Sequence record: NC_136441.1
Length of the DNA stretch: 48,646 nt
Reading direction: 5' to 3' (one strand)
DNA from: a phage
The notes beneath the pieces are model-generated. The model had not been told where the DNA came from. It worked only from the letters and a program-made list of their open reading frames with translations, and searched no databases. Positions 1 to 48,646 of the stretch are shown piece by piece. Positions within the stretch are counted from its first letter, which is position 1. Every line of letters begins with the position of its first letter. A program made the translations under genes and the position numbers.

Positions 1-13
1 GGAGGATTTTATT

Positions 14-538
14 ATGGCTAAAAAAACAGAAGCGCCAGCGGCGGAAAGTCTAAACTTTAAAAAGTTATGGAATAAGCGATATTCCGATCTGGTAGGTAGT
101 GAGATTGATAAACGCGCAACGCTAACGCCGGAACAAGTCATGAACCTGATTGTTCAGTATTTTGAGTGGGCGGAGCTAAACGCCATTAAAGCAGGTGAAA
201 CGGCATCATTTCAGGGTCGAGTGTATCAGGATACGATTCACAAGCCGCGTATTTTTACATGGGAAGGGTTAAAGCTGTTTTGCGGTTTTTCCGGCACAGC
301 ACTAGCAAAGTGGAAACTTAAACCAGGCTATGATGTTGTTATTGAGTTTGCGGAATCGGTAATCAAAGAACAAAAATACCAGTTAGCTGCAAACGGAATG
401 ATTAACAGCACCATGATCGCAAAAGAGCTTGGTATTGATAAAGGCGACACGTTCAATATTAGCGCCAACGCAAAAGAGCAAGACAATACAGAAGAAGCGA
501 TGAAAAACGCAGTCGCAAGCGTCCTAAGCAAGATTTAA
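14..538 (+). CDS. terminase small subunit
   Basis: 174-aa ORF with SD GGAGG just upstream, directly 5' of the large terminase; resembles P27-type small terminases from memory (not searched). Confidence 0.55.
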   Translation: MAKKTEAPAAESLNFKKLWNKRYSDLVGSEIDKRATLTPEQVMNLIVQYFEWAELNAIKAGETASFQGRVYQDTIHKPRIFTWEGLKLFCGFSGTALAKWKLKPGYDVVIEFAESVIKEQKYQLAANGMINSTMIAKELGIDKGDTFNISANAKEQDNTEEAMKNAVASVLSKI

Positions 539-549
539 AGGTGAATTCT

Positions 550-2121
550 ATGTTGATTTGGGAAGATTTAACAAAACTTGAAAAGCTGGCTATTAAGGAA
601 TTAAGCACACACGATTTTGATACTTTCGTTAAAATCTGGTTCCCGATCCAGCAGGGCGAAAAATGGATTCCTAACTGGCATCACCTTTATATTGCAAGGG
701 CAATTGATGAAATTATTGAAGGTGTGCGCAAAGATACCATTTTTAACGTAACACCAGGTTCAGGCAAAACCGAATTACTTTCGATCCACTTTCCGCCTTA
801 TTCATATTTGAAATTGAACAAGGTGCGAAATCTGAATATTTCGTTTGCTGATACACTGGTTAAACGTAACAGCAAGCGTGTGCGCGATCTGGTTAACTCG
901 CGAGAATGGCAAGAGCTTTACCCCGCAAAAACTGGTACAAGCAAGGATGATGAATTTCAGATCCTTAATGACGCTGGCAAAGTTCGCCTGGAAATGATTA
1001 GTAAATCAATGGGCGGTCAGATTACTGGTAGCCGTGGCGGTTACATTACGCCTGGCGTTTATTCAGGTTGCGTAACGCTTGACGATCCAGAAAAGCCAGA
1101 TGATATGTTTTCGAAGGTGAAACGTGAGCGCGGTCAAATGATCGCAAAGAACACCATTCGATCACGTCGCGCACATTCAGAAACGCCGATTATCGTTATT
1201 CAGCAGCGCCTACACGCGCAGGATATGACCTGGTTTCTGATGAATGGCGGAATGGGTATTGAATTTGACCAGATATCAATTCCGGCGATGGTTACAGAGG
1301 AATACGGGAAATCGCTTCCTGATTGGTTGCAGCCGCACTTTGAAAAGGATGTGCTTTCGTCTGAATACATCGTTATTGACGGCGTGAAGTATTATTCTTT
1401 TTGGCCTAGCAAGGAAAGCATTCATGATCTTAAAGCGCTACGCGATGCGGATTTGTACACGTTCCTTTCTCAGTATCAGCAAGAGCCAATTGCTCTTGGC
1501 GGTAACGCAATTAACGTTGGATGGTTCCAGTATTACGGAACCGGAGAAAAATCAACGATGCCAAAACCGGATCGCTTTGATTATACGTTTATTACAGCAG
1601 ATACCGCTCAGAAAGAAGGTGAGCTAAACGACTACAGCGTTTTATGTTATTGGGGCATGTTCAAAGGCCGTATATATTTTATTGACGGTGTGCGCGGAAA
1701 ATGGGAAGCGCCAATGTTAGAAACGCAGTTTAAAGCGTTTGTTAAACAGTGCTGGAACCGTAACAAAGAATGCGGAAACTTGCGTAAAATTTACGTGGAA
1801 GATAAAGCGAGCGGTACAGGTTTGATCCAGAATTGCCGCAAAGCATTTCCGATAGAAATTACGCCAGTGCAACGCGATAAAGACAAAGTAACGCGCTGCA
1901 TGGACGCACAGCCAGTGATCAAGAATGGTTATGTTGTATTGCCTGAATCGCATCACATGCTTGCTGAATTTCTGGCAGAGGCGGCGGCATTCACTTATGA
2001 TGATAGCCATCCTCATGATGATATTATGGATAACCTTTTTGATGCGGTTAATATTGAGCTTAACCTTGCTGATAATGCGGTTGATAGAATGAAGCGTTTA
2101 GCTGGATTAGCGAAGCGTTAA
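550..2121 (+). CDS. terminase large subunit
   Basis: about 523-aa ORF; P-loop-like TPGSGKTE near N-terminus, acidic nuclease-like C-terminal half; ATG 550 preferred over in-frame GTG 541 by SD AAAGGTG spacing. Confidence 0.85.
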   Translation: MLIWEDLTKLEKLAIKELSTHDFDTFVKIWFPIQQGEKWIPNWHHLYIARAIDEIIEGVRKDTIFNVTPGSGKTELLSIHFPPYSYLKLNKVRNLNISFADTLVKRNSKRVRDLVNSREWQELYPAKTGTSKDDEFQILNDAGKVRLEMISKSMGGQITGSRGGYITPGVYSGCVTLDDPEKPDDMFSKVKRERGQMIAKNTIRSRRAHSETPIIVIQQRLHAQDMTWFLMNGGMGIEFDQISIPAMVTEEYGKSLPDWLQPHFEKDVLSSEYIVIDGVKYYSFWPSKESIHDLKALRDADLYTFLSQYQQEPIALGGNAINVGWFQYYGTGEKSTMPKPDRFDYTFITADTAQKEGELNDYSVLCYWGMFKGRIYFIDGVRGKWEAPMLETQFKAFVKQCWNRNKECGNLRKIYVEDKASGTGLIQNCRKAFPIEITPVQRDKDKVTRCMDAQPVIKNGYVVLPESHHMLAEFLAEAAAFTYDDSHPHDDIMDNLFDAVNIELNLADNAVDRMKRLAGLAKR

Positions 2122-2136
2122 TGTGTAAAATCAAAT

Positions 2137-2159
2137 GCTGGAATATTCCGGCCTTTTTT
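2137..2159 (+). terminator. possible weak rho-independent terminator between terminase and portal genes
   Basis: short near-palindrome CTGGAATATTCCGG followed by CCTTTTTTA. Confidence 0.3.
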
Positions 2160-2174
2160 ATTATGGGGGTATTT

Positions 2175-3470
2175 ATGAGCGACAAGGTAAAGGCCATTAC
2201 TAAAGAAGATGGTTACAACGAAATTTTCGGATCTAAAGATGGAACGTTTAGGCCAAATGCTTTTTACATGCAAAGTGCGGCATTTAAAACGTTATCGCAA
2301 TTTTATGAAGAAGATGGAATGGCGCGGCGCATTGTCGATGTTATTCCAGAAGAAATGGTAACGCCTGGTTTTAAAGTTGACGGCGTGAAAAATGAAAAGT
2401 CTTTTAAATCGCGTTGGGATGAATTGCGATTAAACGCTAAAATTATTGATGCGCTTTCATGGTCGCGTTTATTTGGCGGTTCTGCAATTCTTGCTGTTGT
2501 TGCTGATAACAGAATGCTGAAATCACCTGTAAAGCCTGGTGCACAACTTGAAGATATTCGCGTATATGATCGCTATCAGATCACCATTCAGGAACGTGAA
2601 ACTAATGCGCGGAGTGTTCGTTACGGTGAGCCAAAACTTTATAAGATCTCACCTGGCGGAGATATACCGGAATTCTTTGTTCATTACTCGCGTATTTGCA
2701 TCATTGATGGTGAGCGCGTATCGAATGAAAAACGCAGTCAAAATGATGGTTGGGGCGCAAGCATTTTAAACAAGCGTTTGATTGAGGCGATTATTGATTA
2801 TAACTATTGCCATGAATTAGCAACGCAATTGCTACGCAGAAAACAACAAGCAGTATGGAAAGCGCGTGATCTGGCTTTGATGTGCGACGATGAAGAAGGG
2901 CGCTATGCGGCGCGTTTGCGTTTGGCTCAGGTTGATGACGAAAGCGGAGTTGGTAAGGCAATTGGTATTGATGCCACCGATGAAGAATATGAGGTTCTCA
3001 ATTCTGACGTTTCCGGCGTTCCAGAGTTCTTACAGGAAAAGATTGATCGAATTGTTGCACTAACTGGCATTCATGAAATCATCCTCAAAAATAAGAACAC
3101 TGGCGGCGTTTCAGCGAGTCAAAACACGGCGCTAGAGACTTTCTATAAGTTAATTGATCGCAAGCGCGGAGAGGATTACAAGCCGATTCTTGAATTCCTT
3201 TTGCCGTTCATGATCTCAGAAGCGGAATGGTCGATTGAATTCGAGCCTTTAAGCGTTCCGAGTGATAAGGATAAAGCTGAAATCATGGCTAAAAACGTTG
3301 AGTCAATCGTTAAGCTGAAAGCAGAGCAAGCGATCGATCTCAAAGAAACGCGAGAGACTTTGCGATCAATCTGCCCTGACATTAAAATTAGTGATGGTGA
3401 CAACATTGAACTACCAGATCCAGAAGAACAGGAACCGGAGCCAGGAACGGAGGAATTAAACAATGAATGA
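2175..3470 (+). CDS. portal protein
   Basis: about 431 aa, position after terminase; ORF opens at 2121 but ATG 2175 has SD GGGGG 5 nt upstream; assignment by synteny and size. Confidence 0.65.
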   Translation: MSDKVKAITKEDGYNEIFGSKDGTFRPNAFYMQSAAFKTLSQFYEEDGMARRIVDVIPEEMVTPGFKVDGVKNEKSFKSRWDELRLNAKIIDALSWSRLFGGSAILAVVADNRMLKSPVKPGAQLEDIRVYDRYQITIQERETNARSVRYGEPKLYKISPGGDIPEFFVHYSRICIIDGERVSNEKRSQNDGWGASILNKRLIEAIIDYNYCHELATQLLRRKQQAVWKARDLALMCDDEEGRYAARLRLAQVDDESGVGKAIGIDATDEEYEVLNSDVSGVPEFLQEKIDRIVALTGIHEIILKNKNTGGVSASQNTALETFYKLIDRKRGEDYKPILEFLLPFMISEAEWSIEFEPLSVPSDKDKAEIMAKNVESIVKLKAEQAIDLKETRETLRSICPDIKISDGDNIELPDPEEQEPEPGTEELNNE

Positions 3471-4203
3471 TGTCTCATGGAGATTTCCAGAGGCAACGAG
3501 GCGCGACGTTGATCGCGCCTTACAATTGCTTGTGAGGGATCTTGTTGTAAGAATGCGCCGTAACACAAAGCGCCTTAAATTTGATGATCAGGTTAGTGAA
3601 GCGGCGGCAGATAATGAATCATACGCAGAGGAATTAATTTCCGCATTCATTGCGCTACTGCCAACTTTCGCGCTATCCATCTATAAATTCAACTCAAAGG
3701 AATTTATCAGGATCGCAAATAAGACTGGAGGCAAGAATAATTTAGCCGTCCTGTTGCTGATTGGTCGAGGTGCTAACGCTGGTGAATCGTGGTACGCGCC
3801 TAAATATCATGTATGGCGGCAAATGGTGCGCGACTCTATCAGAAAGATTGTTGACAATATTCTTGACGATTGGGAGATGCAAGTAAGGTTAGCCGAATTG
3901 CACGAAGCGGATCAGAAAAGACTAAATGCAATTATCGAAAGGCGATTTAAGGTCTATAAAAATTGGGCGTCCCGTCGCACTTCTGGTATAGTTGGCGCTT
4001 GGAATAGCGTGTTAATGTATCAGCGTTGCGTTGATGCTGGCGTTACCCATTATATTTGGCGCGGTCAGTTAGATGATCGCGAGCGTGAAAAACATTTGAT
4101 GTGGGAAAAGAAACGGATCGCCTTAACATCCAATCATGTTTTTCCTGGTGAGGAATTTAATTGTCGTTGTTGGGCGCAGCCGGATTGGGAGACAGCAAAA
4201 TGA
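3463..4203 (+). CDS. head morphogenesis protein (Mu F / SPP1 gp7-like minor capsid protein)
   Basis: 246 aa; C-terminal NCRC motif (EEFNCRCWAQP) typical of Mu F-like proteins; SD GGAGGA; overlaps portal stop. Confidence 0.6.
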   Translation: MNDVSWRFPEATRRDVDRALQLLVRDLVVRMRRNTKRLKFDDQVSEAAADNESYAEELISAFIALLPTFALSIYKFNSKEFIRIANKTGGKNNLAVLLLIGRGANAGESWYAPKYHVWRQMVRDSIRKIVDNILDDWEMQVRLAELHEADQKRLNAIIERRFKVYKNWASRRTSGIVGAWNSVLMYQRCVDAGVTHYIWRGQLDDREREKHLMWEKKRIALTSNHVFPGEEFNCRCWAQPDWETAK

Positions 4204-5309
4204 AAAAAGTGCAACGTTTTGACAGCGTGAGAGTAAAAGCGCATTTTGATGAACATGGTTTTTTAGTTGATCGTCCTATTGTGGCGCGAATTGGTTTGCA
4301 GATTTACCAAACGCCATTTGGAGAGCGTAGAGAATTCAGGCCAGCAAGTGAAGTATTCAAGGCTGATTCACTGGCAACTTACGCAGGAAAACCAATCACA
4401 GTAGGTCACGTAACTGTAACGCCGGAAAATGCGCGTAATGTCGTTGTTGGTACTTGTTCAGGCGCTGGAATCCCGAACGGGATCGGAGTTGAAGCGCCTT
4501 TGAATATTTACGCAAAGGATGCAATTGAAAGCGCGAAGAAAAAACAAACGGCTGAAATCAGCGTTGGCTATACTTCAATTGATATTGATAAGCCAGGCTG
4601 GGGGTCTAATGAAACGGGCGAATACATCTTTGAAGAAGATCTAAAAGATGGTGAGAAGCCGCCGAAAGATTGGGTTAAGTTTGATGCGCTACAAACAAAC
4701 ATTAGCGTAAACCATATTGCGCTTGTTTTTAAAGGTCGTGCCGGAATTGCAAAATTGAATCTTGATAGCGAACAGGAATTCCCGTATGATACTGACGTTA
4801 AATTAAATAAAGAGGACGAAGTTATGACCGTTAAAATTAAACTTGATGGTGCTGTTGAGTTTGACGTGCCAAAAGAAGTTGCTACCTTTATCGAAACCGT
4901 AAAGGCAGATGCTGAAAAAGCCAAAACCAAAGCCGACAGCCTGGAGGCAGAGCGTGACGCGCTACAGGCTAAAGTTGACGCCATTCCTGCGCAGATTGAA
5001 GAAGCTGTGAAAAAAGCAAAAGCTGACGCTGATGAACATGCCGCGCTGGTCGCTACCGCTTCCGAAGTTGGCGTAAAATGCGACGGCCTAACCGCCAAAG
5101 AAATTAAGATCGCATATGTGAAAGAGGTCATGGGTAATGACATTAGCGCAAAGGCTGATGCATATATTGATACCGCTTTTGATATTGCGAAAGAATCTGA
5201 TAAAATGGCGGCTCAACGTATCGCATTAAAAGGCGATGCAGCAAGAAACGAACAGGATGCAGCGGAAACCGTTCTTGATCCTTCCGCACGCCTGAATAAA
5301 GCTAAGTAA
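4200..5309 (+). CDS. putative capsid scaffolding / prohead maturation protein
   Basis: 369 aa between head morphogenesis and capsid genes; Ala/Lys/Glu-rich predicted coiled coil in C-terminal third; ATGA overlap with upstream gene. Confidence 0.35.
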   Translation: MKKVQRFDSVRVKAHFDEHGFLVDRPIVARIGLQIYQTPFGERREFRPASEVFKADSLATYAGKPITVGHVTVTPENARNVVVGTCSGAGIPNGIGVEAPLNIYAKDAIESAKKKQTAEISVGYTSIDIDKPGWGSNETGEYIFEEDLKDGEKPPKDWVKFDALQTNISVNHIALVFKGRAGIAKLNLDSEQEFPYDTDVKLNKEDEVMTVKIKLDGAVEFDVPKEVATFIETVKADAEKAKTKADSLEAERDALQAKVDAIPAQIEEAVKKAKADADEHAALVATASEVGVKCDGLTAKEIKIAYVKEVMGNDISAKADAYIDTAFDIAKESDKMAAQRIALKGDAARNEQDAAETVLDPSARLNKAK

Positions 5310-5321
5310 GGAGAAAATATT

Positions 5322-5801
5322 ATGGCTCAGATTTCAGCAAGTTATCATGTTGCAATGGCTCGCGCCTTGCCTGGTCAAGTTTCTGACACTTCCGCGTATA
5401 ACATCGACGGCGCTTGTGTTCTTGATGGTGATTCCGGATCAACAATTTATGTTGGCGTTGGTGTTCAACATGGCGGAGTTAGCGCAAGCGGTGAGAAATT
5501 AATTAAGGCTATGGCGGCGTCTGGTAATGCTTATGGTGTTGCTATTCGATCCAACTTCCAGACCACATCTAAAGATGGTCGCATGGTTTATGAGGCTGGT
5601 AGCGGAATTAACGTAATGACTAAAGGGCGCGTTTGGATGTTATCTGTAGAGTCGAAAGCGCCAGCATTCAAAACAGCTATCAAACTTGATAATTCAGGAC
5701 GGGTTGATTTAACGTCTGGATTAATTGAAACCACTTGGATCGCAACTGGAGACTTTACGGAATTCCAAGGTCTAAAACTCGTTGAGGTTCAACTGGTATA
5801 A
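5322..5801 (+). CDS. hypothetical structural protein (paralog 1)
   Basis: 159 aa, SD AAGGAG; shares motifs with the next ORF (YNIDG..., KGRVWM/HGRIWV, C-terminal LxxVQL). Confidence 0.5.
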   Translation: MAQISASYHVAMARALPGQVSDTSAYNIDGACVLDGDSGSTIYVGVGVQHGGVSASGEKLIKAMAASGNAYGVAIRSNFQTTSKDGRMVYEAGSGINVMTKGRVWMLSVESKAPAFKTAIKLDNSGRVDLTSGLIETTWIATGDFTEFQGLKLVEVQLV

Positions 5802-5807
5802 TAATAA

Positions 5808-5830
5808 GGCCGGATTATTCCGGCCTTTTA
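5808..5830 (+). terminator. rho-independent terminator
   Basis: GGCCGGA-TTAT-TCCGGCC stem-loop followed by TTTTA. Confidence 0.7.
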
Positions 5831-5844
5831 TATATGGTGGTTTT

Positions 5845-6285
5845 ATGTCTGATTACGGTTCTATAATAGGTATAGTTGAAAATGGGTGCTTGGTAGATTC
5901 AAGCCTTTATAATATAGATGGCTCGCCAGTTATGGATGTTTCAGCCGTGATAGGTAAGGCCGTATGTGTTGATCGCATATCTTGCGGTTACAAAATAATC
6001 AGCCACAATTTTAATGAAAACTCAAAGCATTACGGAATCGTTACGCGTGATTATATGGATTTTTGCAAAGAATATTACGACGCCGGAGATCCGGTTAACG
6101 TAATAACTCATGGTCGAATTTGGGTAATCACTCAGGACGAACAGGATATTCCATCGTATAAAGATCCTGTTTTTGTTAAAGACAATGGCTCTATATCAAC
6201 AAGTGGATTTCCTACTAGTTGGTTTTTTACTGGCGAATACGTAAGATATTCACACGGATATATTTTACTATCAGTTCAGTTGTAG
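5845..6285 (+). CDS. hypothetical structural protein (paralog 2)
   Basis: 146 aa from ATG 5845 (SD GGTGG); paralogous to 5322..5801. Confidence 0.5.
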   Translation: MSDYGSIIGIVENGCLVDSSLYNIDGSPVMDVSAVIGKAVCVDRISCGYKIISHNFNENSKHYGIVTRDYMDFCKEYYDAGDPVNVITHGRIWVITQDEQDIPSYKDPVFVKDNGSISTSGFPTSWFFTGEYVRYSHGYILLSVQL

Positions 6286-6305
6286 CGTGCTAACACAAAA
6301 AACAC

Positions 6306-6333
6306 TTGAACGTTTAACAAAAAATGCTATATT
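6306..6333 (+). promoter_or_regulatory. sigma70-like promoter upstream of major capsid gene
   Basis: TTGAAC-N16-TATATT. Confidence 0.4.
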
Positions 6334-6374
6334 AAAGCCGTTATTATGACTACTTTTCTATGAGGGAAAATATT

Positions 6375-7349
6375 ATGTCTAAAGAAATGAAATATGATGA
6401 ATTTGAAGCAAACGTGATCGCAAACCATATGCAGTTACGCGGAGCTAAAAACGACGCATCTGATATGGGTATTTGGACGGCTCAAGAGCTTCATAAAATT
6501 AAGGCTCAAGCCTATGAGAAAGAATATCCGGCAGGTTCCGCGCTGCGTGTATTCCCTGTAACGTCCGAACTTTCTGATACAGATAAAACCTTTGAATATC
6601 AGACTTTCGACAAAGTAGGACACGCAAAAATCATCGCTGATTACACTGATGATCTGCCAACTGTTGACGCGCTGATGACTTCTGAATTCGGTAAAGTGTT
6701 CCGCCTTGGTAATGCGTTCCTGATTTCCATTGACGAAATCAAAGCAGGTCAACGCACTGGCAAGAGCCTTTCCACTCGCAAGGCCAACGCCGCACAGAAT
6801 GCGCATGATCAGCTTGTAAATCACCTGGTTTTCAAAGGTTCTAAACCGCATAAAATTATCAGCGTGTTTGATCATCCAAACCTGACAACTATCAACTCCG
6901 CAGGTTGGAACAACGCCGCAGGTACTGGTAAAAAGCCGGAAACCGCACAGGATGAATTAGAGCAAGCGATTGAAAAAATCGAAACGCTGACAAACGGGCA
7001 GCACCGAGCTAATATGATCCTGATTCCGCCGTCAATGCGTAAAGTTCTGATGGTTCGTATGCCGGAAACCACCATGAGCTATCTTGATTATTTCAAGCAG
7101 CAGAATGGCGGTATCACTATCGAATCCATTTCAGAGCTTGAGGATATCGACGGTGCAGGCACTAAAGCGGCGCTGGTTTACGAAAAAGATCCGATGAACA
7201 TGAGCATTGAGATTCCAGAAGCGTTTAACATGCTTACCGCGCAACCTAAAGACCTGCATTTCAAAGTGCCTTGCACCTCTAAATGTACTGGCCTGACGAT
7301 TTACCGTCCGTTGACGCTTGTTCTGATTAAAGGTCTTGTAGTAGGCTGA
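6375..7349 (+). CDS. major capsid protein
   Basis: about 324 aa ORF (ATG 6375 with SD GAGGG) flanked by promoter and strong terminator; position and size fit major capsid protein. Confidence 0.65.
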   Translation: MSKEMKYDEFEANVIANHMQLRGAKNDASDMGIWTAQELHKIKAQAYEKEYPAGSALRVFPVTSELSDTDKTFEYQTFDKVGHAKIIADYTDDLPTVDALMTSEFGKVFRLGNAFLISIDEIKAGQRTGKSLSTRKANAAQNAHDQLVNHLVFKGSKPHKIISVFDHPNLTTINSAGWNNAAGTGKKPETAQDELEQAIEKIETLTNGQHRANMILIPPSMRKVLMVRMPETTMSYLDYFKQQNGGITIESISELEDIDGAGTKAALVYEKDPMNMSIEIPEAFNMLTAQPKDLHFKVPCTSKCTGLTIYRPLTLVLIKGLVVG

Positions 7350-7365
7350 TAATTCAATTAATATA

Positions 7366-7392
7366 GGGAACCGTTAAAGGTTCCCTTTTTTA
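7366..7392 (+). terminator. rho-independent terminator
   Basis: GGGAACC-GTTAAA-GGTTCCC followed by TTTTTT. Confidence 0.8.
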
Positions 7393-7409
7393 TATCTGGA
7401 GAAAAGCAA

Positions 7410-7682
7410 ATGGCTAAAGAAAAAGAAATTACACTGGTAAACACTGGCGTTGCACTGATTATTATTGATCGCGTTGACGTTATGCCTGGTAAAGAAATTA
7501 CCGTTTCGGAAAGCGTATTAGAGCGGCAGGGTACAAAATCACTGGTTGCCCATGGCAAGCTAACCGTAAAAGATAACAGCGAGCTAAACGATAAGATCAT
7601 TGAAGCGTTCAACGAAAAACGCAAGCCAAACCCAACCGAAGGCAAAAGCAAGGCACAGCTTGAGGAAGGCGGCGAGTATTAA
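7410..7682 (+). CDS. hypothetical small protein (possible capsid accessory/decoration)
   Basis: 90 aa, SD GGAGA, bracketed by two strong terminators. Confidence 0.45.
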   Translation: MAKEKEITLVNTGVALIIIDRVDVMPGKEITVSESVLERQGTKSLVAHGKLTVKDNSELNDKIIEAFNEKRKPNPTEGKSKAQLEEGGEY

Positions 7683-7686
7683 TTAG

Positions 7687-7713
7687 AAAGGGCGCTCATG
7701 TAGCGCCTTTTTT
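7687..7713 (+). terminator. rho-independent terminator
   Basis: GGGCGCT-CATGT-AGCGCCT stem-loop followed by TTTTTT. Confidence 0.8.
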
Positions 7714-7730
7714 ATTATGGAGAATACACC

Positions 7731-8135
7731 ATGAATGATATTGAGATCCTAGAGCAAATTTATAAAATCGCGCCAGCATTCAAGAAAGTTGATCCTGAAT
7801 TGATTCAGGCATGGATTGAACTGGCTAAAGATTTCGTTTGCGAAAAGCATTTCAAAGACAAATATTTCCGCGCTGTTGCTCTTTACACTTTGCACCTGAT
7901 GACTCTTGACGGAGCTATGAAACAGGAAAGTGAGAGCGTAGAAAGCTACTCGCATCGTATAGCATCATTTTCCCTGACTGGTGAGTTTTCGCAAACGTTC
8001 AGCAAAGTTAGCGACGACACAAGCGGTAACACGTTGCGCCAAACTCCGTGGGGTAAAATGTACGAAGTTCTCAACAAGAAAAAAGGCGGCGGATTTGGCC
8101 TTACAACTGCATTTCATCGGAGGTGCTCACGATGA
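7731..8135 (+). CDS. hypothetical head-tail connector module protein
   Basis: 134 aa, SD GGAGA; function from position only. Confidence 0.35.
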
Positions 8136-8503
8136 ATTATGAACAAATCAGATCTATGGCATCGGCTGGAATTAATTTTTTTAGCGATGGAACGGGTGAA
8201 TTTGATTGCATTACTCAACCTGGAAGCGTTGAAATTGTTGGCGGTATTGAGGTTGAAAAACCTGAAATAAAGGTGAAGATTAAAGGTCTTGTTAGAGCAC
8301 CACGGACGCGAGAAGTTGACGGAGAGACAATTAGAGTTACCGACAAGTTAGGCGTTTTTAATGCTGATATAGAGCTTAAAAACGGATATCAGATTGATAT
8401 CGACGGCGAGCGTTATGTTATGGTTGAAACAAGACCAATCAGACCAACTAGCATTACCGTTGCTTACCGTCCAATAATGCGGAGGGTTGCGGTTCATGGC
8501 TGA
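8132..8503 (+). CDS. hypothetical head-tail module protein
   Basis: 123 aa from ATG 8132 (SD GGAGGTG), translationally coupled. Confidence 0.4.
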
Positions 8504-8936
8504 TTATTCGATCCGAGAATTTCATGGCAATGTTGATAAATGGATCGAGCAAGTAGAAAGCGGATTGAATGACGTGATTCAGATTTTTGGTGAAAAGGTT
8601 CACGGCGCATTAGTTGATATTGCGCCAGTGGACACAGGACGATTCAAAGCCAATATGCAGATCACAGCAAACAAGCCGCCTCTTTACGCGCTCAATCAAT
8701 ATGATCCTGATGGTGAGAAAACAAAGGCGGAAGGTCGCAGGACGCTTTATGCTTTATTGCATGGCGGCGGCGCTATTAAATCAATATACTTTTCCAATAT
8801 GCTGATTTACGCTAATGCTCTTGAATATGGTCATTCAAAGCAAGCGCCAGCGGGGGTATTTGGTATCGTTGCGATCCGGTTGCGCTCTTACATGGCGGAA
8901 GCGATAAGGGAGGCGAGAAAGAAAAATGCACTATGA
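8496..8936 (+). CDS. putative neck/head-tail joining protein (HK97 gp10-like)
   Basis: 146 aa from ATG 8496 (SD GGAGGG); family from position and weak motif memory. Confidence 0.35.
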   Translation: MADYSIREFHGNVDKWIEQVESGLNDVIQIFGEKVHGALVDIAPVDTGRFKANMQITANKPPLYALNQYDPDGEKTKAEGRRTLYALLHGGGAIKSIYFSNMLIYANALEYGHSKQAPAGVFGIVAIRLRSYMAEAIREARKKNAL

Positions 8937-9318
8937 ATTATCTGTTGCGGCAAGAATGGCGCTGGCTCAAGAATACGAAAGCGAATATATGATCGCTTAT
9001 GAAAACGTTGAATTTACGCCACCAAAAGGCGGCGGAATTTGGCTGAAATATGACTACAAAGAAGCAGATACAATAATTCATGATCTGAAAAGGAAATGCA
9101 TTAGCTATATTGGAATGGTTCAGATCGGAATTGAATTCCCGCCAGGATCAGGAATTGACAAGGCTCGCAAGCTGGCAAAAAATATTGCTGATTTCTTTGA
9201 AGATGGTAAAATGCTTTCGAATGGCTATATTTCAGAAGGTGCAAAAGTGCATCAAGTTCAGAAATCAGAATCAGGCTGGTTTTATCCAGTACGTTTTTAT
9301 GTTCGTTATGATGGTTAA
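8926..9318 (+). CDS. hypothetical tail completion protein
   Basis: 130 aa directly upstream of major tail protein. Confidence 0.3.
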   Translation: MHYELSVAARMALAQEYESEYMIAYENVEFTPPKGGGIWLKYDYKEADTIIHDLKRKCISYIGMVQIGIEFPPGSGIDKARKLAKNIADFFEDGKMLSNGYISEGAKVHQVQKSESGWFYPVRFYVRYDG

Positions 9319-9332
9319 TAAAGGGGGCTATT

Positions 9333-9995
9333 ATGCACTTACCTAACGGAGCACAGATTTTTATTGAGAATACTCGCGCACAGGCAGTAAGCGCAACCAA
9401 CGTTAGCAACGCTGAAAAACCGGAGTTCACTGTTGCAAGTGGCGGAACTGACTTTAAAAAGGGTGATTACATTATCGTTACCGCCTCAAGTTGGGGTAAA
9501 TTGCTTGATCGCGTTCTGCGTGTGACGGCGGCTGAAGAAACTAAGGTTACTGTTGAAGGTATCGACACAACCGATACTAACGTTTTCCCGGTTGGCGCTG
9601 TAACTGCGAGCTTTGCGAAAATCAACGGTTGGACAGAGATCCCATGCGTACAGGACTTGGGGCAGGACGGAGGCGAGCAACAGTATTACAATTACCAGTG
9701 CTTGAGCGATGACCAGGAGCAGCAGTTACCAACCTATAAAAGCGCGGTATCACTGACTTACACATTTGCGCATGAATACGATAACCCGATTTATCCGCTA
9801 TTGCGTAAGGCTGACGAATCCGGCGACGTTAAAGCATTGCGCATGTATGTACCAAAAGCGAAAGAAATGCGCCTTTGGGCTGGTGTGCTTTCTTTCAACG
9901 AGATCCCACAAACGGCGGTAAACGAAATGGAAACCGTTTCTTTGTCGGTATCCCTGAAAGGTCGCTTTACTTTCCTCCCTGCTAACCAGGATTAA
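9333..9995 (+). CDS. major tail protein
   Basis: 220 aa, SD AAGGGGG, followed by a strong terminator and then the G/G-T chaperone genes. Confidence 0.55.
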   Translation: MHLPNGAQIFIENTRAQAVSATNVSNAEKPEFTVASGGTDFKKGDYIIVTASSWGKLLDRVLRVTAAEETKVTVEGIDTTDTNVFPVGAVTASFAKINGWTEIPCVQDLGQDGGEQQYYNYQCLSDDQEQQLPTYKSAVSLTYTFAHEYDNPIYPLLRKADESGDVKALRMYVPKAKEMRLWAGVLSFNEIPQTAVNEMETVSLSVSLKGRFTFLPANQD

Positions 9996-10000
9996 TATTA

Positions 10001-10025
10001 AGGGGCGCATTGCGTCCCTTTTTTA
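10001..10025 (+). terminator. rho-independent terminator
   Basis: AGGGGCGC-ATT-GCGTCCCT followed by TTTTTATTT. Confidence 0.8.
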
Positions 10026-10072
10026 TTTGATGTAATATCACCTCAATATTTAACCACTCAGGAGAAATGACA

Positions 10073-10387
10073 ATGGCTAAAATGAAATTGACTCTTGCCC
10101 CGCTTCCAGATTTCAAACTTCCAGTTAAATTTGTATTGCCGGATGGTAACGAGCAAAAAATTGTGTTTACCGTTAAGCATAAAAAGGCCAGCGAGATTCA
10201 AGAGCTTTACCAGAAAGAAGGTATTAAAGATCCTGAATTCATCATGAATGTTGCCGTGGGTTGGGATCTGGAGGAAGAATTCAACGAAGAAAACGCGCAA
10301 CTGTTAGTTGATTATTATCCTGGCGCGGCGCTGGCTCTTATGGGATCTTATTTAAGTGCGCTGGCAGGGCAACGCGTAAAAAACTAA
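10073..10387 (+). CDS. tail assembly chaperone (lambda gpG-like)
   Basis: 104 aa from ATG 10073 (SD GGAGA 7 nt upstream); ends at TAA just after slippery heptamer. Confidence 0.7.
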   Translation: MAKMKLTLAPLPDFKLPVKFVLPDGNEQKIVFTVKHKKASEIQELYQKEGIKDPEFIMNVAVGWDLEEEFNEENAQLLVDYYPGAALALMGSYLSALAGQRVKN

Positions 10388-10704
10388 AACTGGCGGTTTA
10401 TCTGTATTATCAGAAACCGCCGACAGATGCAGAATTGCAAGCCGTAGGATTAACCCGCGCAGACTATGAAGGAGAAGATCCGCCAGAGGTCATATTTGAT
10501 GAAAGTATGATGCAATCATGGGATATATTTTGCGCGATGGGTACACAGTGGCGTAGTGCTGGCGCTGGTGCTTACGGTTTTGATTATAATGTTTTGCCTA
10601 TGTTATTCAGAATCTATAAAATAGACGATGAAGAAATGGCCTTAAATGACTTGCGCATCATGGAACAAAAAGCACTGGAAATGATGCAAGCAAATAACAA
10701 ATAA
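10073..10704 (+). CDS. tail assembly chaperone G-T fusion (via -1 frameshift at 10378-10384)
   Basis: -1 frame downstream of slippery site open for about 107 codons with no independent SD/ATG; conserved G/GT arrangement upstream of tape measure gene. Confidence 0.6.
10378..10384 (+). promoter_or_regulatory. -1 programmed ribosomal frameshift slippery heptamer A AAA AAC
   Basis: heptamer lies in the G frame 1 codon before stop; the -1 frame stays open to 10704 (ORF 10435..10704). Confidence 0.65.
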
Positions 10705-10728
10705 AGCGCCTACGGGCGCTTTTTTTTA
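10705..10728 (+). terminator. rho-independent terminator / attenuator
   Basis: AGCGCC-TACG-GGCGCT followed by TTTTTTTT. Confidence 0.7.
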
Positions 10729-10742
10729 TGAGGGTAAAATAT

Positions 10743-13652
10743 ATGGCTGAACAATTTGCAGGTTTAACACTTGGCGTGAACGTCGAGCAGTTAAACAAAG
10801 CTGTTAAGTCGTTACAGGACTTTAAAAAAGCCAACGACGAAGCAAAGAAAGGCGTTGAGAGCTTTGTTAACGAGGAAGAAGTTGCAAAGCAAAAGGCTAA
10901 ACAGTTAGCCGATGAATTAGCGAAACAGAGCCGTGAATTTAAGAGAATTCAGGATACAGTTGATCCGACAGCGGCAAAAATGCGCAAGCTGTCACAGGCA
11001 GCAAGTGATCTTGATAAGCTATGGCAAAAAGGGATTGTACCTGATGAAACATTCTTCCAATTAGGGAGCATGTTGGAAACTCAGATCAGTAAATTGGAGC
11101 GCAACAAAAAGGCGCTTACGGAAGAAGGCCGCGCAGCGTTGGAAGAATCACGCGCCAAAGAGAAAGCAGCGGCAGCAGGAAAGAGCTTCCTTGCGGATCT
11201 AGAATCACAAGCGGCGGCTCTTGGAAAAACCAAATCTGAATTACTGGAAATGAAAGCCGCGCAACTTGGCGTAAGTGCTCAGGCCGCGCCATTCATTGCA
11301 CAGCTTAAAGCGCAAGAGCGCCAGATGAAATTAACCGGAATTAGCGCGGGGCAATATAACCAGGCAATGCGACAACTTCCGGCTCAGATCACTGACGTTG
11401 TAACGTCGCTGGCTTCCGGCATGCCTGTTTGGTTGGTTGCAATCCAGCAGGGTGGACAGATTAAAGATTCTTTCGGCGGCGTTGGTAATACGTTTAAAGT
11501 GCTGTTGTCGTTTCTTAATCCGGTAAACGTTGGCCTTGCCGCATTAGCCGTTTCAATGGGTGCTCTTGTTAAGGCTGGTTATGATGCGTATAAGTCGCAA
11601 CGTGACTTGCAAGAGGCGTTGGTGCTGACTGGTGGCTATGCTGGCACAAGCGGCGCACAGTTCGATAAGCTGGCGCAGGACATTAATAACAGCACTGATG
11701 CGACGATAGGAAACATCCGATCCATCGCAACAGGGCTTGCAAAATCCGGCAAATTCACGATTGATCAGATTAAATCGATCACAAAGACTACCGCTCAGTG
11801 GTCAACGGTAACGGGTGAATCAAGCGACAAGATAACCGATTACTTTAATAAGATTGCTGGCGATCCGGTTAAAGGTCTTGCAGAGCTAAACGAGCAATTC
11901 AACTTTTTAAGCGAAGGGCAGTTAACTTATATTGCAGACCTGGAGAAAACGAAAGGAAAAACGGAAGCAGTGACGGCGGCGACAAAGTTATTTGCTGATG
12001 TTATGGATCAGAGATTAGCTAAACTGGCAGACTCCGCAACGCCATTAGAAAAGATGTGGACGAACATTAAAAAATGGGCGTCAGATGCTTGGGGATGGGT
12101 TGGAGATCACACGCTGGCGGCGCTTAACCTGATTATCGACGTTGTAGCCGGAACGGTTGAGCAGGTTAGATACTTGCTTAATCAGGGTGATATTCTCATT
12201 GGTGAATTTATTGTGTCGGCAACTAAGACGATGCAAAAAATCCCAGGTCTTGATAATGTTGGCGATTCTGTAATTTCGCAACAACAGAAGATCATTAATA
12301 ACGCCAAAGAAAACAACAAGGAGCTATTAAAATCAATTGCAGAACGTAACGAGCGAGTCAAAAAAGGCGAGCAGGGTTACATTGACATGATGAAAAATCG
12401 TGCGGCGGTTGAACAGCAATATGCTACTAAAACAAAGGAGAATATCAGGAAGGAAGCCGAGGAATTAGCCAAACGCGATAAAAAGCAAAAGGCTGAAAAA
12501 GTTAAGGTATCGGCTGGCGATAAGCTGGAAGAACAATATCAGCGTGATATCCTGGCGTTAGAAACTCAATTAAGAGTTTTGAAAGAGCACAAGACGATCA
12601 CAGATACCATAAGCCAGCAACGTAAATCTTTATGGGCTGAACAAGCTAAAATTCAGATTTTGCAAGAAGCCTCAACAAAACGGCAACTTACTGATGAAGA
12701 AAAAAGCATTTTAGCAAACAAAGATAAGATCCTGGCGATGGCTGAACAAAAATCTATTTTAGGCGATCAGATTGTTGCACAAACGCGACTTAATCAGTTG
12801 CAAGATAGCTCAATCAAGTTTATCCAGCAGCAGAAAGCAGCAACAGAAGCACTAGCCAAAACCAGAGGGTTAAGCGAGCGTGAAGCAGCAAGAGCGGCGG
12901 AACGTGCAAAGGTTGAGGCTGATTATCTTGCCAAAGGAGGTAAGGAAGGAGATCCGCAACTCACCGCCATGATGGATGAATTAGACAACCGCTATAAAGA
13001 GGAAGATGCTAAACGTGCTGATTGGTTATCTGGTGCAAAACATGCCTTTGCGGAGTACGGCGAAGAAGCAATGAACATGTATGATAATATCGGCAACATT
13101 GCGAGCCAGGCGTTAAACGGCCTATCGCAACAAATGGCTGATTTCTTGACTACTGGACAAGCAAACTTCAAAGACTTTGCAAAATCGATCATTAGCCTTA
13201 TTGTTCAGATGATCACAAAGATGGTTATCTTCAATAGCATTTCCGGCATGATGGGCGGCTCAACCTGGACACTTGGAAGCCTTTTAAGCGGTGCTGGTTT
13301 TGCTGGCGGCGGTTATACTGGCGACGGTGGCAAATATGATCCGGCTGGCGTTGTTCATAAGGGTGAGTTTGTTTTCACCAAAGAGGCAACGCAAAGAATC
13401 GGAGCTAAAAACCTGTATCGCATGATGCGAGGTTATGCAAACGGCGGTCAAGTAGGAAGCGTGACAACTGGCGGCGCTGGCATCAATCGCGGTGCATCGC
13501 AATTTGCATTTGGTGATATCAACGTTAACATTGACAACGGTCAAGATCCAAAAGGGATGGAAACTGGTATTAAGATGATTTTCACTGAAATGATTCAACG
13601 GTCATGCTCGCAAGGTGGCGAGGTTTATAATTTTGTTCATGGGAGGGCTTAA
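10743..13652 (+). CDS. tail tape measure protein
   Basis: about 969 aa, long coiled-coil-rich ORF with Gly-rich C-terminal region, between G/GT and minor tail genes; ATG 10743 with SD GAGGG. Confidence 0.85.
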   Translation: MAEQFAGLTLGVNVEQLNKAVKSLQDFKKANDEAKKGVESFVNEEEVAKQKAKQLADELAKQSREFKRIQDTVDPTAAKMRKLSQAASDLDKLWQKGIVPDETFFQLGSMLETQISKLERNKKALTEEGRAALEESRAKEKAAAAGKSFLADLESQAAALGKTKSELLEMKAAQLGVSAQAAPFIAQLKAQERQMKLTGISAGQYNQAMRQLPAQITDVVTSLASGMPVWLVAIQQGGQIKDSFGGVGNTFKVLLSFLNPVNVGLAALAVSMGALVKAGYDAYKSQRDLQEALVLTGGYAGTSGAQFDKLAQDINNSTDATIGNIRSIATGLAKSGKFTIDQIKSITKTTAQWSTVTGESSDKITDYFNKIAGDPVKGLAELNEQFNFLSEGQLTYIADLEKTKGKTEAVTAATKLFADVMDQRLAKLADSATPLEKMWTNIKKWASDAWGWVGDHTLAALNLIIDVVAGTVEQVRYLLNQGDILIGEFIVSATKTMQKIPGLDNVGDSVISQQQKIINNAKENNKELLKSIAERNERVKKGEQGYIDMMKNRAAVEQQYATKTKENIRKEAEELAKRDKKQKAEKVKVSAGDKLEEQYQRDILALETQLRVLKEHKTITDTISQQRKSLWAEQAKIQILQEASTKRQLTDEEKSILANKDKILAMAEQKSILGDQIVAQTRLNQLQDSSIKFIQQQKAATEALAKTRGLSEREAARAAERAKVEADYLAKGGKEGDPQLTAMMDELDNRYKEEDAKRADWLSGAKHAFAEYGEEAMNMYDNIGNIASQALNGLSQQMADFLTTGQANFKDFAKSIISLIVQMITKMVIFNSISGMMGGSTWTLGSLLSGAGFAGGGYTGDGGKYDPAGVVHKGEFVFTKEATQRIGAKNLYRMMRGYANGGQVGSVTTGGAGINRGASQFAFGDINVNIDNGQDPKGMETGIKMIFTEMIQRSCSQGGEVYNFVHGRA

Positions 13653-13999
13653 TGTTAGATGAATTTACCTGGTGTACGCAGATTCAGAGCGGCGGCGGTG
13701 TAATGACAACCACCAATAACGACAGGGAAGTTGTTTTTGGTAACGGTTATCGCCAAAAGGCATCTTCTGGATTTAACACGGAGCGGAGGGAGTTTTCTAT
13801 TGTTTACGCTGGCACTGATTATAAAAAAGTGAAAGCATTCATGACGGATCACAGATTAAAGCCTTTCTTGTGGAGGATGCCGGATGGTGATTTAGGGTTG
13901 TTTACGGTTAAAGCCGGAACGGTAGGGCTAACGCCAATAAGCCCAACCGCTCAGGAAGTCAAAGCAACATTCACGGAAGAATTTACATCCATGCGATAA
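13652..13999 (+). CDS. minor tail protein (lambda gpM-like)
   Basis: 115 aa, start overlaps tape measure stop (TAATG); position in lambda-like M-L-K-I-J order. Confidence 0.65.
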   Translation: MLDEFTWCTQIQSGGGVMTTTNNDREVVFGNGYRQKASSGFNTERREFSIVYAGTDYKKVKAFMTDHRLKPFLWRMPDGDLGLFTVKAGTVGLTPISPTAQEVKATFTEEFTSMR

Positions 14000-14003
14000 A
14001 TCA

Positions 14004-14029
14004 AAGCCGCCATTGTGCGGCTTTTTTAT
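14004..14029 (+). terminator. rho-independent terminator
   Basis: AAGCCGC-CATTGT-GCGGCTT followed by TTTTATT. Confidence 0.7.
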
Positions 14030-14066
14030 TGTGTCTATAATGGTGCTTTATTGGAGGGTATATAAT

Positions 14067-14825
14067 ATGGCTGAAAAACAGATCAAAAAGACTTTTGAAA
14101 ATTGTCTGCAATCGCTTTTTCCTGGTGAAATAATTACGCTTGTTGAGGTTGACGGCACAAAATTTGGTGCGCAGATTTACCGCTTCCACGCTGAAAATAT
14201 CGCGTACACTCCAGAGGAATTGATGCAAGCGCGTGAAACTGGAATATTGCCGCCGAAAGACATTAAATTCCGTGGCGAGGTTTACGGGGCGCGGCCTTTT
14301 GGGATTACTGGCATTGGCTTTACAAGTAACGGTAAAGCAGAAAAACCACAATTAGCGCTTTCAAATTTAGATAGCCGCGTATCTGCATTAATCAGATCAT
14401 ATAATGGAATGATGCAAGCCAAAGTAACAATTTGGGTTACATCGGCTGATTTAATTGATGAAGAAGGAAACGTGGAGGACGGCGCATATAGAAAGTTTGT
14501 TTATTATATTGAGCGTCCAAATTTTGTTAATCAGACAGTTGCACGTTTTGAATTAACATCACCTTATGATATGGATGGAATTATGATCCCGCCACGACTC
14601 ACGCAAAGCGTTTGTTATTGGGCGCAAAGGGGATGGTATAGAAGCGGGAAAGGTTGCGGATATAACGGATCGGCAATGTTCGATAAAGACAATAATCCGG
14701 TAACAGATCCGAGCAAGGATTATTGCGCCGGAACAGTGACAGCCTGTAAATTGCGCTTTGGCGCTCAAAATGAATTAGATTTCGGCAGTTGCGCGGTTGC
14801 ATCACTATTGAGGAAAAACCAATGA
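14067..14825 (+). CDS. minor tail protein (lambda gpL-like)
   Basis: 252 aa from ATG 14067 (SD GGAGGG); C-terminal Cys cluster (CYW...GKGCGYNG...CAGTVTAC) as in Fe-S-binding gpL. Confidence 0.7.
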   Translation: MAEKQIKKTFENCLQSLFPGEIITLVEVDGTKFGAQIYRFHAENIAYTPEELMQARETGILPPKDIKFRGEVYGARPFGITGIGFTSNGKAEKPQLALSNLDSRVSALIRSYNGMMQAKVTIWVTSADLIDEEGNVEDGAYRKFVYYIERPNFVNQTVARFELTSPYDMDGIMIPPRLTQSVCYWAQRGWYRSGKGCGYNGSAMFDKDNNPVTDPSKDYCAGTVTACKLRFGAQNELDFGSCAVASLLRKNQ

Positions 14826-15544
14826 TTAACGCAAAAATTAAACTTGAAATTATGCGCCATGCCAATGACGTTTATCCTAATGAATGTTGCGGCCTGGTAA
14901 CTCAAAAATCACGCGTACAGAAATATCACCGGATCGACAACGTAAGCAAGGAGCCGGAAAAACATTTTGAAATGGACGCTGAACAATATGCGGAAGTTGA
15001 GGACGGCGGCGCTGATATCATAGCGATAGTTCACAGCCACACAGGGGAAGGGGCAACAACAATCCCTAGCGCACACGATTTGTGCATGTGTGATGAAACT
15101 GGTGTTTCTTGGGTTATCGTTTCGATACCAGAAGGAGACATGAGAATCATAGAGCCACAATCACGGCCTTTGATTGGTCGCCCCTGGTCGCTTGGCGCTT
15201 ATGATTGTTGGGGTCTTATTATGGCCTGGCATAAAGAGCAAGGCGTGATCCTGAATGATTTCCGAAAGCCGTATGAATGGTGGAAGCCGGAACATGGTGA
15301 AAACCTTTATCAAGATAATTACTTGAAAGAAGGTTTTATAGAAACAGGAGAGCCACCAAAGCCAGGTGATATGATCATAATGCAGTTACAAGCGCCAGTA
15401 TGGAACCACGCCGGAATTCATTTAGGCAACAATCAACTATTGCATCATGCATTCGGCAAGTTGTCGCGAGTTGATTTATATTCTGGATGGTATCAGGAAC
15501 ACACAACAATGATTTGCAGACATAAGGATCTGAAAAATGAATAA
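14822..15544 (+). CDS. tail assembly protein (lambda gpK-like, MPN/JAMM + NlpC/P60 domains)
   Basis: HSHTGEGATTIPSAHD JAMM-like motif, then Cys/His of NlpC/P60 (YDCWGL...HAGIHLG...HHAFGK); ATGA overlap with L. Confidence 0.8.
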   Translation: MINAKIKLEIMRHANDVYPNECCGLVTQKSRVQKYHRIDNVSKEPEKHFEMDAEQYAEVEDGGADIIAIVHSHTGEGATTIPSAHDLCMCDETGVSWVIVSIPEGDMRIIEPQSRPLIGRPWSLGAYDCWGLIMAWHKEQGVILNDFRKPYEWWKPEHGENLYQDNYLKEGFIETGEPPKPGDMIIMQLQAPVWNHAGIHLGNNQLLHHAFGKLSRVDLYSGWYQEHTTMICRHKDLKNE

Positions 15545-16136
15545 GGTTATCAACGTAAAATTATCAGGCTCATTAGGTCGCCGCTTTGGTGTTTTCCATA
15601 AATACGCCGTTGAGAGTTGGCCTGAATGCGTAAGGGCATTATCAAGCCAGGTTGAAGGATTCAAAGAATTTATGCAAAGTGAAATCGGATCAAAGATGAA
15701 ATTTGCAATTTTCGTTGATGGCAAAAATGTTAGCTTGAATAATGATAGCGCTTGGCGTTGTGCTCGCGAGGTTCGAATTATTCCAGTGCCTACAGGTTCA
15801 AAATCTGGAGGCTTATTTCAAGTTGTGCTTGGCGCTGTAATGATGGTTGCCGCGTTTTATACTGGCGGCGCTTCACTTGCCGCAATGGGTGCTTTTGCGT
15901 CATCTGCATTTATGATGGGTGGTGCAATGGTGTTGGGTGGTGTAATGCAAATGATAAGCCCACAGCAAGGAGGGATGAAAATGGAAGCGCAGAGCGCGGA
16001 AAATAAGCCTTCATATGCTTTTGGCGGTGCTGTTAATACAACTGCGGCAGGTTATCCAGTATGCCTACCATATGGATACAGAACTGTTGGCGGTGCTGTT
16101 TTCAGTGCTGGTTCATATGCAGAAGATAAACTTTAA
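15537..16136 (+). CDS. tail assembly protein (lambda gpI-like)
   Basis: 199 aa, overlaps K stop, Gly/Ala-rich hydrophobic C-terminal half; synteny. Confidence 0.6.
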   Translation: MNKVINVKLSGSLGRRFGVFHKYAVESWPECVRALSSQVEGFKEFMQSEIGSKMKFAIFVDGKNVSLNNDSAWRCAREVRIIPVPTGSKSGGLFQVVLGAVMMVAAFYTGGASLAAMGAFASSAFMMGGAMVLGGVMQMISPQQGGMKMEAQSAENKPSYAFGGAVNTTAAGYPVCLPYGYRTVGGAVFSAGSYAEDKL

Positions 16137-16142
16137 TTATAT

Positions 16143-16170
16143 AAACCCGCCGTTGCGCGGGTTTTTTGTT
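16143..16170 (+). terminator. rho-independent terminator
   Basis: CCCGC-CGTTGC-GCGGG followed by TTTTTTGTT. Confidence 0.75.
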
Positions 16171-16217
16171 ACATGTACAATGGCAGCACGTTTAAATAGC
16201 ACAAAAGGTTAAAAGCT

Positions 16218-19200
16218 ATGATCAAAAATATGATAACTGGCAGTAAGGGCGGTTCTTCAAAGCCTCATACACCTGTTGAAATGGAAGATAACTTGATTTC
16301 TATTAACAGGATCAGAATTCTTTTAGCCGTTTCTGATGGTGAAGTTGATCCAGACTTTTCATTGAAAGATTTATATTTTGATGATGTTCCGGTTATGAAT
16401 CAGGATGGTTCACTAAACTTTCAGAATGTTAAGGCAGAATTCAGACCAGGGACGCAAACGCAGGATTATATTCAGGGGTTTACTGATACAGCCAGCGAAA
16501 TTACAGTTGCTCGCGATCTGACAGCCGCAACGCCTTATATTATTTCTGTTACCAATAAAAACCTTTCTGCGATCCGTATTAAAATTTTAATGCCTCGCGG
16601 GGTTACTCAGGAAGATAACGGAGATCTAACAGGTGTTCGCGTTGAATATGCTGTTGATATGGCTGTTGATGGTGCTGAATATAAAGAGGTTTTGCATGAT
16701 GTAATTGAAGGCAAAACAATGAGCGGTTACGACAGAAGCCGCCGAATTGATTTACCTGCTTTCAATGAGCGTGTTTTATTGCGCGTCCGTCGCCTGACAG
16801 ATAGCACGTCAGCAAGGGTAACGGATCTGATTAAAATGCAAAGCTATGCTGAAGTTGTAGACGCTAAATTTCGTTACCCACTGACTGGTTTAGTATATGT
16901 TGAGTTTGACAGCGAATTATTCCCTAATGCGTTGCCGAATATCAGCATTAAGAAAAAATGGAAAATCATTAATGTTCCGTCAAATTATGATCCTATTTCC
17001 CGCACTTACTCAGGGTCATGGGATGGAACCTGGAAAAAGGCATGGAGTAATAACCCTGCTTTTGTTCTGTATGATTTGATTACCAATCAGCGTTACGGAC
17101 TCGATCAAAGAGAATTAGGCATCGCGCTTGATAAATGGAGCATTTACGAATGTGCGCAGTATTGCGATCAGATGGTTCCAGACGGTAAAGGCGGTACAGA
17201 GCCGCGCTATCTTTGCGACGTTGTGATCCAGAGTCAAGTAGAGGCTTATCAGCTTGTCCGTGATATTTGCTCAATCTTTCGAGGAATGAGTTTTTGGAAC
17301 GGTGAAAGCCTTTCAATTGTGATCGATAAGCCGCGCGATGCGTCATACATCTTTACCAATGACAACGTGGTTAATGGTGAGTTTACTTACACGTTTGCCA
17401 GCGAGAAAAGCATGTACACGCAATGTAACGTGACTTTCGACGACGAACAAAACATGTATCAACAGGATGTTGAGGGAGTTTTCGAAACGGAGGCGGCGTT
17501 ACGCTTTGGATATAACAGCACGTCAATAACTGCTATCGGTTGCACTCGACGTAGTGAGGCTAATCGCCGTGGGCGCTGGATTCTGAAAACCAACGTCAAG
17601 AGCACAACAGTAAACTTTGCTACTGGCCTGGAAGGTATGATCCCAACGGTAGGCGATGTAATTGTTGTTTCGGATAACTTCTGGTCAAGCGCTTTGACGC
17701 TGAATCTATCAGGTAGATTGATGGAGGTTAACGGGTTGCAGGTGTTCACGCCGTTTAAGGTTGACGCAAGAGCGGGTGATCGCATTCTGGTAAATAAGCC
17801 GGATGGTAAGCCAGTTGGTCGAACCATTGCGCGCGTGAGCGATGACGGCAAAACGCTAACGCTAAACACAACGTTTGGCTTTGACGTTCATCCTGACACC
17901 ATTTTTGCAATCGAAAGAACGGATATTGCACAGCAACGCTATGTTGTAACCGGAATCACTAAAGGTGATGGTGATGAAGAATTTACCTACAACATAACGG
18001 CTGTTGAATACGATCCTAACAAATACGATGAAATTGATTATGGCGTAAACATTGATGACCGTCCGACTTCAATCGTGCAGCCTGACATTTTGCCAGCGCC
18101 GCAAAACGTCAAGATCGAATCTTATTCGCGAGTTGTCCAGGGCGCGAGCGTGGAAACAATGCATGTTTCATGGGATAAGGTTGAATATGCAAGCCTTTAT
18201 GAAATGCAGTGGAGAAAAGACAATGGCAATTGGAACAACACGCCGCGCACAGCCAACAAGGAAACGGAAGTTGAAGGAATTTATGCTGGTAACTATCACG
18301 TAAGGGTTAGATCTGTTGCAGCGAATGGTTCAGCGTCTGGATGGTCAGCCATTGTAAGCGCCGGATTAACTGGCAAGGTTGGCGAACCGGAAAGGCCAAT
18401 TAACCTTACTGCGTCTGACAATGAAGTTTTCGGAATTCGCGTAAAATGGGGTATGCCAGAAGGAAGCGGAGACACTGCATATATTGAGTTGCATCAAGCG
18501 CCGAACGGTGCTGATGGTCATCCTATCGTTGATGAAGCAACGCTATTAACGCTTGTACCGTTCCCACAATATGAGTATTGGCATTCAATACTTCCAGCGG
18601 GTCATGTTGTCTGGTACAAGGCAAGGGCTGTTGACAAAATCGGGAATGTGTCTGATTGGACTGACTTTGTGCGCGGCATGGCTTCCGACGATACGAGCAT
18701 TATCACGGATCATATTAAGGTCGATATTGAAAATTCTGATGGATATAAGTGGTTACAGGAAAACGCAATAAAGGCCAATGATAAGATCCACAGCACAGCG
18801 GAATCAGTGATTGAAAACGCATTAGCGAATGATAAAGATGTGCGACGTATGCGAGTTGAAAACGGCAAGCGTAAAGCGGAGTTCTTGCAATCGCTGAAAC
18901 TCATTGCAGACGAAACAGAAGCAAGGGTAACGCAGGTCACTCAAATGAGTGCGCAATTTGACGAGAAATTAACGGCTCAAAATAGCGAATTGAGAGAGGT
19001 AATTGCTAACAGCACTGAAACCATTAGCCAAAGGATTGATCAGCTTACAGCTACGTTTGAGAGCGAAATTTATGGTGTTAAGCAGGATATCAAAGCACAG
19101 ATAACTGATGTTAACCAGGCAATCACCAATGAAGCGGAAGCGCGAGCGTCAGCGGATAGGGCGTTATCAACTCAAATTGGTGATACCCAATCAGCGGTTA

Positions 19201-19994
19201 ACCAGAAACTTGATTCTTGGGTTAATGCCGATAGCGTAGGCGCGATGTACGGCGTTAAGTTGGGGTTACGTTACAACGGGCAGGAATATAGCGCGGGTAT
19301 GGCTCTTTCCCTTGTTGGTGACGGATCAGGAGTTAAATCACAATTCCTGTTTGATGCTGGACGATTTGCGATCATAAACAACCAACAGAGCGGAGGTTTT
19401 ACACTACCGTTTGTTGTTGAGAATAATCAGGTGTTTATCAACAGCTTACTTGTGAAAAATGGCTCTATTGGTAACGCTCAGATTGCGGATCAGATTAACT
19501 CTAACAACTGGAGCAGCGGCGCGGCTGGATGGATGATTAATAAGAATGGTTATGCTGAATTTAACCAGATAACGGTAAGGGGTACAGTGTACGCAAACGC
19601 CGGATCATTCACTGGTAACGTTTACGCTACTGATGGTTGGTTTAGGGGTACTGTTTACGCTGAAAAAATCGAGGGCGACGTTGCAAAGGCTGTTGTGCTT
19701 GGGTTTAACGGATCGGTTCACATTCCGGCAGTAAACTACAACAGACACCTTGTGATCCCTTATGTTGGTATTCACGGGTACACATATTCAGGTGGTACAT
19801 GGGGCGGCGGTACTGTTTGGGTTGATTCAACATATGGCGGTCGCCTTGCTAACGTTCAGGCAACTGCAATGCATGGCGGATCAAGTGGTTATGTTCTGTT
19901 GCCAGCGGGTAACGCAACTACGCTTTCATATGGTGGAAATCTAAACCACGCAAACGCAGTACCGATCTTAACAGTTCTGCTATTCAAAGCATAA
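16218..19994 (+). CDS. central tail fiber / host specificity protein (lambda gpJ-like)
   Basis: 1258 aa; N-terminus MIKNMITGSKGGSSKPHTP matches gpJ-type start; follows M-L-K-I. Confidence 0.85.
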   Translation: MIKNMITGSKGGSSKPHTPVEMEDNLISINRIRILLAVSDGEVDPDFSLKDLYFDDVPVMNQDGSLNFQNVKAEFRPGTQTQDYIQGFTDTASEITVARDLTAATPYIISVTNKNLSAIRIKILMPRGVTQEDNGDLTGVRVEYAVDMAVDGAEYKEVLHDVIEGKTMSGYDRSRRIDLPAFNERVLLRVRRLTDSTSARVTDLIKMQSYAEVVDAKFRYPLTGLVYVEFDSELFPNALPNISIKKKWKIINVPSNYDPISRTYSGSWDGTWKKAWSNNPAFVLYDLITNQRYGLDQRELGIALDKWSIYECAQYCDQMVPDGKGGTEPRYLCDVVIQSQVEAYQLVRDICSIFRGMSFWNGESLSIVIDKPRDASYIFTNDNVVNGEFTYTFASEKSMYTQCNVTFDDEQNMYQQDVEGVFETEAALRFGYNSTSITAIGCTRRSEANRRGRWILKTNVKSTTVNFATGLEGMIPTVGDVIVVSDNFWSSALTLNLSGRLMEVNGLQVFTPFKVDARAGDRILVNKPDGKPVGRTIARVSDDGKTLTLNTTFGFDVHPDTIFAIERTDIAQQRYVVTGITKGDGDEEFTYNITAVEYDPNKYDEIDYGVNIDDRPTSIVQPDILPAPQNVKIESYSRVVQGASVETMHVSWDKVEYASLYEMQWRKDNGNWNNTPRTANKETEVEGIYAGNYHVRVRSVAANGSASGWSAIVSAGLTGKVGEPERPINLTASDNEVFGIRVKWGMPEGSGDTAYIELHQAPNGADGHPIVDEATLLTLVPFPQYEYWHSILPAGHVVWYKARAVDKIGNVSDWTDFVRGMASDDTSIITDHIKVDIENSDGYKWLQENAIKANDKIHSTAESVIENALANDKDVRRMRVENGKRKAEFLQSLKLIADETEARVTQVTQMSAQFDEKLTAQNSELREVIANSTETISQRIDQLTATFESEIYGVKQDIKAQITDVNQAITNEAEARASADRALSTQIGDTQSAVNQKLDSWVNADSVGAMYGVKLGLRYNGQEYSAGMALSLVGDGSGVKSQFLFDAGRFAIINNQQSGGFTLPFVVENNQVFINSLLVKNGSIGNAQIADQINSNNWSSGAAGWMINKNGYAEFNQITVRGTVYANAGSFTGNVYATDGWFRGTVYAEKIEGDVAKAVVLGFNGSVHIPAVNYNRHLVIPYVGIHGYTYSGGTWGGGTVWVDSTYGGRLANVQATAMHGGSSGYVLLPAGNATTLSYGGNLNHANAVPILTVLLFKA

Positions 19995-20008
19995 AAGGAG
20001 GTAAATCA

Positions 20009-20080
20009 ATGCCCTGGCTTAACGGTCTGGGCATTTTGTTTTCTTTTGTTCTACGGTGTTCACAACTTAATCCGGCGTAA
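20009..20080 (+). CDS. hypothetical 23-aa hydrophobic peptide
   Basis: ATG 20009 preceded by near-perfect SD AAGGAGG at 7-nt spacing immediately after J; MPWLNGLGILFSFVLRCSQLNPA. Confidence 0.3.
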   Translation: MPWLNGLGILFSFVLRCSQLNPA

Positions 20081-20113
20081 ATAATAAACGTTTGCACAAC
20101 AAAAAGAACAAAT

Positions 20114-20164
20114 AAAATATCTATATAATACATACACTTAAAGAATAATTATTATTATATATCT
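20114..20164 (+). repeat. AT-rich conserved element, copy A (AAAATATCTATATAATACAT-N11-ATAATTATTATTATATATCT)
   Basis: identical arms to copy B at 40917..40967 (same 51-bp length); embedded in a 325-bp non-coding AT-rich region. Confidence 0.8.
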
Positions 20165-20397
20165 CTATTTGTATTCTTATTGTTTCTATTGTTCTCTATG
20201 GTTTGGTGTGGTTGTGTGTTTTGGATTGGTTAATGGTTATATATCTCATGGTATATATTTATATATGGTATCCGGCGCAAATGCGTGAACAATGGAACAC
20301 TAAAACAACAATCAATATAATCATAAACTTACGATGTGATTTTGTTGTCAGTTCCTACTTTGAACGTATGTAAAACAAAAAGAACACATAAAGGCTA

Positions 20398-20425
20398 TTG
20401 ACTACATGAAACATTCGCATATAAT
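20398..20425 (+). promoter_or_regulatory. strong sigma70-like promoter for the recombination operon
   Basis: TTGACT-N16-TATAAT about 30 nt upstream of SD/ATG at 20454. Confidence 0.6.
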
Positions 20426-20453
20426 GCAGACATACCAACGAGAGGATGACAAA

Positions 20454-21509
20454 ATGAGCGATTTTAAAGTTTACACCTTTGACCAGTTAACCAACGATGA
20501 ATATCACGATCCGAAAGGCTGGGCGGCTGAATACGTTAGCGGTTCAAGCCTGGCAGAAATCTTTGCAACTTGTCCGGCTGCATGGAAGTACAAGCCACGC
20601 GAAGAAACAAAGGCGCTTACTTTCGGTACGCAGTCACACACAAACTTCCAGAGTAGTGAGCTATTCGCAAAAGAGTACCGCAGAGCGCCAGCGCCGGAAG
20701 ATTATGAAAACCTGATTACAAGCCAGGCAGCATTGGCAGCGAAATTAAAATCTTTTGGCCTGACTGGTACAAGCGGGAAAACGTATCCAGATCTGATTAA
20801 GATGATGGTTGATTGTGGTGAGGATCTTAATGTTCAGTGGCTGATTGAAATGATCGCAGAGAGCCAAGCGCGATCTGATAACGTTGAATTGGTTCCGGCT
20901 AAAGATTACGACGCTTGCGTTACCATGCGCCGCGTACTGGAAAACATACCGGAACACAACGCTTGCATGAATAGCCCAACAGCACAACGCGAGCTATCAA
21001 TTTTCGGCACTATCAAAGGCGTGAAAGTCAAAGTAAGGATTGACCATGTTGATATTTGCAAGGATGTGCTTGCAACAGTGATTTCCGGCTATGATGGTGA
21101 TGGTAATCCTGTATATAAAACAACGCGATTTGATGAAGCGATTGTGATCACGGATTATAAAACAACGTCAAGCGCTAACCCGTCAGAGTTTGCAAGGCTG
21201 GCATTCAATCACGGATACTACTTGAAAATGGCATTGCAGCATGACCTATTCAAGAAAGCGTATCCAGAAGAAACGCGCCCCGTAGTAGTCAGATTGCTGG
21301 CGCAGGAAAAGAAAGAGCCTTATTTACCGATTGCATACCGCATGACGGATGAACAATTGAAGATCGGACGGCTTCAATACATGAGTGTGATAAACCAGTT
21401 TGCAGAATGCCAGGCAAATGACAGTTGGCCTTCATACGCAAACGGAGAGCCTGAAATTGATCTTCAAACGCCTGATTGGGTACGCAGACAATACAAAGGT
21501 TTTTTATAA
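20454..21509 (+). CDS. PD-(D/E)XK-family nuclease (recombination exonuclease candidate)
   Basis: 351 aa from ATG 20454 (SD GAGAGGA); VRIDHVD ... VITDYKTT resembles a D...(D/E)XK core; first gene of operon with Erf and SSB; ORF-track start 20406 lies inside the promoter. Confidence 0.5.
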   Translation: MSDFKVYTFDQLTNDEYHDPKGWAAEYVSGSSLAEIFATCPAAWKYKPREETKALTFGTQSHTNFQSSELFAKEYRRAPAPEDYENLITSQAALAAKLKSFGLTGTSGKTYPDLIKMMVDCGEDLNVQWLIEMIAESQARSDNVELVPAKDYDACVTMRRVLENIPEHNACMNSPTAQRELSIFGTIKGVKVKVRIDHVDICKDVLATVISGYDGDGNPVYKTTRFDEAIVITDYKTTSSANPSEFARLAFNHGYYLKMALQHDLFKKAYPEETRPVVVRLLAQEKKEPYLPIAYRMTDEQLKIGRLQYMSVINQFAECQANDSWPSYANGEPEIDLQTPDWVRRQYKGFL

Positions 21510-21552
21510 ATAGCACTTTTTGCTAAAACAGCCATTCGATGCGTGGTATACT
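21510..21552 (+). promoter_or_regulatory. motif promoter (ATAGCACTTTTTGCTAAAAC + 21 nt + TATACT)
   Basis: conserved motif begins right after upstream stop; hairpin GATGCGTG/CACGCATC encloses the -10; upstream of gene 21585. Confidence 0.5.
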
Positions 21553-21584
21553 ACACGCATCAACAAACAAGAGAGGAAATAAAA

Positions 21585-21866
21585 ATGGAAAAGCAATTCA
21601 ACGAGCATGAAATCAAAGAAGTTCAGGATCACGTAGAAAAAGTCACCTCCGCACTTGCATTTACACAGCGTGAATTTTTAAAGGTGATTGATCCAAGTGA
21701 ATCGCTTGAAACTATGGCATACGTTCGCAAGGTTGCACATGCATTTGATAATGTAATTCTCACAATCTTTCAGCATGAAGATAATGAGCAATATAAAAAC
21801 ATGTTGCACCAAGCTAGTGAGGTAATGATCCAGAATTTGATTGATTACCATAATGAAGGTAAATAA
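21585..21866 (+). CDS. hypothetical protein
   Basis: 93 aa from ATG 21585, SD AGAGAGGA. Confidence 0.5.
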   Translation: MEKQFNEHEIKEVQDHVEKVTSALAFTQREFLKVIDPSESLETMAYVRKVAHAFDNVILTIFQHEDNEQYKNMLHQASEVMIQNLIDYHNEGK

Positions 21867-21922
21867 ACTCATTAATTAAATTGGCGGTGAAAGCCGCCTA
21901 ACCTATCAGCGGAGTGAATTAG

Positions 21923-22585
21923 ATGAAATTTTCAGAGCAAAACGCAAATGTGATTAAGGCATTGTTTGAGGCGCGTCAATTATTCACTAAAGTAAAAAAA
22001 GATAAGCAGAATACGCACCTTAAAAATAAATATGCAACGCTTGACAGTGTTCTTGATGCAATTATGCCTGGGCTTACTGATAAGGGTTTATTCCTTACAC
22101 AAGATCAGAAAGTCAGTGAAGATCTTAAATCAATGACTGTATTCACGCGATTCATTCATGTTGAATCAAACGAATGGGTAGAATATAGCTTCACGCTTCC
22201 AATGCAGAAATTAGATCCTCAAGGCGGCGGCTCAACAAATAGCTATGCTCGACGTTATGCGCTTTGCACTGCTTTAGGATTGGCAACGGCTGACGATGAC
22301 GCAAATCTTGCCACCAAAAACGCGCAGGATTGGAAAAAAGATCTTGATGCTTGCGATAACCTTACAGATCTGCAAGAGACGTTTAAAACGGCTTACAAGC
22401 AATCTGACGCAGCAAACCGCCGCATCATTAAAGAGCATTACGACAAGCTAAAAGCAAAAATGGAAATCGGAAATGCTCGCGGTTTTAATCCGGCAGCGCC
22501 AGCGGCTAATGTTGCGAAGAAGGAAAAGGTTGAAAACGAGCAGCAACAGGAAGTAAAATCTCAATCTATCACAGACTTTGAATAA
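21923..22585 (+). CDS. erf: Erf-like single-strand annealing protein
   Basis: 220 aa, SD GGAGTG; N-terminal region resembles ERF-family SSAPs; adjacent to nuclease and SSB. Confidence 0.6.
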   Translation: MKFSEQNANVIKALFEARQLFTKVKKDKQNTHLKNKYATLDSVLDAIMPGLTDKGLFLTQDQKVSEDLKSMTVFTRFIHVESNEWVEYSFTLPMQKLDPQGGGSTNSYARRYALCTALGLATADDDANLATKNAQDWKKDLDACDNLTDLQETFKTAYKQSDAANRRIIKEHYDKLKAKMEIGNARGFNPAAPAANVAKKEKVENEQQQEVKSQSITDFE

Positions 22586-22623
22586 ATTAACGTGGGGCGG
22601 TAACGCCCCAATAAGGATTAAGA

Positions 22624-23049
22624 ATGCACGTAATCACCGGAGAAATTCGCAAAGAGCCATTTGTAAAGCAAGGCGCAAACGGCACGTTATACATCGTTGA
22701 ATTAGCGGAATCGTATAAAGATCGTGAAGGTAATCGACAGTATACCAATTACAAGTTTTTCTTTAATGCCAAAAGCGACGGCATGAATAATTGGTATCGC
22801 GATGCGTTCCAGATCGGTAAGGTTGTTTCAGTATCGTGCGATCAGTTACGCATTGATAGCAACGAATACAACGGACAAATTTATAACACGCTAACAAGTG
22901 CTGGATTTGCTAACCTGCAATTTAGCCAGCGCGGGGAAGGTCAAGCACCACAACAGCAACGACCGCCTCAGCAACATCGACCACAGCAACAGCAAGCGCC
23001 ACAAAACAACGAGCCTCCAATGGATTTCGACGACGATATCCCATTCTGA
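22624..23049 (+). CDS. ssb: single-stranded DNA-binding protein
   Basis: 141 aa with Gln/Pro-rich linker and acidic C-terminal tail ending DDDIPF. Confidence 0.75.
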   Translation: MHVITGEIRKEPFVKQGANGTLYIVELAESYKDREGNRQYTNYKFFFNAKSDGMNNWYRDAFQIGKVVSVSCDQLRIDSNEYNGQIYNTLTSAGFANLQFSQRGEGQAPQQQRPPQQHRPQQQQAPQNNEPPMDFDDDIPF

Positions 23050-23053
23050 TAAA

Positions 23054-23084
23054 ATAAAACCCCGCAATGCGGGGTTTTTTATTA
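23054..23084. terminator. bidirectional rho-independent terminator between convergent genes
   Basis: AAAACCCCGC-AAT-GCGGGGTTTT flanked by A-run and T-run. Confidence 0.8.
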
Positions 23085-25253
23085 CTTAGTAAGCTGAACA
23101 AGCATTGCTTGCATTTCAGCAATTGCGGCTTTCATTTCTGCGATCTCGTTTTTCAACTCTTTAATTTCCTCCTGTTGAGCCTGAATAGTTTTATTCTGCT
23201 TATCTGAATCATCAATCATTTCATTGATCGCGTTAACCAAAAGAGCAGTAACACCGCCATAGCTAACACCTAAATATTCTGAATCTGAAATCTTGTAAAC
23301 CGCTTCCGGTAAAACAGTTTGCACGTCTTGAGCTATTACACCAGCCTCCTCCGAATAGAAAGAATATTCATCTTCATCAAGATTGTTGCGCTTAAAATAA
23401 GTGTAACCTTTTATTGATTTCACTTTTTCTTTAGCGCTTTCAATCTCTTTTAGGTTTGCTTTCAGGCGAATATCGGAAGTGTTAACCCATTGCACAGCAG
23501 ACGCATAACCAGCATCGTTAAACCCATAAACAGCGCCCCTTACATTAAAATGAGCCTCGCAACCTCCAGCGCCATATCTGGCAACATCTATACCAAAAGC
23601 CCAATCACCACCCCACCTTACAACCTTAACAACGTTAACGGCTACATCATCGCTTGGAAGTTCAACAAGCATACCAGCGGCGCGATCACGCCATGCAGTA
23701 AAAGCACCACCCTCAACATTTCCACCTATAAAGCAATTAGCGCCACCGCGTCTAACTCCTTCAACATAAGCGAATCTAGCATCTTCTGGAGCAAGTGATT
23801 GAATAGTTCTGTATGCAATATTGCCACTTTTTGTAAATGCAAACATCACTTGACTATCAGCAATTGCTTGAAGAATCCCATCTCCATTTTGCCTAAATCC
23901 AGTGTCTGTATCACCAATTACTAACGCATTACTTCCAAGCGCATTACCAATACCCCTACCGATAACTATTGAATTGTAATTTATCGCGTTACCGCTTTCA
24001 TCAAATTGATAATAGTTTGTATCACCTCCTTCCCTAGTGACTTGTATTGTTGTTTTTGCTAATCCACCTTGAATTTCGTTGTAAATTCTTGAGTATGAAA
24101 GCTGTACATCTTCTGGACTTTTGTTTATTAAATAAAGAATTCCAGATTTTGCAGAGTTTTTTTCTGTTAGTCTTATTCCTCTAAAAACAGGTATATCAGC
24201 CTCACCAATGCCAAAATTATTCCTTGCTTGGCTTACGTTTGCTGCACCTGTGCCGCCAGCACCAACAGAAAGAGCGGATGTGCTGTTATCGCTATTTCTT
24301 GCAACTCGCCACTCGCCGTTGTTTGCGATCCGTAATTCATAAGTCCATGCAGGGTTACGAAATGAGTTATAATCACCTGGATTTTGACCCTTAACTGAAT
24401 TAACAGCCTCAACTTTCAGCGCCTCCCTTGCTAAATCTTTATTAGCAAGATCATTAAGATTCTGATCCTTATGCAGAAGGTTTTCAGGGTTAACTTGTTG
24501 TGCCCATTGGCGAGCTTCATCACGCGCAGTTTCAGCGCCTTGTTTAGCGTTTCCGGCTGCAACGTTTGATTGTTCAGCGGCAAGTTGTGATTCCTTTGCT
24601 GCATCGCGAGCATTAACAGCCTCGTTTTTAATTGATCCAATTTCAGAAACGGCGCTATCTTTTATTTGTTGCGTCTGCGTTTTTATTGCGTCAGTGTCTG
24701 CCTTAATCTGATTGGTTTCATTGACGGCAGCATCCTTAATCTGTTGAGTCTCAGATACAGCAGCATCCTTAATCTGTTGAGTCTCAGATACAGCAGAATC
24801 CTTAATCTGTTGCGTTTCATTTTTTAGTTGCTCAGTTGCCGCTTTGTCGTTTGCTACCTGTTGAGCATCAGCATTAACCTTGTTAACTAAATCTTGCAAT
24901 GTTTTCAGATCGAAGTTTTTAAAGAATTCAATTGCTTCCTCAATTACCGTTTCTTTACTTTGGTAATAACGCAGCGTTTCCGCTACATCTTGCGCCATTC
25001 CATCGACAGTTAGCGAGTCATTCAACAGGATCACATAATTTCCGTTTGCTACTTGCTCGCCGTCAGTCTGGATCGCTTTCATTTCCGTGTCGCTTACAAT
25101 ATCGCTGATAACCGCCAGCTTTAAAGGCGTGGTTAAAAAAACGATTGTTGCGCCAGTGCGAATAAGAGAAAGCGGCTCACGCCATTTTGTGCCAGTACCA
25201 GTGATAACGCCTTGTGCGTCCATTGCAGCCGTACCAGTGCGATATAAAGCCAT
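23082..25253 (-). CDS. tail fiber with C-terminal intramolecular chaperone (peptidase S74-like) domain
   Basis: 723 aa; C-terminal [15 protein letters not shown] autoproteolysis-type motif and coiled coil; internal 11-aa repeats. Confidence 0.75.
24695..24826 (-). repeat. in-frame 33-bp tandem coding repeats within tail fiber gene (about 4 copies)
   Basis: CAGCATCCTTAATCTGTTGAGTCTCAGATACAG repeated at 24728..24760 and 24761..24793 with degenerate flanking copies; encodes [11 protein letters not shown] repeats. Confidence 0.8.
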
Positions 25254-25294
25254 AATTTCACCTCATAGCATTTTTTGTTAAAATAGGTCATGTA

Positions 25295-25323
25295 ATTATG
25301 CTACAGCCATTTGTTACATGCAA
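25295..25323 (-). promoter_or_regulatory. sigma70-like promoter for tail fiber gene
   Basis: minus strand TTGCAT-N17-CATAAT; leader holds a reverse-oriented degenerate motif copy (25265..25284) just upstream of SD GAGGTG. Confidence 0.4.
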
Positions 25324-25346
25324 TAAAAAACCCCGCCGAAGCGGGG
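25324..25346 (-). terminator. rho-independent terminator (minus strand) after primase gene
   Basis: CCCCGC-TTCG-GCGGGG followed on minus strand by TTTTTTATTG. Confidence 0.7.
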
Positions 25347-25417
25347 CATCGTTAACGACAACGAGAAAGTCAATGAGCATGAGCCATCGAAAAGAAGTAT
25401 CAGTAGCAAGGTGAATA

Positions 25418-26344
25418 TTATAATAAGTCACTTGCCTTGTAAAGCATCCGCTCTATTCCATTTTTGAATTTTCCGTTAATTGGTAACATAACGTCTAATT
25501 CCCTTTCATCGGCTGCAATAATAGTTTCCTTGTCATCCTTATGGCAAACAACGCGCATTTTGCGATCTCCTTTGTACCTGTATGCTACAATTTCAAGATT
25601 TGATGCAGAGAAACAAGCCCATACTTCTTGTCCCGTCGCTAGGTGGATATGTTGCGCATCAATCCAATCAACGCAAAGATAGATCGTCTTATCAGTCTTG
25701 CCAGTTACTGCAACAGAGCCTCGCGTATAATCCTTAGCGTAAAAACTGCTTTGACCTTCCTCATTGACGAAAAGAATATTACACATATCATCGTCCAATT
25801 CATCACTATGCACTAGGTGGCAAGGAATGGCGTGAATATGTTCGCAGTATCCGTTGTCGTGAGTTTTTACGCCAACTTGATATGATTCACCATCTAACGG
25901 ATAAAACGCCTCAAAAACGCTTAGATTTGTTATTTCCATGCTTTCGGTTTTGCTCATAACATCAACGCATTTTTCGTGTGGCGCTTGAGATCCGAAACTA
26001 TAACCAGAATCACGCTTTGCCGCTTTGTTAGCCTTGTTGACAACCTCAACCGGAACCAGGTTTAACCATTCTCCTAGCGTGTCGATTGCTTCACTGTAAT
26101 TTTCACCACGGATACGCATGAATAATCCGATCCCTGAATCATTTCCGCACTGGTTGCAGATGTTCCCGCCGTCGCCTTTCTCGTTGATTTTATCAGTCCA
26201 GCGAAAGCGATCCTTACCTCCGCAATAAGGGCAAGGTTGATGTTTGCCGTTGAATGTTAATTGAGGAATATCACAAAGTTTCATCAATGCCGCTTGCCAC
26301 ATTCCGCGCATCTTTGGGATCACTTCTTCTTTCTGGTAATGCAT
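25418..26344 (-). CDS. DNA primase (P4-type zinc-ribbon N-terminus)
   Basis: 308 aa; CPYCGGKDRFRW...CNQCGN zinc ribbon; SD GGAGG; between tail fiber and helicase region. Confidence 0.5.
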   Translation of the reverse strand: MHYQKEEVIPKMRGMWQAALMKLCDIPQLTFNGKHQPCPYCGGKDRFRWTDKINEKGDGGNICNQCGNDSGIGLFMRIRGENYSEAIDTLGEWLNLVPVEVVNKANKAAKRDSGYSFGSQAPHEKCVDVMSKTESMEITNLSVFEAFYPLDGESYQVGVKTHDNGYCEHIHAIPCHLVHSDELDDDMCNILFVNEEGQSSFYAKDYTRGSVAVTGKTDKTIYLCVDWIDAQHIHLATGQEVWACFSASNLEIVAYRYKGDRKMRVVCHKDDKETIIAADERELDVMLPINGKFKNGIERMLYKASDLL

Positions 26345-26375
26345 TTCTCAACCTCCAAATAAAAAGCCTGGCACG

Positions 26376-26420
26376 ATGATAAACCATGCCAGGCTATAAT
26401 TTTTAGCAATCAGTGCTATC
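26376..26420 (-). promoter_or_regulatory. motif promoter (ATAGCACTGATTGCTAA + 22 nt + TATCAT) upstream of primase
   Basis: motif overlaps last codons/stop of HTH gene; -10 sits in loop of hairpin 26366..26394, which is followed by a T-run (also terminator-like). Confidence 0.45.
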
Positions 26421-27011
26421 CATAGTGATGACAACTTTCTTTTTCTGATTGGCTTCCTTTGCTTTCCTGCGTTCTTCTTTCGCCTTGTCTCGTTCAGCCT
26501 TGCGCCGCGCTTTCTCCTTCTCGCGTTCTTCTGGTGGCATTGACCGCAACGGATCGTAAGGCCGCACAAATCCGCGCGCCTCCGCTTCTTCTTTTGTGAC
26601 AAATCGCATGAGCTTTCTGTTGCTGCAACGATTCTCTAATGGCTTGCCGTTGTTGTCAAAGCGCAAATCTGGACGGCAATATGAAGCGCGGAAGCCGTTA
26701 AAACCTTTGCGGCGGTAATCCTTTTGGATCAGTTCAGCGCCTTTAGCTGAAATCATGCCGCGCTCTTTCCATCCCCACACTGTTTTAAGGTTAACGCCAA
26801 TCTCACGCGCCAACGCAGCACAGCCGCCATAAGCGCTAACCACCTCATCAAGCCTCGCTTTTAATCCTGCCCTTACTTCTTCCTTTAGTACCAGATAACC
26901 GCTAACAGGTGCGCGGCGCTTCCGGTCTTTACCACGCCTTACGCCGTTGTTACCATTGATTGTGCGTTTGTCGATTTCGCCCGTTGAGGCCGCAATTTTG
27001 ATTTCGCTCAT
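26403..27011 (-). CDS. helix-turn-helix DNA-binding protein (candidate transcription regulator)
   Basis: 202 aa; HTH-like GGCAALAREIGVNLKTVWGW; highly basic Lys/Arg/Glu C-terminal tail; SD AGGTGA. Confidence 0.5.
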   Translation of the reverse strand: MSEIKIAASTGEIDKRTINGNNGVRRGKDRKRRAPVSGYLVLKEEVRAGLKARLDEVVSAYGGCAALAREIGVNLKTVWGWKERGMISAKGAELIQKDYRRKGFNGFRASYCRPDLRFDNNGKPLENRCSNRKLMRFVTKEEAEARGFVRPYDPLRSMPPEEREKEKARRKAERDKAKEERRKAKEANQKKKVVITMDSTDC

Positions 27012-27021
27012 ATTTTCACCT

Positions 27022-27064
27022 ATAGCACTTTTTGCTAAAAAACTTGATTAAGTTTGTGTATGAT
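27022..27064 (+). promoter_or_regulatory. motif promoter (ATAGCACTTTTTGCTAAAAA + 21 nt + TATGAT) upstream of helicase
   Basis: motif, -10-like hexamer, hairpin ATGCC/GGCAT, then SD AAAGGA and ATG 27100. Confidence 0.5.
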
Positions 27065-27088
27065 ATGCCGCAAATGGCATTTAGTCAA
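27060..27088 (-). promoter_or_regulatory. sigma70-like promoter for HTH gene, overlapping the divergent helicase promoter
   Basis: minus strand TTGACT-N17-TATCAT; leader contains the reverse complement of the conserved motif. Confidence 0.45.
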
Positions 27089-27099
27089 AAGGATAAAAA

Positions 27100-29073
27100 A
27101 TGATTCCTAACATTGAAAAGCAGATTGCAGATCTTGGAGAGGAAAGGATTAAGGCAATCCAGAAGCGTTTCACGGTTGGTGAGATTGTCCCGTATGAATA
27201 CCAATGCGTTGCTTACGCTGAAATTGCAAAGCGCTTGAGTAAGTATGTTGATCCGTTTTTCGTTAAAGCGGCGGTGTCGGCAGGTAAAACAATCATCTTT
27301 GCTATGGTTGCGGCTCAGTGCAGGAAAATGGGATTGAAAGCGTTATTTCTGGCGCGTCAATCTGAAATTGTGGATCAGGATTCAAAAGAGATTAGCGCCT
27401 TTGGTGTTCCGAATTCCGTTTATTGCGCTGGCCTGAATACCAAAAGCGCTTATTTCCCGATTGTTGTAGGATCGGAAGGTACTGTAATTGGCGGATTGAA
27501 TAAGGCGTTAGGTGATTACGTCCCACAGGTTTTAGGTATAGATGAATGTCATCAAGTCAACTGGAATGACATTGTTGAAGCCGAGGAAAACGGAGAAAGC
27601 ATAGAGCAGATGATGACGCCGAAAGGTGAACCAGTTGAAGGCAATCCGTTGCTGATTGGTTCAGGCCGCGCACAATACACCATTATCATTGCAGAAATGC
27701 GCCGCCGTTGTCTTGAGACTTACGGTCATCAGTTGCGTATATTTGGAATGACCGGATCGGAATATCGCGGAATTGAGCCGATACTTGTCGAAGATAAAAG
27801 AATTCCTGGGTTTTGGCGTGAGCAGATCACAAACATTGATACTGATTACCTGGTAAAATTTGGTTCAGTTGTTCCCACTTATTTTGGCAATGTTGGTGAT
27901 TTGGGTTACGACTTATCAGAATTTACGCCAGTGAATGAATTTGGCGTTGCTGATTATGACCAGAAGCAATTAAAGGCCATGAGTGACAAGATTCACCAAT
28001 CAGGAACCATGACGCAGAAAATAATGCAGATGGTTCACGAGGTGATGAAAAACCGCTTGTGCGCTCTTGTTACTTGCGCTGACGAAAGGCACTGCAAAGA
28101 GGCAGCGGCGGCGCTTCCGTCTGGCACGAAATATCACATTATTACCGGAAAAACTGGAGAGAAACAGCGGCGCTTATGGCTTGAGGATGCATATGAAGGG
28201 CGCGTTAAATACATCTTCCAGGTTCAGGCGCTAACAACTGGCGTTAACGTTCCGCCGTGGGATACTTCTGTGATTTTGCGTAAGATCGGAAGCCTGACGC
28301 TATTAACTCAGCTTTTGGGGCGTGGTATGCGTCAATTAAAAACATACCATAAAGAAGTATTGGGAATGCACAAAACAGATCACCTTGTTTTAGATTTTTC
28401 CGGCACGATGTTTGAAATGGGTAATTTGTATTTCGATCCTATGCTTGAGCAAGCGCAATTCCAGTTGCGTAAATCGCAGGATAAAGATCCGAAATTTTGC
28501 CCGATTTGCGGAACGGAAAATTCATTCTATGCGCGGCGTTGCATTAATGAAGATGAAAACGGAAATCGTTGTGAGCACTTTTGGACGTTTCAAACGTGTG
28601 AGGATCAGATTGATGGCCGCACAAAGAAAATAACGGTAAAAGGTTGTGGTGCTAAAAATGACGTTGCGGCGCGTGTATGCCGTTGCTGTAATGTTCAGTT
28701 ACGTGATCCAAATGATAATTTATCCGGCAAGATGTACCGCAAAAATGATTGGTGCGACGTGTTAGATTTTAATGTGACGCTGACAAAAAACCAGGCTGGC
28801 GTAATATTCTGCTACACGTTGCGCGATAGTGGCGGCGTAGAATTCAGGGCATACGAAAAATATTTCCCTGAATCAGAACACAAGATATGCAAAACGCTTT
28901 GGACAAAGGCTGTTAGAACACACGTTATAGATCGCCAGGCTGCAAACTATATGATAACTTGCCGCAACGCAATTAAGATCATGAGTTATGCGGGGCAAAT
29001 ATTGCCACCGAAGCGCGTTACGCATCGCAAGAACACAAAGAAAGAAGATTTAATAGCACAGAAGGAATTTTAA
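27100..29073 (+). CDS. SF2 DEAD/DEAH-box-type helicase with C-terminal Cys-rich zinc-finger region
   Basis: 657 aa; Walker A AVSAGKT, DEAH-like GIDECHQ, several CxxC pairs near C-terminus. Confidence 0.8.
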   Translation: MIPNIEKQIADLGEERIKAIQKRFTVGEIVPYEYQCVAYAEIAKRLSKYVDPFFVKAAVSAGKTIIFAMVAAQCRKMGLKALFLARQSEIVDQDSKEISAFGVPNSVYCAGLNTKSAYFPIVVGSEGTVIGGLNKALGDYVPQVLGIDECHQVNWNDIVEAEENGESIEQMMTPKGEPVEGNPLLIGSGRAQYTIIIAEMRRRCLETYGHQLRIFGMTGSEYRGIEPILVEDKRIPGFWREQITNIDTDYLVKFGSVVPTYFGNVGDLGYDLSEFTPVNEFGVADYDQKQLKAMSDKIHQSGTMTQKIMQMVHEVMKNRLCALVTCADERHCKEAAAALPSGTKYHIITGKTGEKQRRLWLEDAYEGRVKYIFQVQALTTGVNVPPWDTSVILRKIGSLTLLTQLLGRGMRQLKTYHKEVLGMHKTDHLVLDFSGTMFEMGNLYFDPMLEQAQFQLRKSQDKDPKFCPICGTENSFYARRCINEDENGNRCEHFWTFQTCEDQIDGRTKKITVKGCGAKNDVAARVCRCCNVQLRDPNDNLSGKMYRKNDWCDVLDFNVTLTKNQAGVIFCYTLRDSGGVEFRAYEKYFPESEHKICKTLWTKAVRTHVIDRQAANYMITCRNAIKIMSYAGQILPPKRVTHRKNTKKEDLIAQKEF

Positions 29074-29074
29074 T

Positions 29075-29482
29075 ATGGTTATTGATAAAGGCGATTATCT
29101 GGAGTATTACGACAAGTCAGATCCAGACGATAGGAAGGAGGAATCGCACCAGGTTGATTCTTATTCATGGCTAACATATGAGTTTCCCATGTGGCTTGTT
29201 TGGCACACTAAAAACGAGGGGAAGAAAACCATAGGCACAGCCGTAAAGGATCAGCAAGCGGGTGTGAAGAAGGGAGTTAGCGACATTCTAATCCTGACTG
29301 GTTTTATTGGCTGCAAGTATTCATTTATAGCCATTGAGCTTAAACGCGCCAACAAGAAAGGCACGAAGGTAAGCGACGAACAAAAGGAATTCTTGCGACG
29401 TGTCAGAGAGTGCGGAGGGTTTGCCGCCGTATGCTATGGAGTAGAGCAAGTAAAATTGGCTATCGCAGACGCTACAAAATAG
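29075..29482 (+). CDS. VRR-NUC domain nuclease
   Basis: 135 aa; D...E.K-type core (SDILIL ... IAIELKRA) typical of VRR-NUC; immediately downstream of helicase. Confidence 0.55.
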   Translation: MVIDKGDYLEYYDKSDPDDRKEESHQVDSYSWLTYEFPMWLVWHTKNEGKKTIGTAVKDQQAGVKKGVSDILILTGFIGCKYSFIAIELKRANKKGTKVSDEQKEFLRRVRECGGFAAVCYGVEQVKLAIADATK

Positions 29483-29522
29483 CACTTTTTGTTAAAACAG
29501 GCGCAACGGAATGCGCCATAAT
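29479..29522 (+). promoter_or_regulatory. motif promoter (ATAGCACTTTTTGTTAAAAC + 22 nt + CATAAT)
   Basis: motif overlaps TAG stop of VRR-NUC; spacer hairpin GGCGCA/TGCGCC; upstream of lipoprotein gene. Confidence 0.55.
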
Positions 29523-29553
29523 GCACCCATCAGAACGAAACGGAGAATTAACC

Positions 29554-29832
29554 ATGAAAAAGATGTTATCAGTAGTTGCTTTATCACTTGCTCTTGTCGG
29601 TTGCATGGATAAACCCAAAACATATATTTGCGGAAATGAAGCGTTTGAGGTTACAAGCGAATATATGAAAGTTGTGCAAGGCAAAAGCACAGGCGTTGTA
29701 ATGGATAATATCAGCAAAAATCAATATAAGTTGTTTACGCCAATTGGAACGGCTTTCTACACAGTTAATGAAAACACAATTGATATTAAAGTTGGCGTTT
29801 ATCAGAACACTCTAACTTGCGAGGTAAAATAA
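29554..29832 (+). CDS. small lipoprotein (candidate superinfection-exclusion, Cor/Llp-like)
   Basis: 92 aa; signal peptide with lipobox LVGC; SD GGAGAA. Confidence 0.5.
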   Translation: MKKMLSVVALSLALVGCMDKPKTYICGNEAFEVTSEYMKVVQGKSTGVVMDNISKNQYKLFTPIGTAFYTVNENTIDIKVGVYQNTLTCEVK

Positions 29833-29833
29833 A

Positions 29834-30574
29834 ATGGCTAAGGATTTTCAGGACAAAGCAACCATTGATACTTTTGAGCCGGAAATGGATTTTCATGAAC
29901 TGCAACACGGCAGATATTCAGATATTGCGTTGCGTTCAGGTGGTCATTATCAGCCAGTTAGAGAAAACCCAATGTTCAAGGTTAGCGGCAACCGTTATGC
30001 AGGAAGTAAAACGCCGGACGTTGTGCGCGACTTGTGGGAAACTCCAGATGAAATTGTTGAATACCTTGCTGAACGTTACGGCAAATATGATCTTGATGCA
30101 GCCGCAAGCGAAAACAACAAAAAATGCGATAAGTTTTATAGCAAAGAGACAAACTGCTTAAAGCGTTGGTGGGGTAGCAATAAGCACGTTTGGTTAAATC
30201 CACCATACAGCAATCCAGATCCATTTATCAAAAAAGCAATTGAGCAGATGGAACACGGAAACCAGATTGATATTTTACTTCCGGCTGATAATTCAACTGC
30301 ATGGTTTAGTGACGCACAAAAACACGCGGCAGAAATTATCTGGATTACTGGTGAAACCTGGAAGGATGAAGAAGGTCGCGAATATTCCCGAACTGGTCGA
30401 GTGGCGTTTATTTCTGGCATGACAGGTGAGCCAGTTAGCGGAAACAATAAAGGTAGTGTAATTTTTATCATGCGCCAATTGGAAGAAGGTGAGCAACAGC
30501 AAACACACTATGTGAAGATTAGCGACATTTGCCCTTCCGTAAAAAATAAACGAGCCAAAGCGCGGAGTATTTAA
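29834..30574 (+). CDS. dam: DNA N6-adenine methyltransferase (phage Dam-type)
   Basis: 246 aa; catalytic NPPY motif (WLNPPYS) and DLDAAAS region typical of phage N6-adenine MTases. Confidence 0.75.
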   Translation: MAKDFQDKATIDTFEPEMDFHELQHGRYSDIALRSGGHYQPVRENPMFKVSGNRYAGSKTPDVVRDLWETPDEIVEYLAERYGKYDLDAAASENNKKCDKFYSKETNCLKRWWGSNKHVWLNPPYSNPDPFIKKAIEQMEHGNQIDILLPADNSTAWFSDAQKHAAEIIWITGETWKDEEGREYSRTGRVAFISGMTGEPVSGNNKGSVIFIMRQLEEGEQQQTHYVKISDICPSVKNKRAKARSI

Positions 30575-30575
30575 A

Positions 30576-30806
30576 ATGAGCATTCGATTAGCCGATCACA
30601 TGAAATGGGATTTATTTGTCGGTATGACAATTCGCTTACTTGATAAGCATGGTTATAACGCTGATAAAATGGAGTTGATAAACTGCCTGGATATGACATT
30701 TGACGAAATCAAAGTTGCGCCTTTGTACATGTGGGAAAGAAAAATTGAGCACGACCTGATACAATACAAACGCAGAGAGGGCGCACGATTTTTCAATGTG
30801 AAATAG
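30576..30806 (+). CDS. hypothetical protein
   Basis: 76 aa, coupled to dam stop; TAG stop embedded in motif. Confidence 0.45.
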   Translation: MSIRLADHMKWDLFVGMTIRLLDKHGYNADKMELINCLDMTFDEIKVAPLYMWERKIEHDLIQYKRREGARFFNVK

Positions 30807-30846
30807 CACTTTTTGTTAAAACCCGCTTCGGCGGGTTTTGTATTAT
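30803..30846 (+). promoter_or_regulatory. motif promoter (ATAGCACTTTTTGTTAAAAC + 22 nt + TATTAT) with terminator-like hairpin in spacer
   Basis: hairpin CCCGC-TTCG-GCGGG plus TTTTGTATT at 30821..30844. Confidence 0.5.
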
Positions 30847-30877
30847 GTGCTTAACGGAAAACAAGAGGACTCAAAAA

Positions 30878-31042
30878 ATGAAAATTGTAAACGTCGAATA
30901 CTTCAAAGATGCGCAATGGCTGGCTAAAGAATCATTATTTATGCTTGATCGCAAAAATCCAAAGGTTATTGCACAAATACTTTGGAATGACGCAATGGAG
31001 TTACTTAAAAAGGCTTACGGTTATGAAAGTGACAAAAGGTAA
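30878..31042 (+). CDS. hypothetical protein
   Basis: 54 aa from ATG 30878 with SD AAGAGGA; ORF-track start 30845 lacks SD. Confidence 0.45.
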   Translation: MKIVNVEYFKDAQWLAKESLFMLDRKNPKVIAQILWNDAMELLKKAYGYESDKR

Positions 31043-31265
31043 AAAGGAAACTTGGGAGTTAGCGAAAAAAGGCGGTCTTGATGATGGGATCGCCAAAATA
31101 GCGCAATATTTCGATATTAAAGACGTGTGCGTTATTGTCGGTGATGAAATGGCGTATGTGGATGAAAGGCCGCGACGTGTTCACCGTGTTCCAGCAATAC
31201 CAACTACAATCGACTATAAAGAAGTTATTAACAAAACTAAAGAGCAAAAGAAATATTACAAATGA
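31023..31265 (+). CDS. hypothetical protein
   Basis: 80 aa from ATG 31023, overlapping previous gene end; weak SD. Confidence 0.35.
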   Translation: MKVTKGKKETWELAKKGGLDDGIAKIAQYFDIKDVCVIVGDEMAYVDERPRRVHRVPAIPTTIDYKEVINKTKEQKKYYK

Positions 31266-31349
31266 GATACATTTCTGTTATTTTGTTGCCGCCTGTTATC
31301 GCTTGGGTTATTATGTACGCCGTTGTTATGAATTAAGAGGATGTTAAAC

Positions 31350-32465
31350 ATGAGTTTAAAAAAGATTACCGACGAGCAATTGATCGCTGAACGTGAGGCT
31401 GGTTTAAAACTGCGTGAGATTGCGGAAAAATACGGAATGAGCTTGCGCCAGGTTGAGCACCGACACAGCAAATTGGCTAAACGTGGTGAAATATCAACAA
31501 TCGGATCACCTGGCTTTGCGGTAATTGGTGAATCACAGCTTAAACGTGCAAATGGTGAGGTTGTAATGACCTGGACTAAAACGCACAAAGACAAAGCGCA
31601 ATTAGAGGCAATCATGCAATCAGCTATGGCTGCATTTTCTGACGAATTGCCACGTCTGGAGCCACAGCCGGAAAAGATTGTTGACTACTCGCAAACGCTT
31701 GCGCTATATCCGATCTTTGATATTCACATTGGCGCAATGGCTCATAAGCATGAAAGCGGAGAGAATTACGACACATCAACGGCAGAAAAGATCATGAATG
31801 AATTCTTTGATTATGCCGTCGATAAAGCACCGAATAGCGAAAAAGCTGTATTGCTGATTGGTGGTGATATGATTCACAGTGACGGCCTGGAGGCGGTAAC
31901 ACCTGCAAGCGGCCACGTTTTGGATCAGGATTCGCGATATGCGAAACTTGTTTATGTTGCCATTCGATCCACGCGTCGAGCAGTAAGCAGGATGCTTGAA
32001 AAGCATAAAGAAGTTGAGATCCAGATCATTGAGGGTAATCACGACCAATCAGGAATGATCTGGCTACGTGCTGCAATGGCGGCGGCGTATGAGAATGAGC
32101 CACGCGTAAAGGTTGATGTTTCTCCGCGAGTCGTGCATCACACTCAATATGGTAAAACTTTCCTGGCTTATCATCATGGTCACACTGTACGCAAGCCAGA
32201 AACGCTTTTAATGATGTGTGCAGCGGATTGGCGGGAAGATTTCGGAAACTCCAATTCAATGTATGCGCATGTAGGGCATTGGCATCACCAGACTGTTACA
32301 GAAACGAGCCTTGGCATTGTTGAGGTGCATAGCACTATGGCAGCAAAAGACGCTTACGCCGCGCGTGGTGGCTGGCGTTCACGTCGCAGGGCTGCGATAA
32401 TTATTTATGATAAGGAATATGGCGAAATAGGGCGTTTTATGTTTTACCCTGAAATGATTGCTTAA
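31350..32465 (+). CDS. HTH domain fused to calcineurin-like metallophosphoesterase
   Basis: about 371 aa; N-terminal HTH-like LKLREIAEKYGMSLRQVEHR; phosphoesterase motifs DIHIG, GGDMIH, GNHD, HHGH; ATG 31350 with SD AAGAGG. Confidence 0.6.
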   Translation: MSLKKITDEQLIAEREAGLKLREIAEKYGMSLRQVEHRHSKLAKRGEISTIGSPGFAVIGESQLKRANGEVVMTWTKTHKDKAQLEAIMQSAMAAFSDELPRLEPQPEKIVDYSQTLALYPIFDIHIGAMAHKHESGENYDTSTAEKIMNEFFDYAVDKAPNSEKAVLLIGGDMIHSDGLEAVTPASGHVLDQDSRYAKLVYVAIRSTRRAVSRMLEKHKEVEIQIIEGNHDQSGMIWLRAAMAAAYENEPRVKVDVSPRVVHHTQYGKTFLAYHHGHTVRKPETLLMMCAADWREDFGNSNSMYAHVGHWHHQTVTETSLGIVEVHSTMAAKDAYAARGGWRSRRRAAIIIYDKEYGEIGRFMFYPEMIA

Positions 32466-32482
32466 TTAAATTATCAAGAAAA

Positions 32483-32516
32483 AGGCTGGATAAGTGCTGG
32501 CCTTTTTTTGTTTTTG
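32483..32516 (+). terminator. rho-independent terminator
   Basis: AGGCTGG-ATAAGTG-CTGGCCT (G-U pairs) followed by TTTTTTTGTTTTT. Confidence 0.6.
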
Positions 32517-32576
32517 TGGTTAACATATTCACACTAATTTTGGCATTGACATTTTAATTTAATTGAGGATCAGATT

Positions 32577-32801
32577 ATGAGAGACTTTCTTTTAATGGCG
32601 CAAAACTCTTTCGGAGGTGCAACGGTAGTTGGATCTTTTACTGGTGAGTTTTTGCTTGCACTTGCTACGTTTATTTTGTTCGCTATTTTCGGCTGTTGGG
32701 GCGCATGGCTGAAATGGCGTGATAGTAAAGCGATCCGAGAGGCTTTAGATTCAGGGGATTTAAAAACGGCGCTTAATCTACGGCAGAAAGAGAGGGTGTA
32801 A
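32577..32801 (+). CDS. holin (possible pinholin)
   Basis: 74 aa with Gly/Ala-rich hydrophobic segment then second TM helix and charged C-terminus; first gene of lysis cassette. Confidence 0.55.
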
Positions 32802-33295
32802 TGACAATCAAGAAAGGTATAGCCGCCACCGTCACAGGGGCGGCTTTAATGTTGGCATCGCCTTTGATTGAAGAAATTGAAGGTGTAAAGTATAAGCCTT
32901 ACAAGGATATTGCTGGTATCTGGACTGTATGCCACGGCATCACAGGAAAGGATGTTATTCTTGGAAAGGAATATACCAGGAGAGAATGTGACGCGCTATT
33001 AGCAAAGCATATGAAAGTTGCGGCTGACTCTGTTGATAAGGCGGTTAAGGTTGAAATTCCTTTATCAATGCGAGCGGCTCTATACTCATTTACTTTCAAT
33101 GCTGGTACTGGTGCATTTCGTAAGTCAACCATGCTGAAAAAGATCAACAATGGTGATCTATGGGGCGGTTGTGGCGAGCTTTGGAACTGGACATATTACC
33201 GTAACCCGAAAACGGGCAAAAAGGAAAAATCAAAGGGATTGAAGAATCGCCGCGCTGTTGAATATAAATATTGTGTAATGGATCTGAATAAATGA
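32801..33295 (+). CDS. SAR endolysin (T4 lysozyme-like muramidase)
   Basis: 164 aa; N-terminal signal-anchor-release-like Gly/Ala-rich TM; catalytic E-x8-D-x5-T triad (E...[12 protein letters not shown]); start overlaps holin stop. Confidence 0.75.
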
Positions 33296-33693
33296 AAAGA
33301 AAATTACTGGCTATTATGATGTGCATTGCTCTTTCTGGTTGTTCAGCTTCAAGCGTGTTACCTGGTCTGATTGGTAGCAAGCCTGATATAACGGCACAGG
33401 CTGGAGCGGAGAATGTGAAACAGACTGTTGGTGTAACAGCAAAGCAGGATACATCAAGCAAGCAGGAAACCACATTCAAAGAATCGGCAGTTGGAAAGGT
33501 TGACACGTCGAATAAAAAGCAGGTTAGCACTTCAAGCATTAAGGCAGACAATATAACGGCTGAAAGAATAGAAATACGAAACAGCGAGACGGACACAATA
33601 GGAATGGCGATTGCTTTTTTTGTTGCTGGTGCTATTGCTGGATCTGGAATCACAGCAATATATTCAACAAGGCGTAAAAACAAGGCGGCATAA
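33292..33693 (+). CDS. unimolecular spanin (lipoprotein with C-terminal transmembrane helix)
   Basis: 133 aa; N-terminal lipobox LSGC, Thr/Ser/Lys-rich middle, C-terminal TM ([19 protein letters not shown]) plus basic tail, as in T1-type u-spanin; ATGA overlap with endolysin. Confidence 0.6.
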
Positions 33694-33708
33694 GCCGCCT
33701 TTTCTTTT
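33682..33708. terminator. rho-independent terminator at convergence of lysis cassette and minus-strand block
   Basis: AAGGCGGC-ATA-AGCCGCCTT followed by TTCTTTT. Confidence 0.6.
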
Positions 33709-33904
33709 ACTCAAATTTTCTAGCATGAATTAGCAATTCACCATCATGATTTGTCAGTTGATGCTCTTGATCCCCAAACGCTCGCATATCACTGTAAAGC
33801 AACAGCATTAACGCATAGACAAAATCATCATGCGGAATTTGCATTGCTGAACTTTCTTTCAAAATAAGATCTATCAAATGCTGGCTTGCTGAATAATTCT
33901 TCAT
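33707..33904 (-). CDS. hypothetical protein (overlaps 33828..34220 out of frame)
   Basis: 65-aa ORF; 77-nt overlap with upstream ORF in another frame. Confidence 0.25.
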   Translation of the reverse strand: MKNYSASQHLIDLILKESSAMQIPHDDFVYALMLLLYSDMRAFGDQEHQLTNHDGELLIHARKFE

Positions 33905-34220
33905 CGCTCATTTTCTCAATGTTCATCATCTCCCACACATAACGATTGTAATCACCTTCCAGGCTATGCAACTCAAAATTAAACGGCCTTTTCATCTTGT
34001 TTTTGCACCAGTACACGCAATGAACGCCGTCAAGATATCCATAACCAATCATTCGCGCTATAAACTCTTTGCTTGAACTTGATGCGAAATAGCGTGGCGT
34101 TACCCCCGCATTTTTTGCGAGCCTTTCACATTCACGGTGACGGAATATAAATCTTGCTAACTCTTGGCGGTTGAATTTCTCGCGAGACTCGCAAAAGCGA
34201 TACAGATCTAATAAGAACAT
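33828..34220 (-). CDS. hypothetical protein
   Basis: 130 aa, start adjacent to stop of upstream ATPase gene. Confidence 0.45.
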   Translation of the reverse strand: MFLLDLYRFCESREKFNRQELARFIFRHRECERLAKNAGVTPRYFASSSSKEFIARMIGYGYLDGVHCVYWCKNKMKRPFNFELHSLEGDYNRYVWEMMNIEKMSDEELFSKPAFDRSYFERKFSNANSA

Positions 34221-34222
34221 GA

Positions 34223-35803
34223 TTACCCCATTAACGCCGGATTTACATAAACAAATTTACCAACGCTGCAAACATAATTCTTTTCTTCAAGCATTGGCAA
34301 TAATTGTTCCTCAATTCGTTTCATCACGCCTGATTGACCTGTAAACGGCTTAACCTTACGCGCACTTTCATAGATAGCTCTTGCATTGGTAACGCCTTTA
34401 TTTTGACGTGAGATCTTAATGATGATTTCAATTAACTTGCTCATTTCGGCATCATCGCCAGCGTGACCGGAAGCATTCGCGGCGTTGATATATGTTTTGC
34501 TTAATTCGCTGAACATTACCAAAGCCTCTTGCATTGTCTCAACTTCAATTTCTCGCGACTTTTGCGGCGTACCGTTTGGATTAAACCAATTGCGGATCGT
34601 GTGCAATACTGACGCAATGCGGATCACTTGTTTATCCATTTTACCCAAAGCACCACGCAACATTGTATGTGAATATTTTCCGCCGTCTGCTAAATCCGGC
34701 TCTAATTGCTGGCGAGCAATATTAAGAACACGCATTGCAGAACGTGACGGCTTCAATACAACATTTTGCTCAGTCATGATGTTATGAATCAACTGGAAAT
34801 ATTGCGCCTTTAATTCTTTATCAACTGGCGTGTAATCAAGATCACCATTTTCATCAATAAATACACGCTCGCCTAACATTGTTTTTTCACGTACAAGCAA
34901 GAAACGTTCACTAACACCGATACCCCGCGCCCCTGCATCCATGATCCCTTTTATCGTTTCATCCTGGGCAATTACGCTCATGCAGCCCAACGCAACAAAA
35001 CTCATATTGTTTTCAGAGTTGGCGCGAGCTATTGAAACGTGTCCGGCGTCCCATGCTTTTAGAACCAATTCGCTGTTAGTCTTGCGATCACTATTAGCGT
35101 AAGTCAATCCGAGTAAGCTGTTGATGCTTGTTGCTTCATCGGAAATGACAGCAAAGTTACCCTGGCGATTGTTGATCTTTGCTAACCCTTCCGGCGTGGT
35201 GTCTGATACCGGAAAAACGATATCGCACATTTTTTCTAACTTTTCCTCTAATTCCTCCTTTTCCTCAAACAACGCCGCTAACTCAGTGCCTGAACGTTCA
35301 GCTTTCAATTCCTTTTCAACGCCTTTTAATTTCGCTGAGATCTTCTTTCGCTCTTTCTTGCGTTGTTCGTTGATTCGCTCAACTTCACAGACCATTGGCG
35401 CAATAGCCAGGCTGTTGATTGCTGATTTACCAGTTGATGGCGGCTGACTGGTTACAACATAAAGCGCCGTTGGTTGTTCAGTGCCGTGGTACTCAACTTG
35501 GAAGCGTCCAACCATAGCGGCGGAAACGCAACCTATGAAATGCATATAGGCCGATGATTCAGGAAATTGAACAGATTGCGCAATGCTACGTGACAGTTTA
35601 CCCACAACATCAACATCATTACCCAAAGAGATCACAGGATAACGGTCATTAGCGCCGTTGATATCCTTCACAGGTTCCCAAAAGCTGGATGATTGGCGGT
35701 AGCCGTTAGACTGAATAGCAACGCGAAGCGGCGATGTTCCCTGCGATTCTGCAATGGCTATAACTTGTTGAGGTGTCAATTTGTTGGTGTCAAAGTCAAA
35801 CAT
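34223..35803 (-). CDS. P-loop NTPase with coiled-coil insertion (possible replication/helicase-like protein)
   Basis: 526 aa; Walker A SQPPSTGKS, Walker B AVISDEAT, Lys/Glu-rich coiled coil between them; own motif promoter; SD AAGGAGA. Confidence 0.55.
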   Translation of the reverse strand: MFDFDTNKLTPQQVIAIAESQGTSPLRVAIQSNGYRQSSSFWEPVKDINGANDRYPVISLGNDVDVVGKLSRSIAQSVQFPESSAYMHFIGCVSAAMVGRFQVEYHGTEQPTALYVVTSQPPSTGKSAINSLAIAPMVCEVERINEQRKKERKKISAKLKGVEKELKAERSGTELAALFEEKEELEEKLEKMCDIVFPVSDTTPEGLAKINNRQGNFAVISDEATSINSLLGLTYANSDRKTNSELVLKAWDAGHVSIARANSENNMSFVALGCMSVIAQDETIKGIMDAGARGIGVSERFLLVREKTMLGERVFIDENGDLDYTPVDKELKAQYFQLIHNIMTEQNVVLKPSRSAMRVLNIARQQLEPDLADGGKYSHTMLRGALGKMDKQVIRIASVLHTIRNWFNPNGTPQKSREIEVETMQEALVMFSELSKTYINAANASGHAGDDAEMSKLIEIIIKISRQNKGVTNARAIYESARKVKPFTGQSGVMKRIEEQLLPMLEEKNYVCSVGKFVYVNPALMG

Positions 35804-35830
35804 CTAAAAATCTCCTTCTTGTTGCCGCTA

Positions 35831-35874
35831 ATTATAACGGCAACATTCTACAGCCTTTTAGCAATTCGTGCTAT
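35831..35874 (-). promoter_or_regulatory. motif promoter (ATAGCACGAATTGCTAAAAG + 22 nt + TATAAT)
   Basis: minus strand; motif overlaps TAG stop of 35871..36119; hairpin TTGCCG/CGGCAA with -10 in loop; upstream of ATPase gene. Confidence 0.5.
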
Positions 35875-36119
35875 TTGATCGGCTCAACCCTGGCTAATAA
35901 CTTTCCGTCTATAATGCTATGACATTCAAGAGTTTTAGGATCGAATGCAAGCGAACGATGGAACGTATGACCAATCAGCAAATATGAATGCTTATCCCTG
36001 ATGCGATAGACCGTTTCACCTTCCTTTAATGACGATATCGCACTAAAAACAACCTTGTAACGATATTTTTGCATAGCCTCAGAACGGTGAGGAATGTAAT
36101 CTTTTTCCGGTAAACTCAT
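35871..36119 (-). CDS. hypothetical protein
   Basis: 82 aa, coupled to upstream gene. Confidence 0.45.
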   Translation of the reverse strand: MSLPEKDYIPHRSEAMQKYRYKVVFSAISSLKEGETVYRIRDKHSYLLIGHTFHRSLAFDPKTLECHSIIDGKLLARVEPIK

Positions 36120-36478
36120 GAGTATTTGGCCTCAAACAGATAAGCACCGCCAGCGGCTGAAAATCCAACTTCTTCCCGATACAGCGTGAAACGGTCGCCG
36201 TTTTCGTCGAACACGTATCCAGCAACAGCACCTAACACGCGTCCTTGTTCGATCTGGTAACGCTTATCGGCTTTGAAAGTTTTCTTGATCTGCATGGAGT
36301 GGTTTACCCATGTGCATTTAATGGTTTTGGTCTTAACATTTCGGAATGTTAATCCTGTTAAGTTGGCGTGAATCCATTTCCCATCTAACTTAACGAAAGT
36401 ATCATCATTTTCGTCTACCCGCGCTTTGTATAGGCGGTTATCAGATCCGATAAGTTTGATTGATTTGAATTTAGCCAT
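36116..36478 (-). CDS. hypothetical protein
   Basis: 120 aa, SD AAGGAGA, downstream of motif promoter. Confidence 0.5.
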   Translation of the reverse strand: MAKFKSIKLIGSDNRLYKARVDENDDTFVKLDGKWIHANLTGLTFRNVKTKTIKCTWVNHSMQIKKTFKADKRYQIEQGRVLGAVAGYVFDENGDRFTLYREEVGFSAAGGAYLFEAKYS

Positions 36479-36510
36479 TTGATTTGTCTCCTTTTGTTTT
36501 CGTTGAAAGC

Positions 36511-36554
36511 ATTATGCCGGATACGTGATCCGGCGTTTTAACAAAAAGTGCTAT
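36511..36554 (-). promoter_or_regulatory. motif promoter (ATAGCACTTTTTGTTAAAAC + 22 nt + CATAAT)
   Basis: minus strand; motif overlaps TAG stop of MTase-like gene; hairpin GCCGGAT/ATCCGGC in spacer. Confidence 0.55.
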
Positions 36555-37246
36555 TTCTGATTTGCCAGGCATACAGCAAGCGCAAAGCCGCGCGGAGTGA
36601 GTGAGCGGATCAGCTTTGTTCGCTTAGACTTTCCGCCGAGCTTTTGCCAGCCTGGATTGTTGTTCCCTGTTGGCAATACTGCGTTTGTATCCGGCATCAC
36701 AAAACCGTTACCCGTCCAAAGGCAAGTTTTTTTGGTGTACGCATCGCGAGCAGGAATGATTTCAGGAAAGTGAGGATGATTATCATCTTCCGGCAACAAA
36801 CCGCCAAACGCGCAAGGATGAAATATAAAATCAGGTTGCCGCCACATCGACGACAGGACGCTAACAGGATTCTCGATCATGTATGGAACGTTGAACCAAT
36901 CCGCAATTTCAGCCGCAATCTTGCATGTTGAAACGGCCTTGTCCTGGAATAGCGGATCACGTTCACGCTTTGCGGCAAAGTGACGCGAACCGCTAACAGC
37001 TAAATCAGTGCATGGAGGAAACGCGATCACAAAATCAGGCTTGCCGTAAACCTCATTGCGAGCCTTAAAGCTGAAATCTGAATCAATCCAAACGTTTACA
37101 TACTCAATGTTTTGATGACTTACGCGCACTGAATGGTAATCACCATGATCGGCATCATCATAATTGAAACAGATTACTTTGTGACCACGTTCAGCCCACG
37201 GCAACGCATCATAACCGGAACCGCTAAAAAGAGAAAAAACCAACAT
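36551..37246 (-). CDS. compact DNA cytosine-5 methyltransferase-like protein
   Basis: 231 aa from ATG 37246 (SD AAGGA); motif I-like LFSGSGYD, motif IV-like FPPCTDLAVSG (PCT not PCQ), motif VI-like MIENPVSV; no large target-recognition domain. Confidence 0.45.
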   Translation of the reverse strand: MLVFSLFSGSGYDALPWAERGHKVICFNYDDADHGDYHSVRVSHQNIEYVNVWIDSDFSFKARNEVYGKPDFVIAFPPCTDLAVSGSRHFAAKRERDPLFQDKAVSTCKIAAEIADWFNVPYMIENPVSVLSSMWRQPDFIFHPCAFGGLLPEDDNHPHFPEIIPARDAYTKKTCLWTGNGFVMPDTNAVLPTGNNNPGWQKLGGKSKRTKLIRSLTPRGFALAVCLANQK

Positions 37247-37354
37247 ACTTAAATCCTTTGTGTATGGCCTTGTGAGGCGTTTTGTTTGTAGGTGTGACAA
37301 TCGTATTAGTTACGGCCTGAAATCGCGCCATAATGCGAAACAGGCCGCTATTTT

Positions 37355-37432
37355 TTACTTACAGAATGGGCATGTTGTTTTATCCCCGCTTCCGCCGTGT
37401 TTTGGACAGCAAATTTTTTCGATAGGTGTCAT
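37355..37432 (-). CDS. hypothetical 25-aa zinc-ribbon-like peptide
   Basis: MTPIEKICCPKHGGSGDKTTCPFCK with SD GGAGTA 6 nt upstream. Confidence 0.25.
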   Translation of the reverse strand: MTPIEKICCPKHGGSGDKTTCPFCK

Positions 37433-37444
37433 TTTAAATACTCC

Positions 37445-37687
37445 TTAGAATGGGAAACAACGCTTGCAAGATGGATCGAAGTTACAACCGCAATCATTGA
37501 TTATTGCGTTAGGATCAGCAAGCATCACGCTACTTTCTTGATCCATATCCATAGCGCCTAATGCGTCATCAAGCGTTATTTCAAGATAGGCAACTTTAAG
37601 CGCCCATTCCTTGTTGAGTCCAGCCGCCTCCGCTTCATGTAGGCGAGCAAAGAAAGCATCTTGAACCATATCAACCCCACTTCTCAA
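37445..37687 (-). CDS. hypothetical acidic protein with C-terminal Cys cluster
   Basis: 80 aa, ends CGCNFDPSCKRCFPF. Confidence 0.4.
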   Translation of the reverse strand: MRSGVDMVQDAFFARLHEAEAAGLNKEWALKVAYLEITLDDALGAMDMDQESSVMLADPNAIINDCGCNFDPSCKRCFPF

Positions 37688-37892
37688 TAAACATGCTCAT
37701 TTCGTCAATCATCGCGTAAGCATCGCTTTCAGTCATGCGACGGATTTTTCCGCCTGGGTGTTCGCCAACAGCGTAACCAGTTTTTACGCGGGTAATCGTT
37801 AACTGATGGAATCCAGAAGCGCGATCCATTTTCAAAACTACTTTCCCGTGAGCTTTGACAATGTTCATGATGGATTCAGTTTTCAGTTTCAT
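37671..37892 (-). CDS. hypothetical protein
   Basis: 73 aa downstream of motif promoter. Confidence 0.45.
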   Translation of the reverse strand: MKLKTESIMNIVKAHGKVVLKMDRASGFHQLTITRVKTGYAVGEHPGGKIRRMTESDAYAMIDEMSMFIEKWG

Positions 37893-37923
37893 TTTTGATT
37901 CTCCATTTTGTTTATGTGAAAGT

Positions 37924-37967
37924 ATTATATCAATCAGAGCGATATCGTTTTTAGCAATTCGTGCTAT
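37924..37967 (-). promoter_or_regulatory. motif promoter (ATAGCACGAATTGCTAAAAA + 22 nt + TATAAT)
   Basis: minus strand, upstream of 37671..37892. Confidence 0.5.
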
Positions 37968-38118
37968 TTACGGCGATAAACGGATATCCTGTTAAATCTG
38001 CATTTCTATAACGTGCAGACCTAACCCAACAGCCGCCTTTGCTCATAATTAAAGCGTTTTTATGGCGAATGTTCACGCGGTAAATTCTTCCGGTTTTTAT
38101 GTTTTTGAAATATGTCAT
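37951..38118 (-). CDS. hypothetical 55-aa protein
   Basis: ATGA overlap with upstream gene stop and SD GAGGT; 3' end runs through the motif. Confidence 0.3.
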   Translation of the reverse strand: MTYFKNIKTGRIYRVNIRHKNALIMSKGGCWVRSARYRNADLTGYPFIAVNSTNC

Positions 38119-38348
38119 AATTTAACCTCATGATATTCTATGAATTCTTGCACATATGCGCATTCGCGCGGCGACTCCTGGCCTTTTATCACCTCACAGC
38201 CACCATTAAACAGATAGCAGTGCTGGCAAAGGTTGCCACCTGCGTTTTCCTCAGCGATCTGAATTCCGGTACACAAACCGCCACCAAACCTATGAGGAAA
38301 ATCGTAAGCCTGGCAGCGGCACGTTGCTTGATTCCGCTTACGTTTCAT
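38115..38348 (-). CDS. hypothetical Cys-rich protein (possible zinc binding)
   Basis: 77 aa with 7 Cys including CRC and CQHC pairs. Confidence 0.45.
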   Translation of the reverse strand: MKRKRNQATCRCQAYDFPHRFGGGLCTGIQIAEENAGGNLCQHCYLFNGGCEVIKGQESPRECAYVQEFIEYHEVKL

Positions 38349-38629
38349 TAGATGTTCTCGCTAATAAACTGGATAACCTGGCGAAGATGTTTTTCATCTT
38401 TAATTAATGCTGGCAATTCTTCCATAACTTCTTTTTTAAGATAAATGTTTGCATTCCAGGTGAATGAGCCATCACCATTTACGCGGTAAGAGCAAAGCCA
38501 TTCGCAATCATTATCAGATTCCCAAATGCACAGCGTTTCAAATTCTTCAAACTTGTTGTAACCCGTTTCAATGCTTAACTCAATGCCACGTTTTCCAGCG
38601 AAGTTAGTAGTTGTTTTTGATACCATCAT
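38348..38629 (-). CDS. hypothetical protein
   Basis: 93 aa downstream of motif promoter. Confidence 0.45.
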   Translation of the reverse strand: MMVSKTTTNFAGKRGIELSIETGYNKFEEFETLCIWESDNDCEWLCSYRVNGDGSFTWNANIYLKKEVMEELPALIKDEKHLRQVIQFISENI

Positions 38630-38661
38630 TTTAAAATTCTCCGGTTCGTTTCGATGAATGT

Positions 38662-38705
38662 ATTATGCCAAAACAAACCGGATCGCTTTTAACAAAAAGT
38701 GCTAT
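38662..38705 (-). promoter_or_regulatory. motif promoter (ATAGCACTTTTTGTTAAAAG + 22 nt + CATAAT)
   Basis: minus strand, upstream of 38348..38629. Confidence 0.5.
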
Positions 38706-38807
38706 TTAATTAAAATACGAATACCTTTTCGCACGCTTTCCGTCGCCTCCGTAATGGTCATTAGCAACAGCAAGAATCCAAGCGTTAGGAATAAAAAATA
38801 GCTTCAT
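38706..38807 (-). CDS. hypothetical 33-aa hydrophobic peptide
   Basis: MKLFFIPNAWILAVAN...; SD GGAGAG; start overlaps stop of upstream gene (TAATG). Confidence 0.25.
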   Translation of the reverse strand: MKLFFIPNAWILAVANDHYGGDGKRAKRYSYFN

Positions 38808-39001
38808 TAATCACTCTCCATGATAATTACAGGCTCCATGCGCTCAAGCACCACTTTGAAATCGGAGTAAAAAGTAGGGCGACGTTTTGTCAATTCCTCA
38901 TAGGTATCAGTTGCCAGGCAAGCGCGATCACCTTCATAGCACACAACGCGTTTACCATTTGCGCGACTGATTGCAACTACGCGATATGTATTATTGATCA
39001 T
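38807..39001 (-). CDS. hypothetical protein
   Basis: 64 aa, translationally coupled. Confidence 0.4.
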   Translation of the reverse strand: MINNTYRVVAISRANGKRVVCYEGDRACLATDTYEELTKRRPTFYSDFKVVLERMEPVIIMESD

Positions 39002-39234
39002 TTCATCACCTCAATTGAATAAATACTTTCAACGCCTGGCGCGTATAACCGCTTTCCATCTTCAGTTATGCAAAGACAAAGGGCAAGGCCGCGATTGTCT
39101 GAAATATGCAAGTCATTTTGTCTATCCATCAAAATTTCATATTCGCGATCTTCATCAAAGCGCCAAACGCTTAACATGCACTTTCCAGATGATTTAACTT
39201 TTACTTTCTTTCCGGTGAAATTTAAACGACTCAT
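38998..39234 (-). CDS. hypothetical protein
   Basis: 78 aa, translationally coupled. Confidence 0.4.
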   Translation of the reverse strand: MSRLNFTGKKVKVKSSGKCMLSVWRFDEDREYEILMDRQNDLHISDNRGLALCLCITEDGKRLYAPGVESIYSIEVMK

Positions 39235-39455
39235 TGCGCCACCTCAACAGTTTCAAATACGGTATTGAATGCCAGAAGTTTAAATTTCTTGCCTGGCTCA
39301 ACCACTGCGATATTCCAGGTAATGCCGCCGTGATATGCAACCATATCATCAATATCGACGGTGATTTGTGCGCCCTTCTTGAATAAACCTTTCTCATGAG
39401 TAGCGTCACGTTCAGTAACTACAGTTTCGAATTGCGTTTGTTGTTCAAAGTTCAT
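39231..39455 (-). CDS. hypothetical protein
   Basis: 74 aa from ATG with SD AGGAGA; ORF-track extension to 39596 (TTG) spans the motif promoter and is rejected. Confidence 0.45.
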   Translation of the reverse strand: MNFEQQTQFETVVTERDATHEKGLFKKGAQITVDIDDMVAYHGGITWNIAVVEPGKKFKLLAFNTVFETVEVAQ

Positions 39456-39485
39456 CGTTGATTCTCCTGATTGGTTGATGTGTGC

Positions 39486-39530
39486 ATTATGCCCGGAATC
39501 AGATCCGGCACGTTTAACAAAAAGTGCTAT
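39486..39530 (-). promoter_or_regulatory. motif promoter (ATAGCACTTTTTGTTAAAC + 23 nt + CATAAT)
   Basis: minus strand; hairpin CCGGA/TCCGG in spacer. Confidence 0.5.
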
Positions 39531-39672
39531 TTCAAAACACAGAATGCTCTTGCGTCGTAGGTATGCTTCATAACAATCTCGCGAGCATCCAGGCAACGCG
39601 ATTTGCTATTAAACTCTTGTGTCGTAACCGCCTCACCTTGCATTGTTTGAAGAGCAATAATTAGCACGTAAA

Positions 39673-39891
39673 TCATTTTTCCTTTCCTTCATTGTATGTA
39701 AGGTTAATGTGAATTGATGCACTTCCGACAATTTCAGCGGTTCCAATCTCAACCATGTATATCAATTCATGGCGGCTAAATGATGTGTACGCAGGGAAGC
39801 CGTCAACAATGCGCATAACCGGAAGTTCACTGTATTTTGTGTTAGGCACTGCGTATTCATTGCCAGTGCTCTTGATGCGTATGAGTATCAT
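39673..39891 (-). CDS. hypothetical protein
   Basis: 72 aa, coupled to upstream gene. Confidence 0.45.
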   Translation of the reverse strand: MILIRIKSTGNEYAVPNTKYSELPVMRIVDGFPAYTSFSRHELIYMVEIGTAEIVGSASIHINLTYNEGKEK

Positions 39892-39905
39892 TGTTCTATC
39901 TCCAG

Positions 39906-40157
39906 TTACTTAGTAAGCCATTCCACACATTTAATGATGCACTCACCCTGTGAGCCGTAAAAAACACTTATCCCTTTCTGGCAGATTGTCCAGGTGCGAG
40001 ATCCCTTTGCGGTCTGCCTTACTTCAATCTGTAAGCCGCCACGCACCATGCATTTGAAAGCGCCAACCTTCTTACCTTTGCGCTTAGTGGTGTAATAGTC
40101 AGTTACCGTGATGCCTTTGTCAGTTGCCAGGTCAATCGCTTGTTGGATAGTTGCCAC
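39906..40157 (-). CDS. hypothetical protein
   Basis: 83 aa from GTG 40157 with SD AGGGGA; ORF-track TTG start 40199 is upstream of the predicted transcription start. Confidence 0.4.
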   Translation of the reverse strand: MATIQQAIDLATDKGITVTDYYTTKRKGKKVGAFKCMVRGGLQIEVRQTAKGSRTWTICQKGISVFYGSQGECIIKCVEWLTK

Positions 40158-40187
40158 TTTAAAATCCCCTGTCGTTTCGATGTGGTT

Positions 40188-40231
40188 ACTATATCGCAAC
40201 CCCTGAATCGAGTTTTAACAAAAAGTGCTAT
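40188..40231 (-). promoter_or_regulatory. motif promoter (ATAGCACTTTTTGTTAAAAC + 22 nt + TATAGT)
   Basis: minus strand; palindromic TCGAT...ATCGA and GGTT/AACC around the -10. Confidence 0.5.
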
Positions 40232-40341
40232 TTACCAGTAATGATGATCTTCATTTCCGAAGTGCTTACTGATGAATTGAGCAATCAAAATAAGCACATA
40301 TAATACAATAACCAACGTGAATAATTTTAATAAGAAGCAAA

Positions 40342-40524
40342 TCATTTCTTTAATACTGAAAAGTAATAAGGATTTGACAATCCGTGTTTGCGAGCAATTT
40401 TTTCAGCCTCAACAGCGCCAACAATTGATGCCAATATCTCTACGCTATCCTTTCTATCTGTCATATCGGCAGAGTTAGCAAGGTTGATTTGAAAAAACGC
40501 AATCGGATCTTGTGTGAAGTGCAT
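40342..40524 (-). CDS. hypothetical protein
   Basis: 60 aa, SD GGAGAT, first gene of minus-strand early block. Confidence 0.4.
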   Translation of the reverse strand: MHFTQDPIAFFQINLANSADMTDRKDSVEILASIVGAVEAEKIARKHGLSNPYYFSVLKK

Positions 40525-40554
40525 TGTTTTATCTCCAGTTGTTTAGATGTGCTC

Positions 40555-40599
40555 AATGTAGCGCATTCGTTTTGATTGGTTTTAACAAAAAGTGCTATT
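40555..40599 (-). promoter_or_regulatory. motif promoter (ATAGCACTTTTTGTTAAAAC + 22 nt + TACATT)
   Basis: minus strand, first promoter of the leftward early block. Confidence 0.5.
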
Positions 40600-40607
40600 C
40601 ATGCAGT

Positions 40608-40635
40608 AGACCGATTGGTCTAGACCGTTTGGTCT
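40608..40635. repeat. two tandem 14-bp near-palindromes AGACCGATTGGTCT / AGACCGTTTGGTCT
   Basis: direct reading; operator- or iteron-like. Confidence 0.8.
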
Positions 40636-40775
40636 AATGAACGCATCGTTCAACGTATCGAACGCATTCACGATCACGTTATACGATCACAATATGATCA
40701 TGTTGATGATTGATGTGTGAGTTGATGTGATTGAAATTGATTTGATTTGATTAGATTTGAGTAGTGAGTGAGTAG
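40636..40775. repeat. iteron-like cluster of short direct repeats (GAACGCAT x2, ACGATCAC x2, GATTGA/GATTTGA series, GTGAG x2)
   Basis: direct reading of non-coding control region. Confidence 0.7.
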
Positions 40776-40916
40776 AAATAATCACACCTTGCCGATCTCG
40801 TGAAAACTTTTCTCGCAAAACATCACTCCAGGCTACGAATGTTTCGTTTTGTTCCTCGCTGTTCCCAGCCCGACCTTCCGCAGTTTAGCGCAACGTTACA
40901 CAACACGTATAACAAC

Positions 40917-40967
40917 AAAATATCTATATAATACATTGAAAAGTAAGATAATTATTATTATATATCT
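40917..40967 (+). repeat. AT-rich conserved element, copy B
   Basis: same two 20-bp arms and 11-bp spacer length as copy A at 20114..20164. Confidence 0.8.
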
Positions 40968-41188
40968 ATATTGTTATATAACTTGTTTTGCTTGTTTCTC
41001 ATGATATTGATACCCCTTTACTGATTGATAGAGTATAAAATTATAAGATAGGTGCTCTTATTTATTATAGGTGGCGGTGATTTTTAGCGAAATGGTATAA
41101 CGATTTAGAACATAGTTGATTTGAAAGGATAAATTTGCAATTACTGTTACATTGCGTGATGTTTTTGTTGCCTAATCAAAAATAACAC

Positions 41189-41216
41189 TTGACGCATAAG
41201 CCAGGCTTGCTAAGAT
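41189..41216 (+). promoter_or_regulatory. sigma70-like promoter for rightward early block
   Basis: TTGACG-N16-TAAGAT about 35 nt upstream of SD GGAGG and ATG 41251. Confidence 0.5.
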
Positions 41217-41250
41217 TTCTGCATCGAGCAACAACGGAGGATAACCAATC

Positions 41251-41538
41251 ATGGTAAGGGGCAAAATCGTAAAGCGTGACCTATCCATAGTTGATGCAAC
41301 GCCAGAAGATGCAACCAAAGATATCATGCGCCTAATGTACATAGCACGGATATTGGGGGCTGCAAAACCAAACAGGCTGTATTACATCGACATTAAGGCA
41401 TCCGGTCGCGACGTTAATTCATTGCGCCAGGCAATAAACACGATTGCGAAAGAGGATCGCAGAACCATTAAGACAATAACCACTGATAACGGCTATATCG
41501 GCTTTGTTATCATCGACGTTAAAGAAGCGTTTGTGTAA
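41251..41538 (+). CDS. hypothetical early protein
   Basis: 95 aa, SD GGAGGA. Confidence 0.5.
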   Translation: MVRGKIVKRDLSIVDATPEDATKDIMRLMYIARILGAAKPNRLYYIDIKASGRDVNSLRQAINTIAKEDRRTIKTITTDNGYIGFVIIDVKEAFV

Positions 41539-41549
41539 AGAGGTGAATC

Positions 41550-41993
41550 ATGGAACAAATGACAAGTAAAGAGTTTTGCGAAAAATTGCGTGAAGCAGCA
41601 AGAGCGGCGGCAAAAGGTGAGGTGATCAAGTTGCCAGTTGCCTACATAACAATGAACGTCCAGGCAGAGGACGCAAAGAAGCTAAATTCCTCATACATTC
41701 GCACGATCATGAATCGTGTTCCAGAAGTAAAAGAGGTTGGATCTGTAAGCGTAAAGAAAAAGACAAGCGATGACGGCGCGGAATATTACGAGATCGCAAT
41801 CAACCGTGACACAAAGCGCCGCATCGTAACAACTAATGACCTTCCGGCAATCAAAGAGCATGAGCGCGAAAAACTGGTCGAAAAGATTATGCGTATATCG
41901 CCGGACTTCTCACACCTGGACGATGAAAAGGCACTTGTTGCAATGCGAGCGGTTGCCACGTTCAAAGATCTGATTAAGGAGATCTCAAAGTGA
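41550..41993 (+). CDS. hypothetical early protein
   Basis: 147 aa, SD AGAGGTGA. Confidence 0.5.
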   Translation: MEQMTSKEFCEKLREAARAAAKGEVIKLPVAYITMNVQAEDAKKLNSSYIRTIMNRVPEVKEVGSVSVKKKTSDDGAEYYEIAINRDTKRRIVTTNDLPAIKEHEREKLVEKIMRISPDFSHLDDEKALVAMRAVATFKDLIKEISK

Positions 41994-42097
41994 AAGCATT
42001 CGCCCTTGTCGCTGCAATGTGGTGCATGGTTATTGGTCATCCTGGCGTTACGCTGGCGTTGTGCGTATTTATTTTGTTGGGGGTGTTTGATGAATAA
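41990..42097 (+). CDS. hypothetical 35-aa hydrophobic peptide (GTG start)
   Basis: GTGA overlap with upstream stop, SD AAGGAG 8 nt upstream; single TM-like segment. Confidence 0.25.
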   Translation: MKAFALVAAMWCMVIGHPGVTLALCVFILLGVFDE

Positions 42098-42203
42098 GAA
42101 ACTTTTAGATCATGCCGTGGTGTTCTTTATCGCTGCTGCTGGATTTTCGCTGTTGTCAATTGCTTTTTCAATCCTTGCTTTTGCCGTGTCAATGCTGAAA
42201 TGA
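42090..42203 (+). CDS. hypothetical 37-aa membrane peptide
   Basis: ATGA overlap with preceding peptide ORF; MNKKLLDHAVVFFIAAAGFSLLSIAFSILAFAVSMLK. Confidence 0.3.
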   Translation: MNKKLLDHAVVFFIAAAGFSLLSIAFSILAFAVSMLK

Positions 42204-42225
42204 CGGATTACATCCTGATTGCTAA

Positions 42226-42269
42226 ATAGCACTTTTTGTTAAAACTCGATTGGGGTAGTTTGGCATAAT
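42226..42269 (+). promoter_or_regulatory. motif promoter (ATAGCACTTTTTGTTAAAAC + 22 nt + CATAAT)
   Basis: long hairpin TCGATTGGGGTA/TACCCCATCGA with -10 in loop; upstream of 42308. Confidence 0.55.
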
Positions 42270-42307
42270 TACCCCATCGAAACGAAACGCACTAACAGGA
42301 GAACATC

Positions 42308-42496
42308 ATGAAATTATTAGGAAAACTTAACGCTAGCTCTTTGGTAATTGGTGACTTGATTGAGGTGGCTGGATCTTTATCGGTGGTGACTAGCGTTTTT
42401 GTTGATGGGGTAAAGGTGATAATTGAGACCGACAAGCTGCACCCATTCGAGCTTTGCTGTCTTGATGAAATTAAAGTTTATTCATCATTTAACTAA
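42308..42496 (+). CDS. hypothetical protein
   Basis: 62 aa, SD AGGAGAA. Confidence 0.45.
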   Translation: MKLLGKLNASSLVIGDLIEVAGSLSVVTSVFVDGVKVIIETDKLHPFELCCLDEIKVYSSFN

Positions 42497-42501
42497 CTGG
42501 A

Positions 42502-42545
42502 AAAGCACGAATTGCTAAAAAATAATCCTGGGCTTGCGGTATAGT
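42502..42545 (+). promoter_or_regulatory. motif promoter, variant (AAAGCACGAATTGCTAAAAA + 22 nt + TATAGT)
   Basis: hairpin GGGCTT/AAGCCC around -10; upstream of 42578. Confidence 0.5.
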
Positions 42546-42577
42546 AAGCCCATACCAAACAACGAGAGGATCACAAA

Positions 42578-42977
42578 ATGAAATTAGCACGTAACGCGGT
42601 TTATGGCTTACACCTTAATAAAGGCGGCAAAGGCTCAACTTATGCACACCTTTTTCATGTTAATGAGCGCGGTCAAATTGATATTGCAATGTATGTTGAC
42701 AAACTGGTTAAAGGTTGTGAGTCCAACAAGTTCAGACCAGATCTGATTGAATACGATCACACACACAGTCACGACCACTGGTTAGGTGGTTAAAGGTTGT
42801 GAGTCCAACAAGTTCAGACCAGATCTGATTGAATACGATCACACACACAGTCACGACCACTGGTTAGGTGGTTATAAATTTACAATGCTGGATAGCCATG
42901 TTATTGACACAAGAAAATTAACGAATCGTGACTATAGGCGCATGGCTCGAAAAATCCTGAGGCAGAAAGCGCAATAG
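42578..42977 (+). pseudogene. early gene split by a perfect 82-bp tandem duplication (fragments 42578..42793 and 42786..42977)
   Basis: two ORFs share a 28-aa overlap (VKGCESNKFRPDLIEYDHTHSHDHWLGG); removing one 82-bp copy restores a single 106-codon ORF. Confidence 0.55.
42705..42868 (+). repeat. perfect 82-bp tandem duplication (2 copies) flanked by TGGTTA microhomology
   Basis: 42705..42786 is identical to 42787..42868; next 6 nt (42869..42874) repeat the unit start. Confidence 0.9.
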
Positions 42978-43017
42978 CACGAAATGTTAAGCGGCCATGT
43001 GTGCTGATTGGTACAAT
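42974..43017 (+). promoter_or_regulatory. motif promoter, variant (ATAGCACGAAATGTTAAG + 22 nt + TACAAT)
   Basis: motif overlaps TAG stop; upstream of small ORF 43050. Confidence 0.45.
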
Positions 43018-43049
43018 GACCGCATCAACCAATAGGAGAGGATAGAAAA

Positions 43050-43157
43050 ATGTCAAAAGAATCAATTAAGCAGTTTCTGAAATACGGCTCTATGATTGTG
43101 CTCGCTACCGTTGTGCTGGCTGGCATAGCTTACAGTGTCATTGAATTTGTGGGGTAA
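43050..43157 (+). CDS. hypothetical 35-aa membrane peptide
   Basis: SD GGAGAGGA; MSKESIKQFLKYGSMIVLATVVLAGIAYSVIEFVG. Confidence 0.35.
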   Translation: MSKESIKQFLKYGSMIVLATVVLAGIAYSVIEFVG

Positions 43158-43160
43158 TGG

Positions 43161-43724
43161 ATGTTTAAGATCGAATTGTGGGGCAAGGAATACACTAATC
43201 ACTACGTTGCAACAAAACAGCGTTTCGTTATTTTCGACTTGGACGGCACATTGTCAAATGGTGAGCACCGCTTACACCTGTTGCCAACTGTTGACTTGCA
43301 CCTTACTGAAAGCTGGAGTGAGTTTAATCGCGCCGCAAAGGATGATTTACCATTCATGGATAACATATCCGTGTGCAACGCCATGTTTGACGCCGGATAC
43401 CTGGTTATCATCCTAACAGGACGTAGTGATGAAGTTGAGGCAGAAACGCGAGCATGGTTAGCTGAAAACGGCGTTTCTTTCGATTGGCTGATTATGCGCC
43501 GCGCGGAGGACAACCGGAAAGATACCGTGATCAAAGAGGAAGTTTTACGGACTATCGGACTTGATCGCATTGTCGCATGTTGGGATGACTCACCAAACGT
43601 TATTGCACACCTGCGCGGCCTGGGCTTGACTGTTTACCAGGTCATTGACTACGGCGAGCAGTTACACGATCACTTAAAATCTCACGGCGTGGAGGAATTG
43701 AGCGATGACAGCAAAGCTAATTGA
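43161..43724 (+). CDS. HAD-superfamily phosphatase (polynucleotide 3'-phosphatase-like)
   Basis: 187 aa; HAD motif I FDLDGTL, motif II ILTGR, motif IV WDDSPN. Confidence 0.6.
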   Translation: MFKIELWGKEYTNHYVATKQRFVIFDLDGTLSNGEHRLHLLPTVDLHLTESWSEFNRAAKDDLPFMDNISVCNAMFDAGYLVIILTGRSDEVEAETRAWLAENGVSFDWLIMRRAEDNRKDTVIKEEVLRTIGLDRIVACWDDSPNVIAHLRGLGLTVYQVIDYGEQLHDHLKSHGVEELSDDSKAN

Positions 43725-43893
43725 AGATCGGCATGGTGATAACGTGCTTATTTACATCGAAGGGAAATCGGTGTGGATTGACTGCAAATATGAGGATGAC
43801 ACACATTTGCAGTTTCGCGGAATCTTTGACAAGAAAGGCGCGTTAGAGTTAGCGGAGCACATCAAGCGGCTTGCGGAAGAATTACCGGAATAG
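43705..43893 (+). CDS. hypothetical acidic protein
   Basis: 62 aa overlapping upstream gene end. Confidence 0.4.
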   Translation: MTAKLIEDRHGDNVLIYIEGKSVWIDCKYEDDTHLQFRGIFDKKGALELAEHIKRLAEELPE

Positions 43894-43903
43894 AGGATTT
43901 ATT

Positions 43904-44089
43904 ATGTTGACTTTTATCTTGATCGCTATCGTTTTAATTCTGTATGTTTGCGGCGCTTTCCTGATGCGAGCGCTACTAAAAGAGGCTGACGCTGATGATA
44001 AGGATAGTTGGAAGCCGATTCTTTTATGGCCTTGTTATATCATCGTGCCAATTTACGAGCTAATCCGCGATGGTGAGTTTAAATGGTAA
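43904..44089 (+). CDS. hypothetical membrane protein
   Basis: 61 aa from ATG 43904; N-terminal TM helix. Confidence 0.4.
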   Translation: MLTFILIAIVLILYVCGAFLMRALLKEADADDKDSWKPILLWPCYIIVPIYELIRDGEFKW

Positions 44090-44133
44090 ATAGCACTTTT
44101 TGCTAAAACTTGCTAAGGCACATTTGATAAAGT
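44090..44133 (+). promoter_or_regulatory. motif promoter (ATAGCACTTTTTGCTAAAAC + 22 nt + TAAAGT)
   Basis: hairpin GGCACA/TGTGCC; upstream of 44167. Confidence 0.5.
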
Positions 44134-44166
44134 GTGCCTTGTCGAGACAAGCAAGGAGAATGACTA

Positions 44167-44421
44167 ATGAAACATTACAGGTGCGGAAGTCTTATTTATC
44201 GTGACGATGGGGTTAATATTTTTGTTGCCTATTATGACAAGATGGAATTTTTTGAATCCATTTACACAAGGCGCGTTTTTAATTCAATGGTTGATGCTGG
44301 ACTTATGAAAGAGTGCGAGCCACCAAAAGCGAAGCCGTTTTATAAAAATGTTGATTTCTGGCATAACGCCGTATTAATCACAATTCTGTTAATTCTTTCT
44401 ATGTGGTTTATTTTCTTATGA
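44167..44421 (+). CDS. hypothetical protein with C-terminal TM helix
   Basis: 84 aa, SD AAGGAGAA. Confidence 0.45.
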   Translation: MKHYRCGSLIYRDDGVNIFVAYYDKMEFFESIYTRRVFNSMVDAGLMKECEPPKAKPFYKNVDFWHNAVLITILLILSMWFIFL

Positions 44422-44600
44422 TGCTTGATAATAAAGTTGAAACACAAAAGACGATCAACTATCTGCGAGCGCTTGCTGATGCTCTTGATTCCGGCGAGGC
44501 AGCATTAAATGATGTTAGTATTGAGTCAAGAAATCACGGATGGACTCAGATCGAAGAAACATTAACCGTTCAATATTTTAAGGTGAATAAAGATGGCTAA
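44403..44600 (+). CDS. hypothetical protein
   Basis: 65-aa ORF overlapping neighbours; start uncertain. Confidence 0.35.
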   Translation: MVYFLMMLDNKVETQKTINYLRALADALDSGEAALNDVSIESRNHGWTQIEETLTVQYFKVNKDG

Positions 44601-45168
44601 AATTATAATCCTCAATGCGCCTCCTGGTGCTGGTAAAGACACGATAGGCAAGATGATTTCTGTCTATTCGCCTGGTAAGCAATGCCGAATCATTAGCTTT
44701 AAAGAGCCAATGTTTGATATTGCATTAGCTATCCTGGGCAAAGAGAACTATAAGCGTTTCATGCTGGCTTACGATGACAGAGAGCAGAAAGAAAGGCCGC
44801 AAACGTTCCTGATGGGTATGTCACCGCGCGAGTTCATGATCTGGATTAGCGAGGATGTGATCAAGCCTAAATTCGGTAAGGATTATTTCGGCGTAAGGTT
44901 TAATCAGAAAGTAAAAGAGTGTGATGCTCCTGTTGTTTGCACTGATGGCGGTTTTCCAGATGAAATTATAGCGCTAATCAATGCTGGTAATGAGGTGAAG
45001 TTATGCCGCTTGCATCGCGAAGGGTTCACGTTTGCAGGTGATAGCCGCAACTACATTCGAATCAATCCCTATTACCAGAAAAACGGATATAGCGAGCACG
45101 ATTATAAATTGGTTGATAAGCAACCGAATGTAACTGTAAAGGAAATTATTCGCGATCACCTTAAATAG
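44593..45168 (+). CDS. P-loop nucleotide kinase (dNMP kinase-like)
   Basis: 191 aa; N-terminal P-loop ILNAPPGAGKDT, resembling the GxxxSGKDT pattern of phage dNMP kinases. Confidence 0.5.
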   Translation: MAKIIILNAPPGAGKDTIGKMISVYSPGKQCRIISFKEPMFDIALAILGKENYKRFMLAYDDREQKERPQTFLMGMSPREFMIWISEDVIKPKFGKDYFGVRFNQKVKECDAPVVCTDGGFPDEIIALINAGNEVKLCRLHREGFTFAGDSRNYIRINPYYQKNGYSEHDYKLVDKQPNVTVKEIIRDHLK

Positions 45169-45208
45169 CACGAATTGCTAAAACTTGCGCAAGGCCATTT
45201 GTTATAGT
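45165..45208 (+). promoter_or_regulatory. motif promoter, variant (ATAGCACGAATTGCTAAAAC + 22 nt + TATAGT)
   Basis: motif overlaps TAG stop of kinase gene; hairpin AAGGCCA/TGGCCTT. Confidence 0.5.
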
Positions 45209-45248
45209 GGCCTTATTCAAGAGAAGCAACCAATCAGAGGAATAAGCG

Positions 45249-45446
45249 ATGAAAATTAAATGCACAAAATCAAACACCATGAATCTGACAGTTGGCGCGA
45301 TTTACCATATGGAAGAAGGTGTAAACGGGTTTAGCCCAACTGTAACGCATGAATACGGCGGTCACTTCTTCTTAAACGGTAAAGACGGATTATCTGTAAA
45401 CGTTGGCTCTTTCGTACTGGCAGAATTTGAGGTCGTGGAGGAATAA
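45249..45446 (+). CDS. hypothetical protein
   Basis: 65 aa, SD AGAGGAA. Confidence 0.45.
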   Translation: MKIKCTKSNTMNLTVGAIYHMEEGVNGFSPTVTHEYGGHFFLNGKDGLSVNVGSFVLAEFEVVEE

Positions 45447-45448
45447 AA

Positions 45449-45613
45449 ATGTTTTGGATTCATTCGCCGCAAGGGTTGCTTTATGTGCCTGGCGTTGAAT
45501 TTGAAGAACGACGCGACGGCGACACGGTAAACATCATAACGAAGGATTCAAAAGGCCACACTCTTAAAACGTATGTTTTTAACACTCCGGTTAAGGTCGA
45601 AAAAGATGATTAG
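45449..45613 (+). CDS. hypothetical 54-aa protein
   Basis: ATG 45449 with SD GGAGGA inside end of upstream gene. Confidence 0.35.
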   Translation: MFWIHSPQGLLYVPGVEFEERRDGDTVNIITKDSKGHTLKTYVFNTPVKVEKDD

Positions 45614-45788
45614 ATTTATTGGTTTTGTGGCATTGCTTATGTGCGGAATATTGCTTACTGATAATGACACTTGGCAAAGCGCTGTTGGCGGTTTACTTAT
45701 TTTTCTTGCAGGTGGCATGGTTGGCAGTGATGACGCAGCAAACAAGAATAAACTTTCCGATCATTTACGCAGAGAGACAAAACGATGA
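45606..45788 (+). CDS. hypothetical membrane protein
   Basis: 60 aa from ATG 45606; two hydrophobic segments. Confidence 0.4.
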   Translation: MIRFIGFVALLMCGILLTDNDTWQSAVGGLLIFLAGGMVGSDDAANKNKLSDHLRRETKR

Positions 45789-46030
45789 ATAGAAAAATGC
45801 TGGTACGCGCATTCGCAAAGATTGCTAAAAGATGGGGTGATTCAGCTAAAACACCTTACACGTTTAGTATGTACGGTTACAAGAATGCTCGCGCCTGGGG
45901 TCGCTGCATTGCGGATAACTACAACTCCGAAATTCTGGAAGATTTCGCAAGCTGGATTGATACGCCGCTAAATGAATGGGGCCAGGCTGAATATGATTGT
46001 TTTGCTGATGAAGAAATTTCTTGCTGGTAA
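45785..46030 (+). CDS. hypothetical protein
   Basis: 81 aa, ATGA overlap. Confidence 0.45.
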   Translation: MNRKMLVRAFAKIAKRWGDSAKTPYTFSMYGYKNARAWGRCIADNYNSEILEDFASWIDTPLNEWGQAEYDCFADEEISCW

Positions 46031-46041
46031 GGAGAATTAAC

Positions 46042-46554
46042 ATGATCGCTAAAAATGACCTTTGCAACCTGTTAACTGCTGGTAATGATTATCAGGTTTT
46101 GAATAGTACAGAAGACCGTTACTTTATTGAGTGTGACAATGGTGATCGCATGTGGATTAAAAAAGGATTTTTCGAAAGCGAGCACCTAAGCAATGCAAAG
46201 CGGATCGCAGATGAAGCAAGCGCATTAGCAGAGCGTGAACGAATTCGCGATATAGTAGCGGATCAGGTTAGAAATTCTTGTTTGCCTGGTGGCGATATCT
46301 TCAAATCAATGCGCGGTGAAATGACGGTTGGAATTCAAGATCGAGTAATTGAAAAATCAGTTGATTATGTAATTGAGAATGCGAAATTCAATGCGTTGAT
46401 TGACTCAGAGCATAACGAATACGTCAAAGTATTAGAGCAACTGCGTGAAGTGCTGCGAGTGCCGGAAGGTAAAAACATAGTGACACATGCAAAGGTTGTA
46501 AGAGCGCTTGCTGATGCTTTACTTGACGTTTATCCAGGAATGAAGTGCAAATAG
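46042..46554 (+). CDS. hypothetical protein
   Basis: 170 aa from ATG 46042 with SD AAGGAGA. Confidence 0.5.
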   Translation: MIAKNDLCNLLTAGNDYQVLNSTEDRYFIECDNGDRMWIKKGFFESEHLSNAKRIADEASALAERERIRDIVADQVRNSCLPGGDIFKSMRGEMTVGIQDRVIEKSVDYVIENAKFNALIDSEHNEYVKVLEQLREVLRVPEGKNIVTHAKVVRALADALLDVYPGMKCK

Positions 46555-46594
46555 CACTTTTTGTTAAAACTTCCGCGAGGGCATTTGTTAAAGT
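46551..46594 (+). promoter_or_regulatory. motif promoter (ATAGCACTTTTTGTTAAAAC + 22 nt + TAAAGT)
   Basis: motif overlaps TAG stop; hairpin GAGGGCA/TGTCCTC. Confidence 0.5.
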
Positions 46595-46628
46595 GTCCTC
46601 ATTGAAGCGAAACACGGAGATTTAGAAA

Positions 46629-46838
46629 ATGGCTGTATACACTGGCAAGATGTTTGAAAGCGAAAACCCGATTTACGGCGGCACTTATGAGCTAATCATT
46701 GATGAAGATCGCGTAATTCTGGCTGATGACGATAACCAGGAATATTACGAAGTAGAAGCCGATAAATGGGATAACGACGTTATGTTTCTTGTTGATAATA
46801 GCCGCATCAAGTTTTATGCAGTGGAGGAAGAAGAATGA
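46629..46838 (+). CDS. hypothetical highly acidic small protein
   Basis: 69 aa, SD ACGGAGA; Asp/Glu-rich, ends EEEE. Confidence 0.45.
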   Translation: MAVYTGKMFESENPIYGGTYELIIDEDRVILADDDNQEYYEVEADKWDNDVMFLVDNSRIKFYAVEEEE

Positions 46839-47092
46839 TCACAATTAACCTATCAGAAGAACAAGCGAAATCATTGTTAGACAGCTTTGGTTGGCGCTGG
46901 TGTGACGATCCAAAATATCACGACAACGTTACAATCGAAAGCAATGTTGCGAGTGAGCTTTTTACTCAGCTTGAGCAGCAATTAATGCCACGCTCAACAA
47001 GCGCGGCGGAGTTGGCTGTGTGGAGGCATGAAAACGGCCTTAATGAAATGGATGTTGAAAAGTGGAAGCGTAAAAATGAGGTGTTAGCATGA
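46835..47092 (+). CDS. hypothetical protein
   Basis: 85 aa, ATGA overlap. Confidence 0.45.
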   Translation: MITINLSEEQAKSLLDSFGWRWCDDPKYHDNVTIESNVASELFTQLEQQLMPRSTSAAELAVWRHENGLNEMDVEKWKRKNEVLA

Positions 47093-47415
47093 TTTACATT
47101 CACTCTTACGGTGTTGGCAAGTTTGGCAGCAAGCAGATCCGAAACATCCACGACACGTTAGAAGAAGCGCAAGCACAGCAACGCGTTTTAGGTGGAGTTG
47201 TTCAGGCTTTCGAACCAGTGGAAGATCTGGAAATGCAGGAGGCCATAAAGGAAATCGTTGTTGATGAAGTTTCATGTATAATCGACGAATTGAGCACTAA
47301 CGCGCCAGGGTCGCCGCGAAACTATGAGCCAGGCTCAACGCAATGGGATTGCTGGAAGGTAAAAACGCTAGGCAACATCCGTGATATTCTGGACGGAAAA
47401 TTTAACGAAAATTGA
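47089..47415 (+). CDS. hypothetical protein
   Basis: 108 aa, ATGA overlap. Confidence 0.45.
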   Translation: MIYIHSYGVGKFGSKQIRNIHDTLEEAQAQQRVLGGVVQAFEPVEDLEMQEAIKEIVVDEVSCIIDELSTNAPGSPRNYEPGSTQWDCWKVKTLGNIRDILDGKFNEN

Positions 47416-47426
47416 TAGCTTTTAAA

Positions 47427-47461
47427 GCGCCTCAATCGCATTCTAAGAGGCGCATTTTTTG
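47427..47461 (+). terminator. rho-independent terminator
   Basis: GCGCCTC-13 nt loop-GAGGCGC followed by ATTTTTT. Confidence 0.6.
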
Positions 47462-47474
47462 GAAAGGTGATTAT

Positions 47475-47603
47475 ATGCCTGAATACATAAAACCGTCGCA
47501 GTGGTGCGCACAGAAGCAAGAGGAAGCGTTAGAGCGCGGCGACACTGACACAGCGTTGCACTACTTTGAAATGTTTCAACTTTGGAAATCAAGAGGACTG
47601 TAA
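47475..47603 (+). CDS. hypothetical 42-aa protein
   Basis: ATG 47475 with SD GGAAAGGTG; ORF-track start 47412 lies upstream of the terminator hairpin. Confidence 0.35.
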   Translation: MPEYIKPSQWCAQKQEEALERGDTDTALHYFEMFQLWKSRGL

Positions 47604-47604
47604 A

Positions 47605-47832
47605 ATGTTTGGACTTAATGAGGCTGAATATAACATTGTTAAACGTGCTGCAAAAGAATGCATGAAGGATCTGAAAGTTGAAGTGACAAGCGGAAACAAA
47701 TACGATCATATTGCGGCTGGAATTATCACCAAACATCACACGCCGATTTCAACGCTAATCACGCGCACAAAGTTTGTATGGCTTGCTGGCTATATAGCTG
47801 GTCGATGGGGCAAGCCTGGCGAGTACGAATAA
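47605..47832 (+). CDS. hypothetical protein
   Basis: 75 aa from ATG 47605 with SD AAGAGGA. Confidence 0.45.
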   Translation: MFGLNEAEYNIVKRAAKECMKDLKVEVTSGNKYDHIAAGIITKHHTPISTLITRTKFVWLAGYIAGRWGKPGEYE

Positions 47833-47854
47833 TAAGCACTTGAATCAATGAAGG

Positions 47855-47883
47855 TTGACGGCGTGTTGTCTGATTGGTAGATT
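47855..47883 (+). promoter_or_regulatory. sigma70-like promoter with long leader
   Basis: TTGACG-N17-TAGATT; about 130-nt leader with hairpin GCGGG/CCCGC before SD AGGAGA. Confidence 0.4.
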
Positions 47884-48014
47884 AAACGCCGTGAACATAA
47901 GAGGCTCAATAGAGCAAAGCGCGGCGCGTTAGCCGTAAAACTTAATCGGATTGGATCGCAAGGCGAATGACAATCGCGGGAACCGTAACCCGCAACCATT
48001 CAGGAGAATTCACG

Positions 48015-48176
48015 ATGCAAAACAAAGAAATCGCAAAGGTAACAATTATCGTTGAGCGTGACGGAAAGAAAACGCGATACAAGAAGCGATTTAAACAAGG
48101 CGAGGCGATGTTAGGCCGGATCGGTGATTTCATGGTGAAATTGCAAGAGGATAAGCCGGATGAAATTCAAGGTTAA
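48015..48176 (+). CDS. hypothetical basic small protein
   Basis: 53 aa from ATG 48015 with SD AGGAGA. Confidence 0.4.
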   Translation: MQNKEIAKVTIIVERDGKKTRYKKRFKQGEAMLGRIGDFMVKLQEDKPDEIQG

Positions 48177-48342
48177 GCTAACCATACGTCGCATGGGTCG
48201 CAATTGCGGATCATGTAAACAAGATTTCGAATGCGAGGTTGAAGCGCTAAACACTGTTGATGCGGTTCAATGCGCTAAAGTTCTTTCAGGTGCTAACCCT
48301 GAAACACACCAATTTTCAATTAATTATGTGAGGGCTATATAA
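48160..48342 (+). CDS. hypothetical protein with CxxC pair
   Basis: 60 aa, overlapping upstream gene; CGSC...C motif. Confidence 0.4.
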   Translation: MKFKVKLTIRRMGRNCGSCKQDFECEVEALNTVDAVQCAKVLSGANPETHQFSINYVRAI

Positions 48343-48572
48343 TGCTGATGTTCATTGCGGGTTTTGGTTTTTGTGCGATTATCTGTTTCTTTCTCTATCT
48401 TTGTGTTTCATGGGGTGTGCAGCGTTGCGTAAAAGACAACGAATTAGTGATCGCCATTTACGAAAACAAAACTGATAAATGGAAGATTACTAAAAACTTT
48501 GAAAAGATTGCTGATGAAATTGCATTTCGTCGCAAGTTTGGCAAGCCTGGAAGCATCAAGTATATTGATTGA
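48342..48572 (+). CDS. hypothetical membrane protein
   Basis: 76 aa; N-terminal TM helix; ATGA-type overlap. Confidence 0.45.
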   Translation: MLMFIAGFGFCAIICFFLYLCVSWGVQRCVKDNELVIAIYENKTDKWKITKNFEKIADEIAFRRKFGKPGSIKYID

Positions 48573-48588
48573 TGCAACGCCAAAAGAT

Positions 48589-48613
48589 AACCCGCCTTGC
48601 GCGGGTTTTTTTG
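48589..48613 (+). terminator. rho-independent terminator at right end of window
   Basis: AACCCGC-CTTGC-GCGGGTT followed by TTTTTT; a TATAAT hexamer follows at about 48629. Confidence 0.75.
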
Positions 48614-48646
48614 TGCATACAATTTAGCTATAATCACGCATCAACA

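Follow-up and report, generated by a model that had tools for sequence, protein, structure and literature searches.

Duplicated AT-rich modules in the genome of a T1-like phage as candidate sites of replication initiation

What is the function of two similar AT-rich elements that lie 20.8 kb apart in the genome of a T1-like phage? T1 belongs to the seven classical T phages; Drexlerviridae, which are candidates for phage therapy, are also ubiquitous as contaminants of laboratories and fermentations. The replication origin was reported as not found in TLS (PMC11447400) and in SU57 (PMC7718038), and our search of the literature on T1 and Drexlerviridae found no described origin, AT-rich pair or transcriptome. 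The window analysed here is the complete genome of a Tlsvirus (Drexlerviridae), 48.6 kb in length (48,646 nucleotides, record NC_136441.1). It encodes the replication-type proteins DUF3987 helicase, Zn-ribbon primase (PF08273), RecE, Erf and SSB, with polymerase absent; the primase and the helicase are two separate proteins. Proteins with DUF3987 are regarded as replicative helicases of MCM-like type that carry a wHTH at the C-terminus (PMC4889955). The 526-aa DUF3987 helicase of the window had no match among PDB sequences.

The first-pass annotation described a pair of 51-bp AT-rich elements 20.8 kb apart, and our analysis confirmed that this pair is real. The two copies are as follows.

20114..20164, + strand: copy 1 of the 51-bp core, with TATAAT at 20124-20129
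40917..40967, + strand: copy 2 of the 51-bp core, with TATAAT at 40927-40932

Within the window, AAAATATCTATATAATACAT was found solely at 20114-20133 and 40917-40936, and ATAATTATTATTATATATCT solely at 20145-20164 and 40948-40967. No third match to either 20-mer with up to three mismatches existed on either strand of the window. The pair is not a product of chance, as shuffled sequences yielded 0.01 matches and two matches occurred in 0 of 100 shuffles. The direct orientation and fixed spacing were also borne out, both copies being on the + strand with an 11-bp gap in each. They are identical at 42 of 51 positions, and their AT content is 88% (genome, 57%). The similar sequence noticed upstream was recovered as TTGCACAAC at 20092-20100 and TTACACAAC at 40896-40904, with a 1-nt offset relative to the core. 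T-rich, TGT-phased DNA follows both copies as described, but TTGT periodicity is a genome-wide outlier at copy 1 only. Copy 2 is the centre of a 35-nt imperfect inverted repeat (I1, 40899-40933 / 40956-40990).

Local alignment of the two regions gave a score of 47, compared with 11.4 ± 1.9 (maximum 19) for shuffles. The similarity reaches about 77 bp upstream of the 51-mers (score 17, shuffles 7.9 ± 1.3), and no significant similarity between the two regions was detected downstream of them by local alignment against shuffles. Each 51-mer forms the core of one copy of a paralogous module that spans about 157 bp, at 20037-20193 (site 1) and 40840-40996 (site 2). The earlier picture of two conserved arms with a fixed spacing needs to be revised in three respects: the unit is the module of about 157 bp and not a self-contained two-arm site; the 11-bp "spacer" is not free but conserved in orthologous copies, e.g., CTTAGAGTTT at Tlsvirus site 1; and the near-identity of the arms is restricted to one sublineage, the site-2 core being different in Tls, Stevie and Sazh. 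The parts of the module that lie around the cores are listed below.

20037..20060, + strand: site 1 upstream repeats; TGTT at 20037, 20047 and 20057, the third unit being GGTGTTCACAAC
20070..20116, + strand: site 1 box ATCCGGCGTAAAT (20070-20082) and A-rich block AACGTTTGCACAACAAAAAGAACAAATAAA (20087-20116)
20170..20193, + strand: site 1 downstream repeats; TGT at 20170, 20181 and 20190
40840..40863, + strand: site 2 upstream repeats; TGTT at 40840, 40850 and 40860, exact 10-bp spacing
40884..40916, + strand: site 2 block AACGTT / CACAAC / AACAACAAA, paralogous to 20081-20113
40972..40996, + strand: site 2 downstream repeats; TGTT at 40972, 40984 and 40993

The order of these parts is the same at both sites: three TGTT at exact 10-bp spacing, 57 bp from the third TGTT to the core, the 88% AT core, which opens with TATAAT, and three TGT. 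Measured from TATAAT, the upstream TGT are located at −87/−77/−67 in both copies, with no TGT in between, and the downstream TGT at +46/+57/+66 (copy 1) and +45/+57/+66 (copy 2). The downstream repeats are spaced 9-12 bp in both copies and are far shorter than classical iterons. In a family alignment of 23 modules from several genera, GTT-N7-tGTTc.C and the downstream TGTT-N5-TGTT were each conserved at 90% or more. The hexamer TTGTTC is about ten-fold enriched at site 1 and not at site 2. At site 1, the box ATCCGGCGTAAAT and the block AACGTTTGCACAACAAAAAGAACAAATAAA are repeated about 200-276 bp downstream (repeat families D1 and D6), where the second A-rich copy (20363-20392) adjoins the −35 of the recE promoter. 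Among the downstream repeats of site 1, TTTCTATTGTTCT is a repeat of the 20040-20052 unit (family D5), and a C-free, G/T-rich tract with a GC skew of +0.22 extends from these repeats to about 20240.

We calculated duplex stability along the genome by a nearest-neighbour scan, in which the two cores came out as the two least stable stretches of the whole 48.6 kb. Their instability z was 4.5-5.2 for scan lengths of 40, 60, 100 and 200 bp (4.5-5.0 for copy 1; next best stretch, at most 3.5), and copy 2 is the least stable 40- and 60-bp stretch of all. Scans of T1 and Stevie likewise placed these two positions at the top (z = 4.9-5.8), the third-ranked stretch reaching at most 3.75. The module cores are the easiest strand-separation points of the genome, and are thus the best candidates for the unmapped replication origins of T1-like phages. 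Our best reading, held tentatively, is that the modules are twin origin-type unwinding modules, possibly activated by transcription.

The first-pass annotation proposed alignment with related phages as a check, and in all relatives examined the pair is kept in position and orientation. Every T1-like lineage that we examined carries the module at both positions. In 56 of 60 loci the first is 327-405 bp upstream of recE; the second, in the lineages sampled, T1 included, is in the divergent early region and precedes terS or the helicase gene. Module similarity across subfamilies is only about 70%, yet the positions and the internal motif order are unchanged. Of 127 distinct modules, 89 have TATAAT and a further 32 have a close variant of it. 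The words of the flanking repeats vary by lineage (TGTTC, TGTAAC/TGTCTA, TTGTCCC, CAGTTCAC, TTGCCCAC, TTATCCC and GTTCCC). In a distant clade, which keeps the AT core and iterons and lacks TATAAT, the repeat words were exchanged together with the adjacent P-loop helicase gene.

The spacers of the module are quantised. Among 56 distinct modules with GTT-N7-GTT, the distance from the repeats to the core clusters at 55-56, 64-67, 76-78 and 85-87 bp, and that from the core to the downstream repeats at 35-38, 45-48 and 56-58 bp. Because these lengths cluster at steps of about 10 bp, insertions and deletions arrive as whole helical turns. The earlier suggestion of a protein-binding or structural element gains from this result, as the exact 10-bp phasing and the quantised spacers are, at the level of sequence, hallmarks of a stereospecific site.

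We also compared the two sites with each other. The alignment score between site 1 and site 2 was 27-55 within a genome or clade and 12-28 across clades, and in one lineage site 1 scored 33 against its own site 2 and at most 27 against the orthologous copies of site 1. Judging from these scores, the two copies co-evolve within lineages (concerted evolution). If the modules are origins, it may be explained that the copies are kept matched because the same fast-evolving phage factor must read both. Alternatively, the module could be a recombination or gene-conversion tract, or a mosaic junction, that has no dedicated function, its copies being alike solely because they recombine. RecE and Erf are phage-encoded, exact arm identity is limited to one sublineage, and site 2 is mosaic among close relatives: its left edge (40840..40863) is the left edge of a cassette that differs between Tlsvirus genomes, and homology of the Stevie/Tls/Sazh type stops at about 40830-40843. 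However, the same positions and motif order are kept across subfamilies whose modules are about 70% similar, the spacing is phase-quantised, and neutral direct repeats 20.8 kb apart would favour lethal deletions and be expected to be lost. We consider this explanation quite improbable.

Both copies lie between genes, and their surroundings bear on several further explanations. The neighbouring features are listed below.

20008..20046, + strand: intrinsic terminator of the tail (J) operon; hairpin 20008-20035, then a U-run
20398..20425, + strand: recE promoter, consensus sigma-70, TTGACT-16-TATAAT (P51 in TLS Table S1)
40670..40780, no strand: GATC-rich tandem repeats and GATGTGATTG-type repeats (family D5), probable pac region
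41189..41216, + strand: promoter of the rightward early operon, sigma-70-like, TTGACG-16-TAAGAT

The copies had been placed in the two largest non-coding regions, and the same two gaps are the largest (461 and 783 bp) in the curated annotation of the relative Stevie. The first gap is partly occupied, however, since 20008-20046 is the terminator of the tail operon. This terminator (RNA fold −14.4 kcal/mol, z = −3.4) is T50 in TLS Table S1 and is also annotated as a terminator in Stevie; its U-run overlaps the first TGTT repeats of site 1. A 23-aa mini-ORF with a strong RBS (20011-20080) is really the terminator hairpin and the first repeats. The recE promoter is located 274 bp downstream of the site 1 TATAAT, and the early operon promoter, preceded by an A-rich block (AATCAAAAATAACAC), 262 bp downstream of that of site 2.

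A packaging signal was among the functions suggested earlier. Copy 2 does lie in the intergenic region in which the records of T1, Tls, LL5 and other phages begin; several related records start at 40726-40888, and coordinate 1 of T1 aligns at about 40709, about 208 bp to the left of copy 2. However, that coordinate is inside the GATGTGATTG repeats, which are missing at copy 1, and the module occurs twice per genome, so this function is disfavoured. A chance low-complexity match is excluded by the 20-mer shuffles and by the region alignment against shuffles. A pac signal or chance match together is the least probable of the explanations that we considered.

Extreme AT content and the pac-like repeats about 200 bp from copy 2 would also suit an architectural site, at which a host nucleoid protein (IHF, Fis, H-NS or HU) on bent, deformable AT-rich DNA organises the genome, aids packaging from the nearby pac or modulates neighbouring promoters at a distance. 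On the + strand of 20 of 121 modules (2.6% of shuffled cores) the TATAAT-like box is followed by a perfect IHF consensus (WATCAANNNNTTR) at a distance of 4-25 nt, mostly 4 or 13-17. However, in the window the perfect consensus is absent from both copies; three matches with one mismatch surround copy 2 on the opposite strand, and copy 1 has none. The curvature check proposed with it, run as A-tract periodicity (9-12 bp), found an outlier at neither site, A-tract phasing being ordinary at both. The pac-like repeats are absent at site 1, and under a constant host the flanking words of a host-factor site would not be expected to vary by phage lineage. Thus, an architectural site appears improbable.

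The 325-bp region upstream of recE is recognisably conserved across genera (about 68%), which could also indicate a small non-coding RNA gene or a structured leader transcribed from TATAAT. In some lineages complementary sequences (ATACCCCC...GGGGGTAT) occur downstream of the core; this ATACCCC/GGGGTAT complementarity is absent from the window. The Rfam search gave 0 matches at the gathering threshold, the putative transcripts fold no better than shuffles (z = −1.1 and −0.9), and the two copies lack significant similarity in their downstream parts. The product would be a U-rich, unstructured RNA, and we regard this explanation as very improbable.

The main rival, which we judge somewhat unlikely, is an activator-dependent or otherwise unusual promoter or regulatory region. 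TATAAT would serve as a −10 that lacks a −35, a phage activator would be held by the phased TGTT triplet at −67 to −87, and the downstream TGT repeats would be operator or roadblock sites. The recE-erf-ssb operon and the rightward early operon, which have constitutive sigma-70 promoters, would then each gain a second, timed promoter further upstream. Several observations agree with this. A −10 hexamer is present in both cores, and across the family TATAAT or a near variant is found in all but a few modules, as given above; the modules invariably point towards the downstream operon; and no terminator was predicted between module and gene. The A-rich block of site 1 and a TATAAT(A/G)CA(T/G)ACA stretch reappear at the recE promoter (families D1 and D4), and a comparable A-rich block adjoins the early promoter. 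Helical quantisation of spacing is typical of class-I activator sites, and the 10-bp quantised spacing of the module agrees with the geometry of class-I activation. Furthermore, TLS has just three recognisable sigma-70 promoters (PMC11447400), from which it follows, for this explanation, that non-canonical promoters must exist.

However, a conserved −35 is absent, the best match being 1-3/6 in 111 of 121 modules and 2-3/6 in 100 of 121. In a consensus scan site 1 gave only a 9/12 match, displaced from the box, and the site 2 core gave none; neither window copy has a TG extension (TGn) before the box, and the variants TATAAC and TATATA(C) change the critical last T. A stretch of 50-100 bp at 85-95% AT, which is the least stable DNA of three genomes, far exceeds the needs of a promoter, and the distant clade without TATAAT still has the AT core and iterons. 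Each genome has only two copies, compared with 21 for the real repeated promoter-like element of the phage (the 21-nt direct repeat), and a strong promoter 262-274 bp downstream already serves each operon. The interpretation given in the first-pass annotation is thus upheld in part, with origin component and promoter as the two readings that remain live. TATAAT, the fixed orientation and the A-rich block, which the recE and early promoters also have, would suit a promoter equally well.

The most likely function of the duplicated module is initiation of phage DNA replication, either as twin origins or as an origin and a second site required in cis. Two features expected of an iteron-type origin with a DNA unwinding element were found at both copies, namely an AT-rich element of very low duplex stability and short repeats in helical phase beside it. 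GC skew in the window genome tracks the direction of transcription and carries no origin signal. No DnaA box was recognised by eye in the window's copies; GGTGTTCACA is, by inspection, two mismatches off a DnaA box.

A phage-specific nucleoprotein complex would assemble on the module of about 157 bp. A phage protein may bind the helically phased TGT(T) repeats on one DNA face at both sides of the core, and the bound repeats would stress or bend the core of about 50 bp and 88% AT until it melts. The MCM-like DUF3987 helicase and the Zn-ribbon primase could then be loaded and the host replisome recruited, and TATAAT at the upstream edge of the core may supply transcriptional activation or an R-loop primer, as in T4 oriF/oriG. 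A switch to RecE/Erf-dependent concatemer synthesis would follow later. The full proposal, that the twin modules are the origins of T1-like phages and that their phased TGT repeats load the DUF3987 helicase onto the core, is possible, and we advance it with more reserve than the general reading.

Three proteins are candidate binders of the repeats: the DUF3987 helicase with its wHTH (34223-35803, − strand), a 202-aa HTH protein (26403-27011, − strand) and the early protein DUF7174 (41550-41993). In the distant clade the repeat words change along with the adjacent helicase cassette, but they do not follow the C-terminus of the helicase in the T1 and 65%-identity clades. In the latter, site-2 flanking words differ among phages with identical C-termini, so the wHTH is no obvious specificity determinant there. 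The promoter region of the HTH protein itself (27011-27100) has no TGTT-type repeats, and its role as reader is therefore unsupported. The first early gene (DUF7174/ST77-like) was swapped together with the site-2 flanking repeats between L171 and L172. However, site 1 is constant in T1-like phages whose site-2 flanks differ, and thus the outer repeats look like early-promoter operators outside the shared module.

These results amount to a proposal for where T1 replication starts: they define two sites, each about 157 bp long, and name a few candidate binders, and the geometry of the module predicts a different outcome for insertions of 5 bp and of 10 bp. If the modules are origins, they would reveal how an MCM-like DUF3987 helicase is targeted in bacteria, and would be usable as cis elements in T1-based replicons or to block contamination by T1. 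If they are activator-dependent promoters, they would be the first non-canonical promoter class defined for the family.

We compared the modules with known systems. The 21-nt direct repeat of TLS, aaATAGCACnnnTTGnTAAAA (PMC11447400), is likewise a repeated intergenic element of T1-like phages that is oriented with transcription, but its sequence is different from that of the AT-rich pair, which is absent from the text and Table S1 of the TLS reannotation (PMC11447400). In the window aaATAGCACnnnTTGnTAAAA has 21 matches, each just upstream of a gene and none within 20037-20193 or 40840-40996; the nearest to the modules is at 40581-40598 on the − strand.

The origins of pSC101, R6K gamma and lambda share with the modules phased direct repeats beside an AT-rich unwinding region, and the IHF consensus inside the AT-rich part is shared by some T1-like lineages. 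However, iterons are 17-22 bp long, whereas the repeats here have 4-8 conserved bases and occur on both sides of the core, and no Rep or O-type initiator gene was recognisable in the genome.

The origin element of Bacillus phage SPP1 consists of protein-binding boxes and an AT-rich region. SPP1 is a virulent pac-type siphovirus with two dispersed origin-type elements (oriL and oriR), an exonuclease/annealase/SSB set and a switch to recombination-dependent concatemer synthesis (PMC3485210), all of which resemble the present case. Sequence similarity between the two is absent. The binder G38P and the origin activity of SPP1 are experimentally established, whereas the modules are candidates; oriL is inside gene 38, whereas both module copies are intergenic; and the helicase is DnaB-type in SPP1 and MCM-like DUF3987 here.

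In T4, oriF (uvsY) and oriG (gene 34) each consist of a promoter and a downstream unwinding element and are primed by an R-loop. They share with the modules a −10-type box at the upstream edge of an easily unwound stretch of about 50 bp, more than one site per genome, a location of one site upstream of recombination genes, and the later switch to recombination-dependent replication that is proposed here. Downstream of site 1 the non-template strand has more G than C, which would favour an RNA-DNA hybrid, as in T4. However, no MotA box or other known activator box was recognisable in the modules, and the T4 origins are not known to have flanking phased repeats like those found here.

The satellite phage P4 also has two cis-acting sites kilobases apart, ori and crr, and short repeats (TGTTCACC) phased 10-11 bp around an AT-rich stretch. 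The unit GGTGTTCACAAC is a 7/8 match to the P4 type I iteron TGTTCACC, a resemblance that may be coincidental. In P4, multiple TGTTCACC repeats are bound by the C-terminal domain of alpha, whereas TGTTCAC occurs here once, at site 1, and not at site 2, which has TGTTCCC; family-wide the repeat core is just TGT(T). An alpha-like multidomain protein is absent, the primase and the DUF3987 helicase being separate, and the primase is of the Zn-ribbon family (PF08273) common to primase-helicases. In P4, crr is not known to be paired with a strongly AT-rich core. By analogy with P4 ori and crr, the two modules might act as an obligate pair.

The window proved to be the complete genome (48,646 bp) of a T1-like siphovirus of the genus Tlsvirus (Drexlerviridae), and over test regions it was 92–95% identical to Supreme284, Stevie, Sazh, Tls and other phages of Citrobacter, Escherichia and Salmonella. 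The record is opened at the terminase genes, and the genes are arranged as follows.

Up to 19994, + strand: structural genes, as far as the end of the tail-tip gene J
20454–21509: recE, then erf and ssb
Leftward block: tail fibre, Zn-ribbon primase (25418–26344), HTH protein (26403–27011)
Rightward block: SNF2-type helicase, VRR-NUC, dam, lysis genes
Leftward early block: includes the DUF3987 helicase (34223–35803)
From 41251: rightward early block, separated from the leftward early block by a 726-bp gap

A T1-like region is also present in "Streptococcus phage MBBL140" (OR786094), at 95% identity to the window's Tlsvirus, and in sixteen records labelled "Campylobacter phage" (MG065643 is one). 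Probably the hosts are mislabelled or the records are contaminants.

The first-pass annotation had reported two AT-rich 51-bp elements, copy 1 (20114–20164) and copy 2 (40917–40967), and this pair was recovered exactly. Each 20-bp arm occurs twice, always on the + strand and with an 11-bp gap in both copies; no third copy of the 20-mers was found at ≤3 mismatches (shuffle expectation, 0.01). The copies are identical at 42 of 51 positions, and their AT content is 88%, against 57% for the genome. Similar sequence 5' of both copies (TTGCACAAC / TTACACAAC) and T-rich, TGT-phased DNA 3' of them were present as described, and their location in the largest non-coding regions agrees with the curated Stevie annotation, whose two largest intergenic gaps (461 and 783 bp) are these regions. 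The proposed design of two arms at fixed spacing stood only in part: the gap length is shared, but the true unit is larger (157 bp), and the "spacer" is itself kept among orthologous copies (e.g., CTTAGAGTTT), differing only between the two paralogues. Exact arm identity is confined to one sublineage (the window, LL5, CF1, SP-126 and one metagenomic contig). Tls, Stevie and Sazh have a different site-2 core, their longest exact match between the sites is 14 nt, and homology between the two genome types breaks at about 40830–40843, the module's left edge.

Local alignment of the two regions scored 47 (shuffles, 11.4 ± 1.9). The similarity extends some 77 bp beyond the 51-mers on the upstream side (score 17; shuffles, 7.9 ± 1.3), and no significant similarity between the copies was found downstream by the same comparison. 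Relative to the TATAAT of the first arm, TGT lies at −87, −77, −67, +46, +57 and +66 in copy 1 and at −87, −77, −67, +45, +57 and +66 in copy 2, with none in between in either copy. Because the TGT positions and the upstream similarity reach beyond the 51-mer, each copy amounts to a 157-bp module.

20037–20193: site 1 module, 157 bp, between J and recE
40840–40996: site 2 module, 157 bp, between the divergent early blocks
Part 1: three TGTT at exact 10-bp spacing
Part 2: CCGGCG/CCGCAG box
Part 3: AACGTT...CACAAC...AAAAAGAACAA block
Part 4: AT-rich core
Part 5: three further TGT(T)
20008–35: J-operon terminator hairpin, −14.4 kcal/mol, z = −3.4 (T50 of TLS Table S1)

The first TGTT units of site 1 overlap the U-run of this terminator, which also explains away an apparent 23-codon ORF at 20011–20080 (ATG, perfect AAGGAGG Shine-Dalgarno); it consists of the hairpin and TGTT repeats and is probably no gene. 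An imperfect inverted repeat of 35 nt is centred on copy 2.

Nearest-neighbour scans at 40, 60, 100 and 200 bp found no stretch of the genome less stable than the two cores (z = 4.5–5.2; next best in the window, 3.5 or lower). The homologous positions in T1 and Stevie also rank first and second (z = 4.9–5.8; third, 3.75 or lower). DNA curvature, suggested as a check, was unremarkable by an A-tract phasing proxy, and TTGT periodicity was first genome-wide at site 1 only. GC skew tracks transcription only across the genome.

Several hundred loci were gathered from IMG/VR with RecE, TerS, the DUF3987 helicase and primase as anchors, and T1, Stevie and P4 were added from GenBank. Positional conservation, the alignment check asked of relatives, was borne out: of 60 loci, 56 have an AT-rich core (84–94% AT) 327–405 bp ahead of recE, and a second one lies in the divergent early region, 7.7–9.8 kb upstream of terS and 3.4–5.2 kb from the helicase gene. 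T1 has both (30010–30069 and 214–273). Among 23 aligned non-Tunavirus modules from both sites, the columns conserved at ≥90% were GTT-N7-tGTTc.C, TAtaAtA, TTa..TaTaTat and TGTT-N5-TGTT. Fifty-six distinct modules carry GTT-N7-GTT; in these, the distance from this motif to the TATAAT-like box clusters at 55–56, 64–67, 76–78 and 85–87 bp, and that to the downstream TGT pair at 35–38, 45–48 and 56–58 bp. These clusters signal helically quantised spacers in which indels would be whole turns, representing few independent events rather than 56 because the sequences are phylogenetically related.

Alignment of site 1 with site 2 scored 27–55 inside a clade and 12–28 across clades. Contig 2974594196 has a site 1 that is closer to its own site 2 (33) than to any orthologous site 1 (≤27). 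This is a signal of concerted evolution. The repeat words vary by lineage: TGTTC (Tempevirinae and others), TGTAAC/TGTCTA (Tunavirus), TTGTCCC/GGGACAA and CAGTTCAC; a distant clade (primase 33% identical) has TTGCCCAC, TTATCCC, GTTCCC/GGGAAC and CCCACG. There a P-loop helicase gene follows directly on the core, and gene and repeats are exchanged together. In three loci of this clade (L232, L246, L248), one conserved position beside the core, at about 11.2–13.5 kb of the locus, is occupied by mutually unalignable P-loop proteins of 523, 496 and 551 aa, only one recognisable as DUF3987. With the window's DUF3987 helicase the L232 protein shares 57% identity; by BLASTP the L246 and L248 proteins are not related to that helicase, though a Walker-A-like motif is kept. 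The pattern suggests non-orthologous replacement of the helicase, coupled with a change of iterons. Separately, site-2 modules of L074, L108, L112 and L088 have ATACCCCC...GGGGGTAT stretches about 60–150 nt downstream of the core, absent at window site 1 and weak at window site 2; the roughly matching C-run and G-run lengths between lineages suggest a hairpin or cruciform.

As to a protein that would read the repeats, none of the candidates could be assigned. DUF3987 proteins are considered replicative helicases of MCM-like type that bear a wHTH at the C-terminus (PMC4889955). The helicase C-terminus was rejected as the reader, as it does not follow the site-2 flanking words in the T1 and 65%-identity clades. 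The HTH protein found no support, its own control region having no TGTT repeats. The gene for the early DUF7174/ST77-like protein is exchanged along with the outer repeats of site 2, yet those phages keep site 1 as it is; the outer repeats are thus probably early-promoter operators. Between L171 (3896–5016) and L172, two relatives whose helicase is 65% identical, the first rightward early gene(s) and the site-2 flanking repeats are exchanged as a cassette. The swapped gene encodes about 180–190 aa; T1 ST77 and window 41550–41993 are DUF7174, the latter preceded in the window by an extra 95-aa ORF (41251–41538) with no family match.

The main rival to the origin reading favoured below is exclusively transcriptional and only somewhat less probable: a promoter that depends on an activator, lacks a −35 and has class-I-like phased sites. 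Of 127 distinct modules, 89 have TATAAT and 32 more a close variant of it. The best −35 match at 16–18 bp has just 2–3 of 6 bases in 100 of 121 modules, the TG extension is absent from the modules, and a consensus promoter scan at the window cores gave nothing convincing. The A-rich block and TATAAT(A/G)CA(T/G)ACA stretch of site 1 recur 276–296 bp downstream at the consensus recE promoter. Copies of the A-rich block (AAACAAAAAGAACAC / AATCAAAAATAACAC; 20363–20392 and 41174–41188) immediately adjoin the −35 of both sigma-70 promoters of consensus type, that of recE and the rightward early one, and a third lies 7 bp upstream of the core 1 TATAAT; it could be a UP-like element or a shared factor site.

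An architectural or host-factor element is less likely. A perfect IHF consensus occurs on the + strand in 20 of 121 modules (2.6% of shuffles), 4–25 nt (mostly 4 or 13–17) downstream of the TATAAT-like box, but in neither window copy. An RNA is also less likely, with no Rfam matches and fold z-scores of −1.1 and −0.9, as is a recombination relic. The packaging signal proposed earlier fares no better: T1 coordinate 1 aligns at about 40709, in GATC/GATGTGATTG repeats some 208 bp left of copy 2, and site 1 lacks such repeats. The probable pac region is 40670–40780, where tandem ACGATCAC(G/A)(T/A)TAT units, holding three of the five GATC sites of the 40.5–41.3 kb stretch, precede GATGTGATTG/GATTTGATT repeats; the record of MBBL140 begins at 40726, that of GS71 at 40785 and that of LL5 at 40888. 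At 40607–40634, two tandem 14-bp units (TAGACCGATTGGTC / TAGACCGTTTGGTC) that make up an overlapping palindrome look like an operator, just to the right of the leftward early copy of the 21-nt direct repeat of T1-like phages (ATAGCACnnnTTGnTAAA). This repeat has 21 sites in the window (0.67 expected), spanning 6313–46568, none inside the modules; nearly all are oriented as the downstream genes (exceptions, 6313 and 25265). Example sites are:

40581–40598, − strand: 21-nt repeat
21510–21527, + strand: 21-nt repeat
27022–27039, + strand: 21-nt repeat

For TLS, the 2024 reannotation recorded 20 terminators, three sigma-70 promoters (P01, P51 = recE, P57) and eighteen 21-nt direct repeats, whose function it leaves an open question; it found no origin-type repeats and does not mention the AT-rich pair (PMC11447400). 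Likewise, no origin was reported for SU57 (PMC7718038), and neither a transcriptome nor an origin mapping for the T1 family was found in the literature searched.

The module is real and conserved, a cis element that appears not to have been described before and that, judged from sequence, seems to be of the origin/DNA unwinding element (DUE) type. The reading we rank first, tentatively, is that of twin origin-type unwinding modules, perhaps transcription-activated; it and the promoter reading are not mutually exclusive. The combination resembles origin regions: an extreme unwinding element flanked on either side by short, helically phased repeats, indels of whole turns, repeat words that differ by lineage and co-evolution of two dispersed copies. 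Moreover, replication and recombination genes adjoin, and the phage must recruit the host polymerase via its own helicase and primase. The module makes the T1 origin directly testable. By analogy, the closest precedents for twin modules would be SPP1 oriL/oriR and P4 ori/crr; in the P4 record, TGTTCACC repeats with 10–11 bp phasing flank an AT-rich stretch. The TATAAT at the core's upstream edge and the G-rich non-template strand of site 1 may also recall the promoter-plus-DUE origins of T4.

Follow-up and report, generated by a model that had tools for sequence, protein, structure and literature searches.

The analysed window is the whole 48,646-nt stretch of NC_136441.1, from a T1-like (Tls-type) phage. 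A repeat of 19–20 nt is the upstream half of ~18 predicted early-gene promoters of this phage. The pattern ATAGCAC-N5-GYTAAAA is matched exactly 16 times in the window, while 0.00 matches are expected based on 100 shuffles. With up to two mismatches, 23 matches are seen, against 1.02 expected. All 18 sites listed by a sequence-only reading of this DNA are present where they were placed. The minus-strand coordinates of that list are 5' ends, correct within 1 nt. The motif is asymmetric and is oriented with the downstream gene in all 18 copies, as was claimed. The frequent overlap with the upstream stop codon, also claimed, is seen as overlap or abutment at no fewer than 10 of the 18 sites. The core is a partial dyad, TAGCA-N5-TGCTA, and half of the copies carry the variant TGTTA, which breaks the dyad.

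Each copy and its predicted promoter are here called a cassette, and the motif within it the box; the box resembles the host marbox, as described below. On the plus strand, the cassette at 21510..21559 has the box ATAGCACTTTTTGCTAAAA, 21-nt spacing, the -10 hexamer TATACT preceded by TGn, and a predicted +1 at ~21559. It serves the region of the ORF at 21543 (gp52-like), and its hairpin has a z of -5.4. The cassette at 27022..27071 (+) has the same box ATAGCACTTTTTGCTAAAA, 21-nt spacing, and TATGAT (TGn). It serves the helicase gene (27100) and faces the gp57-like gene's promoter, which is of the sigma70 type. At 29479..29529 (+), the box is followed at 22 nt by CATAAT, and then by a Shine-Dalgarno sequence (SD) and an ATG at 29566, in frame within ORF 29410..29832. 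At 30803..30853 (+), the -10 hexamer is TATTAT, the spacer contains the terminator hairpin CCCGC-ttcg-GCGGG-TTTT, and ORF 30845 is served; this cassette corresponds to DR12/T62 of the phage TLS. The cassette at 42226..42276 (+) is T-type, with TGgCATAAT inside a 14-bp interrupted hairpin, and serves ORF 42308. At 42502..42552 (+), the box AAAGCACGAATTGCTAAAA precedes TATAGT in a hairpin loop, upstream of ORF 42578. The box ATAGCACGAAATGTTAAGC of 42974..43024 (+) has two mismatches and is paired with TGgTACAAT; a small ORF at ~43054 is served first, followed by the gene for the polynucleotide kinase/phosphatase. The -10 hexamer lies in a hairpin loop in the three remaining plus-strand cassettes: 44090..44140 (T-type, TGaTAAAGT, serving ORF 44167), 45165..45215 (G-type, TGtTATAGT, serving ORF 45249), and 46551..46601 (T-type, TGtTAAAGT, serving ORF 46629).

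On the minus strand, the box ATAGCACTGATTGCTAAAA of the cassette at 26369..26419 lies within the last six codons of the gp57-like gene. Here, the -10 hexamer TATCAT is in the loop of a 13-bp terminator hairpin, and the primase gene (start 26344) is served. This is T57/DR10 of TLS. At 35824..35874 (-), a cassette with the G-type box ATAGCACGAATTGCTAAAA and TATAAT in a hairpin loop serves the gene of the DUF3987 ATPase, which starts at 35803. The cassettes at 36504..36554 (T-type, spacer hairpin, CATAAT), 37917..37967 (G-type, TGaTATAAT), and 38655..38705 (T-type, TGgCATAAT) serve the ORFs starting at 36478, 37892, and 38629, respectively, all on the minus strand. The cassette at 39479..39530 (-) contains one mismatch (...TAAAC), has 23-nt spacing and CATAAT, and serves a Gp54-trigger-like gene, the real start of which is at ~39443. 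The last two, 40181..40231 (-) and 40548..40598 (-), are T-type, with TATAGT and TACATT; they serve an ORF that begins with GTG at ~40139 and an ORF starting at 40524.

In 15 of the 18 cassettes, the best -10-like hexamer lies 22 nt from TTGYTA; the distance is 21 nt in two (sites 21510 and 27022) and 23 nt in one (site 39512), identical to the earlier count. Only 0.94% of the hexamers in the window reach the -10 score threshold (binomial P ~3e-28). The box is 20 bp, ATAGCAC-N3-TTGYTAAAAC, in forward orientation at ~-50 to -31, with its center at ~-40/-41, and 18 nt lie between it and the -10 hexamer. Next to this hexamer, G is usual at -14, often as TG. C-1/A+1/T+2 are conserved, and the predicted start is the A of CAT, 7 nt past the -10 hexamer. 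At 18 of 18 sites, an SD and a start codon come next, as had been stated, with leaders of 20–34 nt from the predicted +1. No -35 hexamer is seen in the cassettes, where matches to the -35 consensus average 1.63/6. The fixed distance, the missing -35 hexamer, and the conserved start support the sequence-only reading in taking the motif as the upstream element of a promoter class, located as an activator site rather than a sigma70 -35. The architecture also supports its activator-dependent logic, in which an activator stands in place of the -35 contact.

The layout, which was proposed to be sought in related phages, is kept across Drexlerviridae. Among 394 distinct pooled cassettes, 270 are at exactly 22 nt and 302 at 22 ± 1 nt; G at -14 is seen in more than 80% and TG in 43%, and C-1/A+1/T+2 are conserved. 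T1, phiEB49, and HCF1 keep the architecture despite differing spacers. The motif is invariant across subfamilies, whose hosts include Escherichia, Salmonella, Klebsiella, Citrobacter, and others. The repeat had been thought undescribed in T1-like phages, but it was published in 2024 for TLS as the 21-nt direct repeat aaATAGCACnnnTTGnTAAAA, with 21 copies, 18 of them intergenic (PMC11447400). It points with transcription ~76 nt 5' of start codons, was noted also in T1, Rtp, and Rogue1, and was proposed to be a stoperator, an enhancer, or an UP-element (PMC11447400). The orthologous positions (DR1-DR18), the orientation, and the distance to start codons indicate that it is the same element. The TLS paper does not link it to a -10 hexamer, call it a promoter, or recognize a marbox (PMC11447400). 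Thus, the repeat itself is already known, and its marbox identity was not made in that paper.

By comparison of sequences, the motif matches the binding site of MarA/SoxS/Rob (marbox) in sequence, direction, and position. The marbox consensus is GCAnnWWnTGnnAAA (PMC12052159) or, in a second form, GCAHWWWWTGYYAAA (PMC6900184). T-type copies match the latter at 15/15 positions and G-type copies at 14/15. The site of micF is described as CACT-7X-AAA and the canonical site as TTT-7X-CGTG (PMC8811837), and the T-type and G-type patterns of the phage are these micF and canonical patterns. When the window was scanned with a weight matrix from Salmonella ChIP-seq sites, the phage copies were top-ranked, with scores at the upper end of those of real sites (median 11.2, maximum 17.6). 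Matches scoring at or above the median number 36 in the window versus 5.7 in shuffles.

The position corresponds to that of class II promoters, whose published window is -36 to -55, with the RamA site at micF at ~-41 (PMC12052159, PMC8811837). In E. coli micF, the box ACAGCACTGAATGTCAAAAC, identical to the phage box at 15/20 positions, is followed by 18 nt and TAGAAT, the same distance as in the phage cassettes. The distance in fumC is within 1 nt of it. The -35 match of 1.63/6 compares with a published average of 1.9/6 for class II promoters. The class II promoters of MarA/SoxS/Rob/RamA and the phage cassettes thus share an asymmetric forward box over the -35 region with its center at ~-41, the absence of a -35 hexamer, and a sigma70-type canonical -10 and start site. 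Contrary to the earlier claim, the sequence of the motif is not phage-specific but equals the consensus host marbox in the class II configuration. Unlike the host promoters, the phage copies are predicted activator sites in a virulent phage genome, ~18 per 49 kb, in intergenic cassettes that enclose a stem-loop and have a conserved leader. All are near-consensus, while chromosomal marboxes are degenerate. The phage motif is more uniform even at consensus-free positions (5' ATA, TT before G), which could result from cassettes being copied from one another or from a reader of greater specificity.

Each copy is probably the upstream part of an early promoter that depends on sigma70 and is organized like the class II promoters of mar/sox/rob; we put the probability at about 0.6. 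A monomeric host activator of the MarA/SoxS/Rob/RamA family, with a pair of helix-turn-helix (HTH) motifs, would bind the box, one HTH reading GCAC and the other AAA. It would replace the contact between sigma region 4 and the -35 and recruit RNA polymerase. Rob is a likely candidate because it needs no upstream regulator and its DNA affinity is reported to be much above that of MarA or SoxS (PMC10268841). The invariant motif, a Cro-like phage regulator whose recognition helix varies across the family, and the failure to find a MarA-like protein in the phage suggest a host reader.

Dependence of a fast lytic phage on such host factors seems risky, which counts against the host-activator reading. 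According to the literature, Rob is largely aggregated and inactive in standard growth, and the sensors MarR and SoxR set MarA and SoxS levels. Activation by RamA at micF is ~twofold, the single fold figure at hand (PMC8811837). The mutations that make classical mutants resistant to T1 map to receptor and TonB functions. They are not known to map to rob, marA, or soxS, which likewise counts against a host activator, though redundancy among the three paralogues could hide such mutations. A non-homologous phage protein recognizing the same sequence may be an alternative reader.

Such a phage-encoded reader, which would make the cassettes true middle promoters needing an early phage product, is possible but unlikely. 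Its candidates are the gp57-like Cro-fold HTH regulator (26403..27011, -), a winged-helix protein of 130 aa (33828..34220, -), or an unrecognized small early protein. The gp57-like gene is family-wide (830 phage records) and has its own sigma70-type promoter, TTGACT-17-TATCAT at 27060..27088 (-), which is P57 of TLS. The box at 27022 lies downstream of the predicted start of this promoter, between it and the gene, and also serves the divergent helicase promoter, an arrangement like autoregulation. The partial dyad would suit a dimeric Cro-type protein, the invariant N-terminal basic segment of gp57 could contact DNA, and the uniformity of the motif would fit as well. However, phages with the identical motif have widely different recognition helices in their Cro-like HTH, and the dyad is broken in half of the copies. 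The two-HTH fold of MarA is seen in neither the gp57-like nor the winged-helix candidate. Coincidence or mimicry would be needed to explain why sequence, orientation, and distance all fit the host marbox perfectly.

The cassettes had been likened to the MotA-dependent middle promoters of T4. The MotA box has its center at ~-30, has another sequence, and needs the phage proteins MotA and AsiA. What holds of the analogy is that an activator box upstream of a sigma70 -10 replaces the -35 and that sigma region 4 is likewise without contact to a -35 hexamer. Membership in the MotA-box class does not hold: the box sequence differs, the position is ~-41 rather than ~-30, and no Pfam match to MotA or AsiA is seen among 50 ORFs of the window (the early regions and two adjacent large genes).

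It is improbable that RNA polymerase itself reads the motif, with an A/T element acting like an UP element and TTGYTA like a displaced -35, giving constitutive strong early promoters with no activator. UP-element similarity was proposed by the TLS authors (PMC11447400), tracts of T and of A and the hexamer TTGNTA are present in the motif, and the extended -10 TG, seen in 43% of cassettes, can work without a -35. At the 22-nt spacing, however, TTGYTA is out of phase with sigma region 4 by about half a helical turn. The near-invariant G and C nucleotides (G, C, and C of GCAC; G of TG) are not required by alpha-CTD or UP elements, the box reaches ~-32, downstream of the UP-element range, and this reading gives no account of the exact marbox match.

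Three further copies, absent from the earlier list or off pattern, have no -10 at the right distance. The copy ATAGCATTTTTTGTTAAAC at 6312..6330 (-), marbox-like and antisense to the genes, lies between the two hexamers of a TTGAAC-16-TATATT match, upstream of the major capsid gene, at a possible repression position. The A-type copy ATAGCACAAAAGGTTAAAA at 16196..16214 (+) ends 3 nt short of the ATG that opens the tail fibre gene (1258 aa). The marbox-like copy at 25265..25283 (+), antisense to the neighboring genes, is at ~+6..+24 of a TTGCAT-17-CATAAT promoter-like site belonging to the minus-strand gene for the 723-aa fibre. Their counterparts in T1 are at 15086(-), 25021(+), and 34902(+), respectively. 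Two of the three fall in the late structural module, so the absence of the motif there is not strict. The ordinary TTGAC-N16/17-TATAAT promoters described at late operon starts have no statistical support, since sigma70-type consensus matches are not enriched in this module (32 vs 38.9 ± 7.1 expected). A protein bound to copies that are reversed or just 5' of late-gene starts would repress, not activate. These non-activating positions, together with that downstream of the gp57 promoter, the Cro-fold protein encoded by the phage, and the stoperator idea of the TLS authors (PMC11447400) are consistent with an operator for a repressor shutting early transcription, either stoperator-like or as a Cro-like shut-off. 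Yet, single-nucleotide precision of the -10 distance across hundreds of cassettes is typical of stereospecific activation and is unneeded for repression. Without a -35, the promoters would be weak from the outset unless an activating contact is made, and we consider a mainly repressive role quite improbable.

Another host protein such as Lrp is a very improbable reader: its SELEX consensus YAGHAWATTWTDCTR, taken from the literature, matches TAGCACTTTTTGCTA at 13/15 positions as counted by hand, but G-type and TGTTA copies match at only 11–12/15, no known rule fixes an Lrp site at -41 in one orientation, and the marbox model accounts jointly for sequence, asymmetry, and distance.

The cassettes contain significant hairpins 3' of the motif (mean MFE z -3.2 vs -0.16 in random windows, P = 2e-8). 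Their register varies, while the -10 position is constant. The most likely role of the variable stem-loop between box and +1 is to attenuate or terminate transcription coming from the upstream gene, and each small early gene would then form its own transcription unit. Such a role was shown for the promoter-early stem-loop (PeSL) cassettes of T4-type phages (PMC2839356). The PeSL of RB49 and phi1 share with the phage cassettes the layout of upstream stop, promoter, stem-loop, SD, and start codon, the stem-loop between promoter elements or over the -10, and the location between small early genes (PMC2839356). They mediate shuffling of genes, and in phiEB49 the cassettes flank mobile HNH genes. 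Unlike the phage cassettes, in which a marbox stands instead of the -35, PeSL have consensus sigma70 -35 and -10 and an A/T-rich upstream region (PMC2839356). The hairpins, the HNH genes, and the shuffling by PeSL would fit an element that works chiefly through RNA or recombination, either as a signal for processing or stability in read-through transcripts or as a shuffling hotspot, with incidental -10-like hexamers. This is hardly credible: sigma70 promoters would be expected to conserve A at -11, T at -7, G at -14, and CAT at +1, as the cassettes do, the -10 is fixed while the hairpin register varies, and the hairpins can be explained as attenuators with promoter function kept.

If the boxes are read by the host activators of the mar/sox/rob type, MarA, SoxS, or RamA would add activation under salicylate, oxidative, or antibiotic stress. 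This suggests that the early genes of the phage are linked to the stress and antibiotic-resistance regulon of the host.

The window holds the genome, complete or nearly so, of a Tls-type T1-like phage (Drexlerviridae, Tempevirinae). Over 6 kb it shows 95–97% identity to phages U136B and Tls (Escherichia), BSwS KMM3 (Citrobacter) and phSE-2 (Salmonella), and its gene order is that of TLS. The late structural genes lie at about 1–20000 and are followed by genes for recombination, replication and lysis. The small early genes form two divergent arms, at about 34000–40600 on the minus strand and about 41200–48600 on the plus strand. About 20 records named "Campylobacter phage", together with that of Streptococcus phage MBBL140, share about 95% identity with enterobacterial T1-like phages, and their host labels seem doubtful.

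The motif ATAGCAC-N5-GYTAAAA had been proposed, in the sequence-only reading, to mark a promoter class with a fixed 22-nt spacing to the -10 hexamer. The copies are real: 16 exact copies are present in the window against 0 expected, and 23 copies with two or fewer mismatches against about 1 expected. Eighteen copies are co-oriented with a downstream gene, and all 18 copies with a -10 hexamer read GCAC...AAA toward that gene. When every hexamer downstream of the motif was scored with a simple -10 matrix, the distance from TTGYTA to the hexamer was 22 nt at 15 sites, 21 nt at two and 23 nt at one, while other offsets are essentially empty. Hexamers of this quality make up 0.94% of those in the window (binomial P about 3e-28), so the fixed spacing is borne out. 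An SD sequence and a start codon follow at 18 of 18 sites, again as proposed, with predicted leaders of 20–34 nt and 70–84 nt from the 5' end of the motif to the start codon. The frequent overlap with the upstream stop codon is also seen, as overlap or abutment in at least 10 of the 18 copies. Relative to the predicted +1, the box spans about -50 to -31. The element is very likely the upstream half of a promoter.

The ordinary sigma70 promoters that the same reading had assigned to the late operons do not stand out from chance: 32 consensus matches are seen in 1–20000, against 38.9 +/- 7.1 in shuffled sequence. Within the late module (5806–16164), strong terminator hairpins follow many genes, and their T-tracts often run straight into TATTAT or TATAT a few nt before the next SD sequence (7350–7409, 7683–7730, 9996–10066). 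Upstream of terS (48600–48646 and 1–16), a terminator hairpin is followed by TATAAT and then cacgCATCAACAGGAGG. This site has the core and leader of the early promoters without their upstream box, and may be a route from the early arm into the late genes or a separate promoter type. Between the tail-fibre gene and recE, a 411-nt A/T-rich non-coding stretch (19995–20405) contains two copies of ACAAAAAGAACA-N-ATAAA as well as TATATA runs, and might serve as an origin or as a packaging or regulatory region.

Conservation in related phages, suggested earlier as a check, was found for both the motif and its distance to the -10 hexamer. T1, which belongs to another subfamily, has about 20 copies at the same 22-nt distance from TATAGT, TATAAT or TATTAT, with unrelated spacer sequences, and the same architecture is present in phiEB49 (Rogunavirinae) and HCF1 (Hicfunavirus). 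Loci from an IMG/VR scan, pooled with those of T1, TLS and the window, gave 394 distinct cassettes of the motif and the sequence after it. The -10 hexamer is at exactly 22 nt in 270 of them and at 21 or 23 nt in 32. Of the 240 cassettes whose downstream regions are distinct, more than 80% have G at -14 and 43% have TG at -15/-14. A conserved C-A-T places its A 7 nt past the hexamer, which is the usual sigma70 start context. Matches to TTGACA at the position of a 17-nt spacer average 1.63/6. The fixed -10 hexamer, the conserved G and CAT, and the poor -35 match indicate that the cassettes are putative sigma70-type promoters without a -35 element, with a strictly placed upstream box at about -50 to -31.

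The box itself matches the marbox, the binding site of the host activators MarA, SoxS, Rob and RamA. The marbox has been written as 5'-GCAnnWWnTGnnAAA-3' (PMC12052159) and as 5'-GCAHWWWWTGYYAAA-3' (PMC6900184), and the micF pattern is CACT-7X-AAA, with TTT-7X-CGTG as the canonical site (PMC8811837). The T-type of the phage motif, GCA-C-TTTT-TG-TT/CT-AAA, agrees with GCAHWWWWTGYYAAA at 15/15 positions and also fits the micF pattern. The G-type, GCA-C-GAAT-TG-CT-AAA, agrees at 14/15 positions, has no mismatch to GCAnnWWnTGnnAAA, and corresponds to the canonical pattern read on the opposite strand. A weight matrix built from chromosomal ChIP-seq sites was run over the window and its shuffles. Seventeen of the best 18 positions in the window are motif copies, scoring 15.0–17.3 bits, at about the 90th percentile of real sites or higher (real chromosomal sites: median 11.2, 90th percentile 15.7, maximum 17.6). 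Window positions at or above the real-site median number 36, versus 5.7 in shuffles. The few remaining high scorers are intragenic and lack a -10 hexamer at the right distance.

In class II promoters, a forward marbox overlaps the -35 element and is centred at -36 to -55 (PMC12052159), the forward orientation being the rule for such sites (PMC12052159, PMC6900184). At micF, RamA has its site at about -41 (PMC8811837). In the phage cassettes, the marbox 15-mer lies at -47..-33 from the predicted +1. In E. coli MG1655, where the 5' end of micF RNA fixes the start, the micF box ACAGCACTGAATGTCAAAAC is at -51..-32 and is followed by 18 nt and then TAGAAT. The phage cassettes likewise place the hexamer 18 nt after the 20-bp box (20 nt after the 15-mer). 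The phage box is identical to the micF box at 15/20 positions and shares 16/20 positions with the marRAB operator box ATGCCACGTTTTGCTAAATC. At fumC the hexamer is 1 nt closer than in the phage cassettes (19 nt from the 15-mer), and the marboxes of sodA and nfo are too degenerate for the matrix to locate. The mean -35 match of the cassettes, 1.63/6, is comparable to the published class II mean of 1.9/6. Class II complexes at micF that contain Rob or SoxS have sigma70 displaced from its -35 element, and the phage cassettes share this signature of a promoter without a -35. As predicted promoters, the cassettes thus have all sequence-level defining features of class II: a consensus box, forward orientation, overlap of the -35 position at a strict distance from the -10 hexamer, and no -35 element beside a canonical -10 and start.

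The 42 nt downstream of the motif fold far better than shuffled or random window sequence (mean z -3.2 versus -0.16; Mann-Whitney P = 2e-8), and the hairpin z is below -1.5 at 13 of the 18 sites. The stem brackets the -10 hexamer in many cassettes and sits in the spacer in others. Two cassettes, at 26401 and 30803, contain full intrinsic terminators, which correspond to T57 and T62 of TLS. Covariation among the 240 cassettes reveals no single register, only a weak excess with the best anti-diagonal from -24/-1 to -19/-6, and a fixed hairpin-promoter mechanism of the N4 type is therefore unlikely. The layout of upstream stop codon, promoter, embedded stem-loop, SD and start codon is common to the PeSL (promoter-early stem-loop) cassettes of T4-type phages. 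PeSL cassettes have consensus sigma70 -35 and -10 elements, whereas the cassettes here have a -10 without a -35. They can be described as putative class II mar/sox/rob-type promoters in PeSL-like packaging. Many leaders start with a conserved AUCGAAACGAAAC or AUCAACCAAUCAGG ahead of the SD sequence (+1 to +15), which may be a common translation or stability element or a relic of shared cassette ancestry.

The simplest reading is that host activators, with Rob, MarA, SoxS and RamA as candidates, would be recruited at the phage box; a probability of roughly 0.6 is assigned to it. The motif is invariant in phages of Escherichia, Salmonella, Klebsiella, Citrobacter, Cronobacter and Hafnia, which points to a conserved host reader. 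Rob is independent of an upstream regulator and has much higher DNA affinity than MarA or SoxS (PMC10268841). Rob is also largely aggregated under standard conditions, and MarA, SoxS and RamA are under upstream sensors, which makes the host model less convincing for a phage with a fast lytic cycle. We know of no report of T1 resistance in rob, marA or soxS mutants. The wider claim, that almost the entire early and DNA-metabolism transcription of Drexlerviridae, about 18 promoters per genome, is under the host mar/sox/rob(/ram) regulon through near-perfect class II marboxes, is tentative and given slightly less than even odds. The literature searched contains no account of a virulent phage that has a host stress-activator regulon as its main promoter class.

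Alternatively, a non-homologous phage protein could recognise the same box, which is considered unlikely. No MarA homologue was found in the six-frame translation of the window (tblastn, phmmer; best E 0.23), and Pfam found no AraC-type domain in 50 window ORFs from the early regions and two adjacent large genes. One candidate reader is the gp57-like regulator (26403–27011, minus strand), a P22_Cro/YdaS-type HTH protein whose predicted core superposes on Xfaso-1 and N15 Cro proteins. In an alignment of 30 family members its recognition helix varies widely (NLKTVWGW, SQQTVNQW, THQAIQQW, TNQAVEEW and others), whereas the DNA motif is identical across all phages examined. The variable helix, and a fold of Cro/C-protein rather than MarA type, weaken its candidacy. 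Another is a 130-aa "HTH" protein (33828–34220, minus strand), for which the model shows a winged helix and the MarR/GntR-type matches are only weak; it is rejected as a MarA mimic. Residues 14–33 of the gp57-like protein form a basic N-terminal segment that is invariant in the family, IDKRTINGNNGxRRGKDxxxR; it shows stronger conservation than the HTH, and its structure is predicted with low confidence.

The remaining alternatives are improbable even when taken jointly. UP elements are degenerate A/T-rich sequences at about -59 to -38 read by the alpha-CTD. The motif has A/T tracts, but its near-invariant G/C positions and its reach to -32 do not fit; the alpha-CTD may still contribute at the box. 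The dyad TAGCA-N5-TGYTA centred at -42, which would suggest the operator of a dimeric protein, is real in TGCTA copies. It is superseded by the asymmetric marbox because the latter explains all conserved positions and the orientation. The likeness to T4 MotA-box promoters drawn in the sequence-only reading fails: the MotA box is centred at about -30, 11–13 bp upstream of the -10, while the phage motif lies at -50 to -32 with a different sequence. MotA or AsiA was matched by 0 of the same 50 ORFs (Pfam, E <= 0.5; first batch E <= 0.01). Sigma54 promoters, TGGCAC-N5-TTGCW, have GG and GC elements exactly 10 bp apart; the motif, TAGCAC-N3-TTGC, has a spacing 2 nt too short, AG for GG and TTGT in half of the copies, and is followed by a sigma70-type -10. 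Sigma32, considered for CCCCAT after the -10, is rejected as CTTGAA is absent at the required distance, no consensus of IHF, Fis, CRP, FNR or DnaA fits by eye, and that of Lrp agrees at 13/15 positions in one subtype only.

The distribution of the full arrangement was examined in bacteria and archaea, with one genome for each of 100,044 species, using a composite of the motif, 17 nt and G-N-Y-A-NNN-T. None was found in enterobacterial chromosomes, and apart from one contig there are only scattered single matches in unrelated taxa. The exact composite therefore belongs to Drexlerviridae phages. The exception, NZ_VSMK01000220.1, is a 46.7-kb contig in a Nitratidesulfovibrio liaohensis assembly with four complete cassettes; it is probably a contaminating T1-like phage genome rather than DNA of that bacterium. 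The host's own marboxes are more degenerate than the phage copies. In phiEB49, four late-module HNH endonuclease genes (27450–27929, 32390–32872, 34853–35377, 42154–42642) each have a marbox cassette upstream, which suggests that the cassette travels with mobile genes. The T or G subtype is not conserved at orthologous sites between the window phage and T1 (the primase and the DUF3987/gp9 helicase-like gene differ), and there is therefore no evidence for subtype-specific regulation.

Three copies fall outside the pattern, and a -10 hexamer at the class distance was found at none of them. The copy at 6312 (minus strand) is antisense to its neighbours and occupies the spacer within a promoter-like site upstream of the major capsid gene. 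The copy at 16196 (plus strand) stops 3 nt short of the ATG that begins the large tail-fibre (J-like) gene. The copy at 25265 (plus strand), also antisense to its neighbours, is at about +6 to +24 after the TTGCAT-17-CATAAT site of the 723-aa fibre gene. T1 has copies at equivalent places. The copy at 27022 lies past the start predicted for the gp57 promoter and also serves the divergent helicase promoter, where activation is predicted. Marboxes overlapping core promoters are candidate repression sites, with one MarA-repressed case, pbpG (PMC12052159). It can be speculated that the phage copies in odd positions repress. The marbox before the primase gene (26401–26424, minus strand) lies within the last codons of the gp57-like gene, ATG GAT AGC ACT GAT TGC TAA (M D S T D C stop). 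The C-terminal tail (D/E)ST(D/N)C is kept even in shorter homologues, so the DNA motif appears to fix the protein tail.

The feature itself is not new, as the 2024 re-annotation of TLS reported a 21-nt direct repeat, aaATAGCACnnnTTGnTAAAA, with subgroups A, T and G (PMC11447400), contrary to the earlier impression that it was undescribed. The repeat is also in T1, Rtp and Rogue1, and only three sigma70-like promoters were found in the TLS genome (PMC11447400). Stoperator-like, enhancer-binding or UP-like roles were suggested by its authors, who neither linked the repeats to a -10 hexamer nor termed them promoters (PMC11447400). No transcription-start or expression data for Drexlerviridae were found in the literature searched. 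What is new relative to that literature is what the repeat represents: half of a promoter, on its upstream side, and more precisely a marbox of consensus sequence at the class II position. Three repeats were dismissed as "within genes" in TLS (PMC11447400); at least one of these probably reflects a wrongly called gene start. In the window, the cassettes predict later starts for three ORFs. The gp60-like ORF at 29410–29832 (plus strand) would start at the in-frame ATG 29566, giving a signal-peptide-like MKKMLSVVALS.... The ORF at 39231–39596 (minus strand) would start at ATG ~39443, a start supported by its Pfam Gp54 match, which begins at residue 52. For the ORF at 39906–40199 (minus strand), a GTG start at about 40139 is predicted. 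The small early protein encoded at 39231–39443 (minus strand) behind a marbox cassette matches PF25180, "Phage antiviral trigger protein Gp54" (E = 9e-32).

To our knowledge, T1-like phages encode neither an RNA polymerase nor a sigma factor. Treating the copies of the repeat as upstream halves of promoters, about 18 in all, provides a transcription map for these phages and corrects several gene starts. With a consensus marbox in class II position, the question of T1-like transcription can be reduced to simple experiments, and the finding is of fairly high interest because this is a direct and cheap experimental route into the T1-like transcription programme. If a phage protein reads the box, it would share a host operator or compete for it. 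If host activators are used, the cassettes would be compact, strong, marbox-controlled promoter parts. The vigour of infection would then depend on the activity of Rob, MarA, SoxS or RamA, and bile salts, salicylate and oxidative stress would affect it, as would marR, soxR or ramR mutations, which are common among multidrug-resistant isolates. The mar/sox/rob regulon drives efflux-mediated multidrug resistance and controls tolC, and TolC is the receptor of Tls/U136B-type phages, which are under exploration for phage steering. Receptor and promoters would be co-regulated in TolC-using Tls-type phages. Phage performance would be tied to the multidrug-resistance regulon, with a bearing on phage–antibiotic interactions, and a link between phage growth and this host regulon is possible.

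Follow-up and report, generated by a model that had tools for sequence, protein, structure and literature searches.

The question raised by this locus is why an inverted repeat should lie between a conserved intergenic motif and the -10-like hexamer of a predicted phage promoter, and in which molecule it acts. The window, i.e. the whole 48.6-kb stretch of NC_136441.1 that was analysed, is the complete genome of a T1-like siphophage of the genus Tlsvirus, family Drexlerviridae. A 7-kb segment of it shares 97% identity with Citrobacter phage BSwS KMM3 and 95% with phage TLS, and the farther relatives found by sequence search are hundreds of Escherichia, Klebsiella, and Shigella phages. At the focal site, the dyad GGCGCA/TGCGCC that the initial annotation placed at 29500-29517 is indeed present, directly after the motif at 29480-29497. 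This motif is the 21-nt direct repeat that was published for TLS, aaATAGCACnnnTTGnTAAAA, with copies at the positions of DR1-DR18. The 18 copies of TLS are intergenic, oriented with transcription, and located ~76 nt 5' of start codons; their role was posed as an open question, with a stoperator, an enhancer, or an UP element as suggestions, and neither a phage RNA polymerase nor a sigma factor was reported (PMC11447400). The same paper lists the two U-tract hairpins described below as terminators T57 and T62, and makes no mention of a -10 at a fixed distance or of embedded hairpins beyond these two (PMC11447400). Our literature search found the motif sequence in no paper other than that on TLS, the papers on SU57, AHP24, and KanT1 are silent on embedded hairpins, and the searched literature (the T1 genome paper of Roberts et al. 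2004 was outside its scope) contained no transcriptome, transcription start site, or 3'-end map of T1-like phages. The embedded hairpins of T1-like phages are undescribed in the literature searched.

The window contains 21 good motif copies, 18 of which show a canonical layout of motif, 19-nt gap (18-20 nt), -10-like hexamer, A-rich leader, Shine-Dalgarno sequence (SD), and ATG, with the ATG ~74-83 nt from the start of the motif. The copies at 6329 (-), 16197 (+), and 25266 (+) are without this layout. The cassettes are concentrated among small early ORFs and make up 3.1% of the genome (Table 1).

Table 1. Motif cassettes of the window with their hairpins and -10-like hexamers. ORFs are listed where the motif TAG is their stop codon, unless noted otherwise.
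Cassette (strand)	Class	Motif	Hairpin	-10-like hexamer	Upstream ORF	Fold (ΔG; z)
21511..21561 (+)	B	21511-21528	GATGCGTG/CACGCATC, 21538-21561	TATACT, 21547-21552, in loop		-14.2; -4.7
26365..26418 (-)	B, with T-run	26401-26418	26365-26395, 13 bp around the -10, then TTTTT	TATCAT, 26376-26381	motif in 3' end of regulator ORF 26403-27011	-21.9; -7.4
27023..27064 (+)	hairpin-less	27023-27040		TATGAT, 27059-27064		z -0.4
29480..29522 (+), focal	A	29480-29497	GGCGCA-acggaa-TGCGCC, 29500-29517, last C = first base of -10	CATAAT, 29517-29522	29075-29482	-11.0; -2.5
30804..30846 (+)		30804-30821	AAAACCCGC-ttcg-GCGGGTTTT, 30818-30839, uses motif A-tract; equivalent to TLS T62	TATTAT, 30841-30846	30576-30806	
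35820..35873 (-)	B	35856-35873	35820-35845, core TTGCCG/CGGCAA	TATAAT, 35831-35836, in loop	35871-36119	-16.7; -5.1
36511..36553 (-)	A	36536-36553	GCCGGAT/ATCCGGC, 36516-36534	CATAAT, 36511-36516	36551-37300	-11.7
37924..37966 (-)	internal, no significant hairpin	37949-37966		TATAAT, 37924-37929		-2.1
38662..38704 (-)	internal, no significant hairpin	38687-38704		CATAAT, 38662-38667		
39486..39529 (-)	A, 20-nt gap	39512-39529	39489-39511, core CCGGA/TCCGG	CATAAT, 39486-39491		-10.6
40177..40230 (-)	B	40213-40230	two helices, 40177-40211: GGTTGC/GTAACC with G.U, outer CTCGA/TCGAA	TATAGT, 40188-40193		-11.8; -3.2
40555..40597 (-)	hairpin-less	40580-40597		TACATT, 40555-40560		-4.4
42227..42280 (+)	B	42227-42244	42246-42280: TGGGGTA/TACCCCA, outer CTCGAT/ATCGA	CATAAT, 42264-42269, in loop		-18.9; -5.4
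42503..42552 (+)	B	42503-42520	GGGCTT/AAGCCC, 42529-42552	TATAGT, 42540-42545, in loop		-15.8
42975..43023 (+)		42975-42992, degenerate	interrupted, 42991-43023, around the -10	TACAAT, 43012-43017	42786-42977	-15.0; -2.1
44091..44146 (+)	B	44091-44108	44109-44146: AAGGCACA/TGTGCCTT, outer CTTG/CGAG	TAAAGT, 44128-44133		-20; -7.1
45166..45221 (+)	B	45166-45183	45184-45221: AAGGCCA/TGGCCTT as inner stem at about 45191-45214, outer CTTG/CAAG	TATAGT, 45203-45208	44593-45168	
46552..46607 (+)	B	46552-46569	46570-46607: GAGGGCA/TGTCCTC with G.U, outer CTTC/GAAG	TAAAGT, 46589-46594	46021-46554	

Folding of the last 4 nt of each motif plus 38 nt (42 nt) against 300 dinucleotide shuffles, a comparison of the kind by which the initial annotation said its claim could be refuted, placed the structure far above the shuffles, with a mean z of -2.9 across the 21 motif copies and p ≤ 0.03 in 13 of them. 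A stability of ≤-10 kcal/mol was reached by 13 of the 18 canonical cassettes vs. 7.5% of 2000 stretches of 42 nt drawn at random from this genome. Overall, 13-14 canonical cassettes out of 18 have a hairpin whose stability far exceeds that of shuffled sequences or random genome windows, in agreement with the earlier claim that most motif promoters contain an inverted repeat. All dyads listed at that stage are present, although TTGCCG/CGGCAA had been assigned to 35837-35858 and actually lies at 35820-35845, and four hairpins (44109-44146, 46570-46607, 40177-40211, and 42991-43023) can be added to the list. A scan of the whole window with Rfam 15 gave no match at the gathering score, and the tRNA scan was empty. 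We extended the survey to TLS, T1, five other Drexlerviridae genomes, and 120 motif-bearing IMG/VR stretches, which yielded 444 unique canonical cassettes. In 387 of these, the gap separating the motif from the -10 is exactly 19 nt long. The mean minimum free energy of the 444 cassettes is -11.7 kcal/mol vs. -5.9 kcal/mol for shuffles, 66% have a z below -2, and 70% fold at ≤-10 kcal/mol. Given this excess of structure across the 444 cassettes, the hairpins are a property of the whole family and not of the window genome alone.

The arms differ from cassette to cassette, and the initial annotation described the hairpins as co-varying. No structure common to all cassettes emerged when column pairs were compared in the 387 cassettes with a 19-nt gap (best anti-diagonal excess 0.08), and RNAalifold returned no consensus pairs for eight orthologs of the 35873 site, though each of them folds strongly alone. 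The hairpins are thus conserved in position but not homologous column by column, and covariation can be counted only in sub-families with a shared register. Two such sub-families were tested, A2 (class B) and A5 (class A; the classes are described below), the latter including orthologs picked regardless of pairing. In A2 (16 sequences), 95.5% of the cells are paired vs. 79.9% after shuffling, and the covariation score of 0.43 (0.135 shuffled; best slid control 0.10) was reached by none of 500 shuffles, with changes on both sides in 6 of the 11 pairs. The 22 sequences of A5 gave a similar picture (89.2% vs. 77.3% of cells paired; score 0.369 vs. 0.158, reached by 0 of 500 shuffles; best slid control 0.11). 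Compensation can be followed stepwise among relatives of the 42503 site, from GGGCTT/AAGCCC via GGGCTT/AAGCTC with a G.U pair in TLS to GAGCTT/AAGCTC. Co-variation in the strict sense, i.e. compensatory changes in related genomes, therefore stands for A2 and A5, but not in the sense of a single register or homologous structure. The proposed check for covariation across relatives was thus positive in two cassette families and in the orthologs of the 42503 site.

Ortholog groups defined without reference to the hairpin, by tblastx of the downstream gene, allowed us to follow individual sites (33 groups with at least 4 unique spacers). A hairpin is present in at least 80% of the members of 19 groups, 16 of which contain at least three different arm pairs, while 6 of the 33 groups are consistently hairpin-less. 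At the focal site, a close relative has GGCGCG/TGCGCC with a G.U pair, and other genera have CCCGGC-gaaa-GCCGGG. All eight spacers orthologous to the 35873 site are hairpinned, with seven different arm pairs, and the arms of the 21511 cassette likewise differ in its orthologs. Counted by lineage, 136 changes fell on 2948 stem positions vs. 208 on 2892 unpaired positions; single stem changes within groups broke pairing in 73 cases and kept it in 45, and double changes kept it in 6 and broke it in 3, in a test whose use of the more stable sequence as the reference introduces a bias. As single changes that disrupt pairing outnumber those that retain it, the constraint on individual pairs is moderate and turnover of whole stems is common. 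What these alignments indicate to be conserved is the presence of a hairpin at this place, with frequent replacement of its stem, rather than one ancient structure. The compensatory changes, the G.U intermediates, and the retention of a hairpin while its arms turn over bear out the earlier proposal that selection acts on pairing over sequence. The hairpins are real and non-random, and pairing in the sense strand is under selection. The variable 19-nt gap is consequently no neutral filler, as it encodes a selected sense-strand hairpin.

Variability of the hairpins also extends to their geometry. Their centres split into two classes among unique cassettes, with the stem-loop either inside the gap (class A, n = 110) or enclosing the -10 (class B, n = 155). 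In class A, stem and loop lie wholly within the gap except that the 3' arm extends onto the first bases of the -10, and stem and loop average 6.8 bp and 5.8 nt. In class B, the 5' arm is in the gap, the -10 is in the loop (mean 8.7 nt), and the 3' arm forms the discriminator. This arm ends 5 nt past the hexamer in 85 of 155 cases, which leaves ~1-2 nt to the predicted start. Often, an outer helix joins the first bases after the motif with the beginning of the leader. The distance of the -10-like hexamer to the motif is 19 nt in 458 of 523 cassettes. No -35 was found at 17 nt, and the conserved motif stands in its place. The first base of the -10 is a C in 40% of class A cassettes, where it is part of a G-C pair, vs. 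13%-16% in the other classes, and the extended -10 element TGn, common in class B and hairpin-less cassettes, gives way to stem bases (GGG) in class A. The embedded hairpin thereby accounts for two oddities of these promoters, the C at the first -10 position and the loss of TGn where the stem abuts the -10. In both classes, the arms sit at promoter positions that the polymerase does not read by sequence.

Mismatches within the stems indicate the strand on which pairing matters. Counting each of 153 distinct stems once, we found 42 G:T and 4 A:C mismatches (25 vs. 3 per sequence cluster; class A, 20:0; class B, 33:4). Neutral decay of base pairs should yield the two types about equally, and composition bias changes their ratio only ~1.5-fold, as an estimate rather than a computed figure. 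The sense RNA folds more stably than the antisense RNA in 69% of cassettes (p = 2e-24), and 13 of 23 distinct tetraloops in class A are GNRA or UUCG, vs. ~5% expected. Together, the G:T excess and the enrichment of these tetraloops point to RNA rather than to a two-strand cruciform or a protein-binding palindrome. A hairpin formed by the non-template DNA strand alone may also be compatible with the G:T and loop data, since G.T tolerance and GNRA-type loops stabilise single-stranded DNA hairpins too. Among the functions offered in the initial annotation, this strand asymmetry favours the RNA options, a 3' element of the upstream gene or an attenuator, and disfavours the cruciform.

A further indication comes from the gene upstream. 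At 12 sites of the window, its stop codon is part of the motif or adjacent to it, and among 368 cassettes of the wider set with a co-oriented ORF ending there, the stop is the TAG of the motif in 193 and a TAA at +13 in 52. Hairpins of ≤-10 kcal/mol occur in 78% of these 368 cassettes vs. 33% of the 76 without such an ORF (p = 1e-10, with cassettes that are phylogenetically non-independent). Within the window, both operon-first cassettes, i.e. the first promoter of the rightward helicase unit (27023, with no co-oriented upstream gene) and that of the leftward early unit (40597, minus strand), are without a hairpin, whereas 14 of 16 internal cassettes have one (Fisher p ~0.04, calculated by hand). 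The ortholog group of the helicase promoter is likewise hairpin-poor, with ≤-10 kcal/mol in 16% of 19 spacers. At the level of ortholog groups, the presence of a hairpin correlates weakly with that of an upstream ORF (rho 0.30, p = 0.095). Exceptions to the link are the internal but hairpin-less cassettes 37966 and 38704 (both minus strand), the latter also without a hairpin in all four orthologous spacers, and the operon-first helicase promoter of T1, in which long-range pairing is present. Where an upstream stop codon exists, the 5' arm begins 18-21 nt past its first base, which would be just beyond the estimated footprint of a terminating ribosome.

Whether the hairpins are terminators depends on which of them is considered. 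A U-tract, defined as 5 or more U among the first 8 nt past the stem, follows 24% of the stems in class A and 6% in class B, and in the window only those at 26365-26395 and 30818-30839, as the initial annotation had correctly noted. Both are predicted to be canonical terminators. The former is equivalent to TLS T57, and its orthologs combine hairpin and T-run in 15 of 15 spacers with 11 different arm pairs. Within the 8-nt tail, class A has on average 3.4 T, and class B, which is A-rich here, 1.45. We saw no signal of U-tract selection in class A when compared with the -10 region of hairpin-less cassettes (3.8 vs. 3.6 T). With class A tails only as T-rich as a -10 and class B tails A-rich, there is thus no sign of selection for a U-tract. 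The G+C-rich stem and short loop of an intrinsic terminator are found in class A, while the loops of class B are long, and the U-tract is missing from most cassette hairpins. The late region of the phage, in turn, has canonical terminators with A-tract, stem, and T-tract. In the T1 GenBank record, four cassette hairpins (38973-39001, 39998-40024, 41980-42007, and 35930-35971) are annotated as rho-independent terminators. The earlier verdict that the hairpins are not generic terminators thus fits the majority without a U-tract but is too strong for those abutting the -10 and for the four annotated in T1. With some cassettes containing T-runs and the remainder mostly U-less, we read the set as a continuum from true terminators via leaky ones (class A) to U-less hairpins. 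For the latter, a more plausible role is to pause the polymerase and, once the transcript has been terminated or cleaved further downstream, to protect the upstream mRNA at its 3' end.

The reading that we favour, and consider probable though by no means assured, is that the hairpin serves the upstream cistron as a leaky terminator and/or 3' stabiliser and is nested in the promoter that follows. Each cassette comprises the upstream stop (usually the TAG or TAA of the motif), the motif, the 19-nt gap, the -10 (often with an extended TGn), the leader, the SD, and the ATG. The hairpin would form as an RNA structure in the sense transcript arriving from upstream and would be the 3'-end hairpin of the preceding cistron. 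There it would probably attenuate read-through into the next unit by leaky termination and/or, once the upstream mRNA has been terminated or cleaved, shield it from 3'-to-5' exonucleases. Both arms of a class A hairpin would be accommodated in the spacer, with the A/U-rich -10 as a weak tail, and class B would use the spacer for its 5' arm, the loop for the -10, and the discriminator up to the predicted start for its 3' arm. The arms may occupy these sequence-free promoter positions because almost no intergenic space is left. We infer the action as RNA and the role in termination and/or stabilisation from the excess of structure, the selection for pairing, the sense-strand signature, the link to the upstream cistron, the continuum with true terminators, and the precedent of T4-type phages described below.

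The same hairpins could alternatively act as DNA, as promoter elements in which a structure of the non-template strand tunes open-complex formation by the host sigma-70 polymerase. Extruded by supercoiling or passing polymerases, it would bare the -10 in its loop (class B) or reshape the over-long gap (class A). The -10 is always in the loop of class B and the end of the 3' arm is fixed 5 nt past the hexamer in 85 of 155 cases, there is no -35 at the proper distance, and the G:T tolerance suits a single DNA strand as well as RNA. However, the register varies (two classes, shifts of 1-3 nt, no common column pairing), the -10 is unexposed in class A, and some cassettes are plain U-tract terminators. 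Moreover, hairpins are rarest at operon-first promoters, which would need equal help, and the opposite strand of a true cruciform would contain A:C mismatches. Extrusion is also expected to be poor for stems of 6-8 bp with loops of 8-12 nt, and we regard this explanation as unlikely. Its more specific form, in which the class B hairpin of the non-template strand holds the -10 single-stranded and the next promoter is pre-melted for sigma-70 by supercoiling or by a polymerase coming from the upstream gene, appears very unlikely; if true, the DNA hairpin of class B would be a relay coupling successive -35-less promoters by means of the host polymerase alone. A dimeric repressor or activator binding the palindromes as operators would explain dyad symmetry beside a promoter, and a gene for an HTH regulator is present at 26403-27011 on the minus strand. 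The variable loops (4-14 nt) and the asymmetry between G:T and A:C do not fit a duplex site, though, and the 153 distinct stems, whose arms differ wholly from one cassette to the next, could not be read by a common protein. This makes operators extremely improbable, and the diversity of the arms without any recurring half-site effectively refutes them.

Two further explanations concern the exchange of modules and the processing of RNA. RNase III or a phage enzyme could cut the polycistronic RNA at the hairpins, as at the R sites of T7, which agrees with their intergenic position, the sense-strand structure, and the two helices with a 3x3 internal loop in class B. The total paired length, though, is just 6-13 bp, below the roughly two helical turns that RNase III needs, neither loop nor arm sequences are conserved, and there is no Rfam match. 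We reject an RNase III site on stem length and arm diversity, and processing in general has a slim chance of being correct, slimmer than that of a role in recombination, which is itself no more probable than the pre-melting of class B promoters. Under the latter hypothesis, hairpins and motif would be hot spots or boundaries for the exchange of small modules, with no function as RNA. It draws on the concentration of cassettes among small early ORFs, on a module replaced relative to TLS (42287 to 42501) that is bounded exactly by the cassettes 42227 and 42503, and on the same proposal having been made for the promoter-early stem-loops (PeSLs) of other phages (PMC2839356). The remaining ~10 homology breakpoints relative to TLS, however, lie 100-2000 nt from any cassette, and with only one module fitting, we discarded the cassettes as general mosaic boundaries. 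In addition, recombination needs shared sequence, whereas the arms are the least conserved part of the cassette, and a strand-asymmetric G:T tolerance is unexpected for a duplex site.

The closest precedent of the T1-like cassettes are the PeSL cassettes of the T4-type phages RB49 and phi1, where terminator function was tested for one stem-loop (Arbiol et al. 2010, PMC2839356). The PeSL stem-loop was interpreted as a terminator or attenuator of upstream transcription, its stems contain G-T pairs, and a role in module shuffling was proposed (PMC2839356). Both kinds of cassettes share the order of an upstream stop in an A/T-rich stretch, upstream element, stem-loop, SD, and ATG, with the stem-loop mostly placed past the upstream element and ahead of the -10 or else overlapping the latter, G-T pairs in the stems, and clustering among small non-essential early ORFs. 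As in PeSLs, the repeat unit of the T1-like phages runs from the upstream stop to the next SD and ATG, and the stem-loop positions of classes A and B correspond to those of PeSL-type cassettes. These similarities suggest that the underlying logic is likely shared, although the T1-like phages belong to a different family (siphoviruses of the Drexlerviridae). They have a strictly conserved motif of 18-21 nt located 19 nt from the -10 instead of a sigma-70 -35 at 17 nt, and their stems are not of the GGGG/CCCC type of PeSLs. Compared to the shuffling proposed for PeSLs, just one mosaic boundary was seen at the T1-like cassettes, and termination there is only predicted. The T1-like cassettes would thus be a second, independent example of the promoter/stem-loop architecture known from T4-type phages and not a new principle. 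The most likely function is an ordinary one, an RNA hairpin at the 3' end of the upstream cistron. In this framework, Drexlerviridae conserve a composite unit made up of stop, motif, hairpin, -10, and leader, and the 21-nt repeat takes the place of its upstream element, which helps to frame the open question of what the repeat does in T1-like phages. The cassettes also offer a testable model of how very compact phages separate many single-gene transcription units and yield a set of short natural parts combining promoter and insulator.

Other known systems resemble the cassettes in part. The early promoters of phage N4 and Frpo of the F plasmid also have a hairpin of one DNA strand at the promoter, like class B with its -10 in the loop. 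The N4 hairpins have a conserved stem of 5-7 bp and a 3-nt loop and are read by the virion RNA polymerase, whereas in T1-like phages stems and loops are unconserved, the register is variable, and no phage polymerase or sigma factor is reported for TLS (PMC11447400). An N4-type hairpin promoter is ruled out by the 153 distinct stems and the lack of a common register. Resemblance to intrinsic terminators includes G+C-rich stems of 6-9 bp, GNRA or UUCG loops, a site a few nucleotides past the reach of the ribosome at the stop codon, and T-runs in two window cassettes and one entire ortholog group. Most cassette hairpins differ from them in having no U-tract, and class B in its A-rich tail and loops of ~9 nt. 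Stable U-less hairpins of the sense strand past a stop codon, with no constraint on their sequence, like those of the cassettes, are also known from REP-type stem-loops and the trimmed 3' ends of Rho-terminated transcripts. REPs are repeated sequences, whereas each cassette hairpin is unique. Apart from the motif cassettes, an intergenic gap of the window without a motif (21884-21899) is closed by a U-less hairpin of the GNRA type.

The 21-nt direct repeat of phage TLS (PMC11447400), of which the window holds 21 good copies, combines coding and promoter features. Two of its reading frames hold a stop codon, a TAG at position 1 in one and a TAA at position 14 in the other (e.g. at 29480-29497). 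Among the 368 T1-like cassettes with a co-oriented upstream ORF ending at or near the motif, 245 have that ORF closed by one of these two codons. The repeat thus serves both as a signal for the end of coding and as an element of the promoter. Canonical cassettes, in which the motif is followed by a gap and a -10-like hexamer, lack a -35 element at 17 nt and carry the conserved leader CATCGAAACGAA downstream of the -10 (both seen e.g. at 42227-42310), and their motif is centred near -40, where a class II activator site would lie. In most cassettes without a hairpin or with a class B hairpin, whose stem encloses the -10 in its loop, a TGn (extended -10) directly precedes the hexamer.

A candidate reader of the motif is the protein of the 202-aa minus-strand ORF, which has a weak YdaS/Cro-like HTH Pfam match (E 5.5e-6, under the curated cut-off). 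A copy of the motif (26401-26418) takes in the stop codon of this ORF, and for gp57 the TLS annotation lists P57, a plain sigma-70 promoter.

Other features of the window
Feature	Position	Strand	Context
202-aa ORF	26403-27011	-	counterpart of TLS gp57 / T1 ST23 'transcriptional regulator'
Divergent intergenic region	40598-40760	read on -	upstream of leftward early unit
U-less hairpin GGCGG-tgaaa-GCCGCC	21884-21899	+	motif-less gap between gp52-like ORF and recT (TLS T52)

Compared with TLS, a single 62-aa ORF (42287-42501) replaces three genes, gp04, stp, and gp06 (TLS 1584-2555), together with an extra repeat copy. The homology breakpoints of this segment lie inside the flanking cassettes at 42227 and 42503, as expected under cassette-mediated module exchange; none of the remaining breakpoints between the window and TLS is at a cassette.

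The hairpin in the motif-less gap suggests that U-less 3' hairpins are in use beyond the cassettes as well. Read on the minus strand, the divergent intergenic region contains tandem ATCAA/ATCAAATC-like repeats and several short palindromes (TGATCATATTGTGATCG..., and AGACCAAACGGTCT followed by AGACCAATCGGTCT), and could be an origin, a pac site or a regulatory region.

The genomes filed in the database as 'Streptococcus phage MBBL140' (94.7% identity across 7 kb) and under 19 'Campylobacter phage' titles (Drexlerviridae, marked UNVERIFIED) belong to T1-like phages of enterobacteria, and their host labels are probably contamination artefacts.

The cassette layout is missing at three motif copies, 16197-16214 (+), 6312-6329 (-), and 25266-25283 (+). 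One ends 3 nt 5' of the ATG of the gene for a 1258-aa tail protein and is preceded by a canonical terminator (16143-16164), one lies antisense within the late region, and one faces a minus-strand gene.

Follow-up and report, generated by a model that had tools for sequence, protein, structure and literature searches.

The gene at positions 31350 to 32465 of the window (the whole 48,646-nucleotide stretch of phage DNA that was analysed, record NC_136441.1) encodes a protein that the evidence supports as a genuine fusion of a helix-turn-helix (HTH)-type domain with a predicted catalytically complete calcineurin-like metallophosphoesterase (MPE). It is an ordinary, already catalogued and annotated member of a known family, phrog_704, in which the succession of HTH, hairpin and MPE is the standard architecture. 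As to function, a tentative reading that we regard as nearly an even call takes this ortholog of T1 gp16 as a DNA-held metal-dependent nuclease for host-DNA breakdown or end processing; DNA as the substrate, the choice of metal, DNA binding through the HTH, the biological role and the expression class are all inferred.

The source is a Tlsvirus-like phage of the Drexlerviridae; the window DNA shares 92-96% identity with records of Tlsvirus phages, and the best protein match reaches 98% identity. Phrog_704, T1 gp16 (ST16) and Stevie gp37 match the protein over its full length, with the same position upstream of the holin, endolysin and spanin genes and no material difference. The family comprises 4600 clusters at 50% identity, and 2031 of 50,697 phage records contain it (~4% of sequenced phages); a published survey lists it as a persistent gene beside the lysis cassette, present in 508 of 522 Drexlerviridae (PMC13164509). 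The fusion with an HTH, which the first-pass annotation had considered unusual, is thus the rule in this family. Further members occur in Jersey-like, Dhillonvirus, Klebsiella, Vibrio and Campylobacter phages as well as in E. coli and Pseudomonas prophages. The names given to the family in databases, such as "DNA repair exonuclease", "putative phosphoesterase" or "winged helix-turn-helix domain-containing protein", are predictions. The literature on the T1-like protein yielded annotation-level mentions only, with no biochemical or genetic study of the family found, and annotation-level mentions were likewise all that was found on T1 host-DNA-degradation genetics or on HTH-bearing anti-defence MPEs.

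Table 1. Coordinates of the HTH-MPE gene, its domains and motifs, and the surrounding features in the window.
Feature	Coordinates	Strand	Remarks
Palindromic element, ATAGCAC-N4-TGTTAAAA	30803..30821	+	core TAGCA-N5-TGTTA; heads the transcription unit of the HTH-MPE gene
Terminator-like hairpin of the preceding unit	30817..30840	+	within the spacer of the palindromic element; consensus scan and Stevie terminator annotation
-10-like TATTAT	30841-30846		downstream of the palindromic element at 30803..30821
Small ORF, phrog_2180	30878..31042	+	54 aa; function-unknown family; upstream in the HTH-MPE transcription unit
Small ORF, phrog_2817	31023..31265	+	80 aa; function-unknown family; upstream in the HTH-MPE transcription unit
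Shine-Dalgarno AAGAGGA	31335..31341	+	8 nt ahead of the ATG; seen in the sequence itself
HTH-MPE gene	31350..32465	+	371 aa + stop; ortholog of T1 ST16/gp16 and Stevie gp37; phrog_704 member
Basic tri-helical HTH domain	31350..31493	+	aa 1-48; pI 9.6
Long conserved beta-hairpin	31509..31592	+	aa 54-81; S62, G69 and W75 invariant or nearly so
Binuclear MPE domain (predicted)	31689..32462	+	aa 114-371
Motif I, DIHIG	31719-31733		aa 124-128
Motif II, GGDMIH	31860-31877		aa 171-176
Motif III, GNHD	32034-32045		aa 229-232
Motif IV, HHGH	32172-32183		aa 275-278
Motif V, GHWHH	32274-32288		aa 309-313
Intrinsic-terminator-like hairpin	32477..32509	+	closes the HTH-MPE unit just ahead of the lysis cassette
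Lysis cassette	holin 32577-32801; endolysin 32801-33295; u-spanin 33292-33693		follows the HTH-MPE gene
HAD-type "polynucleotide kinase/phosphatase"	43161..43724	+	phrog_415 homologue
dNMP kinase	44593..45168	+	phrog_139 homologue

The four motifs named in the first-pass annotation (I to IV) are all present and in register, and motif V can be added to them. The superfamily set of DxH, GD, GNH(D/E), H and GHxH is complete in the window protein, being represented by D124-H126, G172-D173, G229-N230-H231-D232, H276/H278 and G309-H310-x-H312. In alignments reaching down to ~30% identity, D124, H126, D173, N230, H231, H276 and H312 never vary, and H278 and H310 vary hardly or not at all, a conservation far beyond chance. 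A conserved loop at aa 176-199 (HSDG..TPxSGHxLDxDxR) is specific to the family and has low confidence in the model. The AlphaFold model in use was built from a 70-sequence alignment and reached a pLDDT of 86; an earlier model from 22 close homologues (pLDDT 67), whose Foldseek matches in the PDB were insignificant and scattered, was dropped. The catalytic domain has the four-layer beta-sandwich fold of MPEs, while the N-terminus is modelled as a three-helix bundle (residues 8-16, 21-28 and 32-44; pLDDT 80-91 over residues 11-40) with the turn between helices 2 and 3, followed by the hairpin at residues 56-80 and a helix between the hairpin and the MPE domain. The hairpin (aa 54-81) may serve as a "wing" or as a connector to the catalytic domain.

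Searches with the phrog_704 profile ("DNA repair exonuclease") aligned residues 4-370 with profile positions 2-389 of 390 (E 2.8e-149). With the Pfam models PF00149 and PF12850 the window protein scored 15.4 bits, below the gathering cut-off of 21.5, and at E<0.01 only 10 of 59 relatives matched PF00149 (best 5.8e-5) and 9 of 59 matched PF12850, because its sequences have diverged too far for these Pfam models to capture. The HTH matches of the window protein itself were sub-threshold (HTH_23, E 0.018; IscR in the PDB, E 0.003), and those of its relatives included Sigma70_r4_2 (1.5e-9), GerE (2.4e-8) and HTH_28 (5e-6), along with HTH_1 and others. A sequence profile search of the PDB returned generic HTH matches and no solved structure related to the MPE part. 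The HTH-like segment that had been proposed ahead of the metallophosphoesterase is borne out by the profile matches in relatives and by the three-helix model; no second, paralogous HTH was found in the rest of the window, although mimicry of a DNA-binding domain would predict one. Profiles, model, fold and context all speak against the alternative raised alongside it, a protein with a non-DNA-binding N-terminus that is an SbcD/Mre11 nuclease only.

DP1, Mre11 and SbcD are the top fold neighbours of the model, and it is because of these folds, together with the nucleic-acid and nucleotide-metabolism genes around the family, that a nuclease was favoured. The DxHxG of motif I and the GDxxH of motif II resemble those of Mre11/SbcD as well. 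Among the activities suggested in the first-pass annotation (nuclease, protein phosphatase or degrader of second messengers), the nuclease gained ground and the protein phosphatase lost it, while for the degrader of second messengers the evidence spoke neither way. A Ser/Thr/Tyr protein phosphatase resembling lambda NinI (PP-lambda) would agree with the MPE fold and with the location of the gene in a nin-like early-right region of temperate relatives. PPP enzymes are marked by the signatures GDxHG, GDxVDRG and GNHE, where the window protein instead has DIHIG, GGDMIH and GNHD, and no PPP model of Pfam or NCBIfam matched; motifs and fold scores alike led us to reject this reading, which is highly improbable.

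In the favoured mechanism, the MPE would be a catalytically competent binuclear enzyme of the Mre11 / PolD-DP1-like nuclease type, which the basic HTH and the conserved beta-hairpin would hold on nucleic acid, and during infection it would cleave DNA exo- or endonucleolytically, depending on a metal (probably Mn2+) but on no ATPase partner of the Rad50/SbcC type. Most likely it would break down host DNA to nucleotides, which the dNMP kinase and the HAD phosphatase of the phage would then handle; alternatively, it would process DNA ends or intermediates in replication and recombination. For the T1-like phage Bas12, restriction by a defence that is triggered by m6-dAMP from chromosome degradation has been described (bioRxiv 10.64898/2026.01.15.699771). 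Against the nuclease stand the heterogeneous context of the family, such as the moron-like island of Jersey-like phages, and its presence in temperate phages, which reportedly do not typically degrade host DNA.

The genomic context was surveyed at 86 loci in 23 sequence groups, each covering 3 to 5 genes on either side of the MPE gene. Recurrent neighbours were limited to lysis genes and genes for dNMP kinase, HAD phosphatase, exonuclease and HNH proteins. The dNMP kinase and the holin tied as top annotated neighbours, each near the MPE gene in 4 of the 23 groups, followed by the HAD polynucleotide kinase/phosphatase and a FEN-type exonuclease (2 of 23 each), and the same adjacency has been reported across the Drexlerviridae (PMC13164509). 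The recurrence of the dNMP kinase, and the position of the HAD gene directly downstream of the MPE gene in other T1-like and in unrelated groups, make both possible pathway partners of the MPE. In the present window, however, the two genes lie 11 kb away from it, which counts against the nuclease reading. Elsewhere the family gene is located between an initiator-like gene and the DnaB helicase gene (E. coli lambdoid prophage), in a nin/Q-like position (Pseudomonas prophage), or in the moron-like accessory island already mentioned, with a superinfection-immunity gene (Imm_superinfect) and an antirepressor gene (ANT).

The order of MPE, HAD "polynucleotide kinase" (phrog_415, E 2.7e-68) and P-loop kinase genes in several groups would also suit an end-healing enzyme, a Pnkp-MPE-like 2',3'-cyclic phosphodiesterase or 3'-phosphatase that would mend tRNA or DNA cut by host defence nucleases in concert with the other two, and a point in its favour is that bacterial Pnkp possesses a binuclear MPE phosphatase domain. 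Such a role is quite unlikely, as the P-loop protein matches a dNMP kinase (phrog_139, E 9e-49) rather than a polynucleotide kinase, no ligase is nearby in the 23 neighbourhood groups, the three genes lie far apart in this window, and the HTH would be left without explanation.

The same HAD phosphatase and nucleotide kinase, which often adjoin the MPE gene, and the Jersey-like island with Imm_superinfect and ANT could instead point to phage-host conflict. A small-molecule phosphodiesterase or pyrophosphatase would then cut either a nucleotide second messenger, such as a cyclic oligonucleotide or cNMP, or a nucleotide danger signal or pool, such as m6-dAMP, NAD+ or dNDP, with the HTH serving autoregulation or localisation. 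In the Metis and PUA-Cal-HAD conflict systems, NAD+ or dADP is hydrolysed by domains of the calcineurin-like type. We consider this rather doubtful, since the gene is a persistent core gene of the Drexlerviridae, unlike typical variable anti-defence genes, nucleases are the top fold neighbours, and a conserved domain of DNA-binding type has no obvious role in an enzyme of soluble metabolites. The PADLOC models matched neither the window protein nor three diverse relatives, and the literature held no published phage anti-signalling enzyme of such a fold.

The reading frame starts at ATG 31350, as in the annotation of Citrobacter phage Stevie; the ATG at 31341, also in frame, is a less probable start. 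The gene would form a short unit of its own, running from one of 21 palindromic promoter-type elements to the terminator ahead of the lysis genes; of the ORFs in between, the phrog_2817 member is a conserved -1/-2 neighbour of the MPE gene in several T1-like groups. The palindromic element occurs 21 times in the window against 0.48 expected, and 21 times in phage T1 as well. A -10-like hexamer follows every copy in the window, and the Stevie annotation lists the element as a repeat_region; we infer that it is a promoter.

These repeats also bear on whether the protein is primarily a transcription regulator, whose HTH would bind the palindrome TAGCA-N5-TG(C/T)TA at its promoter-like positions or dock on RNA polymerase in the manner of sigma region 4, with a function in early shut-off or lysis timing and the MPE as a sensor or accessory. 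Consistent with this, Sigma70_r4_2 and GerE are the commonest HTH matches among the relatives, the window protein itself weakly matches ECF-sigma region 4 (E 0.009), the gene directly precedes the lysis cassette in T1-like phages and occupies the nin/Q-like position in the Pseudomonas prophage, and T5 A1 has been reported to interact with RNA polymerase (bioRxiv 10.64898/2026.04.02.716235). The reading is nonetheless unlikely, given that a separate lambda-repressor-like regulator at 26403-27011 is a simpler candidate for the repeats, that conservation is strongest on the catalytic residues (mean pairwise identity of 41% for the MPE vs 22% for the HTH), and that family members show little conservation in the recognition helix. 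A combination of both functions, in which a sigma-region-4/LuxR-like HTH would address the nuclease to the 21 palindromic elements or to RNA polymerase, is improbable too; it would couple transcription shut-off and self/non-self discrimination to the destruction of the host chromosome, and the fast-evolving HTH would re-target the conserved nuclease among phage lineages.

While the window gene by itself is an ordinary annotated ortholog, the family is among the more widespread phage proteins of predicted function. Classical genetics reportedly mapped the host-DNA-degradation function of T1 to gene 2.5, and the HTH-MPE might be that function if it is the enzyme by which T1-like phages break down host DNA. 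An enzyme of host-DNA breakdown in T1-like phages would then identify the source of immunity-triggering nucleotide danger signals such as m6-dAMP, and it would offer a one-protein model for the question posed by T5 A1 of how host DNA is destroyed while unmodified phage DNA is spared.

Compared with Mre11/SbcD, including T4 gp47 and T5 D13, the window protein (12-19% identity) has no capping domain and ends at the MPE core, carrying an N-terminal HTH instead, and no gene for a Rad50/SbcC-type ATPase partner was found in the 23 neighbourhood groups or in the neighbourhood in the window. Among the NCBIfam SbcD/Mre11 models, only TIGR00024 (SbcD-related, archaeal) responded, at E 0.1 and 12 bits against a cut-off of 115. 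The archaeal PolD small subunit DP1, a 3'-5' proofreading exonuclease, shares 14% identity with the window protein; its catalytic partner DP2 has no counterpart in the examined family neighbourhoods, and the gene lists of T1-like phages contain no DNA polymerase. The small MPE phosphodiesterases lack the HTH and hairpin, and none is a phage family; MJ0936/YfcE, LpxH and Rv0805/CpdA act on small substrates and PdeM ("nuclease MPE") on ssDNA.

The closest functional parallel is found in phage T5, where A1, a predicted metallophosphatase resembling nucleases of double-strand-break repair and proofreading, is both required and sufficient for the degradation of host DNA and acts together with A2, a DNA-binding protein (bioRxiv 10.64898/2026.04.02.716235). 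Alignment of T5 A1 with the family by hhalign gave a local match at motif III only (22 columns, E 8e-4, probability 25%), and a forced alignment extended over 217 columns with motifs III-V in register (probability 46%); for A2 no meaningful match was obtained (E 0.062, probability 0.9%). As homology to A1 is not demonstrable, which weighs against the nuclease reading, only a functional analogy is claimed. T5 A1 differs in its 556 aa with a long additional N-terminal half, in having its DNA binder A2 as a separate protein, and in being a pre-early protein required for second-step DNA transfer, a process that T1-like phages do not have. The likenesses are that both are phage MPEs resembling repair or proofreading nucleases and each is combined with a DNA-binding function, that motifs III-V and the C-terminal strand align, that A1 relatives outside the Demerecviridae carry an N-terminal HTH (HTH_23, HTH_38, HTH_7 or CENP-B_N) as the window family does, and that a dNMP-handling enzyme (dmp) is encoded close to A1 on the first-step-transfer DNA. 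By this analogy, the window protein would be a one-polypeptide counterpart of the T5 MPE A1 and the DNA binder A2.

The studied protein, in which a helix-turn-helix (HTH)-type domain is fused to a calcineurin-like metallophosphoesterase (MPE), is encoded by a T1-like siphophage of the genus Tlsvirus (Drexlerviridae), whose window positions 31000-33300 share 92-96% identity with Citrobacter phages BSwS KMM3, Stevie and Sazh, Escherichia phages LL5 and U136B, and others. A Shine-Dalgarno sequence (AAGAGGA) lies 8 nt 5' of the start, which coincides with the annotated start of Stevie gp37, a 'phosphoesterase', while the T1 ortholog ST16 is named 'DNA repair exonuclease' in RefSeq. The gene itself is unremarkable, being an almost identical copy of one already annotated and widespread among phages. 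Two records under other host names also resemble this enterobacterial phage, namely OR786094.1 ('Streptococcus phage MBBL140', host S. agalactiae; 95-98% identity) and MG065680.1 ('Campylobacter phage A113'; 79%); probably their host labels are wrong or the records represent T1-like contaminants.

The four catalytic motifs listed by the first-pass annotation, DIHIG (aa 124-128), GGDMIH (171-176), GNHD (229-232) and HHGH (275-278), were confirmed, and the canonical fifth motif GHWHH, absent from that list, was located at aa 309-313. Three alignments were constructed from 22 close homologues, 59 cluster representatives (to ~30% identity) and 70 mixed sequences. Across all three, D124, H126, D173, N230, H231, H276 and H312 were invariant, with H278 and H310 invariant or nearly so; selection therefore maintains the enzyme as an active binuclear phosphoesterase. 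Although Pfam barely detected either domain in the window protein (Metallophos, E 0.027; HTH_23, E 0.018; both sub-threshold), the family-level evidence for HTH and MPE is strong. PHROG 704 matched the protein end to end (E 2.8e-149), and the 59 relatives gave matches to Sigma70_r4_2 (in nine, best 1.5e-9), GerE (2.4e-8), HTH_28, HTH_1, HTH_23, HTH_50 and HTH_8. For the window protein itself, the N-terminus could be aligned with IscR's winged HTH from the PDB (E 0.003). The N-domain has a basic pI of 9.6, against a slightly acidic 6.4 for the catalytic domain, and a beta-hairpin (S62, G69, W75) is more conserved than the HTH.

The initial observation of the fusion was correct and the gene is real, but its description as unusual did not hold, because database searches and a published survey revealed the fusion to be the rule across a very large, catalogued family. 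Exhaustive HMMER scanning uncovered 4600 cluster representatives (50% identity) at E<=1e-3, 999 of them at <=1e-30, mostly of 370-420 aa with the N-terminal extension. By tblastn, the family was present in 2031 of 50,697 phage records, including phages of Escherichia, Klebsiella, Salmonella, Vibrio, Campylobacter, Flavobacterium and Rhodobacter as well as a cyanophage, and a BFVD fold search returned same-fold phage proteins by the dozen. An annotation-level survey of Drexlerviridae classified the gene as persistent and found the genes directly downstream to be most often those for polynucleotide kinase and dNMP kinase (PMC13164509). The deposited names vary among 'DNA repair exonuclease', 'phosphoesterase', 'oxidoreductase', 'DNA polymerase II' and 'winged helix-turn-helix domain-containing protein', and the domain composition is already reflected in database names.

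An AlphaFold model built from the 70 sequences (pLDDT 86.4, pTM 0.75) predicted N-terminal helices at residues 8-16, 21-28 and 32-44, a long beta-hairpin (strands 56-65 and 71-80), a helix at 82-98, and an alpha/beta sandwich that begins at residue 114 and extends to the C-terminus. No solved structure from the family itself was found in the PDB. The closest folds were the PolD DP1 proofreading exonuclease (5ihe, score 14.7), Mre11 (3qg5, 14.7; further Mre11 structures, 12-13), SbcD (7dog, 14.6), MJ0936 (14.1) and the Pol delta B-subunit (13.4), followed by LpxH (13.3), Rv0805 (12.2) and GpdQ (12.0). On these scores the modelled fold is unambiguously that of an MPE; it tends towards the nuclease branch, by a small margin over small-molecule phosphodiesterases, whose nearly equal scores would also suit a hydrolase of small molecules or nucleotide signals. 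A NinI-like protein phosphatase was rejected as extremely improbable from the motifs and the scores of PPP protein phosphatases (8.7-8.8).

Among 86 family loci, representing 23 sequence groups, neither a universal neighbour gene nor a Rad50/SbcC-type ATPase neighbour was found. Holin and endolysin genes recur in T1-like groups, and HNH homing endonucleases are also recurrent, while a dNMP kinase adjoins the gene in 4/23 groups, and a HAD-type 'polynucleotide kinase/phosphatase' and a FEN-type exonuclease in 2/23 each. The order MPE, HAD, dNMP kinase is shared by Webervirus-like phages and an unrelated group with a 41% identical MPE; a Pnkp-like end-healing enzyme partnered by these HAD and kinase neighbours is considered improbable. 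In an E. coli lambdoid prophage (GCA_005390225.1, locus L002, 7977-10559), a 65%-identical homologue lies upstream of ninB, in the counterpart of the lambda O/P replication module; it has a DnaB-type helicase gene on one side and, on the other, a T5orf172/zinc-ribbon gene and then an initiator-like HTH_36 gene. A P. aeruginosa prophage carries the gene at the end of its nin-like region, ahead of the lysis genes.

Unlike in T1-like phages, the context in Jersey-like phages is moron-like. In Salmonella phage BPS11T2 (loci L005/L006, 6759-9143), the family member shares a + strand island, inserted between tail genes of the minus strand, with Imm_superinfect and pRha/ANT antirepressor genes. This accessory-island setting favours the small-molecule hydrolase, as do recent examples of conflict systems in which calcineurin-like domains act on NAD+ or dADP; however, the core-gene status, the presence of the HTH and the lack of a PADLOC match speak against such an activity, which is regarded as unlikely.

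The locus itself features a 19-nt element, ATAGCAC-N4-TG(C/T)TAAAA, with 21 copies in the window versus 0.48 expected and likewise 21 in T1. Its core, TAGCA-N5-TGCTA, is an inverted repeat, and every copy is followed at a fixed distance (~22 nt downstream) by a -10-like hexamer. The element looks like a candidate phage-specific promoter or operator for a dimeric HTH protein. The HTH-MPE protein could be a regulator binding this palindrome or RNA polymerase, but the phage's separate lambda-repressor-like regulator is the simpler candidate for the repeats, and that role is rated as rather unlikely. Since one copy heads the unit in which two short ORFs without assigned function (phrog_2180, phrog_2817) accompany the HTH-MPE gene, and a terminator-like hairpin closes it ahead of the holin, the gene probably shares its promoter class with replication and early genes and would not obviously be co-transcribed with lysis genes. 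The terminator hairpin of the upstream unit falls within the spacer between element and -10-like TATTAT (window 30801-30846), and therefore terminator and next promoter overlap.

Positions of the HTH-MPE gene and of further features in the window
Feature	Position	Strand	Remarks
19-nt element, example copies	25265, 27022, 29479, 30803		
19-nt element, example copies	within 35856-40598	-	
19-nt element, example copies	within 42226-46569	+	
Small lipoprotein-like ORF	29410-29832		likely start near 29557 (MKKMLSVVALSLALVGC...); matches phrog_7420
Element copy heading the HTH-MPE unit	30803-30821		
Terminator hairpin of upstream unit	30817-30840		
HTH-MPE ORF	31350-32465	+	371 aa
Terminator-like hairpin ending the unit	32477-32509		
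Tandem duplication	42705-42868		perfect, 82 bp, two identical copies
HAD 'polynucleotide kinase/phosphatase'	43161-43724		phrog_415-like, 71% identical to Webervirus protein
dNMP kinase	44593-45168		phrog_139-like

Two further observations concern the surroundings. The tandem duplication upstream of the HAD phosphatase gene could be real or an assembly artefact. Within the replication module, the end of the VRR-NUC endonuclease gene is overlapped by the small lipoprotein-like ORF, which matched the Cor superinfection-exclusion protein weakly.

The intact binuclear site, the nuclease-like fold, the fused HTH-type domain and hairpin, the lack of an ATPase partner, the neighbouring genes of nucleic-acid and nucleotide metabolism and the persistence in Drexlerviridae are the observations on which a mechanism can be proposed. 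The N-domain and hairpin would keep the enzyme on DNA while the MPE site cuts phosphodiester bonds, probably with Mn2+, either to degrade host DNA for nucleotide salvage or to process DNA ends and intermediates during replication and recombination. Such a DNA-directed nuclease is given slightly less than an even chance, and a role in host-DNA degradation specifically roughly half of that. An HTH-addressed destroyer of the host genome, in which recognition of promoters or RNA polymerase is coupled to nuclease activity, is a distinctly improbable version. In classical T1 genetics, host-DNA degradation was attributed to 'gene 2.5', which counts as a lead rather than evidence.

A proposed functional analogue is found in phage T5. 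Its predicted metallophosphatase A1, described as having structural features in common with nucleases of DSB repair and proofreading subunits of polymerases, was reported to be both required and sufficient for breaking down the host chromosome. A1 acts with the DNA-binding A2 in the second step of DNA transfer, and dmp, a dNMP phosphatase gene, lies near A1 on the same first-step-transfer DNA (bioRxiv 10.64898/2026.04.02.716235). These structural neighbours are the same as those of the window protein. Whereas T5 encodes its DNA binder separately, A1 relatives outside Demerecviridae (P0462-P0504; ~530 aa, 45-48% identical to A1) bear N-terminal HTH_23, HTH_38, HTH_7 or CENP-B_N domains, and the combination of HTH and MPE thus recurs in the A1 lineage. 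In profile-profile comparison, the match between the HTH-MPE and A1 families was confined to the surroundings of motif III (E 8e-4, probability 25%), and a permissive alignment brought motifs III-V into register together with the C-terminal strand (probability 46%); by analogy, therefore, the window protein plausibly works like A1/A2, and membership of the A1 family is not claimed. Indirect support that T1-like phages degrade DNA as far as mononucleotides comes from the restriction of Bas12 (Tunavirinae) by the defence PUA-Cal-HAD, which is triggered by m6-dAMP from chromosome degradation (bioRxiv 10.64898/2026.01.15.699771). Together with the repeated palindromic element, the link to T5 A1/A2 makes the predicted function cheaply and concretely testable.

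Follow-up and report, generated by a model that had tools for sequence, protein, structure and literature searches.

The minus-strand gene at positions 34223-35803 of the window (the whole stretch of phage DNA analysed, 48,646 nt, sequence record NC_136441.1) encodes a 526-aa DUF3987-family, MCM-like AAA+ DNA helicase that is conserved in Tls/T1-like phages. Its likely role is that of the phage's own replicative-type ring helicase at the fork, acting with the phage primase and host Pol III. The open reading frame is complete (526 codons, ATG at 35803) and has an AAGGAG ribosome-binding site at 35812-35817, 8 nt 5' of the ATG. The gene is clearly genuine, with homologs in 920 phage records (tblastn) and in 6143 cluster representatives at 50% identity (exhaustive profile search, E<=1e-3). 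An earlier sequence-only reading had given exactly these coordinates, described the product as a P-loop ATPase and singled it out as the largest gene of the minus-strand early block; all of this was borne out, the runner-up in the block (33.7-40.6 kb) encoding 249 aa.

That reading had found no assignable family, whereas profile searches return a confident one. Residues 81-432 of the protein (352 residues) align with positions 3-352 of the 364-position Pfam profile DUF3987 (PF13148; 350 positions; 148.4 bits, the gathering cut-off being 27; E=4e-43), and the whole protein matches PHROG 2373 (phrog_2373, 'DNA helicase', E=5e-253), with a second match of residues 440-525 to phrog_7327. Confident homology to a known housekeeping phage protein, which had been named beforehand as the outcome that would speak against the sequence-only reading, is essentially what these searches found. 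DUF3987 is matched by each of 74 diverse relatives as well; a search of NCBIfam gave no meaningful match for the 526-aa protein.

The nucleotide sequence is 98.8-99.6% identical to that of genes annotated as helicases in Tls-like phages (Drexlerviridae, Tempevirinae, Tlsvirus), in agreement with the earlier assignment of the DNA to a T1-like phage. Orthologs include Tls gp71 (gene 'yfiJ', YP_001285561), annotated as 'DNA helicase / putative ATPase' (98.8% DNA identity; 99.8% protein identity by tblastn), and T1 ST9 (YP_003936; 59% protein identity by tblastn). A synteny comparison across T1-like phages, proposed as a check by the earlier reading, showed that both are of the same length, lie in the same place beside the lysis cassette and are followed by the same small 3' gene, with no substantial difference from the gene described here. 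The 'putative helicase' of Citrobacter phage ZerotoHero is 100% identical at the protein level. Literature searches found no experiments on the 526-aa protein or any Drexlerviridae ortholog, no functional study of YfjI and nothing usable on the classical T1 DNA-negative amber genes or on the dependence of T1 on host dna genes; a paper on Druantia and Zorya, met in a search for escape mutants, proved irrelevant to the gene.

[quoted passage not shown] 2016; PMC4889955). Phage N4 dns, which is genetically essential for N4 replication, was cited among the divergent superfamily-6 phage helicases assigned to DUF3987 (PMC4889955). One member of the family, AgaPH (PriCT-DUF3987), was purified in 2025 and is an oligomeric, ATP/dATP-dependent 5'-3' helicase that requires Walker A and B for unwinding and binds its primase-polymerase (PMC11724360). 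The MCM HMM (PF00493) matched neither the 526-aa protein at E<=1 nor any of the 74 relatives at E<=0.01 (Pfam); the MCM link is visible solely by profile-profile comparison (PMC4889955) or structure.

An AlphaFold2 model built from a 28-sequence alignment (pLDDT 87.8, pTM 0.86) has an MCM-like AAA+ fold, a result that the structure prediction and Foldseek search suggested in the sequence-only reading made directly accessible. MCM accounts for 30 of the best 30 Foldseek matches in the PDB. MCM aligns over about 250 residues, at 13-17% identity, and structure comparison places the AAA+ alpha-beta-alpha core closest to MCM, BchI or RavA. In a viral structure library, the named matches are mostly DUF3987 proteins, helicases or primases, several of them proteins with primase or primase-polymerase domains. 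Searching the PDB by sequence with the protein and the 28-sequence profile gave chance matches alone, and a DUF3987 structure was found there by neither sequence nor fold search. The model contains no MCM-type helix-2 insert, alpha2 (204-214) being short and uninterrupted, and no MCM N-terminal OB-fold/Zn collar, residues 1-97 being short and all-helical; both absences count against a role at the fork. The protein thus belongs to DUF3987 and is related to MCM in structure without being an MCM itself.

The catalytic motifs are strongly conserved in both the 28-ortholog alignment and an alignment of the 74 diverse relatives. K126, E205, G215, E223, R260, Q280, G296, R300, E306 and K388 are invariant in the latter, and K126 and E223 are invariant in the former too. 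The Walker motifs lie where they had been read (PPSTGKS, residues 121-127; AVISDEAT, residues 218-225). Walker A, with the P-loop QPPSTGKS (residues 120-127; 35423-35446, minus strand, as for all features of the protein given below), contains K126; in distant family members the P-loop reads PPxxAKS, which we take to resemble that of MCM. The Walker B strand FAVISDE (residues 217-223; 35135-35155; strand 217-221 in the model) ends in E223. D222, the first Walker B acidic position, is A or S in some homologs, and the orthologs with A for D are a further point against the fork-helicase reading. A beta-hairpin (residues 252-273; 34985-35050; strands 252-258 and 267-279) precedes the sensor-1 strand and carries the invariant R260 and near-invariant R263 at its tip; judged by the order of elements relative to MCM, it is a candidate pre-sensor-1 DNA-binding pore loop. 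The pre-sensor-1 hairpin of MCM contacts DNA. The stretch from the sensor-1 strand to SERF (34901-34975) comprises VIAQDE (residues 277-282, with Q280), SERF (residues 298-301, with R300) and a strand at 301-305; R300, after strand 5, is a candidate arginine finger like that of the MCM SRF motif. In the alpha-helical lid (residues 329-430; 34514-34819; helices 329-343, 354-371, 380-387 and 389-405), the motif LRGxxGKxDK (residues 382-391) contains K388 and also R383, which is invariant among orthologs, and element order and spacing make K388/R383 a candidate sensor 2. The 77- and 83-88-residue spacings from Walker B presumably resemble those of MCM.

A charged helical hairpin (residues 141-191; 35231-35383) is inserted between Walker A and Walker B, outside the catalytic core. 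According to the AlphaFold2 model, the Walker A helix runs on (126-168), turns and returns as a second helix (172-191) ahead of strand beta2, with a pLDDT of 87-96 in 10-residue blocks across residues 131-190. K/R make up 15 of the 51 residues and D/E 14, and the charges are segregated, with a net charge of +6 on the ascending and -5 on the descending helix. Of the 28 aligned sequences, 27 keep the basic ascending helix, and in a few the acidic descending one is weaker or neutral. Few regions of the protein are as poorly conserved in sequence as the hairpin (ortholog identity 59%; core, 79%), and the length varies widely: the Walker A Lys and Walker B Glu are 96 aa apart here and 53-114 aa apart in relatives, the segment before the conserved TPE motif ranges from short to very long, and the connector is short in the relative P0239, where the hairpin is nearly absent, and much longer in P0254 than here. 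Given this length range at a fixed site and the Pfam model, which covers the region at nearly equal length (352 residues on 350 profile positions), the hairpin is a family-typical expandable decoration. Our best guess is that it serves as an arm on the surface through which contacts with other subunits, the primase or DNA are made.

The insertion had earlier been described as a Lys/Glu-rich coiled coil of about 50 residues. The helical insertion, its length and its composition stand; the model resolves it as an intramolecular antiparallel hairpin. An SMC/Rad50-type coiled coil is ruled out for such an intramolecular element of about 50 residues in an AAA+ fold, as is the initiator-specific motif (ISM) of DnaA/ORC, the insertion lying between alpha1 and beta2. 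The succession of Walker A, coiled coil and Walker B, together with the location among small early genes, superficially recalls an SMC/Rad50-like DNA-repair ATPase or a host-takeover or anti-defence ATPase, but the fold is that of an MCM-like AAA+ protein rather than an ABC/SMC head, and no SMC/Rad50 head is present among the matches listed. Matches to the kleisins JetB, Scc1 and ScpA span 62-87 residues only and are consistent with a winged-helix match; the PADLOC anti-phage defence models gave no match at E<=0.01; and the fusion partners of the family are all replication modules. The hairpin is moreover short and nearly lost in some family members, and a function of this kind is extremely improbable.

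A helicase loader or AAA+ remodeller, which would recruit or load host DnaB in the manner of lambda P/DnaC or remodel host replication proteins, had likewise been suggested, and the dependence of the phage on the host polymerase speaks for it. Loaders of the AAA+ class are known, and an insertion of helices between the two Walker motifs is reminiscent of the ISM of DnaA, DnaC and ORC. However, the insertion is not at the ISM position, ORC/Cdc6 chains align with the model over 77-98 residues only, against about 250 for MCM, and in P0183 the DUF3987 module follows a DnaB N-terminal domain, the place of the DnaB motor. The direct helicase activity of the family member AgaPH also points away from a loader (PMC11724360), which makes this role very unlikely. 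The SMC/Rad50-like and helicase-loader readings are both rejected on fold grounds, and of the candidate roles first put forward only a replication-related one stands: the protein is most likely the helicase motor itself and not a loader, and DNA repair and host takeover are unsupported in view of the AAA+ fold and the PADLOC result.

The domains flanking the ATPase are more variable than the core. A small helical N-terminal domain (residues 1-63; 35615-35803; helices 11-21, 25-33 and 36-41), plus a linker, is variable: close orthologs are on average 58% identical in this part and 79% identical in the core, and in relatives the domain is replaced by DnaB_N, PriCT or primase domains; P0183 can be aligned from query position 64 onward only. 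It is probably a partner-docking module. The C-terminal helical and winged-helix domain (residues 445-526; 34226-34471) follows the ATPase, an arrangement given as a DUF3987 trait (Kazlauskas et al. 2016). This domain has its own PHROG family, with a separate match in phage KL, is 56% identical among orthologs and resembles ORC/Cdc6 and other DNA-binding winged-helix domains in structure comparison.

These properties of the winged helix lend themselves to a tentative extension of the helicase reading, whereby the winged helix would recognise the origin and the protein would load itself, melt the DNA and unwind it. P4 alpha, SaPI Rep, SV40 large T antigen and papillomavirus E1 are initiator-helicases of this type. 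A low identity relative to the core (56% against 79%) is as expected for a specificity determinant. The annotation of the T1 primase gives it as similar to the alpha replication protein of P4 type, of which the helicase and origin-binding part is missing here, and TLS has no named initiator gene and yielded no iterons (PMC11447400). Against this, the winged helix is no more variable than the N-terminal domain or the hairpin, neither iterons nor tandem repeats turned up within the gene or next to it in tandem- and direct-repeat searches, and the helix-turn-helix 'regulator' encoded at 26403-27011, between primase and helA (Pfam and PHROG searches), is an alternative origin binder. Winged helices of MCM, moreover, often serve protein contacts rather than origin recognition. 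An initiator function is thus possible but doubtful.

The genomic context of the helicase gene links it to replication. A stand-alone primase of 308 aa (25418-26344, minus strand) has a T7 gp4-type Zn ribbon (Pfam Zn_Ribbon_Prim, E=1.5e-13) and matches PHROG 510 'DNA primase' at profile positions 11-339 of 667 only; given this match to the first half, it is a primase without the helicase half, and is presumed to be the partner of the DUF3987 helicase. HelA, an SF2 helicase of 657 aa (27100-29073, plus strand; ResIII and Helicase_C, Pfam and PHROG matches), is the third member of a conserved replication trio and probably an accessory helicase. The three genes occur together in Tls, T1, Aeromonas phage pIS4-A, Acinetobacter phage AB4P2 and Plesiomonas phage phiP4-7, with identities across the five phages of 33-59% for the DUF3987 protein, 30-55% for the primase and 43-62% for HelA. 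In pIS4-A, AB4P2 and phiP4-7 the DUF3987 gene lies 1-3 genes from the divergently transcribed primase, whereas in Tls and T1 dam, exonuclease and lysis genes split the module; the primase is about 8 kb from the helicase gene in the window, Tls and T1. Among more distant relatives, DUF3987 is fused to Prim-Pol, BT4734 AEP, DnaG zinc ribbon, PriCT-2 or NrS-1 HBD domains, and in two relatives, one of them P0183, it stands behind a DnaB N-terminal domain in place of the DnaB motor. The DnaB_N-DUF3987 relative was examined for context on a 3.4-kb contig, too short to reveal a primase. Throughout the 74 relatives, the fusion partners of the DUF3987 module are replisome parts.

Directly downstream of the helicase gene, and starting 2 nt after its stop codon, lies a gene of 130 aa (Tls gp70; 33828-34220, minus strand; PHROG 2794) that is kept beside the helicase in T1 (ST10), with 53% identity to the T1 locus. 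No Pfam or PADLOC match was obtained for gp70, and it is possible that it is an accessory factor. A 65-codon open reading frame at 33707-33904 overlaps gp70 at its end; Tls and T1 both conserve this frame, but the Tls record leaves it unannotated.

The 2024 description of phage TLS named gp58 HelA as the replication helicase and did not discuss gp71 (PMC11447400). This assignment stands against a fork role for the DUF3987 protein, as does the location of its gene: in the window, Tls and T1 it sits in a cluster of small early genes next to the lysis cassette, with the primase about 8 kb away. Both observations would fit a recombination or restart motor instead, an accessory helicase for branch migration or recombination-dependent replication, comparable to ComM or MCM8/9, that would take part in concatemer formation while HelA or host DnaB works at the fork. 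ComM and MCM8/9 are indeed among the structural neighbours, and Tls/T1-like phages carry recombination genes for a RecE-like exonuclease, an Erf-like annealing protein and SSB. SF2 enzymes, however, are not typical fork helicases. It is because of this and of the primase linkage that the DUF3987 protein is favoured over HelA at the fork, and a function confined to recombination or restart appears improbable.

As the phage's own fork helicase, the protein would be a ring-forming AAA+ ATPase, presumably a hexamer, from a family that probably forms a sister group of MCM (superfamily 6, AAA+ clade 7) in bacteria and phages. ATP would be bound at the subunit interfaces, with Walker A K126 and Walker B E223 acting in cis and R300 (SERF) and K388/R383 donated by the neighbouring subunit. 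Its hydrolysis would drive the basic beta-hairpin (R260/R263) along ssDNA in the central channel and so unwind the fork, while the winged helix at the C terminus and the small helical domain at the N terminus may give DNA or partner contacts. MCM translocates 3'-5'. The polarity of a DUF3987 ring is a point against equating the two at the fork, AgaPH moving 5'-3' (PMC11724360). TLS has no DNA polymerase and presumably relies on host enzymes (PMC11447400); in such a phage, lacking a polymerase of its own, the helicase would have as its partners the Zn-ribbon primase, which is encoded apart from it (25418-26344), and the Pol III holoenzyme of the host. A more far-reaching proposal, which we regard as speculative and rather unlikely, is that the hairpin, the lost MCM N-terminal collar and the lost helix-2 insert together mark a branch of MCM-like helicases in bacteria and phages with a mechanism of its own, in which six basic/acidic hairpins would form a collar or docking platform for ring self-loading, 5'-3' polarity and the coupling of a DnaG-type primase and the host Pol III holoenzyme, giving a fork without DnaB in a polymerase-less phage.

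Upstream of the helicase gene, a control region (35821-35876, minus strand) combines a repeat motif, a TATAAT hexamer and a 7-bp inverted repeat. A copy of the motif AAATAGCACnnnTTGnTAAAA lies at 35856-35876, 53 nt 5' of the ATG, where the 21-nt element AAATAGCACGAATTGCTAAAA overlaps the stop codon of the upstream gene; it is followed by TATAAT at 35831-35836, in the loop of the 7-bp inverted repeat at 35821-35844. The motif is a real repeat, occurring 20 times in the window where chance would give 0.3 copies, and has been described in phage TLS, with its function given as unknown there (PMC11447400). The motif promoter ascribed to the gene in the sequence-only reading is accordingly present as a repeat copy, and its role as a promoter is putative. 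A simple sigma-70 scan called no promoter 5' of the helicase gene because the spacing between TTGCTA and TATAAT is about 23 nt. In approximately 12 of the 20 copies, a -10-like hexamer (CATAAT, TATAAT, TATAGT, TAAAGT or TATACT) appears 19-20 nt later, often in the loop of a 6-11-bp inverted repeat with a stem sequence that varies by copy, and in many copies a conserved CATCGAAACGA-like stretch comes next. Copies of the motif are also found 5' of primase and helA. Elsewhere in the window, a non-coding stretch of about 650 bp at 40.6-41.25 kb, with a GC dip to 25% and short repeats, separates divergent early blocks, and an exact 82-nt tandem duplication at 42705-42868 is missing from close relatives.

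The protein, its family, its helicase annotation and the predicted replicative role of the family are all already in public records or papers; nothing here is surprising to specialists, and the finding is real but ordinary. Its main value is a correct annotation, that of the fork-helicase candidate of T1/Tls-like phages, which corrects the habit of taking the SF2 helicase HelA as the replication helicase. These phages are common laboratory contaminants as well as therapy candidates. A genetically tractable coliphage ortholog is also a good system for studying a bacterial-world relative of MCM and its cooperation with host Pol III, given that only one distant DUF3987 member has been assayed, and that this member moves in the direction opposite to MCM.

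Among known systems, AgaPH of a Seonamhaeicola mobile element shares DUF3987, Walker A/B, a small C-terminal domain and primase coupling with the helicase described here (PMC11724360). Compared by description, it differs at the N terminus, where it carries PriCT and the phage protein another, small domain, and it is encoded adjacent to an AEP primase-polymerase, whereas the phage has a DnaG/T7-type Zn-ribbon primase 8 kb away. The likeness to MCM (superfamily 6, PF00493) is one of AAA+ fold, at 13-17% identity and with the alpha1-beta2 helical hairpin instead of a helix-2 insert; MCM and AgaPH, the sole DUF3987 member assayed, have opposite polarity, that of AgaPH being 5'-3'. Phage N4 dns, also compared by description, has an AEP primase domain C-terminal to the helicase, and there is none in the protein here. 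The P4 alpha helicase belongs to SF3 and is fused to a primase. Cch of SCCmec is a DUF927 protein, whereas the helicase here is a separately encoded DUF3987 protein. P4 alpha, SaPI Rep and Cch are primase-helicase-origin-binding replicases of mobile elements, and in the phage primase and helicase are instead carried on separate genes.

The acidic residues of the Walker B motif are unequally conserved in the family of the 526-aa DUF3987 helicase. In the alignments with family relatives (A1 and A2), the first of these residues, D222 (codon at 35138-35140), is replaced by Ala or Ser in many members (ISAEA, SSEQG), while E223 is invariant, as is E205, the Glu of a TPE motif found immediately after beta2 and conserved family-wide. 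Taken together, the replacement of D222 and the conservation of E205 hint that metal is coordinated in a non-canonical way.

A gene encoding an HTH 'regulator' (26403-27011, minus strand) is situated between the primase gene and the SF2 helicase gene helA; its match to a YdaS-like Pfam family falls below threshold. The same family is weakly matched by a small gene (344-727) on the unrelated metagenomic contig L006, immediately upstream of a gene encoding a DnaB_N-DUF3987 fusion. These weak or below-threshold matches at two loci hint that an HTH protein is a recurrent partner of DUF3987 helicases, possibly acting as an origin binder.

The 3' end of gp70 (33828-34220), the gene directly downstream of the helicase gene, is overlapped by 77 nt, in a different frame, by a 65-codon ORF on the minus strand (33707-33904). 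This ORF, which probably represents a genuine small gene, matches PHROG 9539 (E=7e-36) and is kept in Tls (97%) and T1 (36%); the RefSeq entry for Tls carries no annotation for its counterpart.

A stretch of ~650 bp (40600-41250) that contains no convincing ORFs separates the minus-strand early block from the divergent plus-strand one, with GC content reaching its lowest value (25%) at 40900-41099. Within this stretch, a palindromic 14-mer is repeated twice at 40607-40636 and TGATT is iterated 8.6 times at 40718-40760. The stretch, a candidate for an origin or a terminal region, probably corresponds to the opening point of the Tls record. On the plus strand, an exact 82-nt tandem duplication (42705-42868; 2.1 copies, 100% identity) falls within a small early gene homologous to Tls gp07. 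Given that the 451-nt stretch containing it maps onto ~367-369 nt in the close relatives Stevie, KMB25 and Tls, these phages have a single copy of the unit. As 82 is not divisible by three, the duplication shifts the reading frame of the gp07 homolog; it represents either a recent event or an assembly artefact.

The element ATAGCACnnnTTGnTAAAA occurs 20 times in the window, compared with 0.3 expected by chance, with copies on the minus strand (6312, 26401, 35856, 36536, 37949, 38687, 39512, 40213 and 40580) and the plus strand (16196, 21510, 25265, 27022, 29479, 30803, 42226, 42502, 44090, 45165 and 46551). Most are intergenic and oriented with transcription. In approximately 12 of the 20, a -10-like hexamer lies 19-20 nt past the element, and a conserved stretch resembling CATCGAAACGA follows. 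The hexamer often lies within the loop between inverted-repeat stems, whose sequence varies from copy to copy. The TTGnTA of the element is ~23 nt from the hexamer, a spacing too long for a canonical -35. This layout suggests that the units constitute a putative promoter class in which an upstream activator or an UP-like box is needed. In TLS, the ATAGCACnnnTTGnTAAAA repeat has already been described (PMC11447400).
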